Assembly (NCBI GenBank): GCA_019638075.1
Contig: JAHBUM010000003.1
Span: 1 to 43,927, forward strand
Direction of reading: 5' to 3'
Source of the DNA: Flavobacteriales bacterium
Lineage (GTDB): Bacteria; Bacteroidota; Bacteroidia; Flavobacteriales_F; PHOS-HE28
Length of the DNA stretch: 43,927 bases
Both the position numbers and the translations under genes were made by a program. This document shows, one piece after another, positions 1 to 43,927 of the stretch. Each line of letters opens with the position of its first letter. Within the stretch, counting starts at the first letter, position 1. The notes below the pieces were generated by a model. The model ran no database searches and was not told the DNA's origin. It saw nothing but the letters and a program-made list of their open reading frames with translations.

Positions 1-1785
1 GTGGTAGCCATGGTCGGCCATGAACTCCAGCACTGCGCTGCCCATGCCACCTTGGATGCAGCCATCCTCGATGGTGATCACGTGCTTGAACTTGCCGAAG
101 ACCTCGTGCAGCAGCAGTTCGTCGATCGGCTTGGCGAAGCGCATGTCGTAATGCGCCACGCTGTATCCTTCGGCTTGCAGGGTGTCGATGCCCTTCGCGG
201 CGATGTTGCCGATGTGCCCGATGCTGAGCACGGCGATGTCGTTGCCCGAGCGCACCTTGCGGCCGGTGCCGATCTTGATCTCCTTGAAGGGCGTCTTCCA
301 CTCGGTCATCACGCCTTCGCCGCGCGGGTAGCGGATGCTGAAGGGGCCGTGGTCCTTCAGTTGGGCGGTGTACATCAGGTCGCGCAACTCCTCCTCGTTC
401 ATCGGGGCGCTCACGATCATGTTGGGGATGCAGCGGAAGTAGGCGATGTCGAAGGCGCCGTGGTGCGTGGGGCCATCGGCACCGGCCAGTCCGCCGCGAT
501 CCAGGCAGAACACCACGTGCAATTTCTGCAAGGCCACATCATGCACCACCTGATCGTAGGCGCGCTGCATGAAGCTGCTGTAGATGTTGCAGAACGGCAC
601 CATGCCCTGCGTAGCCATGCCTGCGCTGAAGGTGACCGCGTGCTGCTCGGCGATGCCCACGTCGAACGCGCGTTCGGGCATGGCCTTCATCATGATGTTG
701 AGCGAGCAGCCGGTGGGCATGGCGGGCGTGACACCCACGATGCGCGGGTTCTTCTCGGCCAGTTCCACGATGGTATGACCGAACACATCCTGATACTTCG
801 GTGGCTGCGGGCTCTTGGGCACCACCTTGATGATCTCGCCGGTGTCCTTGTTGAACAGGCCGGGCGCGTGCCACACCGTGGGACTGCCCTCTTCGGCGGG
901 CTTGTAGCCCTTGCCCTTCATGGTGATCGTGTGCAGGATCTTGGGGCCGGGGATGTCGCGCAGGTCCTGCAACACCTTCACCATGCGCTCCACGTCGTGG
1001 CCGTCCACCGGGCCGAAGTAGCGGAAGTTGAGGCTCTCGAACAGGTTGCTCTGTTTCAGCAGGGCGCTCTTCACGGCGTTCTCCACCTTCTGCGCGATGG
1101 CCTGCGCGTTGGGCCCGAACTTGCTGATCTTGCCGAGCAGGTTCCACACCTCGTCCTTCACCTTGTTGTAGGTGTGGCTGGTGGTGATGTCGGTGAGGTA
1201 TTCCTTCAGGGCACCGACGTTCGGGTCGATGCTCATGCAGTTGTCGTTGAGCACCACGAGCATGTCGGTGTTGGCGCCACCCGCGTGGTTCAGCGCCTCG
1301 AAGGCCATGCCGGCCGTCATGGCGCCATCGCCGATCACCGCCACGCAATGCCGGTCCTTCTCGCCTTTCAGCCTGCTGGCCACCGCCATGCCCAGCGCCC
1401 CGCCGATGCTGGTGCTGCTGTGCCCCACGCCGAACGTATCGAACTCGCTCTCGCTGCGTTTCGGGAAACCGCTGATGCCTTTGTGGATGCGGTTGGTGTG
1501 GAAGTTGTCCTTGCGGCCGGTGAGGATCTTGTGCCCGTAGGCCTGATGTCCCACATCCCACACGAGCTGGTCGTAGGGGGTGTTGAACACGTAATGCAGG
1601 GCCACGGTCAACTCCACCACGCCGAGGCTGGCGCCAAAGTGGCCGCCCTTTACGCTGACGACATCGATGATGAAATCGCGCAATTCGTTGCAGACCTGCG
1701 CCAACTGGTCTTCGGAAAGGTTCCGGAGGTCGGCCGGGATCTGGATCCGGTCGAGCAGGGGGTAGGCCGGGCGTGTGCTGGTCAT
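1..1785 (-). CDS. dxs: 1-deoxy-D-xylulose-5-phosphate synthase (3' end runs off the window)
   Basis: Absent from the ORF track because there is no stop in the window. Minus-strand translation from the ATG at 1785 gives [23 protein letters not shown]... with [37 protein letters not shown]...LNDN and [11 protein letters not shown] motifs. Confidence 0.96.
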
Positions 1786-1797
1786 GGGCGGAATGAA

Positions 1798-1805
1798 CAA
1801 AAGTA
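1798..1805 (-). promoter_or_regulatory. Bacteroidota -7 promoter element (TACTTTTG) for dxs
   Basis: Matches TAnnTTTG, 12 nt upstream of the dxs ATG. Confidence 0.6.
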
Positions 1806-1904
1806 ACGGGATGGATGGATCGGTGGGCCAGCTTCCGAACGGCCTTCAACGCGACGGAGCCGCAACTATTGCCGACGAACGCTCCCTCAAATGAGGTAGG
1901 GCAC

Positions 1905-1912
1905 TACCTTTG
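1905..1912 (+). promoter_or_regulatory. Bacteroidota -7 promoter element (TACCTTTG) for the nuo operon
   Basis: Matches TAnnTTTG, 26 nt upstream of the nuoA GTG; divergent from the dxs promoter. Confidence 0.6.
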
Positions 1913-1938
1913 GCCCCCATTCATCCCTCCAGCGCACC

Positions 1939-2310
1939 GTGGAAGCCATTTCGACCCCCCACGACTACGTTCCGGTCCTGATCCAGACGGCCATCGCCGT
2001 GGGCTTCGTGGGCTTCGCACTTTCGGCGGCGGCGTTCCTCGGCCCGAAGATCCACGGGAAGAAGAAGGACGAGAGCTTCGAGTGCGGCATCGAGCAGCAA
2101 GGCAACGCCCGTACGCCCTTCAGTGTGAAGTACTTGCTCATCGCCATCCTGTTCGTGCTGTTCGACGTGGAGGTGATCTTCCTCTACCCCTGGGCGGTCA
2201 ACTTCAAGGCGCTCGGCGCCATCGGTTTCGTGGAGATGGTGGTCTTCGTCGGCTTCGTGCTGTCGGGCCTTTACTATGTGTTGCGGAAAGGTGTAATGAA
2301 GATCGAATGA
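1939..2310 (+). CDS. nuoA: NADH-quinone oxidoreductase subunit A
   Basis: 123 aa, three TM segments, FECG and FVLFDVEVIFLYPW motifs; GTG start. Confidence 0.96.
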   Translation: MEAISTPHDYVPVLIQTAIAVGFVGFALSAAAFLGPKIHGKKKDESFECGIEQQGNARTPFSVKYLLIAILFVLFDVEVIFLYPWAVNFKALGAIGFVEMVVFVGFVLSGLYYVLRKGVMKIE

Positions 2311-2873
2311 GCGACCAGCGCATCATCGAGCGGCCAAGGCCGGCCATCGTGAAGGCTCCCGAAGGCCATTCCGGGGAAGGCTTCTTCGCCACCAGCGTGG
2401 ACCAGGCGATCGGCCTGGCCCGGGCCAACAGCCTGTGGCCACTCCCCTTCGCCACCAGCTGCTGTGGCATCGAGTTCATGAGCACCATGAGCTCGCATTA
2501 CGACCTCAGCCGTTTCGGCATGGAGCGCCTCAGCTTCAGCCCGCGCCAGAGCGACCTGCTCATGGTGATGGGCACCATCGCCAAGAAGATGGCGCCCGTG
2601 CTGCGCGACGTGTACATGCAGATGGCCGAGCCCAAGTGGGTGCTGAGCATGGGTGCCTGTGCCTGCACCGGCGGCATCTTCGACAGCTACAGCGTGTTGC
2701 AGGGCATCGACCGGGTGATCCCCGTGGATGTCTACATCCCGGGCTGCCCGCCGCGCCCCGAGCAGGTGATCGACGGCATCCTGAAGATCCAGGAACTGGC
2801 CAAGAACGAGAGCCTGCGCCGCCGCTACAGCAAGGAGTACCAGGACCTGTTGACCAAATACGCCATCGACTGA
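2307..2873 (+). CDS. nuoB: NADH-quinone oxidoreductase subunit B
   Basis: WPLPFATSCCGIE, SPRQSDL, MGACACTGG and VDVYIPGCPPRPE; ATGA overlap with the nuoA stop. Confidence 0.97.
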   Translation: MSDQRIIERPRPAIVKAPEGHSGEGFFATSVDQAIGLARANSLWPLPFATSCCGIEFMSTMSSHYDLSRFGMERLSFSPRQSDLLMVMGTIAKKMAPVLRDVYMQMAEPKWVLSMGACACTGGIFDSYSVLQGIDRVIPVDVYIPGCPPRPEQVIDGILKIQELAKNESLRRRYSKEYQDLLTKYAID

Positions 2874-3385
2874 TGCCGGGGTTCGTGGTGAAGGCGGAGC
2901 GTGATCAACAGGTGAAGGACGGTGTCCTGAGCGTGTTCGGTGAGCGCATCACGGGCATCGAACAGGAGCGCGACCTCTTGTGCATCCACGTGAAGAAGGA
3001 AGCGCTGCACGATCTGCTGCGCGCACTGAAGGACGAGCACGGCTTCCACTTCCTCACCACCTGCTGCGGCATGCACTTCCCCGGTGAGGCGCAGGAATTC
3101 GGACTCGTGTACCACCTGCACAATATGCGGGCTGGCCACCGCATCCGCGTGAAGTGCCGCACCACCGCCAACGACCTTGAATACCAGACCGCGACCGACC
3201 TGTGGCCCACGGCCAACTGGATGGAGCGCGAGGCTTGGGACTTCTTCGGCATCAAGTTCAAGGGCCATCCGGACCTGCGCCGCATCCTGAACATGGAGGA
3301 TTTCCCCGCGTTCCCGCTGCGCAAGGACTACCCCTTGGAAGACCCCACCCGTCAGGACAAGGACGATCGATTCTTCGGACGATGA
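2873..3385 (+). CDS. nuoC: NADH-quinone oxidoreductase subunit C
   Basis: ANWMEREAWDFFGIKFKGHPDLRRIL...FPLRKDYP; TGATG overlap with nuoB. Confidence 0.96.
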   Translation: MPGFVVKAERDQQVKDGVLSVFGERITGIEQERDLLCIHVKKEALHDLLRALKDEHGFHFLTTCCGMHFPGEAQEFGLVYHLHNMRAGHRIRVKCRTTANDLEYQTATDLWPTANWMEREAWDFFGIKFKGHPDLRRILNMEDFPAFPLRKDYPLEDPTRQDKDDRFFGR

Positions 3386-4617
3386 GCCAGCAGCCACCCA
3401 TCGATTTCTGGTCGAAGGACCTGGTGGAAGGCCGGGACCTGAGCGAGCTCACCACGCTCAACCTCGGCCCCACCCACCCCGCCACGCACGGCATCTTCCA
3501 GAACGTGCTCACGCTGGATGGTGAGATCATCCTGGACGCCAAGCAGACCATCGGCTACATCCACCGCGCTTTCGAGAAGATCGCCGAGCGCCGTCCGTTC
3601 TACCAGATCACCACATTGACGGACCGGATGAACTACTGCAGTGCCCCCATCAACAACATGGGCTGGCACATGACGGTGGAGAAGCTGCTCAACATCGAGT
3701 TGCCCAAGCGCGTGCAGTACATGCGGGTGATCGTGATGGAACTGGCGCGCATCGCCGACCACATCATCTGCAACACCATCATCGGTCAGGACGTCGGTGC
3801 CACCACGCCCTTCCTCTACGTGTACCAGTGGCGCGAGAAGATCTACGAGGTGTACGAGGAGATCTGCGGCGCGCGCCTCACCACCAACATGGGCCGCATC
3901 GGCGGCTGGGAGCGCAACTGGAGCGATGCGGCCTGGGCGAAGACCAAGGCCATCGTGAAGGACCTGCCCGCCGCGCTGAAGGAGTTCGACAACATGCTGC
4001 TGCGCAACCGCATCTTCATGGACCGCACCATCGGCTGCGGGCCCATCAGCGCGGAGCGGGCATTGGCCTACGGCTTCACCGGCCCCAACCTGCGCGCCGC
4101 TGGCGTGGACTACGACGTGCGGGTGGCCGATCCGTACAGTGGTTATGATGAGTTCGACTTCATCATCCCCGTCGGCACCAACGGCGATACCTACGATCGC
4201 TTCACGGTTCGTCAGGAAGAGATGCGGCAGAGCCTCTCCATCATCCGCCAGGCCTTGGAGAAGCTGGAGAAGCTGGGCGACAAGACCACCTTCCGCGCCG
4301 ATGCCCCCGAGTGGGTGTTGCCGCCCAAGGAGGGTGTGTACAACAACATGGAGGAGCTGATCTGGCACTTCAAGATCGTGATGGGCGAGACCGACGTACC
4401 GGTGGGCGAAGTGTACCACTGCGTGGAAGGCGGCAACGGCGAACTGGGCTTCTACCTCGTGAGCGATGGTGGCCGCGCACCCTTCCGCCTGCACCTGCGC
4501 CGCCCCTGCTACATCTACTACCAAGCCTTCCCCGAGATGATCAAGGGCAGCATGTTGAGCGACGCGATCATCACCATGAGCAGCATGAACGTGATCGCAG
4601 GCGAACTGGACGCATGA
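3382..4617 (+). CDS. nuoD: NADH-quinone oxidoreductase subunit D
   Basis: LNLGPTHPATHG, GYIHRAFEK, DRMNY and C-terminal GELDA; ATGA overlap. Confidence 0.97.
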   Translation: MSQQPPIDFWSKDLVEGRDLSELTTLNLGPTHPATHGIFQNVLTLDGEIILDAKQTIGYIHRAFEKIAERRPFYQITTLTDRMNYCSAPINNMGWHMTVEKLLNIELPKRVQYMRVIVMELARIADHIICNTIIGQDVGATTPFLYVYQWREKIYEVYEEICGARLTTNMGRIGGWERNWSDAAWAKTKAIVKDLPAALKEFDNMLLRNRIFMDRTIGCGPISAERALAYGFTGPNLRAAGVDYDVRVADPYSGYDEFDFIIPVGTNGDTYDRFTVRQEEMRQSLSIIRQALEKLEKLGDKTTFRADAPEWVLPPKEGVYNNMEELIWHFKIVMGETDVPVGEVYHCVEGGNGELGFYLVSDGGRAPFRLHLRRPCYIYYQAFPEMIKGSMLSDAIITMSSMNVIAGELDA

Positions 4618-5171
4618 GCGCGCGCACGAGACCCATCACCACCACGGAAGGCACCAAACCGTTCGCCTTCAGCGAGACCGCACTGGCCGAGTGCCGCGAA
4701 CTGATCGCGCGTTACCCCGAAGGCCGCAGCAAGAGCGCGCTGATCCCGATCCTGCACATCGCACAGGCCGAGAACGACGGCTGGCTCAGCGTGAACGCGA
4801 TGGACGCCGTGGCGCACCTGATGGGCCTGCGCCACATCGAGGTGTACGAAGTGGCCAGCTTCTACAGCATGTTCAACCTGCACCCGGTGGGCACCTACGT
4901 GCTCGACGTGTGCCGCACCACACCCTGCATGCTGCGCGGCAGCGACGAGCTGATCCATCACTTGGAGAAGAAGCTCGGCATACACGCCGGTGAGACCACC
5001 AAGGACGGCATGTTCACCCTGAAGGCCGTGGAATGCCTCGGAAGCTGCGGCAGCGGACCGATGCTGCAATGCGGCGCCGGTTACCACGAAGATCTCACCA
5101 TTGAGAAGGTGGATGCCTTGATCGAGGAGTTGCGCGCGAGGAACCAACGGACGAATTATACAGACCGATGA
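4614..5171 (+). CDS. nuoE: NADH-quinone oxidoreductase subunit E
   Basis: VASFYSMF, VCRTTPCMLRG and ECLGSC 2Fe-2S motifs; ATGA overlap. Confidence 0.96.
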   Translation: MSARTRPITTTEGTKPFAFSETALAECRELIARYPEGRSKSALIPILHIAQAENDGWLSVNAMDAVAHLMGLRHIEVYEVASFYSMFNLHPVGTYVLDVCRTTPCMLRGSDELIHHLEKKLGIHAGETTKDGMFTLKAVECLGSCGSGPMLQCGAGYHEDLTIEKVDALIEELRARNQRTNYTDR

Positions 5172-5177
5172 AAATGC

Positions 5178-5257
5178 AGTGGCGAGTAATGAGTGGCGTG
5201 TGGCGAGTCTGCTTCGGGCAGCTGCCACACGCCACTCATTACTCGCCACTCGCCACT
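5178..5257. repeat. Heptamer-unit palindromic element between nuoE and nuoF
   Basis: Perfect 27-bp inverted repeat AGTGGCGAGTAATGAGTGGCGTGTGGC (5178-5204) / (5224-5250) made of 7-bp units, plus one extra CGCCACT unit. Confidence 0.9.
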
Positions 5258-5266
5258 CTTTGAGCC

Positions 5267-6622
5267 ATGGCCCGCAAACTCCTCTTCGAGCACATCGACA
5301 AACCCGGCATCCGTGGGCTGGAAGGCTACCGTGCGAACGGTGGTTACCGCAGCGTGGAGAAGGCGCTCAGGACCATGAGCCCCGATGCTGTTCTTGAGGA
5401 AGTGAAGAAGAGCGGCCTGCGCGGTCGCGGTGGCGCTGGCTTCCCCACAGGCATGAAATGGAGCTTCCTCGCGAAGCCCGAAGGTGTGCCCCGCTACTTA
5501 GTGGTGAACGCCGACGAAAGCGAACCCGGAACCTTCAAGGACCGCTACCTGATGGAGCGGATCCCGCACATCCTCGTGGAAGGTATGATCACATCGAGCT
5601 TCGCGCTCGGTGCGAAGACCAGCTACGTCTATGTGCGCGGCGAGTACTTCTACGTGGCGCGTATCCTGGAACAAGCCATCGCCGAAGCACGCGCTGCGGG
5701 CTGGTTGGGAAAGAACATCCTCGGCAGCGGTTTCGACCACGACATCCATGTGCAAGTGGGTGCTGGCGCCTACATCTGCGGCGAAGAGACCGCCCTGCTC
5801 GAAAGCCTTGAGGGCAAGCGTGGCAACCCGCGCATCAAGCCGCCCTTCCCTGCGGTGAAGGGTCTCTACGACTGCCCCACGGTGGTGAACAACGTGGAGA
5901 CGATCGCGGCCGTGGTGCCCATCGTGAACGACGGCGGCGAGGAATACGCCAAGATCGGCATCGGCAAGAGCACCGGAACGAAGCTCATCAGCGCTGGCGG
6001 CAACATCAAGCGTCCCGGCGTGTACGAGATCGACCTCGGCATCACCTGCGACGAGTTCATCAACAGCGACGAATACTGCGGCGGTGTGGATGGTCGCGCC
6101 TTTAAAGCTGTCGTGCCCGGTGGAAGCAGTGTGCCCATCGTGCCCTACGAGCTGTTCCTGAAGACGCCCACGGGCGAGAACCGCCTGATGACCTACGAGA
6201 GCCTCAGCGAAGGCGGCTTCGCACAGGGCACCATGATGGGTTCCGGTGGCTTCTACGCCTACAACGATGCGCAGTGCATCGTGCGCAGCACCTGGAACCA
6301 CGCACGCTTCTACCACCACGAGAGTTGCGGCCAGTGCAGCCCCTGCCGCGAAGGCACCGGCTGGCTGGACAAGGTGCTGGAGCGTCTGGAGCACGGCGAA
6401 GGCCGGATGGAGGACATCGACCTGCTCTGGGACATCCAGCGGAAGATCGAAGGCAACACCATCTGCCCGCTGGGCGATGCCGCCGCCTGGCCCGTGGCTT
6501 CGGCCATCCGCCACTTCCGCGACGAGTTCGAATACCACGTCACGCACCGTGAGAAAGTGAAGGACCCGAAGCATTTCGCGCGGGAACCTTTCCGGAAGAG
6601 TGCCAAATTCGCGACCGCTTAA
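5267..6622 (+). CDS. nuoF: NADH-quinone oxidoreductase subunit F
   Basis: GLRGRGGAGFPTG, NADESEPG, GAGAYICGEETAL and ESCGQCSPCREG. Confidence 0.98.
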   Translation: MARKLLFEHIDKPGIRGLEGYRANGGYRSVEKALRTMSPDAVLEEVKKSGLRGRGGAGFPTGMKWSFLAKPEGVPRYLVVNADESEPGTFKDRYLMERIPHILVEGMITSSFALGAKTSYVYVRGEYFYVARILEQAIAEARAAGWLGKNILGSGFDHDIHVQVGAGAYICGEETALLESLEGKRGNPRIKPPFPAVKGLYDCPTVVNNVETIAAVVPIVNDGGEEYAKIGIGKSTGTKLISAGGNIKRPGVYEIDLGITCDEFINSDEYCGGVDGRAFKAVVPGGSSVPIVPYELFLKTPTGENRLMTYESLSEGGFAQGTMMGSGGFYAYNDAQCIVRSTWNHARFYHHESCGQCSPCREGTGWLDKVLERLEHGEGRMEDIDLLWDIQRKIEGNTICPLGDAAAWPVASAIRHFRDEFEYHVTHREKVKDPKHFAREPFRKSAKFATA

Positions 6623-6625
6623 GCC

Positions 6626-7642
6626 ATGCCCAAGGTCACCATAGACGGCATCTCGATCGAAGTCCCCGATGGGACCACGATCCTGCAGGCCGCGCGCATG
6701 ATCGGCGAGCGCGACAAGGCCGACCGCCACGTGGTGCCCCCGGCCATGTGCTACTACACCTCGCTGAAGACCAGCGGGGGCTACTGCCGCACGTGCATCG
6801 TGAAGGTGACCAAGGGCAGCGACAAGGACCCGCGTCCCATGCCCAAGCCGGTGGCCAGCTGCCGCACGGCCGTGATGGACGGCATGGAGGTGGCCAACAC
6901 CACCGACCCCACGCTGATCGACGCGCGCAACGGTGTGGTGGAGATGCTGCTGATCAACCACCCGCTGGATTGCCCCATCTGCGACCAGGCCGGTGAATGC
7001 CACCTGCAGGACCTGAGCTACGAGAACGGCAAGGCCGCCAGCCGCTACGAGTTCGAGCGCCGCACCTTCGACCCGATCGACATCGGCGATACGATCAAAT
7101 TGCACATGACGCGCTGCATCCTGTGCTACCGCTGCGTGAAGGTGGCCGAGCAACTCACCGACGGCCGCGTGCATGGGGTGATCAACCGCGGCGATGTGGC
7201 CGAGATCAGCACGTACATCAGTCAGGCGATCGAGAACGACTTCAGCGGCAACATGATCGACGTGTGCCCCGTGGGCGCGCTCACCGACAAGACCTTCCGC
7301 TTCGCCAGCCGCGTGTGGTTCACCAAACCAGTGGATGCGCACCGCAACTGCGAGAACCCCAAGTGCAGTGGCAACGTGGTGCTGTGGCTCAAGGGCAATG
7401 AAGTGCTGCGTGTCACCGGCCGCAAGGACCAGTGGGGCGAGGTGGAGAGCTTCATCTGCAACACCTGCCGCTTCGACAAGAAGGACGTACACGCGTGGAC
7501 GGTGGAAGGCCCACGGAAGATCGACCGCCACAGCGTGATCAGCCAAGGCCACTACCAACTGAAGCGTGAGCAGCCCCTGCTCGCCTCGCCCGCGCCGAAC
7601 GTGCCCGAACTGGCGAAACGAAAAGAACTGAAGGACCGATGA
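6626..7642 (+). CDS. nuoG: NADH-quinone oxidoreductase subunit G, short form (Fe-S domain only)
   Basis: CRTCIV, NHPLDCPICDQAGECHLQ, RCILCYRCV and DVCPVGAL; only 338 aa. Confidence 0.94.
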   Translation: MPKVTIDGISIEVPDGTTILQAARMIGERDKADRHVVPPAMCYYTSLKTSGGYCRTCIVKVTKGSDKDPRPMPKPVASCRTAVMDGMEVANTTDPTLIDARNGVVEMLLINHPLDCPICDQAGECHLQDLSYENGKAASRYEFERRTFDPIDIGDTIKLHMTRCILCYRCVKVAEQLTDGRVHGVINRGDVAEISTYISQAIENDFSGNMIDVCPVGALTDKTFRFASRVWFTKPVDAHRNCENPKCSGNVVLWLKGNEVLRVTGRKDQWGEVESFICNTCRFDKKDVHAWTVEGPRKIDRHSVISQGHYQLKREQPLLASPAPNVPELAKRKELKDR

Positions 7643-8664
7643 TCATCACCACGGCCATACTCCTGCTGGTGCTCTTCGTGATCACCTTGACCGTGGCGGC
7701 CTATTCCACCTACGGCGAGCGCAAGGTGGCGGCCTTCCTCCAGGACCGCATCGGCCCCAACCGCGCCGGTCCCTTCGGCATCCTTCAGCCCTTGGCCGAT
7801 GGCGCCAAGATGTTCATGAAGGAGGACTTCATCCCGGCTGCCGCGAACAAGCGCCTCTTCATCCTCGGTCCGGCCTTGGCCATGACCACCGCACTGCTCA
7901 CCGGCGTGGTGATCCCGTGGGGCGGCGAGTTGACCTTGTTCGGCGAGACCTTCAAGCTGCAAGGCACTGATCCGGAGATCGGTGTGTTGTACGTGTTCGC
8001 CATCGCCAGCATCGGCGTGTACGGCATCATGCTCGGTGGCTGGGCCAGCAACAACAAGTTCGCGCTGTTGGGTGCGGTGCGTGCTGCAGCGCAGATGGTG
8101 AGCTACGAGCTCGGCCTCGGCCTCAGCATCGTGGCGCTGGTGATGATGACCGGAACGCTGAGCATGGGCGGCATGGTGGACTACCAGATCGAGCACGGCT
8201 GGAACGTGATCTATCAACCGCTCGGCTTCATCATCTTCCTCGTGTGTGCCTTCGCGGAAACGAACCGCGCACCCTTCGACATGCCCGAGTGCGAAACGGA
8301 ACTCGTGGGCGGCTACCACACCGAGTTCAGCAGCATGAAGCTGGGTTTCTTCCTCTTCGCGGAGTACACCAACATGTTCATCAGCAGCGCGGTGATCGCC
8401 ACGCTGTACTTCGGTGGCTACCATGTGCCGGGTCTGGACAGGCTGGGCCTTGACCCGAACCTCGCCACGCTGATCGGCACGGCGAGCATGTTCGCGAAGA
8501 CCTTCTTCTTCATTTTCTTCTTCATGTGGGTGCGTTGGTCCACGCCGCGCTTCCGCTTCGATCAACTGATGAACCTGGGGTGGAAACGCTTGATCCCGCT
8601 GGGCGTGTTGAACATCCTGCTCACGGGCAGCATCTACTACATCTCCGAATACCTGAAGGGATGA
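7639..8664 (+). CDS. nuoH: NADH-quinone oxidoreductase subunit H
   Basis: ERKVAAFLQDRIGPN, QPLADGAK, ETNRAPFD..E.E.ELVGG and PRFRFDQLM. Confidence 0.97.
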   Translation: MIITTAILLLVLFVITLTVAAYSTYGERKVAAFLQDRIGPNRAGPFGILQPLADGAKMFMKEDFIPAAANKRLFILGPALAMTTALLTGVVIPWGGELTLFGETFKLQGTDPEIGVLYVFAIASIGVYGIMLGGWASNNKFALLGAVRAAAQMVSYELGLGLSIVALVMMTGTLSMGGMVDYQIEHGWNVIYQPLGFIIFLVCAFAETNRAPFDMPECETELVGGYHTEFSSMKLGFFLFAEYTNMFISSAVIATLYFGGYHVPGLDRLGLDPNLATLIGTASMFAKTFFFIFFFMWVRWSTPRFRFDQLMNLGWKRLIPLGVLNILLTGSIYYISEYLKG

Positions 8665-9245
8665 GCACGATGCAGCCACTGACCAACCGCTCCCGGGTGG
8701 TGAGCGACAAGAAGATGACGCTGATGGAGCGCATCTACCTGCCTGCGATGGTGGGTGGCTTGCTCATCACCATCAAGCACTTCTTCCGCAGGAAGCCTAC
8801 GATCCAGTATCCCGAGCAGAAACGCCCGATCGCCGGGATCTACCGCGGCCAGCACGTGTTGAAGCGCGATGAAAAAGGCCGCGAACGCTGCACCGCATGT
8901 GGCTTGTGCGCAGTAGCCTGCCCTGCGGAAGCCATCACCATGACGAGCGGTGAGCGCAAGAAGGGCGAAGAGCACCTGTACCGCGAGGAAAAATATGCCA
9001 CGGTGTACGAGATCGACATGCTGCGCTGCATCTACTGCGGCGATTGCGAGGAGGCCTGCCCGAAGGAGGCCATCTTCCTCACCGACCGCATCGTGCAAGC
9101 GGATTACCTGCGCATGCCCTTCGTGTTCGGCAAGGACGAACTGGTGGAGCCGATGGATCCCGCCAAGCGTGTGGACGTGAGCAAGCGCCAGACCTCCGAG
9201 GTGCTGAAATTCAAGGAGAATAAACGCTACGCGCACAACCGTTGA
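8661..9245 (+). CDS. nuoI: NADH-quinone oxidoreductase subunit I
   Basis: CTACGLCAVACP and CIYCGDCEEACP 2x[4Fe-4S] motifs; ATGA overlap. Confidence 0.96.
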   Translation: MSTMQPLTNRSRVVSDKKMTLMERIYLPAMVGGLLITIKHFFRRKPTIQYPEQKRPIAGIYRGQHVLKRDEKGRERCTACGLCAVACPAEAITMTSGERKKGEEHLYREEKYATVYEIDMLRCIYCGDCEEACPKEAIFLTDRIVQADYLRMPFVFGKDELVEPMDPAKRVDVSKRQTSEVLKFKENKRYAHNR

Positions 9246-9249
9246 TCCG

Positions 9250-9801
9250 ATGCTAGCGCTCTTCTACCTCTTCGCCGCCATCAGTGTCATCAGTGCGCTG
9301 ATCGTGGTGAGCGCGCGCAAACCGGTCAACAGCGTGATCGCGTTGGTGGTCTGCTTCCTTAGCATCGCCGGGCATTACGTGCTGCTGAACGCGCAGTTCC
9401 TCGCCATGGTGCATGTGATCGTGTACACCGGCGCCATCATGGTGCTGTTCCTGTTCGTGATCATGTTGCTGAACCTGAACAAGGCCACCGAGCCGATGAA
9501 ATCGCTGGGCATGCGTGTGGCGGCGATCACGGGTGGTGCGTTGTTGTTCATCACGCTGGCAGCGGCCATCCGCCAAGGCGTACACATCGAAAGCGCCAAT
9601 CCCTTCGATGCCGGTGTCGGTCTGGTGCGCACCGTGGGCCATGTGCTCTTCACTGAATTCCTGCTGCCCTTCGAGGTGAGCAGCGTGCTCTTCCTGAGCG
9701 CCATCGTGGGCGTGGTGATGCTCGCCAAGAAGGAGAAGCACCAGCCCGAAGCCCCTGTTGAACCCTTGACCGAGGCCGAGCGCGCACGGCGCACCGCATA
9801 G
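9250..9801 (+). CDS. nuoJ: NADH-quinone oxidoreductase subunit J
   Basis: Hydrophobic; VYTGAIMVLFLFVIMLL and LPFEVSSVL. Confidence 0.95.
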   Translation: MLALFYLFAAISVISALIVVSARKPVNSVIALVVCFLSIAGHYVLLNAQFLAMVHVIVYTGAIMVLFLFVIMLLNLNKATEPMKSLGMRVAAITGGALLFITLAAAIRQGVHIESANPFDAGVGLVRTVGHVLFTEFLLPFEVSSVLFLSAIVGVVMLAKKEKHQPEAPVEPLTEAERARRTA

Positions 9802-9804
9802 AAC

Positions 9805-10137
9805 ATGGAAGAGGGCATCATCACCGCCATCCGCGTGGTCCCCTTGGACCACTACGTCCTCCTGAGCTTCCTGCTCTTCAGCATCGGTGCCGCAGGCGTG
9901 GTCTTCCGCCGCAACACCATCATCATCCTGATGTGCATCGAGATGATGTTCAACAGCGTGAACCTGCTGCTGGCGGCCTTCAGCGCGCACCACAGCGATC
10001 CGCGCGCGCAGGTGTTCGTGTTCTTCATCATGCTCGTGGCGGCCGCCGAGGTCACCGTGGGCCTGTCCATTCTGGTGATGATGAAACGCAACGTGGATAG
10101 CGTGGACGTGAACCAATTGAACCGCTTGAAAGGATGA
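9805..10137 (+). CDS. nuoK: NADH-quinone oxidoreductase subunit K
   Basis: RRNTIIILMCIEMMFN and VAAAEVTVGL. Confidence 0.96.
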   Translation: MEEGIITAIRVVPLDHYVLLSFLLFSIGAAGVVFRRNTIIILMCIEMMFNSVNLLLAAFSAHHSDPRAQVFVFFIMLVAAAEVTVGLSILVMMKRNVDSVDVNQLNRLKG

Positions 10138-12017
10138 CGAACGACCTCCTCGCGGCCCTCGTTCCGGCGCTCCCGCTCGTGGGTGCGATCATCCTCGCCT
10201 CACTGCGCCGCAAGCTGAGCGCGAACGTTGCCGGTGGATTGGCCACCGCGATGATCGCCGGAGCCTTCGTGTGCAGCATCCTGCTCTTCCAAGGCTTCGA
10301 TGCCGCGACCGGCGGTCGTACCGTGAAGCTGCTCGACTGGATCAGCATCGGCAGCATGGAGATCCCGCTGGCCTTACGCATCGACGCGCTCTCGCTGACG
10401 ATGATGTTGATCGTGACGGGCATCGGTTCGCTGATCCACCTCTACTCCATCGGCTACATGCACGATGACGAGCGCGCACCGACCTTCTTCGCGCAGCTCA
10501 ACCTCTTCAGCTTCGCGATGCTGATGCTGGTGATGGGCAGCAACTTCCTGATCACCTTCATCGGTTGGGAAGGCGTGGGCCTGTGCAGCTACCTGTTGAT
10601 CGGCTTCTGGTACAAGACCCCCGAGTACAACTACGCGGCGCGCAAGGCCTTCGTGATGAACCGCATCGGCGACGTGGGCATGGTGCTGGCCATGGTGCTG
10701 CTGTTCCAACGCTTCGGTACGCTGGAATACGCCACCATCATGAACGTGGCCAGTGGCGTGAACGATCCGCTGATGATCGCGGCCACCTTGTTCCTCTTCA
10801 TCGGCGCCACGGGCAAGAGCGCACAGCTGCCCCTGTTCACCTGGCTGCCTGACGCCATGGCCGGTCCCACACCCGTGAGCGCCCTGATCCACGCCGCGAC
10901 GATGGTGACGGCCGGTATCTTCCTCATCGTGCGCAGCAGCGTGCTCTTTGAACTCGCACCATTCACGCAGGACATCATCCTGTGGATCGGCACGGCAACG
11001 GCGCTGCTCGCAGCGAGCATCGGCCTGTTCCAGAACGACATCAAGAAGGTGCTCGCCTACTCCACGGTGAGCCAACTCGGTTACATGTTCGTGGCGCTGG
11101 GCCTCGGCTCGTACAGCGCGGCGATGTTCCACGTGACCACGCACGCCTTCTTCAAAGCACTGCTCTTCCTCGGTGCCGGTAGTGTGATCCACGCACTCGG
11201 CGGCGAACAGGATATCCGCAAGATGGGCGGTCTGAAGGGGCATATCAAGATCACGTTCATCACCTTCTTCATCGGCACCATCGCCATCTCGGGCCTGCCG
11301 TTGATGAGCGGCTTCTTCAGCAAGGACCTGATCATGGCCTTCGCGTTCCAGCGTTCGCCGGTGCTCTTCGCGCTGCTGTTGATCGGCGCGTTGATGACGA
11401 CCTTCTACATGTTCCGCCTGCTGTTCCTCGTGTTCTACGGGAAGTACCGTGGCAATGCGCATCCGCACGAAAGCCCGCTGACGATGACCATCCCCTTGAT
11501 GGTGCTCGCGGTGCTGAGCGTGGTGGGCGGTCTGCTGAATTTGCCGCACCTCTTCGGCGGCCACGAGGCGATGAAGCACTTCTTGGCAACGGCGGCCGAT
11601 GGCATCCGGTTCGAGCATTTGGAACTGAGCCACGCGACGGAATGGATCCTGATGGGCATCACCACGATGCTCGTCTGTGTGATGATCTACATCGCCTACG
11701 GCCGCTTCGCGCAGAAGGCCACGCTCGAAGGCAACGAAGCGGACATGCCCTTCTTCAAGCGCCTGATCGCGCAACGCTGGCGCTTCGATGAGCTGTACCG
11801 CGCGCTGTTCGAGAAACCCTACGGCTGGTTGAGCACCAACCTCTTCAGCATCGCCGAGCAGAAGGTGATGGTGCCGATCATGAACGGCGTGGGCGAAGCG
11901 GCGATCAGCTTGGGCAACGTGGTGCGCAAGGTGCAGACCGGCAACGCGAGCTTCCACCTGCTGGCGATGCTCGTCGGCCTCATCGCGTTCCTCATCATCA
12001 CCCTAATGAGCAACTGA
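10134..12017 (+). CDS. nuoL: NADH-quinone oxidoreductase subunit L
   Basis: GWEGVGLCSYLLIGFW, KSAQLPLFTWLPDAMAGPTPVSALIHAATMV and THAFFKALLFL. Confidence 0.98.
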   Translation: MTNDLLAALVPALPLVGAIILASLRRKLSANVAGGLATAMIAGAFVCSILLFQGFDAATGGRTVKLLDWISIGSMEIPLALRIDALSLTMMLIVTGIGSLIHLYSIGYMHDDERAPTFFAQLNLFSFAMLMLVMGSNFLITFIGWEGVGLCSYLLIGFWYKTPEYNYAARKAFVMNRIGDVGMVLAMVLLFQRFGTLEYATIMNVASGVNDPLMIAATLFLFIGATGKSAQLPLFTWLPDAMAGPTPVSALIHAATMVTAGIFLIVRSSVLFELAPFTQDIILWIGTATALLAASIGLFQNDIKKVLAYSTVSQLGYMFVALGLGSYSAAMFHVTTHAFFKALLFLGAGSVIHALGGEQDIRKMGGLKGHIKITFITFFIGTIAISGLPLMSGFFSKDLIMAFAFQRSPVLFALLLIGALMTTFYMFRLLFLVFYGKYRGNAHPHESPLTMTIPLMVLAVLSVVGGLLNLPHLFGGHEAMKHFLATAADGIRFEHLELSHATEWILMGITTMLVCVMIYIAYGRFAQKATLEGNEADMPFFKRLIAQRWRFDELYRALFEKPYGWLSTNLFSIAEQKVMVPIMNGVGEAAISLGNVVRKVQTGNASFHLLAMLVGLIAFLIITLMSN

Positions 12018-12018
12018 G

Positions 12019-13455
12019 ATGATCGCAGCGCTCCTCCTGCTCATTCCCTTCATCAGCGCGCTGGTGCTGGTGATCGCCCGTCCGGCGCAGGCGCGTCCGA
12101 TCGCGTTGGTGTCCTCGCTGGCTTCACTGGCCGTGGTGCTCTACGCGTGGATCAGCTACACCGGTGGCACCGTCATCCACTACGACCTCGACTGGGTCAA
12201 TGATTGGGGCCTTCGCTTCAAGGTCGGTTACGACGGCGTGGGCCTGCTCATGCTGATCCTGACCGGCGTGGTGTTCCCGTTCATCGTCGCTACGGGCTAC
12301 GGCCAGCAGCATGACCGTCCTGCGACGTTCAATGCCTTGCTGCTGTTCACGCAGGCCTTCCTCTACGGTGTCTTCCTCGCGCAGAACGCACTGCTCTTCT
12401 ACATCAACTACGAGCTCACGCTGATCCCCGTGTTCTTCATCCTGCTCTACTGGGGTGGCGAGAACCGCAGGGCGATCACGGTGCGTTTCTTCATCTACAC
12501 GTTGCTCGGTGGCCTGGCGCTGCTCTTCGGCATCGTGTACCTGCTGGTGCAGAACGGCGGCAACGGCGACTTCACCGCACTGGCCAGCCTGAGCATTCCG
12601 GCCAGCACGCAGGTGTGGCTGTTCTGGGCGCTGTTCCTTGCCTTCGCCATCAAGCTGCCGATCTTCCCCTTCCACAGCTGGCAGCCCGAGACCTACTATA
12701 TGGCACCGCTGCAAGGCACCATGGTGCTGGGCGCGGTACTTCTGAAGATGGGTCTCTACGGCGTGTACAAGCTCGTGTTCCCGATCGTTCCCGCTGGTGT
12801 TGAATACTGGCAGACCACGGTGATCGTGCTCGCGCTGATCGGTGCGGTGTACGGCGGTGTGATCGCTTTCCGCCAATCGGACCTGAAGCGGCTGGTGGCC
12901 TTCTCCTCGCTGAGCCACGTCGGTGTGTTGTGCGCGGGTCTCTTCGCGCTGAACGCGTACGGTGTGAGCGGCTCTTTCTACCAAGCGTTCGCACACGCGA
13001 TCCTCGTGCTGGGCATGTTCTACATCGTGGGCGCCATGCAGGAGCGTATGGGCACGAGCGACATGTCGGTGATGGGCGGCTTGAAAGGCCAGGCACCGCG
13101 CCTCGCAGCCTTGTTCCTGCTCGTGTTGATCAACGCCATCGCGCTGCCGCTCACGCAGAGCTTCGTCGGCGAATGGCTGATGTTCGCTGGGCTCTGGCAG
13201 GTGGACGGATGGCTGGCGTTCTTCGCGCTCACCACGATCGTGATCGGCGCCATCTACATGCTCTACGCCTACCAGCGTGTGATGCTCGGCCCCGACCGCA
13301 CCAATGTGACCTTGGCCGATGCCAGCACGCGCGACCACCTGTATCTGGTGCCGCTGATCGCGGTGACCTTGATCCTCGGTGTATACCCCGGCCCGATCCT
13401 CGAGCTGCTGGATGCGCCGGTGCAACAACTTCTTTCAAGCCTATCGGTACACTGA
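12019..13455 (+). CDS. nuoM: NADH-quinone oxidoreductase subunit M
   Basis: AFAIKLPIFPFHSWQP, LLKMGLYG and DLKRLVAFSSLSH. Confidence 0.96.
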   Translation: MIAALLLLIPFISALVLVIARPAQARPIALVSSLASLAVVLYAWISYTGGTVIHYDLDWVNDWGLRFKVGYDGVGLLMLILTGVVFPFIVATGYGQQHDRPATFNALLLFTQAFLYGVFLAQNALLFYINYELTLIPVFFILLYWGGENRRAITVRFFIYTLLGGLALLFGIVYLLVQNGGNGDFTALASLSIPASTQVWLFWALFLAFAIKLPIFPFHSWQPETYYMAPLQGTMVLGAVLLKMGLYGVYKLVFPIVPAGVEYWQTTVIVLALIGAVYGGVIAFRQSDLKRLVAFSSLSHVGVLCAGLFALNAYGVSGSFYQAFAHAILVLGMFYIVGAMQERMGTSDMSVMGGLKGQAPRLAALFLLVLINAIALPLTQSFVGEWLMFAGLWQVDGWLAFFALTTIVIGAIYMLYAYQRVMLGPDRTNVTLADASTRDHLYLVPLIAVTLILGVYPGPILELLDAPVQQLLSSLSVH

Positions 13456-13456
13456 G

Positions 13457-14827
13457 ATGAGCGTCCTCGTCCTCCTTTCCGTGCTCGGCGTGGTGCTGCT
13501 CTATCTGGGGCTGTTCAACAACCGTGGCGCTGTCGCCGGTGTGGGCATTGCGGGACTTCTCGCCGCCTTCGTGTTGATCGCCTCCGACTGGCACCTCGAA
13601 AGCCCGCTGTTCAACGGCATCATCCAGTTCGACACCTACGCGCGTTCCTTCTCGCTGGTGATGATCGTGGTGACCGTGCTGCTCTTCCTCTTCGGCATCG
13701 ACTACTACGCGAAGGTGAAGGAGAACGTGGCCGAGCAGTATGCGCTGATGGTGTTCTCGTTGGTCGGTGGCCTGTTGATCTGCAGCTTCACCAACCTCGT
13801 GGTGCTCTTCCTGGGCATCGAGATCCTGAGCATTCCGCTGTACATTCTCGCGGGTGGCAAGCGCGACAGCTTCCGCAGCGGGGAAGCGGCGTTCAAGTAC
13901 TTCCTGCAAGGCTCGTTCGCTTCCGCCTTCCTGCTGATGGGCCTCGCGTTGATCTACGGCGCCACGGCCTCGTTCGACCTTGCTGCGGTGGAAGCCTACA
14001 GCGCCGTACCGGCCAACGGGCAGAACATGATCTTCCTGCTGGGCCTCTTCCTCACCATCGCCGGTGTGGCGTTCAAGGTGGCGGCCGTGCCGTTCCACTT
14101 CTGGAGCCCCGATGTGTACGAAGGTGCTCCCACGCTGATCACGGCCTTCATGAGCACCGTGGTGAAGACAGCCGCCTTCGCCGCGTTCTACCGCTTCATC
14201 GCGAACCTACAGTTGCCCGGAGCCGTGGAGACCATGCTCGTGGTGATGACCATCTGCACGCTCTTCCTCGGCAACATCGTGGCGCTGCGCCAGACGCAGT
14301 TCAAGCGCCTGATGGCCTATTCCAGCATCGCGCATACGGGCTTCCTGCTGCTCGCCTTCCTCGGCACGGATGCACGCACACCCGATGTGCTGTTCTACTA
14401 CCTCGGCACCTACGCACTGGCAACGGTGGGCCTCTTCATCGTCCTCACGCTCGCGAAACGCGCGGCCTTGGGCGATGAGCACATCCGCATCTTCCGGGGC
14501 CTCTTCCGCAGCAATCCGTGGATCGCCGTAGCGGCCTTGTTGATGCTGCTCTCACTGGCCGGCATTCCATTGACCGCCGGTTTCGTGGCGAAGTACCGCG
14601 TCTTCGTGCTGAGCCTTACCAACGGCTACATCTGGACCACCGTGCTCGCAGTGCTGATGGCCGTGGTGGGTATCTACTACTACATCCTCGTGGTGCGCGA
14701 AGCCTTCACTCCCCAAGAGCAGGAGACCAAGCCCATCGTGGTGGCCCCGCTCAACTGGCTGGTGATATCGATCTGCGGTGCGGCGGTGGTGGTGCTGGGT
14801 GTGATGCCGGGGTTGTTGCGGATGTAG
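13457..14827 (+). CDS. nuoN: NADH-quinone oxidoreductase subunit N
   Basis: EAAFKYF, FKVAAVPFHFWSPDVYEGAPT, KRLMAYSSIAH and SLAGIPLTAGF; start placed at the ATG 1 nt after the nuoM stop. Confidence 0.96.
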   Translation: MSVLVLLSVLGVVLLYLGLFNNRGAVAGVGIAGLLAAFVLIASDWHLESPLFNGIIQFDTYARSFSLVMIVVTVLLFLFGIDYYAKVKENVAEQYALMVFSLVGGLLICSFTNLVVLFLGIEILSIPLYILAGGKRDSFRSGEAAFKYFLQGSFASAFLLMGLALIYGATASFDLAAVEAYSAVPANGQNMIFLLGLFLTIAGVAFKVAAVPFHFWSPDVYEGAPTLITAFMSTVVKTAAFAAFYRFIANLQLPGAVETMLVVMTICTLFLGNIVALRQTQFKRLMAYSSIAHTGFLLLAFLGTDARTPDVLFYYLGTYALATVGLFIVLTLAKRAALGDEHIRIFRGLFRSNPWIAVAALLMLLSLAGIPLTAGFVAKYRVFVLSLTNGYIWTTVLAVLMAVVGIYYYILVVREAFTPQEQETKPIVVAPLNWLVISICGAAVVVLGVMPGLLRM

Positions 14828-14928
14828 GCACCGATCACCGACCCGATCCCAGCTCACGGGTTGCACGAGCTTCACCTCTGACCGATCACCGGTGGTATTC
14901 ACCCGTGGTATTGACTACTTTGGTCTGC

Positions 14929-15165
14929 ATGAATTAGCGCTCGCACATCGTTTCGGACAAGGACATCCTGCTGGGCAAACCGGTCATCAAGGGTACGCGC
15001 ATCTCCGTGGAGTTGGTGCTCGAACTGCTTGCTGATGGCTGGACCGAAGCACAGGTACTACAGAGCTATCCGAACATCACGGCCGAGGACCTGAAGGCCA
15101 TATTCGCCTATCTGCGCGACGGCATGCACCAGTCCATGTACCTGCCGCTGCGCAGAACCGCCTGA
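14929..15165 (+). pseudogene. DUF433-family (VapB45-like) antitoxin interrupted by TAG at codon 3
   Basis: Reads MN*RSHIVSDKDILLGKPVIKGTRISVELVLELLADGWTEAQVLQSYPNITAEDLKAIFAY...; GKPVIKGTRISV is the DUF433 signature. A TACTTTG promoter-like element lies 6 nt upstream. Confidence 0.85.
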
Positions 15166-15193
15166 TGCGGTCGCAGTTCGGCGGACCCCTACC

Positions 15194-16426
15194 CTACTTC
15201 CCCAGATCCCCCTCCCACTTGCTCACCACGCTCGTAGCGATGGCATTACCCACCACGTTGGTAGCACTGCGGCCCATGTCGCAGAAGTGATCGATCGGGA
15301 GGATCAGCGCGATGCCTTCCACGGGTACCCCGAACATGCCCAGCGTGGCGGCCACAACGACGAGTGATGCGCGTGGCACCCCCGCGATGCCTTTGCTGGT
15401 CAGCATGAGCGTGAGAAGCATCGTCATCTGTGTGCCGAAGTCCATGTCGATGCCGTAGACCTGCGCAATGAAGAGGCTGGCGAACGTCATGTACATCATG
15501 CTACCGTCCAGGTTGAAGCTGTAGCCGAGCGGAAGCACGAAACTCACCACGCGGTCCTTGCAGCCGAACCGTTCGAGCTCTTCCATCAACTTGGGCATCA
15601 CGGCTTCGCTGCTGGTGGTGCTGAAGGCGATGGTGATAGGCTGGATGATGCGGCGCATGAGCTCCTTCATCCGTTGGCCAAGGAAGAGGAACCCTGCACC
15701 GAGCAGGATGACCCACAACACGGCAAGGCCGATGTAGAACTGGCCGATGTACACCGCGTACGTGCTGAGCACACCAAGCCCATGGATCGCGATCACCGCT
15801 GCGATGGCGCCGAACACGCCGAGCGGCGCGAAGTTCATCACGTAACCCACCATTTTCAGGATCACGTGGGCCACGCTCTCCAGTAGTTTCACCACGGGCT
15901 GGGCATAATCGCCGATACTCGCGCACGCCACGCCGAAGAAGATGCTGAACACCACGATCTGCAACACCTCGTTCGTTGCCATCGCTTCGATCACGCTCTT
16001 CGGAAAGAGGTGTGCGATGAAGTCCTTCAACGTGAACGACTGGGTCTTGCCGATCACATCCGCCACATCGCCGCTCGCCTCCAGTTGCAGGCCCACACCG
16101 GGCTTCAGGAAGTTCACGAGCACCATGCCGAGCAACAGGCTCACCAGCGATGCGGACATGAACCGCAACAGCGCGCGGCCACCCACGCGGCCCACGGTCT
16201 TCATGTCGCCCAGCTTCGCAATGCCCACCACCAGCGTGCTGAAGACCAGCGGCGCGATGATCATCTTCACCAGGCGCAGGAAGATGTCGGTAAGGATCTT
16301 CAGGTTGTCCGCCAGCTCTTTCCGGGCCACCACTTCCATGCCCGTGTGCATTGCGTAACCGACTATGATGCCGATCACCATGGCGATGAGGATCCAGAGG
16401 GTGAGCCGGTTGGTCTTGGACATCAT
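15194..16426 (-). CDS. Dicarboxylate/amino acid:cation symporter (GltP/DctA, DAACS family)
   Basis: FLRLVKMIIAPLVF, AFSTTSSEA, LPLGYSFNLDG, SKGIAGVP and DMGRSATNVVGN. Confidence 0.94.
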   Translation of the reverse strand: MMSKTNRLTLWILIAMVIGIIVGYAMHTGMEVVARKELADNLKILTDIFLRLVKMIIAPLVFSTLVVGIAKLGDMKTVGRVGGRALLRFMSASLVSLLLGMVLVNFLKPGVGLQLEASGDVADVIGKTQSFTLKDFIAHLFPKSVIEAMATNEVLQIVVFSIFFGVACASIGDYAQPVVKLLESVAHVILKMVGYVMNFAPLGVFGAIAAVIAIHGLGVLSTYAVYIGQFYIGLAVLWVILLGAGFLFLGQRMKELMRRIIQPITIAFSTTSSEAVMPKLMEELERFGCKDRVVSFVLPLGYSFNLDGSMMYMTFASLFIAQVYGIDMDFGTQMTMLLTLMLTSKGIAGVPRASLVVVAATLGMFGVPVEGIALILPIDHFCDMGRSATNVVGNAIATSVVSKWEGDLGK

Positions 16427-18072
16427 GGGCGGGGCGGAGCGAGTTTACTGTGACGGTAACCGTAGGCGAAATAGCAGGCGAGGCCGATGAGCAGCCAGAT
16501 GCTGAACCACATCCAGTTGCTGACCTCCATGCCGGTAAGCAGGTAGCAGCACGAAAGCAGGCCGAGCACGGGGATCAAGGACCACTGCTTCACATGGGCA
16601 AGGACGACCACCAACGCGGCCAACGGCCAGAAGATGAGCTGCGGGATGTTCTGTGCCGCATGGCCGGACACGTCGAGCAAGCCGGGGAAATAGTCGGGGA
16701 TCTTCGCCAGCAGCAAAGCCACAACACCCAGCAACAATGCCGGGGCGGTCCAACGACTGTTGAAGTAGGGCATGTGGAAACGCCCTTTCTCCTTCGCGCG
16801 TCGTGGCAGCAACAATACTCCGCCACATACCAGCACGAACGCGAACAAGGTCCCGATGCTGGTGAAGTCAAGGATGAAACTCTCGTCCGTGAAGAAGATC
16901 GGCAGGCCCACCACGAGACCGGTAACCATGGTGCTGAAGCCCGGCGTTCGGTACTTCGGATGGATGCTCGCGAACTTCTTCGGGAGCAGACCGTCGCGGC
17001 TCATGCTCATCCAGATGCGCGGCTGGCCCAGCTGGAACACGAGCATCACGCTGGTCATGGCCACCACGGCGGCGATGCTCACGATGTACAGCATCCACTT
17101 CACGCCGCGCAGCTGGAAGACCTCGGCCAGGGGGTCGCTCACATCCAACTGCGACCAGCTGACCATGCCGGTGAGCACCAGCGCCAGCACCACGTACACC
17201 GACGTGCAGATCACCAGCGACCAGATCATGCCCTTTGGCAGATCGCGTTGGGGGTCCTTGGCTTCCTCGGCCAATGTGCTCACCGCATCGAAACCGATGT
17301 AGGCGAAGAAGACCGCGCTTACGCCCGCCATCACCCCACCGAAGCCGTTCGGCATGAAAGGCGACCAATTGTTGATGTCCACATAAGTCGCGCCCACGAT
17401 GACGACCAGCACGATGATGGCGAGTTTCACGATCACCATGGCGTTGCTGGCGTTGCGGCTCTCCTTCACGCCCACGTAGACCAGCGCGGTGATCATGGCG
17501 TTGATCGCAACGGCAGGCAGGTCGAAGATGATCCGCAGGCCTCCGATCACCGGTGCGGTGTTCCACGCGGTGAGGCCCTCCCCTGCCGTTCCCTCGGCGA
17601 ACGCCCGGCTTGCACTCCGGTAGTTGATGGTGAGCCATTCCGGGAGATGCAGCCCGAGCCCTTCGAGCAGATTGGTGAAATAGCCGCTCCAACTGAAGGC
17701 CACGTATATGTTGCCGATGCTGTACTCCATGAGCAGCGCCCAGCCGATCACCCATGCGAAGAGCTCGCCGAAGGTGACGTACGCGTACGTGTAGGCGCTT
17801 CCGCTCGTGGGCACACGCGCCGCGAATTCGGCGTAACACAAGGCCGTGAAGCCACAAGCGATGCCGCACATCACGAAGAGCAGCACCACGCCCGGCCCGC
17901 CCTTGAAACAGGCTTCGCCCATGCTGCTGAAGCTGCCCGCACCGATGATGGCCGCAATGCCGAAGAACGTGAGGTCGCGGACGGTGAGGTGCCGCCCCAG
18001 CGCATGCCCGCCATGGATCTCGCCCTCGGCACCGGTGGCACGGTCGATGGGCTTCTTGCGGAAGAGGTTCAT
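16423..18072 (-). CDS. APC-family amino acid permease
   Basis: GIAAIIGAG, CYAEFAARVPTSGSAYTY, FFAYIGFDAV and MSRDGLLP; start placed at MNLFRKK; its stop overlaps the symporter ATG. Confidence 0.94.
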   Translation of the reverse strand: MNLFRKKPIDRATGAEGEIHGGHALGRHLTVRDLTFFGIAAIIGAGSFSSMGEACFKGGPGVVLLFVMCGIACGFTALCYAEFAARVPTSGSAYTYAYVTFGELFAWVIGWALLMEYSIGNIYVAFSWSGYFTNLLEGLGLHLPEWLTINYRSASRAFAEGTAGEGLTAWNTAPVIGGLRIIFDLPAVAINAMITALVYVGVKESRNASNAMVIVKLAIIVLVVIVGATYVDINNWSPFMPNGFGGVMAGVSAVFFAYIGFDAVSTLAEEAKDPQRDLPKGMIWSLVICTSVYVVLALVLTGMVSWSQLDVSDPLAEVFQLRGVKWMLYIVSIAAVVAMTSVMLVFQLGQPRIWMSMSRDGLLPKKFASIHPKYRTPGFSTMVTGLVVGLPIFFTDESFILDFTSIGTLFAFVLVCGGVLLLPRRAKEKGRFHMPYFNSRWTAPALLLGVVALLLAKIPDYFPGLLDVSGHAAQNIPQLIFWPLAALVVVLAHVKQWSLIPVLGLLSCCYLLTGMEVSNWMWFSIWLLIGLACYFAYGYRHSKLAPPRP

Positions 18073-18125
18073 GCGTTGCTTAGAGCACGCAATGTAGCCG
18101 TGTGCGGTCGATCGGGAAGCCTTCC

Positions 18126-18171
18126 GCAAACTTGAAAATGTGAAAGTGCATGTTCACATTTTCAAGTTTGC
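18126..18171. repeat. AT-rich 19-bp perfect inverted repeat upstream of the permease
   Basis: GCAAACTTGAAAATGTGAA - 8 nt - TTCACATTTTCAAGTTTGC. Confidence 0.85.
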
Positions 18172-18187
18172 CCGGCTCATGCTCTTC

Positions 18188-18215
18188 AAAACAGAAAGGG
18201 AGCCGAAGCTCCCTT
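18188..18215 (-). terminator. Intrinsic terminator after the TPR gene
   Basis: Minus strand reads AAGGGAGC-TTCG-GCTCCCTT followed by TCTGTTTT (cUUCGg tetraloop plus U-rich tail). Confidence 0.75.
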
Positions 18216-18236
18216 CCCTTCTCGTTCTGTATAGCG

Positions 18237-19898
18237 CTACTGCAACTCGCAGGCCGCAGCCGACACGTCCTTCAGCTCCTTGCTCAACAGCATGTCGCTG
18301 GATTGCTTGGTGCGCTCGGTGCCGGTGTTCAGGTCCTTCACTTTTTGGAACCAGCACTTGGCGGCGGGCATGTCCTTGGTGCCGTAGAAATTGTTGAAGG
18401 CGAGGTAGAACATGGCTTCCTCGGCATCCTTGGAGGCTTTGCCTGTGATCTCTTCGGGCTTCATCTTGCGCAGCGCCTCCTCGAAGAAGGGCTTGGCCTG
18501 CCACGTGGTCTTGTCGGGGTCCAGCCCCACGTTGGCGCGGGCGCGGCCGAGGTAGCCTTGGTAGATGTTGGGCTGCTTCTCGATGTACTTGGTCCACGCC
18601 ATGTCGGCCACTTCATAGCGGCCTGCCTTCTGCGCGGCACCGCCGAGGTAGTACCAGTCGTTCACCACCACCTTGCTGGAGTTGGTCTTGGCTTGGTAGG
18701 CATCCACCGCGCGGCCGAACATCTTCGCTTTCTGGAAATAGCTGCCCGCTTCCATGTACAGTTCGGGATCGGCGTTGGGCATGGCGGCGGCGGCCATGAT
18801 CTTCTCACCGGCCAGCGAATCGTTGCCCATCAGGGCCACGGCACGGCCGTAGTACTGCAGGTCGCTCGGCACCACCTTCTCCTGCGGCTGCTTGGCGAAG
18901 TAGGCATCCAGCGTGGCCATGGCGTTCACCGAATCCTTCAGTTCCACTTGGTCGTAGCCTTTGATGCGCAGCAGCGTGTTGTTGTCCACACCGGCCTGCT
19001 CCAATTTGGCGATCAGGTCCAGCGACTGCTTGTAGTCCTGCACGAGGTAGAGGAACTGCGCGTAACGCACCATGGCGCTCTGGCTGCCGGAGTTCAGCTT
19101 CAGGTACTCGTCGTAATCGGCCTTGGCCTTCTGGAAATCGCGCTTGCCGAAGTGCGATTCGGCGCGGCCACGGAAGGCGGGTGCGAAGCCCGGCTCGATG
19201 CCGATGGCCTTGTCGTATTCGGCGATGGCCGCATCGTAGTTGCGGGCGCGGTGGTACACGAGGCCACGGCGTGCGACCGGTTTCGCGCTGGTGGTGCGCA
19301 GGTCCGACGCCTTCTTGTACAGCGCCACGGGCTGCGAGGCATCGGTGGGGTTCTGACCCCACAGGATGTCGCCCTTCAGGATGTACGCTTCGGGATCGGT
19401 GGCGTCCAAGGCGATGGCGGCATCCACGGCTGCCATGGCCTTGGCCCAATCGGGGGCGTTCCCGCTCGCGTAGCCTTCGGCCACTTCGCGCTGGGTCTGC
19501 GCCTGCAACTTCTTGGGGAATTTGTTCGCCTTGTCCATGGCGATGCCGATGGCCTCGGTGAACCTGGCAGCGGCTTGGTCGCGCTGGCCCTTCACCCACA
19601 GCACCTTGCCCTGCCCCACGTGGTTCAGCGGCTGACGGGGGTTCAGATCCACGCCCTTGTTGTAGCAGTAGGCGGCGGAATCCTCGCGGTCGTTCTCGAA
19701 ATAGTTCTCACCGAGGTAGAACCACGCCTCGCCATCGTTGGGGCTGGCCGCGAGCACGCTGCGCAAGGTGGTGGCCGCCTTCTCGAAGCGCTCGCTCTCG
19801 GTAAGGGCGATGGCCTCGGCAATGGTCTGTGCGCCGGCGCTCAGCGAGCCCGCGAGGGCGGTGAGCATCAGGGCGTTGCGGAAGGAATTCTGTTTCAT
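18237..19898 (-). CDS. Secreted tetratricopeptide-repeat protein
   Basis: Signal peptide and many TPR-like repeats (AWFYLGE, YDAAIAEYDKAIGIEP); last gene of the typical Bacteroidota exbB-exbD-exbD-tonB-pstS-TPR operon. Confidence 0.9.
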   Translation of the reverse strand: MKQNSFRNALMLTALAGSLSAGAQTIAEAIALTESERFEKAATTLRSVLAASPNDGEAWFYLGENYFENDREDSAAYCYNKGVDLNPRQPLNHVGQGKVLWVKGQRDQAAARFTEAIGIAMDKANKFPKKLQAQTQREVAEGYASGNAPDWAKAMAAVDAAIALDATDPEAYILKGDILWGQNPTDASQPVALYKKASDLRTTSAKPVARRGLVYHRARNYDAAIAEYDKAIGIEPGFAPAFRGRAESHFGKRDFQKAKADYDEYLKLNSGSQSAMVRYAQFLYLVQDYKQSLDLIAKLEQAGVDNNTLLRIKGYDQVELKDSVNAMATLDAYFAKQPQEKVVPSDLQYYGRAVALMGNDSLAGEKIMAAAAMPNADPELYMEAGSYFQKAKMFGRAVDAYQAKTNSSKVVVNDWYYLGGAAQKAGRYEVADMAWTKYIEKQPNIYQGYLGRARANVGLDPDKTTWQAKPFFEEALRKMKPEEITGKASKDAEEAMFYLAFNNFYGTKDMPAAKCWFQKVKDLNTGTERTKQSSDMLLSKELKDVSAAACELQ

Positions 19899-19902
19899 GT
19901 TC

Positions 19903-20904
19903 TTAGTTCGTCAGCAGCTCCACATCCCGGCCGGGGACCCTCTGCGGCGCAAGGCCTGTTTTGAGGATGATGCGCTGGCCCTTGTGACCGGCCACAAAGG
20001 AAACAAAACCGGTGCCAAGACCTGTTTTCCCCTCCTTCAGCACCGCGTACAGCGTGCGGCGCAAGGGGTATTGCCCATCGGCGAGCGTGGATTGGTTGGG
20101 CGGGATGGCCGGGTGGATGCCGTCGGAGATCCGGCACAGCGTGATGCGGCTGCGCAGCGCGCGGCATGCCGGGTCGTCCAGATCGCTGATGTGGGCGAAG
20201 GCGATGAGGCCGATGGCATCGGGCGTGGCGCTCACCCGGGCGATCAGGCTGTCCAGTCCGGCGGCGGCGGTCACGTTCTTCAGCGCGTCGGCACGGCCAC
20301 CGAGCAGGGAATCCACCACGGTGCGTACCACGCCACCACGCGCGTCGTCCACGATCACACGGGCGCCACCTCCGGTAAGCGCCTTGCGCAGGTCGTCCAC
20401 GCTGAGGCTGTCGGCGCCGCCGGGCGCTCTCACCACCGCGATGGCATCGGTGAGGATGGGCACGTCATCGGGGAAGAGGTTGCGCGAGCGGAAGAAGACC
20501 GCTTCATCGGCGCCCGGCAGGGTGGCGGTGAACACCACGCGCACCTCATCGGTCCGCATGGCTTCGCGCAATTCCATTTCAGGCAGATAGCTCACCCGCA
20601 CCGTGGCTTCCGCGTAGATGCTCTCGAAGATGAAACGCTCTGCTTCGATGATGCGCTCCAGATCGCGGTCGGCCACCACGCGGATGTCGCCCTTCGTGGG
20701 CACGTCGTCGCGCTGAGGGTCGGGAGCCTTGCCCGTGCAGGCGGCGAGTGTGAAGAAGAGAATGCAGAATGCAGTCGGCAGTCGGCAGTCGGCAGTGGGC
20801 AGTGGGCAGCGGGTCCGGCCGATGGGACTGCCAACTGCCCACTGCCCGCTGCCGACTGACAACTGAAAACCGACAACCGACAACTGCACTCCCCCCCTCT
20901 TCAT
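19903..20904 (-). CDS. PstS-like periplasmic substrate-binding lipoprotein with a repeat-derived N-terminal insert
   Basis: LAAC lipobox, DAIAVV, YPLRRTLY and GLGTGFVSFV..GQRIILK motifs; the ATG at 20904 overlaps the upstream stop (ATGA). Confidence 0.85.
   Translation of the reverse strand: MKRGGVQLSVVGFQLSVGSGQWAVGSPIGRTRCPLPTADCRLPTAFCILFFTLAACTGKAPDPQRDDVPTKGDIRVVADRDLERIIEAERFIFESIYAEATVRVSYLPEMELREAMRTDEVRVVFTATLPGADEAVFFRSRNLFPDDVPILTDAIAVVRAPGGADSLSVDDLRKALTGGGARVIVDDARGGVVRTVVDSLLGGRADALKNVTAAAGLDSLIARVSATPDAIGLIAFAHISDLDDPACRALRSRITLCRISDGIHPAIPPNQSTLADGQYPLRRTLYAVLKEGKTGLGTGFVSFVAGHKGQRIILKTGLAPQRVPGRDVELLTN
20760..20888. repeat. Heptamer-unit inverted repeat inside the 5' end of the pstS-like gene
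   Basis: (GAATGCA)2(GTCGGCA)3(GTGGGCA)2, a spacer, then CTGCCAA CTGCCCA CTGCCCG CTGCCGA CTGACAA CTGAAAA CCGACAA CCGACAA CTGCA. Confidence 0.9.
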
Positions 20905-21101
20905 TCCTTCTCCCCCCTTTGAGCCTTGTACCCGCGCCACCACATGAACAGCCGCACAAGCCCGTACCCGAGCAGCAGCCCACCGAAGAGCATGCGGTGC
21001 TCCGTGATCCGGTCCTTCAGCGCGTTGGTGAACAGCAGGGCCGCGCCCAATGCTGTGTAGAGCAGGGACATCGCCAGTCGCGCTATGCTTCCGAAGGGCA
21101 T
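20901..21101 (-). CDS. Small two-TM membrane protein
   Basis: 66 aa with two hydrophobic segments (FGGLLLGYGLVRL); fills the gap between tonB and the pstS-like gene and is coupled to the latter. Confidence 0.75.
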   Translation of the reverse strand: MPFGSIARLAMSLLYTALGAALLFTNALKDRITEHRMLFGGLLLGYGLVRLFMWWRGYKAQRGEKE

Positions 21102-21112
21102 GGGCTGTTGTT

Positions 21113-21143
21113 AAAGAAGAAGAGCGGCCGGTGTGCCGCTCTT
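21113..21143 (-). terminator. Terminator-like stem-loop after tonB
   Basis: AAGAGCGGC - 6 nt - GCCGCTCTT followed by CTTCTTT on the minus strand. Confidence 0.6.
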
Positions 21144-21150
21144 TTGTGGA

Positions 21151-21987
21151 TCATCTCAGGGTGAACCTGATCGGCATGTTGTACTGCACACGCACGGGCT
21201 TTCCGCGCTGCTTGCCGGGTTCCCAATCGGGCATGGACTTCACCACGCGGATGGCTTCCTCGTCGCAGCCGCCGCCGATGCCACGGAGCACCTTGGGTTC
21301 GCGCACCTTGCCCTTCTCGTCCACCACGAAGGTGACGTACACCACGCCCTTGATGCCTGCGTCGATGGCCATGGGCGGATACTTCATGGTCTTCTCCAAG
21401 AACTTGAACAGGGCCGCTTCACCGCCGGGGAACGACGGCATCTCTTCCACGATGGTGAAGATCTGCGGCTCCTCCTCCACGGGCGGAGGTGGCGGTTCAT
21501 CGCCCTTCTCACCTTCCTGCGTGGTGGTGCCCGCAGTGGTCTCCTGTAGCGTTTCCTGCGTGGGCGGCGGTTCTTCCACGGGTTCGTCCTTGGCCACGAG
21601 CTGGGTGAACTGCACGCTCTCGATCTTCACGGGCGGCGGCGGTTCCACGGGCGGGGGCGGAGGCGGTTCCTCCTTCTTCTCCTGCTCGAAGATGTCGAGG
21701 TTCACGTCCACGATCTTCTTCGCTTCCACCACTTCGCCATCGCCGCTCAACGAGGCGATGATCTTGGGCAGGCCCACGGCAAGGCCGAACACGAGCACAC
21801 TGCCCACCACGGCGATCAGCAGCCGTTTGGTGTAGTCGCGGCGCAGCACGAAGGCACCGTAGTCCTGATTACGGTCGGCGAAGACCATCTCGTTGCGCGC
21901 CGCCGTGAGCACGTTGTTCCAGCTCAGGTCCATGGCCATGGCAATGGACAGTACGAGCAGGACTCCTATGAAGATCAGGTATTCCAT
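21151..21987 (-). CDS. tonB: Energy transducer TonB
   Basis: RNQDYGAFVLR N-terminal motif, TM segment, Pro-rich linker, and MPSFPGG / YPPMA / WEPGKQRGKPVRV TonB_C domain. Confidence 0.94.
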   Translation of the reverse strand: MEYLIFIGVLLVLSIAMAMDLSWNNVLTAARNEMVFADRNQDYGAFVLRRDYTKRLLIAVVGSVLVFGLAVGLPKIIASLSGDGEVVEAKKIVDVNLDIFEQEKKEEPPPPPPVEPPPPVKIESVQFTQLVAKDEPVEEPPPTQETLQETTAGTTTQEGEKGDEPPPPPVEEEPQIFTIVEEMPSFPGGEAALFKFLEKTMKYPPMAIDAGIKGVVYVTFVVDEKGKVREPKVLRGIGGGCDEEAIRVVKSMPDWEPGKQRGKPVRVQYNMPIRFTLR

Positions 21988-21990
21988 GGC

Positions 21991-22626
21991 TCAGAGCTTG
22001 GCTTTTTCGGTGTCCAGCAACGCCTGTTCCTCGGGCTTCAGTTCATCCAGCACACCGTACGAGCCGATGCCGCAGATGTCCATCTCGTCCACCATGTCGA
22101 TCATGTTGCGGTACTTGGCATCCGCATCGGTCTTGATGATGGCCTTCAGGTTGTCCTTGTTGCCCTTGATCGTCTTGCGCTTCTCGTTGTACTCCTCTTC
22201 GGTGATCTTCTTCTCGTTGAACTGGCGCACGAGATCGTTCAACTGGGCCACCGTCTGCTTGTTGTTCTCCACCAGCAGCTTCTGCACCTTGCTGAAATCG
22301 GTGTGCTCCAGCGTGGTGGGCGGGCCTTTTTCGGTGGCCTCCGTGCGGAACTCGCCCATGTAGTAGTAGATCTGGTCGTTCTTGGTGAGCAGCAGGGTGA
22401 TGGCGTTGTTCAGCGCCGTTTCGTTCTGCGGATTGTCCTTGTCCGGTACCGGATAGGTCATCTGCAGCGAGCTCGGCTTGTACATGGTGGTGGTGAGGAT
22501 GAAGAAGGTGAGCAGCAGGAAGGCAAGGTCCACCATCGGCGTCATGTCGATGTGGGTGCTGCCCCTCTTCGCGCGCTTCTTCCCTTTTCCTCCGCCGTCA
22601 CCACCGCCTTCGGGTACTTGTGCCAT
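21991..22626 (-). CDS. exbD: Biopolymer transport protein ExbD (second copy)
   Basis: IDMTPMVDLAFLLLTFFILTT motif. Confidence 0.92.
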   Translation of the reverse strand: MAQVPEGGGDGGGKGKKRAKRGSTHIDMTPMVDLAFLLLTFFILTTTMYKPSSLQMTYPVPDKDNPQNETALNNAITLLLTKNDQIYYYMGEFRTEATEKGPPTTLEHTDFSKVQKLLVENNKQTVAQLNDLVRQFNEKKITEEEYNEKRKTIKGNKDNLKAIIKTDADAKYRNMIDMVDEMDICGIGSYGVLDELKPEEQALLDTEKAKL

Positions 22627-22695
22627 GGAGTCTTTCTTTTTTCGGGCCTCCGCAAGGGCTGTACACGCCAGCCCGCCGGAGGTTCGATCGGTTCC

Positions 22696-23325
22696 TTACA
22701 TCCTCGACGATTCGAGGTCGGTGATCATCTTGAACTTGCTGATCTGGATACCCGGTGACTGGAAGGTGCGGATGACCTCGGCCACGCGGCTGTAGTTGGT
22801 GTTGCCGTCGGCCTTGAGGGCCACCACGGGATTGTGGCCGGCATCGTTCCAGAAGATGTTGCGCGTCACGCTGATCCACTCATACAACTGGTTGTTGGTG
22901 CTGTCCACGGGAATGCCCTCGTGGCTGGCCATGTACGCCTTCCGCTCCGAGCCGGTCTCCAAGGAGAGCAGCTCCCGCAGGTTCTGTATGGGCACCCCGA
23001 TGGGGCCTGCGTTCACGAACTTCACCTTCTCCTCGTCGGTGGGGGTGTAGTTCACGCGCTTGCCAAGCTCTTCCAGCACGGCGATGCGCACGCCTTTGTC
23101 GGTGAAATCCCAGAACACCTTGCCCGCCGTGTCCACCACCACGGTGAGCATGTTGGTCATGGGGATGGGCGATTGGGACATGGACGAAGGCGTATCCACC
23201 GCCACCGCTTCTTCGGGCCGGAACTGGGCGGTGAGCATGAAGAAGGTCACCAGCAGGAAGGCAAGGTCCACCATAGGGGTCATGTCCAGTGAAGGACTGC
23301 TCCTCGGCATCTTGATCTTTGACAT
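22696..23325 (-). CDS. exbD: Biopolymer transport protein ExbD (first copy)
   Basis: LDMTPMVDLAFLLVTFFMLT and LKADGNTNY motifs. Confidence 0.92.
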   Translation of the reverse strand: MSKIKMPRSSPSLDMTPMVDLAFLLVTFFMLTAQFRPEEAVAVDTPSSMSQSPIPMTNMLTVVVDTAGKVFWDFTDKGVRIAVLEELGKRVNYTPTDEEKVKFVNAGPIGVPIQNLRELLSLETGSERKAYMASHEGIPVDSTNNQLYEWISVTRNIFWNDAGHNPVVALKADGNTNYSRVAEVIRTFQSPGIQISKFKMITDLESSRM

Positions 23326-23365
23326 CGTGCTTCTTGTTTATGGTTGGAACGTGATCGACGCGCCG

Positions 23366-23405
23366 CCGCAAGTAGGGGCGCGGGATCCCGCGCCCCTACT
23401 TGCGG
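23366..23405. repeat. 40-bp perfect palindrome with a GTAG-type REP-like core
   Basis: CCGCAAGTAGGGGCGCGGGA|TCCCGCGCCCCTACTTGCGG; contains the exbB TAG stop. Confidence 0.85.
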
Positions 23406-24208
23406 TTGGCGAGGGTCTGGCTCACGCTGAACCCGGCCTCGTCGATGCCATGGGTGATGGCGTCGATGCGGTTGCCGAAGTAGTTGAAGAAGATGATGGC
23501 GAGGGTGGAGCCGGTGATACCGAGCGCGGTGTTGATGAGGGCCTCGGAGATACCGGTGGAGAGCTGGGTGGCATCGGGCGTGCCGGAAGTGGCCAGCGCG
23601 CTGAACGCCTTGATCATACCAAGCACGGTACCGATCAGACCCACGAGGGTGCTGATGCTGGCGCAGGTGGAGAGGATCACCATGTTCTTGCTGAGCATGG
23701 GCATCTCAAGCGCAGTGGCCTCCTCCAGCTCCTGCTTCACGCTCTGCAGGCGGGTCTCCTTGTCGTGCGTGGCATCGTACAGCACGGTCTTGTAGCGCTC
23801 CAAGCCGCTGCGCATCACGCTGGCCACGGAACCCTGTTGCTCGTCGCACACGGCCACGGCCTTGTCCACATCATCGTTGGCAAGGTGCTGGCGCACGTTC
23901 ACGATGAACTCGTCGATACGACCCTTGCCCTTGGCACGTGCCAGCGTAACGAAACGCTCCACCGCGAAGATGAGCACCACGAGGTTGATGCTGATGAGGA
24001 TGGGCACGATGAACCCGCCCTTGTAGATGGTACCGTACAGTTTGCCGGGGTTCACATCGATCGGGTGGCCATGCACCGGATCATTGTTCTGGAAGTTCTC
24101 CGGCGCGCCGAGGACATAGCTGTAGAAGGACCAGCTGATGATCAGCACCAAGGGGAACACGATGGCTACGAACAGGGAGTTCGCTTTCCCGCTCTTCACG
24201 TTGCTCAT
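23396..24208 (-). CDS. exbB: MotA/TolQ/ExbB proton channel protein
   Basis: STLVGLIGTVLGMIKAF and GISEALINTALG motifs. Confidence 0.93.
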   Translation of the reverse strand: MSNVKSGKANSLFVAIVFPLVLIISWSFYSYVLGAPENFQNNDPVHGHPIDVNPGKLYGTIYKGGFIVPILISINLVVLIFAVERFVTLARAKGKGRIDEFIVNVRQHLANDDVDKAVAVCDEQQGSVASVMRSGLERYKTVLYDATHDKETRLQSVKQELEEATALEMPMLSKNMVILSTCASISTLVGLIGTVLGMIKAFSALATSGTPDATQLSTGISEALINTALGITGSTLAIIFFNYFGNRIDAITHGIDEAGFSVSQTLANRK

Positions 24209-24281
24209 TGGGGTCGTCTTAAGGTTGAGGATGTAGTTGTTGGCGTAGTCGAGGTGCCGCTCAGGTGCGAGCAGCGGGGGT

Positions 24282-24342
24282 CAAACATAGCACGTATCGC
24301 TTTCGGGCCGGTCATCGGCATGTTATCCGGGTGTTATCCGGG
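24282..24342 (-). promoter_or_regulatory. exbB promoter (-7 TATGTTTG) with an upstream 11-bp tandem direct repeat
   Basis: TATGTTTG on the minus strand at 24282-24289; (TGTTATCCGGG)x2 at 24321-24342. Confidence 0.5.
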
Positions 24343-24512
24343 GCGGAATGGAGAAGCGACATTGATGCTGGCAAGGCTAACGCAACCACTTCTCCCGCTC
24401 GTGTGCGGTGCGATCTGGCACAAGGAACGGGAAGCCTTGGCGAAGGAGCGGTACGTGTTCAGCCTTCCAAGCATGTGGCAAGATCGTTTCCGCTTATTTA
24501 TTTTCCATGGAA

Positions 24513-24520
24513 TATATTTG
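24513..24520 (+). promoter_or_regulatory. -7 promoter element (TATATTTG) for pirin
   Basis: Matches TAnnTTTG, 7 nt before the ATG at 24528. Confidence 0.6.
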
Positions 24521-24527
24521 CATCCTG

Positions 24528-25385
24528 ATGGACCGCAAGACCTTCCTCCGCACCACTGTTCTCGGTGGCACCGCCCTCACCATCGGTGCCGCCGAAGCCA
24601 GCACCGCCCCGGAAAAGGAGGTGGTCGGGTTCAACCATCTACCAACTGAGAACGCACACATCATGAGCAACATGGTACTGCACAAGGCGGCCACCCGTGG
24701 GCACGCCGACCACGGCTGGCTGAACGCCCGCCACACTTTCAGCTTCGCGAACTACTACGACCCGGAGCGCATGCACTTCGGCGTGCTGCGGGTGCTGAAC
24801 GACGATGCCATCGCCGCCGGACGCGGCTTCGGCACGCACCCGCACGACAACATGGAGATCGTGACCATCCCGCTCTCGGGCACCGTGGCGCACAAGGACA
24901 GCATGGGCAACAGCGGCACCATCGGCGCGGGCGAAGTGCAGGTGATGAGCGCCGGCACGGGCATCACGCACAGTGAGTTCAACCACGAGCAGGACAAGGA
25001 ACTGCGGCTGTTGCAGATCTGGATGTTCCCCCGCAAACGCAACGTGACGCCCCGCTACGCGCAGATCAAATTGAACACCGAAGCTGGCGACAACGCCTTC
25101 GAGCAGGTGCTTTCCCCCGACCCGGACGATGCCGGTGTATGGGTGCATCAGGATGCGTGGTTCAACCTCGGCCGTTTCGATGCGGGCAGGAAGGTGGACT
25201 ACCGCGTGAAGCGCAAGGGCAACGGCGTGTATGCCTTCATCATCGAAGGCGAAGCCACCATCAACGGCCAGCAGCTCGCACAGCGCGACGGCCTTGGCGT
25301 GTGGGATGTGGACGAGCTGAACATCGCCACCGGCGCGAACGGCGCGCGCATCCTGCTGATGGATGTGCCGATGGAGCTGGGGTGA
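24528..25385 (+). CDS. Pirin-family protein (YhhW-like) with an N-terminal Tat-like extension
   Basis: RGHADHGWL, HTFSFANYYDP, GFGTHPHDNMEI, HKDSMGN and QVMSAGTGITHSE; alternative start at 24663. Confidence 0.92.
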   Translation: MDRKTFLRTTVLGGTALTIGAAEASTAPEKEVVGFNHLPTENAHIMSNMVLHKAATRGHADHGWLNARHTFSFANYYDPERMHFGVLRVLNDDAIAAGRGFGTHPHDNMEIVTIPLSGTVAHKDSMGNSGTIGAGEVQVMSAGTGITHSEFNHEQDKELRLLQIWMFPRKRNVTPRYAQIKLNTEAGDNAFEQVLSPDPDDAGVWVHQDAWFNLGRFDAGRKVDYRVKRKGNGVYAFIIEGEATINGQQLAQRDGLGVWDVDELNIATGANGARILLMDVPMELG

Positions 25386-25642
25386 GGGGGTAGTGGTCAG
25401 TTGTCGGATGTCTGTTGTCAGTGGCGATACTTGGGATCTGTTCGCATACGGGTCGGGGGAAGAAGTGAAGGAGGTTGGGCAGGGGCAGGCGCAGGGGCAA
25501 TGCTCCTGCCAACTGCTCCTGCCCCTTCACATCATCGGCATCAGCCTTCGCCCCTATTGCGAACAGCCTCTTGGAATGTGAGCGTTGTCCGCCACGCCTT
25601 CCACCAAGGAGCCTGACATCCGACAACTGGCAACTGCCCTCC
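25386..25642. repeat. Nested palindromic element (7-bp-unit outer arms, 6-bp-unit inner hairpin)
   Basis: Outer CAGTTGTCGGATGTC / GACATCCGACAACTG, middle CTGTTCGCA / TGCGAACAG, inner GTGAAGG / CCTTCAC enclosing GGGGCA / TGCTCC hexamer units. Confidence 0.8.
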
Positions 25643-25736
25643 CCCGATCTTCACGGCGATCCGTGCGTAACCAGCACCGCATGCCCGGCGTTGAAGTGCC
25701 CTTGCGTGGGCTTTCTTTGCCCAGCGGCGGCCGTAC

Positions 25737-27140
25737 ATGCTCTTCAACAGCGTTCCCTTCCTTCTTCTCGTCCTACCGACGCTGCTGCTGTACTATGTGC
25801 CGTTCATGCAGCGGTTCCAGTTGCATGTCATCATCGTAAGCAGCTTCATCTTCTACGCCTACAACGACCCGGCGCTGCTGCTGTTGCTGCTGCTGTCCAT
25901 CAGCATCAACATCGTATCCAGCTACGCCATCGCGTATGGCCCGCAGCAGCACCGGAAAGCATACGCCACCTTCGGCGTGGTGGCCAACCTCGCCATCCTG
26001 CTCTTCTTCAAGTACGGCCCGCTCTTCGGCCGCTCGTTCTTCCCAGAAACGAGCAGCATCGGGCAGTTCCTCGTGAGCATTCCGCTGCCGGTGGGCATCA
26101 GCTTCTTCACCTTCCAAGGCATCAGCTTGGTGGTGGAGGCCTACAAGGGGAAAGACCTGCCGGAGTATGAGTCCATCGTGGTGAAGGGCCTTGTGCGGCA
26201 CGGCATCCGCATCGCGGCGTTCAAGGCCTTCTTCCCGCAGCTGGTGGCCGGCCCCGTGGTGAAGGCCCACCAGTTCCTGCCGCAGGTGCGCACCAAGTAT
26301 TGGAAGGACATCGACTGGAACAGCGCGTTCGCATCGCTCGTGGTGGGCTACTTCCTGAAGATGGTGATCGCGGACAACCTGAAGGACCAGACGTTCTGGG
26401 TCACCTTCCCCTACTTCCGCGACATGCACAGCATCACGCTGGTGACGCTGCTGTTCGGCTACTCGTTCCAGATCTTCTCCGATTTCGCTGGCTACTCGCT
26501 CATCGCCATCGGCCTCGCCAAGCTGTTCGGCTACGACTTCCCCATCAACTTCAACTTCCCGTACATCAGCACCACCTTCGCCGAGTTCTGGCGGCGCTGG
26601 CACATCTCATTGAGCACCTTCCTGCGCGATTTCCTGTACATCCCGCTGGGCGGCAACCGCAAGGGCGGCTTCCACACCTACAAGAACCTCATGCTCACCA
26701 TGGTGCTGGGCGGCCTGTGGCACGGCGCGGCGTGGAGCTACGCGGTGTGGGGCTTCTTCCATGGCCTCGTGCTGGCGGTGGAGCGCCTCCTGAAGGACTT
26801 CGGCCTCACCGTGAAGCTGCCGAAAGCCATCCACATGCTCTTCATCTTCTGCATGGTCACGCTGGCGTGGCTGCTCTTCAAGCTGCCCGACTTCAACCAT
26901 GTGATCGAGTACATGCGCTGCATCTTCACCAATACGCACATCACCAACGTGCAGCCCATCATCCTCTTCTTCACGGCGCTGTTCTCCATCCCCCCCATCA
27001 TCTACCACCTGCTGTACCTGTGGACACGCAAGCCGCAGCCCGCGCTGGCCCGCATCAAACCGGTGCTGTACGGCATCATGCTCTTCCTCATCCTCGTGAA
27101 CTCCGGCGGTGGCGCGTCGTTCATCTACTTCCAGTTCTGA
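25737..27140 (+). CDS. MBOAT-family O-acyltransferase (AlgI/DltB/PatA-like)
   Basis: MLFNS, LPVGISFFTFQ, FFPQLVAGP, DFAGYS, FWRRWHISLS, YIPLGGNR, GLWHGA and C-terminal FIYFQF. Confidence 0.95.
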   Translation: MLFNSVPFLLLVLPTLLLYYVPFMQRFQLHVIIVSSFIFYAYNDPALLLLLLLSISINIVSSYAIAYGPQQHRKAYATFGVVANLAILLFFKYGPLFGRSFFPETSSIGQFLVSIPLPVGISFFTFQGISLVVEAYKGKDLPEYESIVVKGLVRHGIRIAAFKAFFPQLVAGPVVKAHQFLPQVRTKYWKDIDWNSAFASLVVGYFLKMVIADNLKDQTFWVTFPYFRDMHSITLVTLLFGYSFQIFSDFAGYSLIAIGLAKLFGYDFPINFNFPYISTTFAEFWRRWHISLSTFLRDFLYIPLGGNRKGGFHTYKNLMLTMVLGGLWHGAAWSYAVWGFFHGLVLAVERLLKDFGLTVKLPKAIHMLFIFCMVTLAWLLFKLPDFNHVIEYMRCIFTNTHITNVQPIILFFTALFSIPPIIYHLLYLWTRKPQPALARIKPVLYGIMLFLILVNSGGGASFIYFQF

Positions 27141-27147
27141 TCCGCGC

Positions 27148-27984
27148 ATGATCCGCCGCTCGCTCCTCGTCTTCGCGGTCCTCGTGATCGGCTATGCGCT
27201 GTACATCAGGTTCGGCAAGCCCGAACTGAGCACCGTGCAGCATCAGGCCAGCGGCAACCGCATCAGCGCGGAGCAGTACATCTTCGCTCCCGACGTGCCC
27301 GATGCCACGGTGATCGTGGGCTCGTCGCTCTCGTTCCGCATCGCGCTGGACAGCCTGCCGCCGCACACCAGCAACCTCGGCTTCGGCGGCCTTACGGTGT
27401 ACGATGGCCTTGAGCTGGTGCGCCGCTCCGGCAAGAAGCCCAAGCGCGTGGTGGTGGAAACGAACATGATCTTCAAGGAGGCCGACCGCGCGTTCCTCGA
27501 TGCGGTGTTCCAGCCGGGCCTGTTCGAGCTGCGCAAGGCCGTACCCATGCTGCGCGAAGAGAACCAGCCCAGCGGCGTGCTGGTGGGCTACGTGAAACGC
27601 AGCATGAAGGAAGGCGCTGCGGTGGACGCGCAGGCCGACAGCATGGCCGTGAGCGAGAACCTGTTGAACACGAACCGGGGCATCTTCGCGAAGGTGCCTG
27701 CGGACAGCACGCAGCAGCGCTACCTATCCACCTTGGAGCGCGAGGTGAAGGCCCTCGAAGCCAACGGCGCCGAAGTGATCTTCTTGGAAGTGCCCATCAG
27801 CGAGGAATTGATGGCGAGCCCGCTGGCCCGGCGCACGCGCGAGGTCATCATGCAGCACTTCCCCGGCCACACCTTCCTGCGCAGCGACCGCACGTGGCGC
27901 ACCACGGACGGGCTACACCTGCAATGGCACAACGCGCAGCGGTACAGCCGGTGGCTGGGGAGTGAGTTGCGGGGGCTGAGGTGA
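27148..27984 (+). CDS. Membrane-anchored SGNH/DltD-like partner of the MBOAT
   Basis: N-terminal TM segment, IVGSS block I, NLGFGG block II and C-terminal DGLHL (DxxH). Confidence 0.75.
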   Translation: MIRRSLLVFAVLVIGYALYIRFGKPELSTVQHQASGNRISAEQYIFAPDVPDATVIVGSSLSFRIALDSLPPHTSNLGFGGLTVYDGLELVRRSGKKPKRVVVETNMIFKEADRAFLDAVFQPGLFELRKAVPMLREENQPSGVLVGYVKRSMKEGAAVDAQADSMAVSENLLNTNRGIFAKVPADSTQQRYLSTLEREVKALEANGAEVIFLEVPISEELMASPLARRTREVIMQHFPGHTFLRSDRTWRTTDGLHLQWHNAQRYSRWLGSELRGLR

Positions 27985-28104
27985 GCGGCAAGCATCCGGA
28001 TTCTGACACGGCCCACCTCCCTGTTCGGGAATGGGGACAGGAACGTTCGAGAAGCATATGAAGGAGCGGTAGCCGCCGCGCAGTCGGCACCGTACCTTCG
28101 TCGC

Positions 28105-28407
28105 ATGCCCACCCCTACCCGCCCCGTCCTTGCCCGCCGCATCTTTTGGGATGTGGACTTCGACAAGCTGGACTACGACGGCAAGGCGGGCTTCATCATC
28201 GAGCGGGTGTTCGAGCGCGGCGATGTGGAGGATATCCGGCAGTGCAGGAGGTATTATGGCGATGAGAAGGTGATGGGCGCGCTGTTGAGCGCCAGATCCC
28301 TTAAGCTGGATACGCTTCACTTTGTCAGTGCCCTGTTCAAGAAACCTCTTGAAGCGTTCCGATGCTACGCATTGAGACAGTCGAACCCGGAACTCTTTCC
28401 GTACTGA
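28105..28407 (+). CDS. DUF6922-like antitoxin
   Basis: IFWDVDFDKLD...FIIERVFERG...YYG pattern; directly upstream of the AbiEii-type gene; TACCTTCG lies 4 nt before the ATG. Confidence 0.85.
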   Translation: MPTPTRPVLARRIFWDVDFDKLDYDGKAGFIIERVFERGDVEDIRQCRRYYGDEKVMGALLSARSLKLDTLHFVSALFKKPLEAFRCYALRQSNPELFPY

Positions 28408-28988
28408 AACGACTGATGCAGTTGCCCGAACTGAGCGCGTTCAGCTTGGTCGGTGGCACTGCGCTCTCGCTTCGGCATGGGCACCGCAGATCCGTGGATC
28501 TCGATCTGTTCACCACGGAGCCGTTCGATCGCGATGTGGTCATTGCTGCGCTTTCCACGGAGTTCGGTCCGGGTCTGGTGCTCACCCCGTCCAAGGCAGC
28601 ATGGGCCATTTTCGGCTTCATCGAGGAGGTGAAGGTGGACCTCGTGAAATTGCAGCATCCACGGATCGCGGATATCGTTACTGAAGAGGGTGTTCGCATG
28701 TACGCCGACGCCGACATCGCCGCAATGAAGGTGCAAGCCATCCTTGGGCGCGGGAAGAAGAAGGACTTCTGGGACATGAGCGAGTTGTTGCAGCATCATC
28801 CGTTGCAATGGGTGATGGACCGGCACCGGGAAAAATATCCGAACCAACAGCTCGCGATCAGCATCCCGAACGCCCTTCTCTACTTCGCCGATGCCGACAA
28901 AAGCGAGGATCCGGTGTGCCTGAAAGGCCGCACATGGCCGGAGGTGAAGGAGGTCGTTCGTGACGCGGTGGACCGCTACCTGCGTTGA
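28362..28988 (+). CDS. AbiEii/AbiGii-family nucleotidyltransferase toxin (type IV TA)
   Basis: LVGGTALSLRHGHRRSVDLDLF, IAAMKVQAI..RG.KKDFWD motifs. Confidence 0.92.
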   Translation: MLRIETVEPGTLSVLKRLMQLPELSAFSLVGGTALSLRHGHRRSVDLDLFTTEPFDRDVVIAALSTEFGPGLVLTPSKAAWAIFGFIEEVKVDLVKLQHPRIADIVTEEGVRMYADADIAAMKVQAILGRGKKKDFWDMSELLQHHPLQWVMDRHREKYPNQQLAISIPNALLYFADADKSEDPVCLKGRTWPEVKEVVRDAVDRYLR

Positions 28989-29079
28989 CGGCCGCTACTG
29001 GTCCACGGCACCCTTTCATCCCCCGACCACGTCCCCGTTCTGGCGCGGATCTTGCCTACCTCGGCAAACCCCCTGCGCC

Positions 29080-30177
29080 ATGAGAACGCCCCTCCCCTTC
29101 CTGAGCGCGCTCGTCCTTGCCACAGCCACGACCGCACAGTACAGCACTTTCCCGGACAGCACCGGCCTTCCCGGTGATGGCTTCAGCCTGAGCGGCGCAT
29201 TGGAGCTCTTCAAAAGCGCCAGGGATCTGCAAGCTTTCGAGCAGGCCCTGAACAGCGAGGACAACAAGGTGAACAACCTTGACCTCGACGGTGATGGGCA
29301 GGTGGATTACATCCGTGTGGTGGGCCACAGCAATGGCGGGGCACATGCGATCGTGATGCAGGTGGCGCTTTCCAAGGAAGAGCGGCAGGATGTGGCGGTG
29401 ATCGAGCTTGAGAAGAACGGAGCGGCCTCGGCCACGTTGCAGATCCGTGGTGCCGAAGAGCTCTACGGCGCGGATGTGCTGGTGGAGCCCGTGGCCGAAG
29501 TGGATGCGGGGATGGAGCCATCAAAAGGCCCAGCGCCACCCGAGCTGGTGCGCATGTACGTGTGGGTGAACGTGTGGGACTGGCCGTGCGTGGGCTACCT
29601 CTACGGCCCAAGCTACGTAGGCTGGGATTCCCCATGGTTCTGGAGCTATTATCCACCGTGGTGGCGGCCTTGGCGGCCCATGGGCATGCACGCATGGCAC
29701 CGCTGGTACCGCACATACCACGCGTGGTACCGGCCCACATACACCTGCCATGTGCCCCGCGCCCATGCCGTATACCGTCCGCAGGCCATGCACTCGCCGA
29801 ACATCCACCGGGCCACGGCGCCCATGCGCGAGCAACGCGCCACGATGCGCCCCGCACCAACGGGCCGCCGCGTAGCACCCACCCCACACCCGAACGACCG
29901 CACCATGGACCAGCGCCCACCCGATGTGCGTGGCAGGGACGGAGGCCGCGATGGCAAAGGAGGCCCCGTACCGCAGACCCGGCCCGAAAGGCGCCCGAGC
30001 CCACCACGCACCACACCGGCCGAGCCGCACCGTGGCGATGTGCGAAAGGCCCCCGCACCCCAGCAACCGCGCGAAACAAGGCCGCCCCAGCGACCAGCGC
30101 GCACGACACCGGCCCAGCCCGCGCCCAATTCGCCGACCCGCTCGCCAGCGCCCACCCGGTCGCCGAGGACACGTTGA
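29080..30177 (+). CDS. Secreted hypothetical protein (EF-hand-like loop, Trp/Tyr-rich block, Pro/Arg-rich tail)
   Basis: Signal peptide MRTPLPFLSALVLATATTA, DLDGDGQVDY loop, WFWSYYPPWWRPWRP block and low-complexity C-terminus. Confidence 0.8.
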   Translation: MRTPLPFLSALVLATATTAQYSTFPDSTGLPGDGFSLSGALELFKSARDLQAFEQALNSEDNKVNNLDLDGDGQVDYIRVVGHSNGGAHAIVMQVALSKEERQDVAVIELEKNGAASATLQIRGAEELYGADVLVEPVAEVDAGMEPSKGPAPPELVRMYVWVNVWDWPCVGYLYGPSYVGWDSPWFWSYYPPWWRPWRPMGMHAWHRWYRTYHAWYRPTYTCHVPRAHAVYRPQAMHSPNIHRATAPMREQRATMRPAPTGRRVAPTPHPNDRTMDQRPPDVRGRDGGRDGKGGPVPQTRPERRPSPPRTTPAEPHRGDVRKAPAPQQPRETRPPQRPARTTPAQPAPNSPTRSPAPTRSPRTR

Positions 30178-30245
30178 GGGAGGGATGCCCGACCCAGCCC
30201 GGCAGTCCATAGCCCGGCTATCTTCGCGGCCTTTAGAAAGCCGTG

Positions 30246-33632
<3,387 letters not shown>

Positions 33633-33680
33633 CGCGGTTTTGCGCTATATTCGCGGACATTTTTCAAACCCGGGACAGCC

Positions 33681-34673
33681 ATGGCCAAGAAACCAGCGAA
33701 AAAGGCAGCGAAGCCAGTGAAGAAGGCAGCGCCTAAAACGTCTTCGTCCCGCACCGGCGGGAAGGTCTCGAAGCCCGCCGCCAAACCGGCAGCGAAAAAA
33801 GCGGCATCTAAGAAGCCCGCTGCCAAGGCTCCGGTGAAGAAGGTGTCTTCTTCCCGCACCAGCGGAAAGCCTGCCGCCAAACCCGCACCGGCTAAAAAAG
33901 TGGTGGCGAAAAAGGCTCCGATCAAACCGGCACCCAAGCCCGCCGTTTCGGCGGGCGGAAGTAAGAAGGTCGCCCCCGCCAAACCGGCTCCGAAGCCCGC
34001 AGCCTCCAAAGCTGCACCGGCCAAGGCGGCACCGAAACCTGTCGTGAAAGCGGCTGCACCGGCCAAACCCGCGCCGAAGAAGCCCGAGACCAAAGCTGTA
34101 CCCACTCCCAAGAGCGTGAAACCGGCACCCGCACCGGAAAAACCCGTGAAGAAGGAAACGAAGAAGGAGGAGAAGGCCGCCCAGAAGGAGGCGAAAGCCG
34201 CTGCATCAAGCAAGCCGTTGGTGACCCAAGTGGTGGCCCCCAACCGCCCCATGGCCGCACCGGTGGTGAAGAAGCAGACATCCACGTTGCTGAGCGCCGA
34301 CAAGGCCCGCTACAGCGACGAGGAGCTTGCCGAATTCCGTGAGCTGATCAACAAGAAGCTGGACGAGGCCCGCAAGGACTACGACCTGCTGAAGCAGACG
34401 CTGGCGAACACCGACAACAACGGCACGGACGATACCAGCCCCTCGTTCAAGATGATCGAGGACGGCAGCGAAACGCTGAGCCGCGAGGAGACCGCGCAGC
34501 TCGCGGGCCGTCAGGAGAAGTTCATCAAGCACCTGGAGGACGCGCTGCTGCGGATCCGCAACAAGACCTACGGCATCTGCCGCGTCACCGGCCGCCTGAT
34601 CAGCAAGGAGCGCCTGCGTTTGGTGCCACATGCCACATTGAGCATCGAGGCCAAGCAGCAGATGGGCAACTGA
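33681..34673 (+). CDS. TraR/DksA-family regulator with a ~205-aa Lys/Ala/Pro-rich N-terminal extension
   Basis: C-terminal RYSDEELAEFRELI...YGICRVTGRLISKERLRLVPHATLSIEAK; sits between ileS and lspA; TATATTCG upstream of the ATG. Confidence 0.9.
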   Translation: MAKKPAKKAAKPVKKAAPKTSSSRTGGKVSKPAAKPAAKKAASKKPAAKAPVKKVSSSRTSGKPAAKPAPAKKVVAKKAPIKPAPKPAVSAGGSKKVAPAKPAPKPAASKAAPAKAAPKPVVKAAAPAKPAPKKPETKAVPTPKSVKPAPAPEKPVKKETKKEEKAAQKEAKAAASSKPLVTQVVAPNRPMAAPVVKKQTSTLLSADKARYSDEELAEFRELINKKLDEARKDYDLLKQTLANTDNNGTDDTSPSFKMIEDGSETLSREETAQLAGRQEKFIKHLEDALLRIRNKTYGICRVTGRLISKERLRLVPHATLSIEAKQQMGN

Positions 34674-34737
34674 CCTGAGCGATCCACGGAAGCCGGAACG
34701 GATGCTGTAGACCGCAGCGTTCCATGCCGAACCACGC

Positions 34738-35355
34738 ATGAAGAAAGCCATCCTCATCATCCTGCTCGTGCTGCTGGCCGATCAGGCGCTGAAGGTGTGG
34801 GTGAAGCTGAACTTCTTCTACGACAGTTCGATCCCCATCCTCGGCGACAAGGGCTACCTGCACTTCATCGAGAACCGGGGCATGGCCTTCGGCATGGAGT
34901 TCGGCGGCACATGGGGCAAATTGTTCCTCACGCTGTTCCGCATCGCAGCGGTGGCGGCCATCGGATACAGCCTGTTCCGCTTGATCCAGCGAGGGGCCGG
35001 CAGCCGCATGGTCATCAGCATATCCCTGATCCTCGCCGGGGCCTTGGGCAACATCATCGACAGCACGCTCTACGGTGTGATCTTCAGCGCAAGCACGCCG
35101 TTCCAGAAAGCGGTGCTGTTCCCACCCGATGGCGGCTATGCGCCGCTGCTGCACGGTGCCGTGGTGGACATGTTCTACTTCCCATTGATCGAGGGACGCC
35201 TGCCCGGGTGGCTGCCGTTCTGGGGAGGCGAGCACTTCGTGTTCTTCCGGCCGGTGTTCAACATCGCGGATGCGGCGATCACGGTGGGGATCGCGTTGTT
35301 CATCCTTGCGCAACGGCGGCAGGCCCACGAGGTCGTGGCGCCTGCGGTGGATTGA
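34738..35355 (+). CDS. lspA: Lipoprotein signal peptidase II
   Basis: DQALK, ENRGMAFG, GALGNIID, VVDMF and FNIADAAI. Confidence 0.96.
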   Translation: MKKAILIILLVLLADQALKVWVKLNFFYDSSIPILGDKGYLHFIENRGMAFGMEFGGTWGKLFLTLFRIAAVAAIGYSLFRLIQRGAGSRMVISISLILAGALGNIIDSTLYGVIFSASTPFQKAVLFPPDGGYAPLLHGAVVDMFYFPLIEGRLPGWLPFWGGEHFVFFRPVFNIADAAITVGIALFILAQRRQAHEVVAPAVD

Positions 35356-35407
35356 TGCGGGGGCGTTGATGGTATCCGCTTGGGGATCTCTTCGGGCATG
35401 CTATGCG

Positions 35408-35701
35408 GGGGCAGTTGTCAGGTCGCAGTTGTCGGTTGTCAGTCTCCTTGGTGGCAATAAATACAAATGCGCTGCGGACTTTCTCTCCGCGCCCTCTGCC
35501 CTTCTGCGGTTAAAGTTCCGTCCGCCTTTGGCGGACTTTTTCGTTTACCGCGAGAGGGGCAGAAGACGCGGAGAATGCAAATGCGCAAGCGGTTGGCAGC
35601 CTCTCTTTTGTTGCGAAAAAGGTCTGATGACATAGCGGGCAACGTGCCCACATATCAGACCCCATCACTGACAACTGCGACCCGACAACGGACAACTGCC
35701 C
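35408..35701. repeat. Nested palindromic element between convergent genes
   Basis: 7-bp-unit arms at 35408-35443 / 35667-35701, ~9-bp-unit arms at 35484-35514 / 35544-35574, core GTCCGCC-TTT-GGCGGAC at 35520-35536, side hairpin at 35621-35661. Confidence 0.85.
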
Positions 35702-35703
35702 AT

Positions 35704-36600
35704 TCACCTCGCCAGATCCACGCGCAGGCCGAACAGGTGGCCCCATGCGGTGCGCGGTCCCGGCTGTACTTCGGGCACACCGCCCAGCGAGAGCGACGGG
35801 CGCATTTCGTAGCACAGGTTCAGCGCACGCCAGAACGCATTGCGCCTGCCCAGCCGGTAGCTCACGCCCAGCGGCGTATACAGGACGATCACGAGGTCGT
35901 CCTTGGTCCGGATCTCCTCTTCCTGATACGGGTCGATCCCGAAGCCTCCACTGTACGAACCCGAGCCATAAGACTGGCTGACATAGCGGTCCTCGTGGTA
36001 CTCCACGCGCCCGACGCCGCCGAACGCAGCCCCGACAGCGGCCCCGGCACCACCGTACAGCGCCCACCGACGCGGGAACTCCTTCAGGAAGATCACCGAG
36101 GCATCCAGCATCAGTTGCTGGTAGCTATGCGAGATGTCGTAACGGCTGGAGAACACGGAATCGACCAGCGTGATGTTGCCGGTCTGCGATGAGGTGAGCG
36201 TGTCATAAGGAACGCGATCGTACCGCGACAGGGACATGCTGGACCCGCTGTGGGCCTGATAGGAGAAGCCCGCACGCAGGTAGGCACCCGATCTTTTCTC
36301 CCGTGCCGAGCCACCGAGCCTGAGCGTTGCGTGGGCCGAGAACAACCCCGCCTTCGCCAAGTCCCGGAAGAGGCCCCGCCCCCGCGTATACCCGCTCAGG
36401 TCGTTCTTGAGCAGTTCCGATGTGGGCAGCAGGCTCCGCCATTGGAGCAGCCCCATCGCATAGTCGCGTTCCACTTGGAAGCCGCCCAGCACGAACACAT
36501 CGCTGACCAAGGGAATGGCGACGCTGTCGGGAACGTATTGGGCGTTGGATACGCCGCAGAGCATGCATGCAGCGAACAGGGCGATGGCTTTCGTTCTCAT
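35704..36600 (-). CDS. Hypothetical exported protein, possibly an outer-membrane beta-barrel
   Basis: Signal peptide ending SNA-Q; amphipathic beta-like strands (YLRAGFSY, LYGGAGAAVG, PLGVSYRL, FGLRVDL). Confidence 0.7.
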   Translation of the reverse strand: MRTKAIALFAACMLCGVSNAQYVPDSVAIPLVSDVFVLGGFQVERDYAMGLLQWRSLLPTSELLKNDLSGYTRGRGLFRDLAKAGLFSAHATLRLGGSAREKRSGAYLRAGFSYQAHSGSSMSLSRYDRVPYDTLTSSQTGNITLVDSVFSSRYDISHSYQQLMLDASVIFLKEFPRRWALYGGAGAAVGAAFGGVGRVEYHEDRYVSQSYGSGSYSGGFGIDPYQEEEIRTKDDLVIVLYTPLGVSYRLGRRNAFWRALNLCYEMRPSLSLGGVPEVQPGPRTAWGHLFGLRVDLAR

Positions 36601-36637
36601 GGGGGCGATGGGTGATCGGGCATTGTTGCAGAGCGAC

Positions 36638-37642
36638 CTATCGCAGCACGGCGCGGGCGATCAAGCCCTTCCGCACAAGGGTTTCCGCGATCTGCACCGC
36701 GTTCGTCGCCGCGCCCTTGCGCAGGTTGTCGGCCACGATCCACAGGTTCAGTGTGCGCGGCTGGGTCTCATCGCGGCGCAGGCGGCCCACGAACACTTCA
36801 TCACGCCCGTTGGCGATCAGCGGCATGGGGTATTCGTCGTTCGCGGGATCATCGAGCAACGTGATGCCCGGCGCGTTGCGCAACAACTCGCGCACGGCAT
36901 CCAATTCGAACTCATTGGCGAACTCCACGTTCACGGCTTCGCTGTGGCCGCCCGTGACGGGAACGCGCACCGCCGTGGCCGTTACACGGATCGCCGGATC
37001 GAGGATCTTCTTCGTTTCGTGTACGAGCTTCATTTCCTCCTTCGTGTAGCCGTTGTCGGTGAACACGTCGCAGCGCGGGATCACGTTGCGGTGGATGGGG
37101 AAGGGATAGGCCTTCTCGCCCGCCACGCCCTGCTGCTCGTCATCGAGCTGGCGCATGGCCTTCATGCCGGTGCCCGTCACGCTCTGGTAGGTGCTTACGA
37201 TCACACGCTCCACGCCGAACGCCTTGTGCAACGGGGCCAATGCGAGCACCATCTGGATCGTACTACAGTTGGGGTTGGCGATGATCCTGTCATCGGCCGT
37301 GAGCACGTCGCCGTTGATCTCGGGCACCACCAGCTTCTTGTCGGCGTGCATGCGCCATGCACTGCTGTTGTCGATCACCGTGCAACCCACCTCGGCGAAG
37401 CGCGGTGCCCAGTCCAACGAGGTGCCGCCACCGGCGGAGAACAATGCGATGTCCGGGTGCCGGGCGATGGCTTCCTCCATGCCGATCACGGTCCATTCCT
37501 TCCCCCGGAACCGGACCGTGCCGCCCACGCTCTTCGCGCTGGCTACTGGCAGCAGTTCATCCACGGGGAACCCGCGCTCTTCGAGCACCTTCAGCATCAC
37601 GCCACCGACCATGCCGGTGGCTCCTACGACAGCGACTTTCAT
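36638..37642 (-). CDS. asd: Aspartate-semialdehyde dehydrogenase
   Basis: MKVAVVGATGMVG, IDNSSAWRM, IANPNCST, TYQSVTG and DNLRKGAATNAVQI. Confidence 0.97.
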   Translation of the reverse strand: MKVAVVGATGMVGGVMLKVLEERGFPVDELLPVASAKSVGGTVRFRGKEWTVIGMEEAIARHPDIALFSAGGGTSLDWAPRFAEVGCTVIDNSSAWRMHADKKLVVPEINGDVLTADDRIIANPNCSTIQMVLALAPLHKAFGVERVIVSTYQSVTGTGMKAMRQLDDEQQGVAGEKAYPFPIHRNVIPRCDVFTDNGYTKEEMKLVHETKKILDPAIRVTATAVRVPVTGGHSEAVNVEFANEFELDAVRELLRNAPGITLLDDPANDEYPMPLIANGRDEVFVGRLRRDETQPRTLNLWIVADNLRKGAATNAVQIAETLVRKGLIARAVLR

Positions 37643-37668
37643 GTATGGGAGATCGGACTGGGGGTCAT

Positions 37669-37768
37669 GTGCGAGATGAAGAGGGTGAGAGCGTGCGAAG
37701 GTGCGAGGGACTGGACTCACTCTCGCTCTCTATTACTCTCGCAGCTTTTAACCCTTGCATTTTCACAC
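37669..37768. repeat. Degenerate octamer-unit inverted repeat in the divergent asd / LTD-protein region
   Basis: GTGCGAGA TGAAGAGG GTGAGAGC GTGCGAAG GTGCGAGG followed by complementary CTCACTCT CGCTCTCT ATTACTCT CGCA... units. Confidence 0.55.
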
Positions 37769-37832
37769 GGTATTCAACCTGTAACGGCGCACGAAAATAC
37801 TACCTTGCCTCCTGTTCAACCCACCCAGCCGC

Positions 37833-40436
37833 ATGCGCCTCCGATACTTGCTTGCCGCGTTCATCCTTTGTGCCGGGTCCACCGCGCAGGCCCAGTTCGT
37901 GGACGACTTCAGCGATGGCGATCTCACCGCGAACCCGGCGTGGAGCGGCGATGACGCGGTGTTCATCATCAACGCGGCGCAGCAGCTGCAGTTGAACAAC
38001 ACCGTGGCGGGCACCAGCCAGTTGCGCAGCGCCAACGCCATGGGCACGCTGAACGACATGGAATGGCGGGTGCGGGTGAAGCAGACCTTCAGCGGCAGCG
38101 GCAGCAACTTCGGGCGCGTGTACCTCGTGAGCGACCAGGCCGACCTCACCGGTCCGCTCAATGGCTACTACCTGCAATTCGGCGAGGCGGGCAGCAACGA
38201 TGCGATCGAACTGTTCGCGCAGACCGGAAGCGTGAGCACATCGGTATGCCGTGGCGCGGAGGCGCAGATCGCGAACTCGTTCGATGTGGGCGTGCAGGTG
38301 AAGCGTGATGTGGCGGGCAGTTGGCAACTGTTCGTGGATGTCACCGGCGGAACGAACTACGCGCTTCAGGCCAGCGGCACGAACGCCACACATAACACCA
38401 GCGCCTTCATCGGGGTGCGCTGCACCTACACGGCGAGCAACGCCAACAAGTTCTTCTACGACGACTTCTACGCCGGGCCGGTGATCGTGGACAACACGCC
38501 GCCCACCATCCTGAGCGCCAGTGCAGCGGGAGCAGCGGATGTGACCGTACTGTTCAGCGAACCCGTGGAAGAGATGAGCGCGGAGACCGTCGGCAACTAC
38601 GGCCTCTCGTCAGGAATTGCCATCAGCAGCGCCATCCGCAATGGCATCGATGCCTCCATCGTACACCTCTCGCTCGCTCTTCCGCTGACCAACGGCACGG
38701 AATATACCGTTACCGCCAACGGTGTGGAGGACCTGGCCGGGAACGCGAGCAGCGGTACCAGCGCGACGTTCACCTATGTGGTGCCCGAAGTGCCACAGCC
38801 CGGCGACGTGGTCATCAACGAGATCATGGCCGATCCATCGCCGGTGGTGCAACTGCCCGAGGCCGAGTTCCTCGAACTCTTCAACGCCACCACGGACAAG
38901 TTCCTCGATCTCGCGGGCTGGCAATTGAGCACCGCGAGCACGCAGGCCACATTGCCCGCCGTTGTGCTGGGTCCGGGCGAATACGTGGTGCTCGTGAACA
39001 ACGGGCAACTGGCCAACTTCGCCGGGCTGCCCAACGTGATGGGCTGGAGCCTGAGCAACACCGCGCTGCTCAACGGCGGCACCACGCTCACGCTCTCCGC
39101 CCCCGGAAGCGTGGTGATCGATCAGGTGACCTACTCCAGCACCTGGTACGGCGATGATGTGAAGGACGACGGCGGCTGGACCCTGGAGCGCATCAACCCC
39201 TTCGCGCCGTGCAGCGATGCAAGCAACTGGACAGCGAGCAACGACGAGCGCGGCGGCACACCCGGCGCGCAGAACTCGGTGTTCGACGATACGCCCGATA
39301 CCGATGCGCCGGTGATGCAGGCCGTGCAAGTGGTGTCGGCCACGGAGATCGTGCTGGTGTTCAACGAAGGACTTGATGTGGCGGGTGTGACCAGCGCGGA
39401 GATCACCATCGCACCTGTGCTGGACATTGCCTCCATCGTGCCAGCGGGGGCGGCCTTCGACCGTATCCGGCTGCTGCTGGATACGCCGATGCAGGAGGGT
39501 GTGGTGCATACGATCACCGTGGAAGGCGTGGCCGATTGCAGCGGCAACTTGATCGAGCCGTCCACCGGTTCCTTCGCGCTGCCCGAGGCGATCGCGCCAC
39601 TGGACATCGTGATCAACGAAGTGCTGTACGACCCCATCGGCAATGGCAGCGACTTCGTGGAACTGTACAACCGCAGCGCGAAGGTGCTCAGCCTTGGCGG
39701 GCTTCAGCTGGCGAACGAGAGCAACGGCGTGATCGGCAATTTCCGCGTGATCACCGCCGATCCCGTGATCCTGATGCCCGGTGCATACATCCTGCTGGCC
39801 ACGAACACCACCGACATCGCCACGCGCTATCCGCAGAGCCATACCGACCGCTTCCTGCAGATGAGTTTGCCGGGCTACAACAACGGCTCGGGCACGGTGG
39901 TGCTGGCCGATGCCGCGAACAACACGCTGGACCTGTTCCGTTACAACGACGACCTGCACTTCACCCTGCTGAACAAGACCGAAGGCACCAGCTTGGAGCG
40001 CGTGGACCCGGACCGCCCCACCGACGACAACACCAACTGGCACAGCGCCGCGCAGGACATCGGCAAGGCCACGCCCGGCTTCCAGAACTCGCAGTACGCA
40101 CCCGCACCCGAGGCACGCGGCGAAATGACGATCGACCCCGCGATCTTCAGTCCCGACAACGACGGCCATCAGGATCTGCTGACGATCGCCTACCGCTTCG
40201 ACCAGCCCGGTTTCGTGGCCACATTGAAGCTATACGACGTGGCGGGCCGCGAAGTGCGCACGCTGTGGAACAACGAGCTATTGGGCACTACGGGCGCCGT
40301 GTCGTGGGATGGCATCATGGACAGCGGCAGCAAGGCGCGCATGGGGCCGTACATCGTGCTGATGGAAGCCTACGACCTGAGCGGCAACGTGGAGAAGTAC
40401 CGCAAGACGGTGACGCTGGCGCATCGATTGGATTGA
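37833..40436 (+). CDS. Secreted lamin-tail-domain / Ig-like protein with a T9SS type B-like C-terminal domain
   Basis: Signal peptide, two VINE(I/V) LTD repeats with LER and TPG..NS motifs, DNTPP / DTDAP Ig-like starts, and FSPDNDG...WDG C-terminus. Confidence 0.85.
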   Translation: MRLRYLLAAFILCAGSTAQAQFVDDFSDGDLTANPAWSGDDAVFIINAAQQLQLNNTVAGTSQLRSANAMGTLNDMEWRVRVKQTFSGSGSNFGRVYLVSDQADLTGPLNGYYLQFGEAGSNDAIELFAQTGSVSTSVCRGAEAQIANSFDVGVQVKRDVAGSWQLFVDVTGGTNYALQASGTNATHNTSAFIGVRCTYTASNANKFFYDDFYAGPVIVDNTPPTILSASAAGAADVTVLFSEPVEEMSAETVGNYGLSSGIAISSAIRNGIDASIVHLSLALPLTNGTEYTVTANGVEDLAGNASSGTSATFTYVVPEVPQPGDVVINEIMADPSPVVQLPEAEFLELFNATTDKFLDLAGWQLSTASTQATLPAVVLGPGEYVVLVNNGQLANFAGLPNVMGWSLSNTALLNGGTTLTLSAPGSVVIDQVTYSSTWYGDDVKDDGGWTLERINPFAPCSDASNWTASNDERGGTPGAQNSVFDDTPDTDAPVMQAVQVVSATEIVLVFNEGLDVAGVTSAEITIAPVLDIASIVPAGAAFDRIRLLLDTPMQEGVVHTITVEGVADCSGNLIEPSTGSFALPEAIAPLDIVINEVLYDPIGNGSDFVELYNRSAKVLSLGGLQLANESNGVIGNFRVITADPVILMPGAYILLATNTTDIATRYPQSHTDRFLQMSLPGYNNGSGTVVLADAANNTLDLFRYNDDLHFTLLNKTEGTSLERVDPDRPTDDNTNWHSAAQDIGKATPGFQNSQYAPAPEARGEMTIDPAIFSPDNDGHQDLLTIAYRFDQPGFVATLKLYDVAGREVRTLWNNELLGTTGAVSWDGIMDSGSKARMGPYIVLMEAYDLSGNVEKYRKTVTLAHRLD

Positions 40437-40557
40437 GGGGGGCGTCAGTTGTTAGTTGTCAGACTGCCGCGCATGGCCGACTTCCGGCACGTGCGTCGGC
40501 TTGTACGTCCGGCGATACGCGGCTTGGCACACGCGTGGTGGTCCACTGACCGCCCCC
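40437..40557. repeat. Hairpin spanning the convergent gap, with short heptamer units
   Basis: GGGGGCGTCAGT ... ACTGACCGCCCCC terminal arms; TCAGTTG TTAGTTG TCAG units on the left. Confidence 0.55.
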
Positions 40558-41619
40558 CTACCGCTCCCTCTCCCGTTTCTGCGGCTGCAAGGGATCGGCC
40601 CCGATGGTCTTGTACTCCTCGCGGTTGCGGTGGATGTCGCAGGCCATCCATACCGCGGCGCGGAAGCTGCCTTCGCTGGCCACGCCCTGCCCGGCGATGT
40701 CGAGGCCGGTGCCGTGGTCGGGGCTGGTGCGCACGATGGGCAGGCCGGCCGTGAAGTTGACGCCGTGGCCGAAGCTGAGCGCCTTGAAGGGCGCAAGGCC
40801 TTGGTCGTGGTACATGGCGAGCACGCCATCGAAGTGCTTGTAGCTGCCGTTGCCGAAGAAGCCGTCGGCGGCATAAGGTCCCATGGCGTTGATCCCTTCG
40901 TCGTTCAGGCGGCGCACGGCCGGGACGATGCGCTCCTTGTCCTCGCTGCCCAGTGCGCCGCCATCGCCGGCGTGCGGGTTGAGGCCGAGGATGGCGATGC
41001 GCGGCGATACGATGCCGAAGTCGCGCAGCAGGCTCTGGTGCAGCAGTCGCGCCTTGGCGATGATCCGGTCGGTGGTGATGGCGTTCGCCACATCCTTGAT
41101 GGGGATGTGGCCTGTGACGGTGCCCACGCGCAGCCCATCGCCCACGAGCAGCATCAGCACCTCGCCATCGCCGCCCGCGAGGTGTTGCAGGTATTCGGTG
41201 TGGCCCGGATGGGCGAAGCCCGCCTGCTGCATGGCGTGCTTGTCGATCGGAGCGGTCACCAGCACGTCGATCTTGGCGCTGCCGAGGTCCTGTGCGGCGG
41301 CCTCCAGACTTTTGATCGCATAGGCCGCGAGCGGCCCTGAGTGCTTGCCGAACTCCACAGCCACGTCCTCCTCCCACACGTTCACCACGTTGAATTTGCG
41401 GGCCACGGCATCGCGCGCATCGTTCACGCGCTGGAACTGCACATCATCCAGTTTCAGCGCCTTGCGGTGATGGCTCACCGTGTGCGCGCTGGCGTAGAGG
41501 ATGGGCGTGATGTCCGTGTGCATGCGGGCATCCTCGAAGCATTTCAGCACCACTTCGATGCCGATGCCGTTGAGGTCGCCGCAGGTGATGCCGATGCGGA
41601 GGGGATTACGGGGTTCCAA
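40558..41619 (-). CDS. pdxA: 4-hydroxythreonine-4-phosphate dehydrogenase
   Basis: GITCGDLNGIG, VTAPIDK, GHTEYL, GLNPHAGD, AMYHDQGL and RTSPDHGT; TTG start. Confidence 0.96.
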   Translation of the reverse strand: MEPRNPLRIGITCGDLNGIGIEVVLKCFEDARMHTDITPILYASAHTVSHHRKALKLDDVQFQRVNDARDAVARKFNVVNVWEEDVAVEFGKHSGPLAAYAIKSLEAAAQDLGSAKIDVLVTAPIDKHAMQQAGFAHPGHTEYLQHLAGGDGEVLMLLVGDGLRVGTVTGHIPIKDVANAITTDRIIAKARLLHQSLLRDFGIVSPRIAILGLNPHAGDGGALGSEDKERIVPAVRRLNDEGINAMGPYAADGFFGNGSYKHFDGVLAMYHDQGLAPFKALSFGHGVNFTAGLPIVRTSPDHGTGLDIAGQGVASEGSFRAAVWMACDIHRNREEYKTIGADPLQPQKRERER

Positions 41620-41629
41620 GGTTGGGTGA

Positions 41630-41720
41630 GGGGGCGAAGGGGGAAGGAAGAAAGGAGGAAGGAAAAAGAGGAAAGAAGGACGGCGAAGGAGGAAGGAAGA
41701 AGAGTAAAGAAAGAAGAGCG
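41630..41720. repeat. Polypurine / polypyrimidine tract of degenerate 7-bp units
   Basis: GAAGGAA GAAAGGA GGAAGGA ... GAAGGAG GAAGGAA GAAGAGT AAAGAAA GAAGAGC between pepA and pdxA. Confidence 0.75.
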
Positions 41721-41721
41721 A

Positions 41722-43155
41722 TCAGCGCGTTGCGCGTTGTTTGATGAATTCGTAGAAGAGGCGTACGCCCACGCCGGTGCCGCCCTTGGTACGGTAGCCA
41801 TCGCGGCGGGTCAGGAAAGCGGGGCCAGCGATGTCCAGATGGATGTACGGGTGCGTGGTGAAGCGCGCGAGGAACTTCCCGGCGGTCTGTGCGCCGCCGA
41901 GGTCGCTGCCGAGGTTCTTGATGTCGGCCACGTCGCTGATGATCTCCTCGCCGTACTCGTCCCAGAAGGGCAGGCGGGCGGTGCGCTCGAACACGGTGTT
42001 ACCGGCGGTTTCGAGCTGCTGGAACTCGGTGTCGGGCGCGGTGCCCATCACGGCGGTGCCGTAGGTGCCGATGGCGCGCATGGCGGCTCCGGTGAGGGTG
42101 GCGATGCTCATCACCAGCTCGGGCTTGTAGCGTTCGCCGTAGCTGAGGGCATCGGCGAGGATCAGGCGGCCTTCGGCATCGGTGTTCAGCACTTCCACGG
42201 TGAGGCCGCTGTGCATGCGGATGACATCGCCGGGTGTGTAGGCGTTGCCGCCGGGGCGGTTGTCCGTGGCGGGGATCAGGCCGATCACATGCACGGGCAG
42301 CTCCTGCTTGGCGACGAGCGCGATGGCGCAGGCCACCGCAGCGGCACCGGCCATGTCGCACTTCATCTGGTCCATGCTGTTGGGCGTGGGTTTCAGGCTG
42401 AGGCCGCCCGTGTCGTACACCACGCCCTTGCCCACCAGCACCAAGGGTTTCTTGTTCACGGCGCTCTTCGGCTTCCATTCCAGCACGCTGAAAGTGGGCG
42501 GATCAAGGCTGCCCTTGTTCACGGCCAGCAGGCCACCCATGCCCTGCGCTTCGATGCGGGCCTTCTCCATCACCTCCACCTTGAAGCCCGCGCTCTTGGC
42601 CAGCGTGCGGATCTCGGCGGCCAGTTGCGTGGCGTTGAGGAAGCTCACCGGCTCGTTCACAAGGTCGCGGGCGGTGCAGGTGGCTTCTGCGATGTCCTCC
42701 AATTCCTCCACCTCCTTGGCGCTCACCTCCTTGGCTATGATGGTCAGCTTTTCCATCGTGGGCGCGCCTTTCTCGTCGCTCTTGTACTTGCGGAAGGCGT
42801 AGTTGCCAAGTGCGGCACCTTCTGCGAGCGCGAGGGTGAGGGTGCCATCGTCCTGCAAACTGATGAGCTGTGCCTCGATGCGCTTGGCGCTGTTGAGGCG
42901 GCCGATCATGAGGTCACCGGCGCGGCGGGCCTTTTCCAGTTGAACGTGCGTGGCGGCCTCCTTCACGAGGTGGACCAGCACCAAGCGCCCGCTTACATCG
43001 CATACCGCCAGTTGCGGGTCGGCGTTGAGCTGTTCGGTAAGGTATTGCCGGTCGCCTCGCTCCAGATCGAGGGCGCGCAACTGGCCGATGTCGCTGAGGA
43101 TGACGAGGGAATCGCGCGCAGCGGCCGGGCGCGTGCTCTTCGAGAGGGTGATCAT
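41722..43155 (-). CDS. pepA: Leucyl aminopeptidase (peptidase M17)
   Basis: VGKGVVYDTGGLSLK, MKCDMAGAA, NTDAEGRLILAD, ATLTGA and HLDIAG; TATCTTCG at 43176-43183 upstream. Confidence 0.95.
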   Translation of the reverse strand: MITLSKSTRPAAARDSLVILSDIGQLRALDLERGDRQYLTEQLNADPQLAVCDVSGRLVLVHLVKEAATHVQLEKARRAGDLMIGRLNSAKRIEAQLISLQDDGTLTLALAEGAALGNYAFRKYKSDEKGAPTMEKLTIIAKEVSAKEVEELEDIAEATCTARDLVNEPVSFLNATQLAAEIRTLAKSAGFKVEVMEKARIEAQGMGGLLAVNKGSLDPPTFSVLEWKPKSAVNKKPLVLVGKGVVYDTGGLSLKPTPNSMDQMKCDMAGAAAVACAIALVAKQELPVHVIGLIPATDNRPGGNAYTPGDVIRMHSGLTVEVLNTDAEGRLILADALSYGERYKPELVMSIATLTGAAMRAIGTYGTAVMGTAPDTEFQQLETAGNTVFERTARLPFWDEYGEEIISDVADIKNLGSDLGGAQTAGKFLARFTTHPYIHLDIAGPAFLTRRDGYRTKGGTGVGVRLFYEFIKQRATR

Positions 43156-43191
43156 CGCTTGTGGAATGGAAGGGCCGAAGATAGCCGTACA

Positions 43192-43260
43192 AGGACAGGA
43201 GCAGGGGCAGTTGGCAGGGGCAAGAGCAAGAGCATTGCCCCTGCGCCTGCCAACTGTCCC
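43192..43260. repeat. Hexamer-unit hairpin in the divergent pepA promoter region
   Basis: GGAGCA / GGGGCA / AGAGCA units and complement; 43230-43251 is an exact inverted copy of 25484-25505. Confidence 0.8.
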
Positions 43261-43358
43261 CGCCTTTCCCGAAGGCCAGGCACGAGGAACGGAGGGGATC
43301 CATCGCGCTGCGGTGACGAAAGCCCCGGCCGGATCGCCGTACTTTGTACGGCTTTCGG

Positions 43359-43927
43359 ATGCTTCGACTGAGAACCCTCCTTTTCCTCGTCGGCCTGTGC
43401 TGGAGTGCCATGGCTTGGGCCACGCACAACCGCGCGGGCGAGATCATCGTGTGCCACTTGGAGGGGCTGACGTACCAGATCACGGTGATCACGCACACCA
43501 AACTGAGCGCACCGGCCGACAGGCCCGAACTGCGGATCAACTATGGTGACGGGTCGGACTGGGATACTATTCCCCGCACACGGGTAGAGAATTTTCAGTC
43601 ACAGGATCTGCGCCGCAACGAGTATGTGACCACCTACACGTTCAGCGGACCGGGGGAGTTCCTGATCCAGATCGACGACCAGAACCGGAACGGTGGCGTG
43701 ATCAACGTGCCGAACTCCATCGCCCAATCCTTCAGCGTGCAGACCATGCTGCGGATATCGCCGCTCACCGGCCAGAACTGCTCCGCCAGCTTCCTCAATT
43801 CGCCCATTCAGGATGCGTGCATCGGCCAGCCTGGGATACACAACCCGGCGGCCTACGACCCTGATGGGGATAGCCTTTCCTACGAACCGGCCGTGTGCCT
43901 GGGCCTGAACGGCCGACCCATTCCGGG
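43359..43927 (+). CDS. Secreted protein of the gliding-motility / T9SS type B substrate class (partial, runs off the window)
   Basis: Absent from the ORF track (no stop). Reads MLRLRTLLFLVGLCWSAMAWATHNRAGEI...DQNRNGGVINVPNS...HNPAAYDPDGDSLSY; TACTTTG 12 nt upstream. Confidence 0.85.
   Translation, partial: MLRLRTLLFLVGLCWSAMAWATHNRAGEIIVCHLEGLTYQITVITHTKLSAPADRPELRINYGDGSDWDTIPRTRVENFQSQDLRRNEYVTTYTFSGPGEFLIQIDDQNRNGGVINVPNSIAQSFSVQTMLRISPLTGQNCSASFLNSPIQDACIGQPGIHNPAAYDPDGDSLSYEPAVCLGLNGRPIP

Follow-up and report, generated by a model that had tools for sequence, protein, structure and literature searches.

The window analysed here, a 43,927-nt stretch at the start of a Flavobacteriales contig, carries fixed-period arrays of degenerate units at all ten sites named in the initial annotation. 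When each site was folded as a single strand and compared with dinucleotide shuffles, six gave strong, two moderate, one weak (37669) and one no folding (41630). Between nuoE, which stops at 5171, and nuoF, which starts at 5267, an AGTGGCG-family hairpin (5178..5257) is formed by perfect 27-nt arms, complementary at 27/27 positions, and a 19-nt loop (5172-5262, z -11.7); the overlapping nuoD stop and nuoE start (ATGA, 4611..4620, plus strand) form an empty site. A composite hairpin (20759..20893; 20755-20895, z -8.6), with mirrored AGAATGC, AGTCGGC and AGTGGGC units and a GACAACY tail, is located inside a PBP-like lipoprotein gene on the minus strand, where it encodes, in frame, residues 5-48 of the precursor, between MKRGG and the lipobox AFCILFFTLAAC. 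Two further sites fold as single nested hairpins. In the first, of 255 nt (25386..25640; 25383-25645, z -7.3), AGTTGTC-type outer arms enclose middle layers and a core hairpin of GGGCAG hexamers (25474-25530; 25468-25540, z -2.9). In the second, of 294 nt and 3' of lspA (35408..35701; 35400-35705, z -9.8), the AGTTGTC-type outer arms carry the TCTCCTTGGTGG inner motif of that family and enclose an inner hairpin (35484-35574; 35480-35580, z -6.2) of CGCAGAGG-like units about 9 nt long, such as flank GxxExxY genes; its innermost part is a GTCCGCC..GGCGGAC stem (35520-35543) followed by a T-run. The divergent spacer that separates the pepA start (43155) from the following gene also contains a hairpin of GGGCAG hexamers (43196..43263; 43190-43268, z -4.7), which belongs to the same family as the 25474-25530 core, with which it has a 22-nt stretch including the loop in common (reverse complement).

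A decayed 8-mer element (TGCGAGrG / CyCTCGCA, 37669..37745) occupies the divergent spacer between asd and an LTD-protein gene, with a z-score of only -1.7 for 37660-37750 (matched by 15 of 200 shuffles); its unit type also makes up the arms of a TIGR02436 gene in a related genome (G007, L038). The degenerate element at 40437..40556 begins with a G6 cap and TCAGTTGTTAGTTGTCAG and ends with CCACTGACC and a C6 cap (40430-40565, z -2.3, matched by 6 of 200 shuffles). At the pepA/pdxA junction lies a purine-rich solo array of GAAGGAR units (41636..41717) whose mirror arm is absent; single-strand folding of 41625-41725 gave no fold at all (0 kcal/mol), and units of the same type form the arms around a TIGR02436 gene of contig C235. 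The mirror arms and junction positions previously proposed are valid for most sites, with the exception of the solo array at 41630 and of the hairpin at 20760, which lies in the signal-peptide coding part of a gene. As had been noted, no TIGR02436 or GxxExxY gene was found within the window.

The survey was extended to the whole 3.32-Mb genome (assembly 92.9% complete, 380 contigs). A strict lag scan detected 67 period-7 and 23 period-8 arrays and none in shuffled sequence; a looser scan detected 198 versus 22 and 115 versus 7, respectively; lags 4, 5, 10 and 11 did not rise above the shuffles, and coding periodicity confounded lags 6, 9 and 12. The arrays are therefore real. An inverted mate was present within 2.5 kb for 150 of the 198 period-7 and 84 of the 115 period-8 arrays, and 399 long inverted repeats were identified, compared to none in 0.9 Mb of shuffled sequence. 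Their best arm period was 7 in 195 cases, 8 in 75, 9 in 29 and 11 in 34. After merging, 308 elements remained (38.2 kb in total), of which 272 were intergenic according to our own gene caller: 162 in tandem, 63 in convergent and 47 in divergent spacers. The elements occupy about 10% of intergenic spacers; about 10% is also the figure given for the spacers' share of the genome. The two arms of an element mirror each other, each consisting of short degenerate units in tandem.

The 7-mer units, noted earlier as differing in sequence, prove to be related: AGT sets the phase of 122 of the 198 period-7 arrays, with a common profile (R-G-T-n-G-k-C) that identifies AGTGGCG, AGTCGGC and AGTTGTC as variants of one superfamily. 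The largest families, counted as inverted repeats, are AGTTGTC (71), CATGTG (21) and GAGTGGC (15). Blocks such as GTTGTCGGTTGTCAGGGGGCAGTTGTCAG are common to copies of the AGTTGTC family, as are the inner cores (TCTCCTTGGTGG ... GCAGAAGCCACGGAGACAGGCATTTC), and GCTTGAA and CAGATG hairpins were found nested within these copies. As the unit order and the non-repeat cores are common to dozens of loci, whole elements appear to have been copied, which gives no support to the earlier proposal that a dedicated process builds or rewrites the arrays in place. A version of that proposal without any movement, in which arrays arise by a local process, whether dedicated or accidental, such as slippage with arm-to-arm conversion in a cruciform or repeat addition at a break, retains a small share of our belief. 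It would account for a period that stays fixed while unit sequences range widely across phyla, for the strain differences in heptamer number reported for Coxiella, and for the perfectly complementary arms of the hairpin at 5178, which is only about 60% like the hairpin at the same site in the relative G011, the flanking genes being 88% identical. Arm polarity also fits: whichever strand is read, the G-rich arm comes at the 5' side (102 versus 17 of 158 elements), so that the G-rich strand runs 5' to 3' towards the centre from both sides, as expected if repeats were added to both 3' ends at a break. On the other hand, identical unit order and cores at tens of loci are not expected, arms are near-identical in orthologous TIGR02436 cassettes of four species (L026-L029), and no unit-number variants were present in the contigs of four public runs, although contigs hide rare variants. 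The window elements were unchanged in those contigs, giving no sign of ongoing movement.

Alignment of orthologous junctions (nuoE/nuoF, nuoD/nuoE, tonB/PBP, asd/LTD and lspA 3') revealed both filled and empty alleles. The nuoE/nuoF junction measures 2-19 nt in nine genomes of the same genus, contains a diverged AGTGGCG-family hairpin in G011 and other inserts in G006, G014 and G001. At nuoD/nuoE, empty in our genome, the close relative G006 carries a GxxExxY cassette of 0.5 kb whose 9-mer arms are inverted (L119); two G006 contigs share 59 nt across the end of this cassette. The PBP-like lipoprotein orthologues of G011 and G006 have the same ATGA start context and no element, with 15 and 17 residues from the initial Met to the lipobox Cys versus 57 in our genome. 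In both relatives the counterpart of 25386..25640 has a YceI-like gene and no hairpin; G011 also harbors an FG-GAP/T9SS-type gene of 1.2 kb or more there. In G011, lspA and asd are adjacent, both the 35408..35701 element and the gene at 35704-36600 being absent, and the asd/LTD spacers of G011, G017 and G014 (66-70 nt) are without the 37669 element. Overall, the syntenic 38-kb region of G011 contains no long inverted repeat versus seven in the window. Element numbers vary enormously among species of one genus: GTTGTCRGTTGTCRG occurs 154 times in our genome, 78, 54 and 26 times in three congeners and not at all in twelve, with counts of 6 and 0 in its two nearest relatives. G010, which alone among the genomes has neither cargo family, showed one inverted repeat and background period-7 counts in a sample of 360 kb.

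The association with TIGR02436 and GxxExxY genes, which the initial annotation had put forward for other Bacteroidota, was confirmed. In our genome, all five PF05635 genes (TIGR02436, IVS-protein/Avd-like, hereafter IVP) and the single PF13366 gene (GxxExxY, TIGR04256) are located between inverted periodic arms, and all six exceed the NCBIfam cut-offs for TIGR02436 or TIGR04256. The arms of these cassettes recur in gene-less copies at 16-23 (C27), 16-18 (C252), 8-9 (C347), 6 (C81), 1-2 (C36) and 1 (C235) loci. Inverted periodic arms, called when the flanks of a locus exceeded the 95th percentile of permuted flank pairs, were detected at 25 of 34 or 27 of 33 TIGR02436 loci in the genus (two flank tests), 22 of 30 in the phylum and 63 of 79 in an all-phyla sample (27 of 31 in other phyla), and at 21 of 30 or 16 of 29 GxxExxY loci (two flank tests); these loci are best-scoring matches rather than random draws, and relatives among them are not independent. 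The 5' arm had more G than C at 97 IVP loci and more C than G at 6. The arm period was 7 in 92 of 112 significant IVP loci, while among 16 GxxExxY loci it was 7 in none, 8 in four and 9 in ten (Fisher p 8e-11, with kin not independent). The GxxExxY protein, whose cassettes have units of 8-9 nt, has a PD-(D/E)XK nuclease fold. No remnant of either gene was detectable in any gene-less element of the genome, so that of the earlier idea of empty or remnant cassette ends the filled and empty alleles are supported and the decayed cassettes are not. For the AGTTGTC, CATGTG and GAGTGGC families no cognate cargo gene is present in this assembly, itself 92.9% complete in 380 contigs. In G017 an AGTTGTC-armed IVP is accompanied by only three pattern matches, which lends no support to a dependence on a resident cognate protein.

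Two explanations assign the mobility to other enzymes. Y1 (RAYT/IS200-like) transposases act on hairpins, and a gene accompanied by a gene-less cohort with the same palindromes resembles the REPIN-RAYT arrangement; the genome has three PF01797 matches. We nevertheless regard REP/REPIN-type elements with IVP and GxxExxY as passive cargo as improbable, given that the one RAYT-like gene examined of the three (C126) is followed by a different palindrome, GTAGCC-n4-GGCTAC, in place of periodic arms, and that a cargo-specific period is unexpected for passive cargo. Avd works with a reverse transcriptase, and hairpin RNA excised by RNase III could be copied into DNA by such an enzyme with an Avd-like cofactor. 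The TIGR02436 proteins match the DGR Avd model weakly (E 2.6e-10 and 1.7e-6, below the cut-off) and one reverse transcriptase gene is present, but it resembles a group II intron maturase-RT and lies on another contig, GxxExxY cassettes have the same architecture without an Avd-like gene, and no poly-A or other marks of retro-copying were seen. This route is likewise considered improbable.

The folds are very stable as RNA (mean -68 kcal/mol), elements adjoin stops and starts, some within operons such as nuo, one innermost stem (35520-35543) precedes a T-run, and the rRNA version is reported to be cut by RNase III (PMC4990558). These observations would suit host regulatory RNA structures (terminators, attenuators, RNase III sites or mRNA stabilisers) selected at each junction. 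However, close relatives have the same junctions without elements, identical sequences recur at unrelated genes, no Rfam family matches them, and they occur in 47 divergent spacers and within coding regions. Arm mismatches in our genome show no bias for the sense strand (G:U 74 versus A:C 89), nor do those of IVP arms (53 versus 79), and the sense fold was the more stable one in 63 versus 90 of 159 elements, without any energy advantage. A regulatory origin is therefore considered unlikely. In-frame copies were found in nine genes with Pfam domains around the insert, and they occupy loops of real proteins; in RadA and LpxB, the orthologues of three relatives each lack the 16-18 inserted residues.

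Several known systems resemble these elements in part. Rickettsia palindromic elements (RPE) are in-frame palindromic repeats in coding genes that add a peptide in a loop or linker; the likeness drawn here is one of architecture, and our elements are mostly intergenic and related to forms that carry a gene. With MITEs, and with transposon ends that have several subterminal binding sites, our elements have in common terminal inverted repeats, copies that are non-autonomous, nesting and bursts in particular lineages, whereas no transposase, target-site duplication or other hallmark of known transposition was found at the sites compared. Like REPIN-RAYT systems, they combine a protein-coding copy flanked by palindromes with a dispersed gene-less cohort, in several families per genome, but their cargo is something other than a Y1 transposase, their arms consist of tandem units and the largest cohorts have no resident cognate gene. 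Cyanobacterial STRR heptamers and TAACTGA repeats are, like our arrays, tandem heptamers of intergenic DNA, frequently located immediately before start codons and patchily distributed among phyla. The latter were described from Beggiatoaceae, Cyanobacteria and some Bacteroidetes as direct repeats with one inverted set and a proposed role in translational regulation (MacGregor 2015, PMC4679880). The reverse complement of TAACTGA, AGTTATC, is found as a unit variant within the AGTTGTC arrays of our genome; here, however, the arrays form the mirrored arms of palindromes linked to two families of genes, and four-helix-bundle or intervening-sequence genes go unmentioned in the available text of that paper.

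The closest match is the classical 23S rRNA intervening sequence (IVS) of Leptospira and Coxiella, whose published anatomy is that of our elements: a long stem from terminal inverted repeats with tandem heptamers in the stem region. The Coxiella IVS has a 28-bp terminal inverted-repeat stem that RNase III cuts in vitro and 2-3 tandem GACAGAT heptamers, variable in number among strains, before the S23p ORF (Warrier et al. 2016, PMC4990558). The cargo family (PF05635/TIGR02436), the ORF-bearing and ORF-less forms and the sporadic presence also agree. The differences are that our elements are found between protein-coding genes or within them (an overlap with rRNA, which MAGs seldom assemble, was seen at none of the 59 IVP loci covered), number hundreds per genome, nest in one another's loops and include a second cargo type with its own period.

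Taken together, we consider it likely, with a probability of roughly 0.7, that the sites are copied palindromic elements with an anatomy like that of the IVS, related to the TIGR02436 and GxxExxY cassettes but devoid of a gene. The superfamily would be one of MITE-like palindromic DNA elements, of which the window contains whole, nested or decayed copies. The elements would spread as DNA, their arms being made as exact complements that then decay neutrally, and insertions may be tolerated owing to their ability to fold back on themselves while leaving a frame open. More tentatively, a cargo protein might read the array of units, which would account for a period specific to each cargo, and might help the element to spread or be maintained in cis, as well as in trans for some copies without a gene. 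The rule that the G-rich arm comes first may be kept by selection, since a transcript from either side would never expose an unpaired C-rich, Rho-loading stretch. By analogy with the rRNA version, transcribed stems are probably RNase III substrates, although cleavage cannot be obligatory, as copies sit inside essential coding genes. Bacterial heptamer repeats, long unexplained, would in this way be tied to two small protein families.

The initial annotation described periodic-unit hairpins at no fewer than eight gene junctions of the window, which corresponds to contig C223 in a genome of 3.32 Mb (380 contigs, 62.7% G+C). According to Pfam, its gene order runs from nuoB to nuoN through a symporter and a permease, a TPR gene, a PBP-like lipoprotein gene, tonB-exbD-exbD-exbB, pirin and MBOAT, a DUF6922/AbiEii pair, ileS, a DksA/TraR-like gene and lspA, an unknown gene, asd and a lamin-tail-domain protein, to pdxA and pepA. 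Fixed-period degenerate units were present at all named sites, and the hairpins proved to be real and strong: when each site (named here by its start position) was folded as a single strand and compared with dinucleotide shuffles, six were far past chance, with z values of -11.7 (5178), -9.8 (35408), -8.6 (20760), -7.3 (25386), -6.2 (35484) and -4.7 (43192). Values were moderate at 25474 (-2.9) and 40437 (-2.3) and weak at 37669 (-1.7). The description of the arms as usually inverted holds for most sites, where inverted repeats were found, but not for 41630, which showed no fold whatever in this test. The elements at 25386 (255 nt) and 35408 (294 nt) each form a single long nested hairpin, and a 22-nt stretch including the loop is common to the 25474 core and the 43192 hairpin.

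Several other features of the window were recorded. A perfect, non-periodic 40-nt palindrome (20-nt arms without a loop) lies at 23366-23405 between the second exbD and exbB, and an A/T-rich, likewise non-periodic inverted repeat (perfect, 19 nt, loop of 8 nt) is located at 18126-18171, between the amino-acid permease start and the TPR gene end. The DUF6922 and AbiEii (type IV toxin-antitoxin nucleotidyltransferase) pair occupies 28105-28988 and is followed by an ORF without family match (29080-30177). The DksA/TraR-like gene (33681-34673) contains two 21-nt tandem repeats (33689-33731 and 34162-34201), and one of four public sequencing runs (X4) presented small, in-frame-looking deletions around 34172-34201.

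The whole genome was then scanned for periodicity and for inverted repeats, as the initial annotation had proposed, and arrays were found far above the level of shuffled sequence. A lag scan identified 198 period-7 and 115 period-8 arrays, compared with 22 and 7 in shuffled sequence, with periods 4, 5, 10 and 11 at background or lower and codons confounding the scan at periods 6, 9 and 12. An inverted mate was present nearby for 150 of the period-7 and 84 of the period-8 arrays. A periodicity-blind search returned 399 inverted repeats in the genome, whereas 0.9 Mb of shuffled sequence yielded zero; the best arm period was 7 in 195 and 8 in 75 of these, so that periodic arms are the rule for the long palindromes of this genome. 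AGT phasing was observed in 122 of the 198 period-7 arrays, giving a profile R-G-T-n-G-k-C (consensus RGTnGkC), by which the AGTGGCG, AGTCGGC and AGTTGTC units of the window are joined rather than being unrelated heptamers. Caps consisting of a 5' GGGG or a 3' CCCC run were rejected as a defining feature, as only 27 and 31 of the 158 periodic hairpins had them (opposite arrangement: 0 and 1). Cyanobacterial STRR arrays may be connected with these elements, judging from the similarity of their units.

After merging, the repeats amount to 308 elements covering 38.2 kb. Their reported position at gene boundaries applies to the 272 elements found in spacers (spacer DNA being approximately 10% of the genome), but others lie in frame within genes. 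Based on our own hexamer gene caller, whose calls agree with the Pfam map of the window, 162 spacer elements are in tandem, 63 in convergent and 47 in divergent spacers, occupying approximately 9-17% of the spacers of each type. Among the in-frame copies, the 20760 element is located in the PBP-like lipoprotein, between MKRGG and the lipobox AFCILFFTLAAC; the orthologues of relatives begin in the same ATGA context, with Met-to-lipobox-Cys stretches of 15 and 17 residues, compared with 57 here. The stop of a small ORF on the minus strand (20901-21071; 56 aa, hydrophobic), conserved in the relatives G006 and G011 and without Pfam or NCBIfam match, overlaps the start of this gene (ATGA). Elsewhere in the genome, nine genes with Pfam domains around the insert carry elements in frame: RadA, LpxB, LD-carboxypeptidase, B12-dependent mutase, Mfd, GNAT, kynureninase, GT9 glycosyltransferase and WbqC. 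The RadA and LpxB inserts (16-18 residues) are AGTGGCG-family hairpins, like the 5178 element, and are absent from the orthologues of three congeners each.

The link of such arrays to four-helix-bundle (IVP; TIGR02436/PF05635) and GxxExxY (TIGR04256/PF13366) genes, given in the initial annotation, turned out to be correct and general. The genome contains five genes of the first family (TIGR02436 scores of 52-104 bits, cut-off 24; three above and two just below the PF05635 cut-off) and one of the second (144 bits against TIGR04256, cut-off 35; motif GFLESVY in the translation). The window contains neither, as initially stated. All six of these cargo genes are surrounded by inverted periodic arms, each gene with its own unit, and for each cassette between 1 and 23 other loci carry gene-less copies of its arms; for the largest families here, no cognate gene was found in the assembly. 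In the flank test, inverted similarity of the gene flanks was compared with permuted flank pairs, the 95th percentile being the pass level. Among best-scoring IVP loci, 25 of 34 passed within the genus (27 of 33 with another start rule), 22 of 30 within the phylum, and 63 of 79 across species genomes of many phyla, including 27 of 31 outside Bacteroidota (Planctomycetota, Acidobacteriota, Proteobacteria, Verrucomicrobiota, Gemmatimonadota, a melainabacterium and a CPR genome). This many-phyla search, made with a 5-protein alignment, returned no cyanobacterial IVP loci. For GxxExxY, 21 of 30 or 16 of 29 best-scoring loci passed. The arm period was 7 in 92 of 112 passing IVP loci, and 8 or 9 in 14 and 7 in none of 16 passing GxxExxY loci, a comparison for which the p-value is only a guide, as the loci were best-scoring matches and relatives are not independent. 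Gene-bearing relatives of the elements exist, and the arm period depends on the gene carried. The G-rich arm was the 5' arm in 97 IVP loci and the 3' arm in 6. The longest arms were seen around a TIGR02436 gene on a Planctomycetota MAG contig (L141), with approximately 240 nt and some 34 GGTGGAC-type heptamers per side.

Comparison of orthologous junctions among congeners revealed the filled and empty alleles that the initial annotation had suggested looking for. The nuoE/nuoF junction measures 98 nt and carries a hairpin here, and measures 98 nt with a diverged hairpin of the same family in G011; it is 190, 112 and 104 nt long with other inserts in three congeners, including the equally close G006, 2-19 nt in nine further congeners, and 23-36 nt in other families. 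At nuoD/nuoE, stop and start overlap here (ATGA), while G006 has a 0.5-kb cassette with a GxxExxY gene between inverted 9-mer arrays, the cassette end being spanned by two contigs overlapping by 59 nt. The asd/LTD element is absent from the 66-70-nt spacers of three relatives. G011 lacks both the lspA element and the neighbouring unknown gene, a 298-aa ORF without family match (35704-36600, minus strand) that adjoins the 35408 element; lspA and asd are adjacent in G011, and the ORF has 31% identity in G017. Between pirin and MBOAT, two relatives have a YceI-like gene in place of the composite hairpin (255 nt); in G011 (contig C57) this is a 4.4-kb stretch with the YceI-like gene and a large FG-GAP/T9SS-type gene. 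Seven long inverted repeats lie in the window, and the 38-kb syntenic region in G011 has none. This genome has 154 occurrences of the pattern GTTGTCRGTTGTCRG, compared with 78, 54 and 26 in three congeners, zero in twelve, and 6 and 0 in its two closest relatives; across genomes, counts of the AGTTGTC pattern did not follow the numbers of cargo genes. The only congener with neither cargo family (G010) showed one inverted repeat and background period-7 counts in a 360-kb sample; by the same measure there are 108 inverted repeats per Mb here and 37-80 in three other congeners. In a 400-kb sample of G012 (L263-L282), another abundant, non-periodic inverted-repeat family, CAAGGTCCCC..GGGAGACCTTG, dominates the palindromes.

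A dedicated process that builds or rewrites the arrays had been proposed, which amounts to growth in place. The diversity of units and their fixed period would be in line with it, but AGTTGTC-family members have the same order of unit variants and the same non-repeat inner cores at tens of loci, which does not support it. GCTTGAA, CAGATG and other-family hairpins are nested inside the loops of AGTTGTC-family members. Taken together, the elements are a population of several palindromic families whose members are copied, sit inside one another, vary in presence among relatives and are tolerated nearly everywhere. The suggested check of the reads gave no unit-number variation in the contigs of runs X1-X4 that bridge 25386, 35408, 37669, 40437, 41630 and 43192 gap-free, in which rare variants are invisible. 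A joint from 35454 to 35665, present in three runs with only 20 letters on one side, was set aside as other copies of the 35408 element's family. The proposal that the sites are remnant cassette ends did not stand either: tblastn with 34 IVP and one GxxExxY proteins against the genome found only the six intact genes (next best E 0.04; no match in the window), so the gene-less elements are not decayed genes. No target-site duplication was discernible in four filled/empty comparisons, in which the flanks are variable, and no transposase for the elements was found.

Host regulatory hairpins, and spread by retro-copying of a transcript, were weighed as alternatives. Location in spacers would suit the former; stems kept for sense RNA should show more G:U-compatible than A:C mismatches on the sense strand. 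This was not observed: G:U showed no excess over A:C either in elements of co-directional spacers (74 versus 89) or in IVP arms (53 versus 79). The more stable fold was sense in 63 and antisense in 90 of 159 elements in co-directional spacers. Arm-to-arm complementarity is 94.5%, which is consistent with arms made as exact complements and decaying later. The arm mismatch pattern and the copies in essential genes argue against obligatory RNA cleavage. The elements would spread as DNA. The only reverse transcriptase match of the genome (C338:13821-14441) is a 444-aa ORF resembling a group II intron RT-maturase.

REPINs driven by a RAYT were also considered, since a Y1 gene is present in the genome. 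In REPIN-RAYT systems the Y1 gene is flanked by the same repeats, whereas the one RAYT-like gene inspected has other palindromes: on C126:3200-4100, a Y1 (IS200/RAYT-like) gene precedes seven or more copies of GTAGCC-n4-GGCTAC, an ordinary REP-like system that is separate from the periodic hairpins. Elsewhere the genome has two weaker Y1 matches. The elements were also compared with the rRNA intervening sequences (IVS). The window elements have long stems formed by terminal inverted repeats, and a PF05635 ORF lies in the loop in all five PF05635 genes of the genome, the window copies carrying none. The Coxiella 23S IVS, as described by Warrier et al. 2016 (PMC4990558), has a terminal inverted-repeat stem of 28 bp, which RNase III cuts in vitro, with two or three tandem GACAGAT heptamers, variable in number among strains, before the S23p ORF; anatomy and cargo family are thus the same as here. 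The IVS site, a helix of 23S or 16S rRNA, differs: no Rfam family matched the window or any of 60 cassette loci, and none of 59 IVP loci overlapped rRNA, MAGs seldom assembling rRNA, so that rRNA-borne copies could be missed. A CPR study noted 23S_rRNA_IVP ORFs in rRNA insertions. TAACTGA direct repeats have been described in Beggiatoaceae, Cyanobacteria and five Bacteroidetes, with a proposed role in translational control, by MacGregor 2015 (PMC4679880), a paper that mentions neither cargo family. The reverse complement of TAACTGA, AGTTATC, is a unit variant in the arrays of this genome, which belong to the same heptamer tandem-repeat class (TAACTGA/STRR). Among the open-access papers and preprints searched, none connected periodic inverted arms with TIGR02436 or with GxxExxY genes located outside rRNA.

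The elements are both IVS-like and MITE/REPIN-like, with features not described in the papers and preprints searched. We would give roughly three chances in ten to a tentative wider reading, in which TIGR02436 proteins and GxxExxY mini-nucleases are factors encoded by palindromic mobile elements of a class that spans phyla and had gone unrecognised, each protein reading a tandem-unit "code" (7 versus 8-9 nt register), and in which classical rRNA IVS, cyanobacterial STRR and Beggiatoa TAACTGA arrays are all ends, solo arms or special insertion sites of that class. The cargo protein would read the unit array, and the G-rich-arm-first rule might be maintained since, whichever side a transcript enters from, Rho would then never meet an unpaired C-rich stretch; RNase III may cleave the stems when they are transcribed, as it does in the rRNA version. 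Heptamer repeat arrays, the IVS of rRNA and two very large protein families, TIGR02436 and GxxExxY, all unexplained for decades, are now placed in one frame, with a simple, testable rule in which cargo type predicts the arm period and the 5' arm is the G-rich one. Elements of this kind can occupy a tenth of a genome's spacers, interrupt MAG assemblies at repeats, insert peptides into essential proteins and vary between closest relatives, and are therefore relevant for annotation, strain typing and the reading of operon structure in Bacteroidota and beyond.

Follow-up and report, generated by a model that had tools for sequence, protein, structure and literature searches.

The lipoprotein gene and its coupled start

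The window (the whole 43,927-nt stretch of DNA that was analysed) carries on its minus strand an exbB-exbD-exbD-tonB block (21151..24208), followed in the direction of transcription by a small ORF, a gene for a PstS-like lipoprotein and a gene for a TPR protein. The features of this cluster are:

23396-24208, minus: exbB, from the ORF list and Pfam, upstream of the lipoprotein gene
22696-23325, minus: first exbD, from the ORF list and Pfam, upstream of the lipoprotein gene
21991-22626, minus: second exbD, from the ORF list and Pfam, upstream of the lipoprotein gene
21151-21987, minus: tonB, from the ORF list and Pfam, the last gene of the block
20901..21101, minus: 66-aa ORF with two hydrophobic stretches, recognised by its tblastn conservation in related loci
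20901..20904, minus: ATGA overlap of the small-ORF stop and the lipoprotein start, read directly and shared by related loci
19903..20904, minus: PstS-like (PBP_like_2) lipoprotein gene, 333 codons counted from the coupled ATG
20701..20703, minus: GTG (Val68), past the lipobox, at which the automatic gene call P0001 (266 aa) starts
18237..19898, minus: TPR protein gene, downstream, beginning 4 nt past the lipoprotein stop

The lipoprotein product is matched by the Pfam family PF12849 (E 1.6e-12, 48.2 bits, cutoff 27) and scores 23.1 bits with the PstS subfamily model TIGR02136, below its cutoff of 206.6. Since it passes the first threshold and fails the second, we name the protein PstS-like only. 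The protein database holds 298 homologues of the 333-aa form, the close ones being ∼293 aa long. The gene body is intact: none of the 69 columns that are invariant across 26 orthologues is altered in the window protein, and in a leave-one-out control most of the 26 orthologues likewise change no invariant column. With regard to annotation, P0001 is the automatic database call for the same gene, and at 266 aa instead of 333 aa it skips the leader and the lipobox altogether.

Related loci were collected by scanning species-representative genomes. This gave 74 loci with a best identity of 76%; all belong to MAGs of Flavobacteriales or Bacteroidota, none of them being the window's own genome. The small ORF was found by tblastn (E ≤ 1e-3) in 68 of these, always immediately 5' of the lipoprotein gene; neither a Pfam nor an NCBIfam family matched it. 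Counts at the junction refer to the 48 loci in which both landmarks, the small ORF and the lipobox pattern, were found, the remaining 20 of the 68 having been missed by the lipobox regular expression.

The first-pass annotation had placed the start of the lipoprotein gene at ATG 20904, overlapping the upstream stop as ATGA, with a frame that runs through a palindrome to the lipobox Cys at residue 56. The coordinates, the DNA sequence and the peptide all proved correct. The ATG (20904-20902, minus) shares bases with the TGA of the ORF at 20901-21101, and translation from it reads MKRGGVQLSVVGFQLSVGSGQWAVGSPIGRTRCPLPTADCRLPTAFCILFFTLAAC, in which the Cys is encoded by codon 20739-20737. An in-frame NTGA overlap start is present in 28 of the 48 related loci (ATGA in 15, GTGA in 12 and TTGA in 1), including the nine closest, which all start at ATGA and have the Cys at codon 15. 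Because the overlap is so shared, we conclude from these junctions that ATG 20904 is the ancestral, coupled start of the gene. Between TTG 20862 (codon 15) and Cys56 there is no in-frame ATG, GTG or TTG. The first canonical in-frame start after that TTG is GTG 20703, which lies 12 codons past Cys56, and starting there would remove the lipidation site.

Anatomy of the hairpin and of the leader

Between codons 5 and 48, two arrays of 7-nt units face each other. The features of the hairpin and of the leader into which it is translated are:

20760..20891, minus: heptamer-unit palindrome, 132 nt by pairing, of which 123 nt are extra relative to orthologues
20828..20891, minus: 5' arm in the mRNA, GAGT followed by nine heptamer units, coding for VQLSVVGFQLSVGSGQWAVGS
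20810..20827, minus: loop of 18 nt between the best-paired arms
20760..20809, minus: 3' arm, CTGCCCA (two units), CTGCCGA (three) and CTGCATT (two), coding for CPLPTADCRLPTAFCI
20891..20897, minus: G7 homopolymer in codons 3-5, within the inserted segment, read directly
20779..20781, minus: in-frame CTG (Leu42), paired in the 3' arm of the stem, which would give a 15-residue leader
20740..20772, minus: h-region AFCILFFTLAA, of native length, mean Kyte-Doolittle hydropathy ∼2.5
20737..20748, minus: lipobox L-A-A-C, residues 53-56, with Cys as residue 56

The nine units of the 5' arm are GCAGTTG, TCGGTTG, TCGGTTT, TCAGTTG, TCAGTCG, GCAGCGG, GCAGTGG, GCAGTTG and GCAGTCC; the 3' arm has seven, and the three consecutive CTGCCGA units are the longest perfect run in the repeat. 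Tandem Repeats Finder detects three arrays of period 7, at 20771-20809 (5.6 copies, 96% matches), 20827-20887 (8.7 copies, 79% matches) and 20759-20774 (2.3 copies, 100% matches), and the inverted arms of 38 nt, spaced by 18 nt, are 87% complementary. The hairpin is thus real, and its earlier size of ∼129 bp is corrected to the two lengths listed above. Compared with the build of a MITE, the whole element is a single inverted repeat, as seen in these 44 kb of genome, and no second copy of the hairpin with the 20760-20891 sequence occurs within the window. The palindrome does not extend into the flanking native codons: AAGAGGGGGGG and CTCTTCTTC are a purine run set against a pyrimidine run, in which about half of the positions match, the level of chance.

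The RNA of 20730-20920(-) folds with −115.3 kcal/mol, compared with −77.6 ± 4.8 for 200 dinucleotide shuffles (z −7.87), none of which folds as stably, and for the 141-nt core of the hairpin z is −9.8. The stem (−93 to −115 kcal/mol) begins 13 nt past the AUG, and the start region is paired as well. Folds of the sense and antisense strands are nearly equal (−87.3 vs −83.2 kcal/mol, with four vs three G-U pairs), so that neither strand-specific selection on the RNA nor selection on mRNA structure shows in them. A role as an intrinsic terminator was also rejected, as the stem is not followed by a T-run and the terminator scan gave no site at the repeat. Rfam 15 returned no match at gathering score anywhere in the window, and at 20735-20926 just sub-threshold matches to generic hairpins (miRNA precursor).

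The sequence L-A-A-C satisfies the lipobox pattern [LVI][ASTVI][GAS]-C. Its Cys occupies a nearly invariant column in orthologues, and the GKAPDPQRDDVPTKGD that follows is conserved as well. Directly ahead of the lipobox, residues 45-55 form the h-region, with a mean hydropathy of ∼2.5-2.7 in 9- and 11-residue windows. The n-region is positive (K2, R3, R30, R32 and R41 against D39), Arg41 lying four residues before the h-region, and it includes a first, weaker hydrophobic block at residues 5-17 (mean hydropathy ∼1.5). The PROSITE lipoprotein rule expects the Cys within roughly residues 15-35. Cys56 falls outside this range, and the relatives span Cys15 to Cys40 when counted from the overlap start.

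That the last units of the repeat supply part of the h-region, as the first-pass annotation had it, is not clearly the case. The non-palindromic flanks total 33-36 nt against 42 nt for the native leader, so that 6-9 nt of palindrome stand in for native sequence, and ACTGCATTCTGCATTC aligns opposite orthologue codons 3-8. Given that the h-region has its native length, the repeat appears chiefly to lengthen the n-region and not the h-region. Two related loci also have extended leaders from the coupled start, with the Cys at residue 40 (L057) and at residue 31 (L037). Neither has an internal ATG, and the sole internal start in L057 is a GTG too near the Cys, suggesting that extended leaders are tolerated in this lipoprotein family.

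Absence of the insertion from relatives, and heptamer hairpins elsewhere

When the DNA of the junction is aligned with that of ten relatives, nine show a single clean gap of 123 nt, with flanks that are homologous and collinear on both sides; the tenth (L005) has an unrelated 63-nt extension of its own. The extra 123 nt amount to 41 codons, which keeps the frame and agrees with the earlier claim of an in-frame repeat. From the small-ORF stop to the Cys, the nine closest loci measure 39 nt, the 48 loci 39-114 nt and the window 162 nt, the largest distance of all. When the window protein is aligned with the 26 orthologues, their Cys stands at about residue 15 and their leaders begin M-R/K in 22 of 26. 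An equally long leader in orthologues that lack the repeat would have counted against a repeat-derived extension; the repeat-free orthologues have short leaders (Cys15 in the nine closest), and this objection therefore fails. The insertion is likewise absent from P0002, the nearest relative in the protein database (83% identity). Judged from these alignments, the repeat is an insertion of 41 codons, in frame and specific to this lineage. No target-site duplication or other direct duplication is visible at the edges of the alignment gap.

The absence of the insertion from P0002 indicates that it is young, and an intact gene body is accordingly compatible with recent inactivation as well. A second allele was not found in the protein database, where the sequence forms its own cluster (one sequence, one contig) and the next entry is 83% identical. 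The open frame through the repeat, pointed out earlier, is no evidence of selection, because all six frames (three sense and three antisense) are open across it. The lack of stops thus reflects the composition of the units, and only frame retention, for which the chance is one in three, is informative.

The hairpin is not the only one of its build in the window:

5178..5250, no strand assigned: second heptamer-unit hairpin, located between nuoE and nuoF, with a perfect stem of 27 bp and units of the AGTGGCG type

It stops 16 nt ahead of the nuoF ATG, and 7 is the best period for each of the two long hairpins in the window. A stem search of the window and the 74 loci (1,235,849 nt) gave 14 hairpins with a stem of at least 21 nt, five of which have a best period of 7. 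Two of the five belong to the window itself (44 kb), L050 and L062 contribute one apiece, both likewise intergenic, and the fifth, in L056, is weak. With like hairpins in three spacers (5178-5250, L050 and L062), the class is not specific to the lipoprotein gene. Unit sequences vary between hairpins, which, within 44 kb of this genome, would argue for their formation by local growth rather than by the spread of a single mobile master element.

The first-pass annotation had suggested looking for peptides of the repeat type in the signal peptides of other proteins. Such peptides also occur in frame in other proteins, among them predicted DnaE-type polymerases. When the 56-residue leader was compared with longer proteins, 8 of 45 candidates gave weak matches, all through SGQWAVGS... 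and LPTADCRLPT, and four of the eight belong to DnaE-type polymerases, whole or as fragments. In P0123 the aligned blocks correspond to residues 6-72 and 81-844 of E. coli Pol III alpha, and between them residues 69-106 of P0123 have no counterpart. P0126 and P0127 have flanks that are ∼95% identical and carry a hairpin-coded segment at the same site, of different lengths and in frame in both. As far as predicted proteins tell, these cases show that long conserved genes can retain heptamer hairpins in frame. They point to a broader, apparently undescribed heptamer-hairpin habit, which may outweigh the single lipoprotein gene in interest.

Proposed fate of the long leader

Our preferred explanation, to which we give about an even chance, is that the hairpin consists of selfish or neutral heptamer-repeat DNA, which would be translated from the coupled ATG and then cut off together with the signal peptide. 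A hairpin of diverged 7-nt units, of a kind that usually lies in spacers in this lineage, would have arisen or landed two to three codons into the lipoprotein gene. Ribosomes that end the 66-aa ORF would restart at the overlapping ATG, bypassing the pairing of the hairpin with the start region, then melt the stem and read through it. Since the predicted fold pairs the start region, coupling to the small ORF would matter. The product would carry a 55-residue leader composed of MKR, 41 repeat-coded residues, and then Arg41 near the native h-region and the lipobox. Signal peptidase II would cleave before Cys56, so that the repeat-coded part would be lost and the mature lipoprotein would resemble its orthologues. 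An insertion at this site would be tolerated because it is discarded with the leader. On this reading the repeat would not be an adaptation.

What the comparisons show is the anatomy of the hairpin, the ancestral start, an insertion of 123 nt that keeps the frame, a gene body free of decay and similar insertions in frame in other proteins; from there we infer that the long leader is translated, exported and cleaved. The ancestral start, the single clean gap, the lack of a canonical start between the repeat and the lipobox, the intact body, the lipobox with an h-region of native length, the analogy with the polymerase genes and the heptamer hairpins in other spacers all count in favour of the preferred explanation. 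Sec signal sequences of comparable length are described for autotransporters in the excerpt of PMC2805444, in support of a long leader. The original proposal, that the repeat is tolerated in or recruited into a cleavable signal peptide, is partly supported, in that the insertion is in frame from the ancestral start, orthologue leaders are short and the repeat-coded peptides recur in frame in other proteins; the part of it that concerned a contribution to the h-region is weakened. We conclude that the hairpin is probably tolerated repeat DNA and not a proven switch. If the long leader works, the signal peptide would be a site where selfish repeat DNA can lodge safely, the added residues being cut off, and a lipoprotein leader would be seen to tolerate an n-region extension of 41 residues.

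Against the preferred explanation count the one-in-three chance of a kept frame, a lack of stops that is compositional and the near-equal sense and antisense folds. The other points against it would favour a crippled or strongly damped gene, a possibility that we consider rather unlikely. Here the long leader would go unrecognised by Sec, Lgt or Lsp, or the hairpin would block translation or be cleaved as an RNA duplex. Silencing or mislocalisation would then affect the lipoprotein and perhaps also the TPR gene coupled to it, and the intact body would reflect how recent the event was. Cys56 lies beyond the usual range, the leader is longer than in any of the 48 related loci, and the automatic gene caller that produced P0001 rejected it. 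The very stable stem, which includes the start region, could block translation or draw a double-strand RNase, and the semi-hydrophobic stretch at residues 5-17, ahead of the true h-region, could disturb targeting or topology. In addition, the closest relative (83% identity) is without the insertion. Against damage of this kind speak a reading frame that is kept, a coupled ATGA start that is still in place and a body in which none of the 69 invariant columns has changed, and comparable insertions persist in frame in polymerase genes. The extended leaders of L057 (Cys40) and L037 (Cys31) also speak for tolerance.

We think it improbable that translation begins at a near-cognate codon inside or after the repeat, the best candidate being CTG 20781, which would yield MPTAFCILFFTLAAC and leave the repeat as a structured, non-coding 5' leader. 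This codon is in frame, restores the 15-residue length of the orthologues and is the sole route to a leader of normal length. However, that leader would be devoid of Lys and Arg, whereas orthologues start M-R/K in 22 of 26 cases, and the codon sits within the paired 3' arm. No related locus requires CTG, ATT or ATC as a start, and the conserved overlap start remains, in frame.

An equally doubtful and more far-reaching idea is that heptamer hairpins form a cross-phylum, self-generating class of repeat at gene junctions and in coding regions, with the frame kept. At the present locus such a hairpin might have been recruited as a gate that admits translation of the lipoprotein and TPR genes only when ribosomes from the small ORF melt the stem, and slippage of units or of G7 might then create a heritable off state.

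We attach very little probability to a contingency locus, in which adding or dropping a 7-nt unit, or a G of the G7 tract, would shift the frame and toggle the lipoprotein on and off. As in phase-variation contingency loci, a repeat whose unit is not divisible by 3 lies in the 5' part of a coding sequence, and slippage would shift the frame. The arms of nine and seven units suggest that unit number has changed in the past, a G7 tract occupies codons 3-5, and the polymerase insertions vary in length at one site. Unlike such loci, which carry long perfect tracts, the window repeat has a hairpin build, diverged units and perfect runs of at most three. Moreover, its cluster of one sequence offers a single allele, other such hairpins are intergenic with no frame at stake, and no need for phase variation is known for a TonB-cluster component that would face the periplasm in an environmental member of the Flavobacteriales.

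An assembly artefact is hardly credible: palindromes can disturb assembly and this hairpin is on one contig only, but its flanks are collinear with nine orthologous loci around one clean gap, a second hairpin of the same build and different unit sequence lies in the window, and similar hairpins occur in independent assemblies (L050 and L062) and in database proteins.

Three further known systems resemble parts of the arrangement. In autotransporters and two-partner secretion proteins, according to the excerpt of PMC2805444, a leader of ∼50-60 residues carries an N-terminal extension before an ordinary n-h-c signal peptide; similarly, residues 1-20 here form a charged and then weakly hydrophobic block ahead of the true h-region. 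Those extensions are conserved domains of type V secretion proteins processed by signal peptidase I, whereas the present one derives from repeat DNA, is seen in a single genome and lies ahead of a lipobox.

Rickettsia palindromic elements (RPE) are found in frame in protein-coding genes (excerpt of PMC10969869, citing Ogata et al. 2000). As described there, they are palindromic repeats of ∼100-150 bp inside a coding sequence that keep the frame and add a peptide, and the window hairpin is likewise an in-frame insertion. RPEs, however, are sequence families with a conserved peptide, whereas the 7-nt units here are diverged and differ between the window hairpins, and within the window no dispersed family with a conserved peptide was found. 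The phylum is also another one (Flavobacteriales MAG relatives), and the insert lies in a cleavable leader, so that the mature protein would be without it. A literature search, which covered subscription journals only to a small extent, turned up no paper on hairpins of heptamer units that lie within signal peptides or, in frame, within coding sequences. Among known concepts the in-frame RPE comes nearest to the present case.

Heptanucleotide simple repeats are abundant in some bacteria, often beside start codons (excerpt of PMC4679880, citing Mrazek et al. 2007), and they are the sequence type nearest to the hairpin, which likewise has tandem 7-nt units beyond chance. The TAACTGA-type or cyanobacterial heptamer repeats are, like the present units, tandem heptamers, mostly intergenic and near start codons. 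They form direct arrays, whereas the arrays here face each other as a long hairpin, with G+C-rich and heterogeneous units; the excerpt of PMC4679880 records just one inverted set among 170 in the Beggiatoaceae genome. Several units of the hairpin (TCAGTTG) are one base off the complement of TAACTGA, and the QLSV... that they encode resembles the LSVISYQ reading of that repeat given in the excerpt of PMC4679880.

Gene start, upstream ORF and leader length

The features around the start of the PstS-like lipoprotein gene are as follows.

20891-20897, minus strand: run of seven G (G7) spanning codons 3-5 in the lipoprotein gene, inside the inserted segment
20913-20918, minus strand: G6 run just upstream of the lipoprotein gene ATG
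20901-21101, minus strand: ORF of 66 aa that includes two hydrophobic segments
21120-21143, minus strand: G+C-rich terminator-like stem, then CTTCTTT

In 68 of 74 Flavobacteriales loci the 66-aa ORF, for which no Pfam or NCBIfam family was found, is retained immediately ahead of the PstS-like gene, and its four-base overlap with the start of that gene is usual among them. Leaders read from the coupled start are extended, but free of heptamer repeats, in three other relatives: L005 (3590-3692), L057 (9902-10016) and L037 (9929-10016), in which the Cys is residue 36, 40 and 31, respectively. Since the extended leaders of L057 and L037 lack an internal ATG, leader length is variable at this junction within the family. 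One-base slippage at the G7 run would shift the reading frame too. The terminator-like stem lies between the tonB stop and the 66-aa ORF and may set tonB partly apart from the three genes that follow.

Other repeats in the window

4311-5171: nuoE
5178-5250: heptamer-unit hairpin, perfect 27-bp, AGTGGCG/AGTAATG units
5267-6622: nuoF
24408-25385: pirin gene
25392-25422: GTCAGTT-type direct heptamer array, 4.4 copies
25465-25530: GGGCAG-unit hairpin, separate from the direct array
25737-27140: MBOAT gene
41636-41717: low-complexity, purine-rich, GAAGGAG-like tract, period 7 at 64–65% matches

The heptamer-unit hairpin in the 95-nt nuoE-nuoF spacer folds at -67 kcal/mol (z about -11), and the nuoF ATG begins 16 nt beyond its end. 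The pirin stop falls just before the direct array and the GGGCAG-unit hairpin, which the MBOAT gene follows; the fold here beats shuffled sequences by only a small margin (z about -2). The purine-rich tract is not a hairpin.

Polymerase inserts and hairpins in related genomes

The database proteins P0123, P0126 and P0127, matches without a locus, are DnaE-type polymerases with in-frame segments encoded by heptamer hairpins (SGQWAVGS...LPTADCRLPT). They carry further inserts that are low in complexity and resemble these segments, namely GIRDSGFGIRDS...IPNPESRIP and PLSLPSPLSSLPSPLS, and among such polymerases insert length is unequal at the same site in two relatives.

A different hairpin repeat, beginning TTCACCACAGAGGC..., recurs in several Flavobacteriales MAGs.

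L050, 14821-14985: TTCACCACAGAGGC-type repeat
L015, 16365-16456: TTCACCACAGAGGC-type repeat
L073, 3760-3846: TTCACCACAGAGGC-type repeat

As its arms apparently flank the L050 heptamer hairpin (14863-14943), this arrangement suggests that the latter is nested within the TTCACCACAGAGGC-type repeat. Locus L059 (18919-19013) has a hairpin of 10-nt, CACGGAT-type units, a period-10 counterpart of the hairpins built from 7-nt units.
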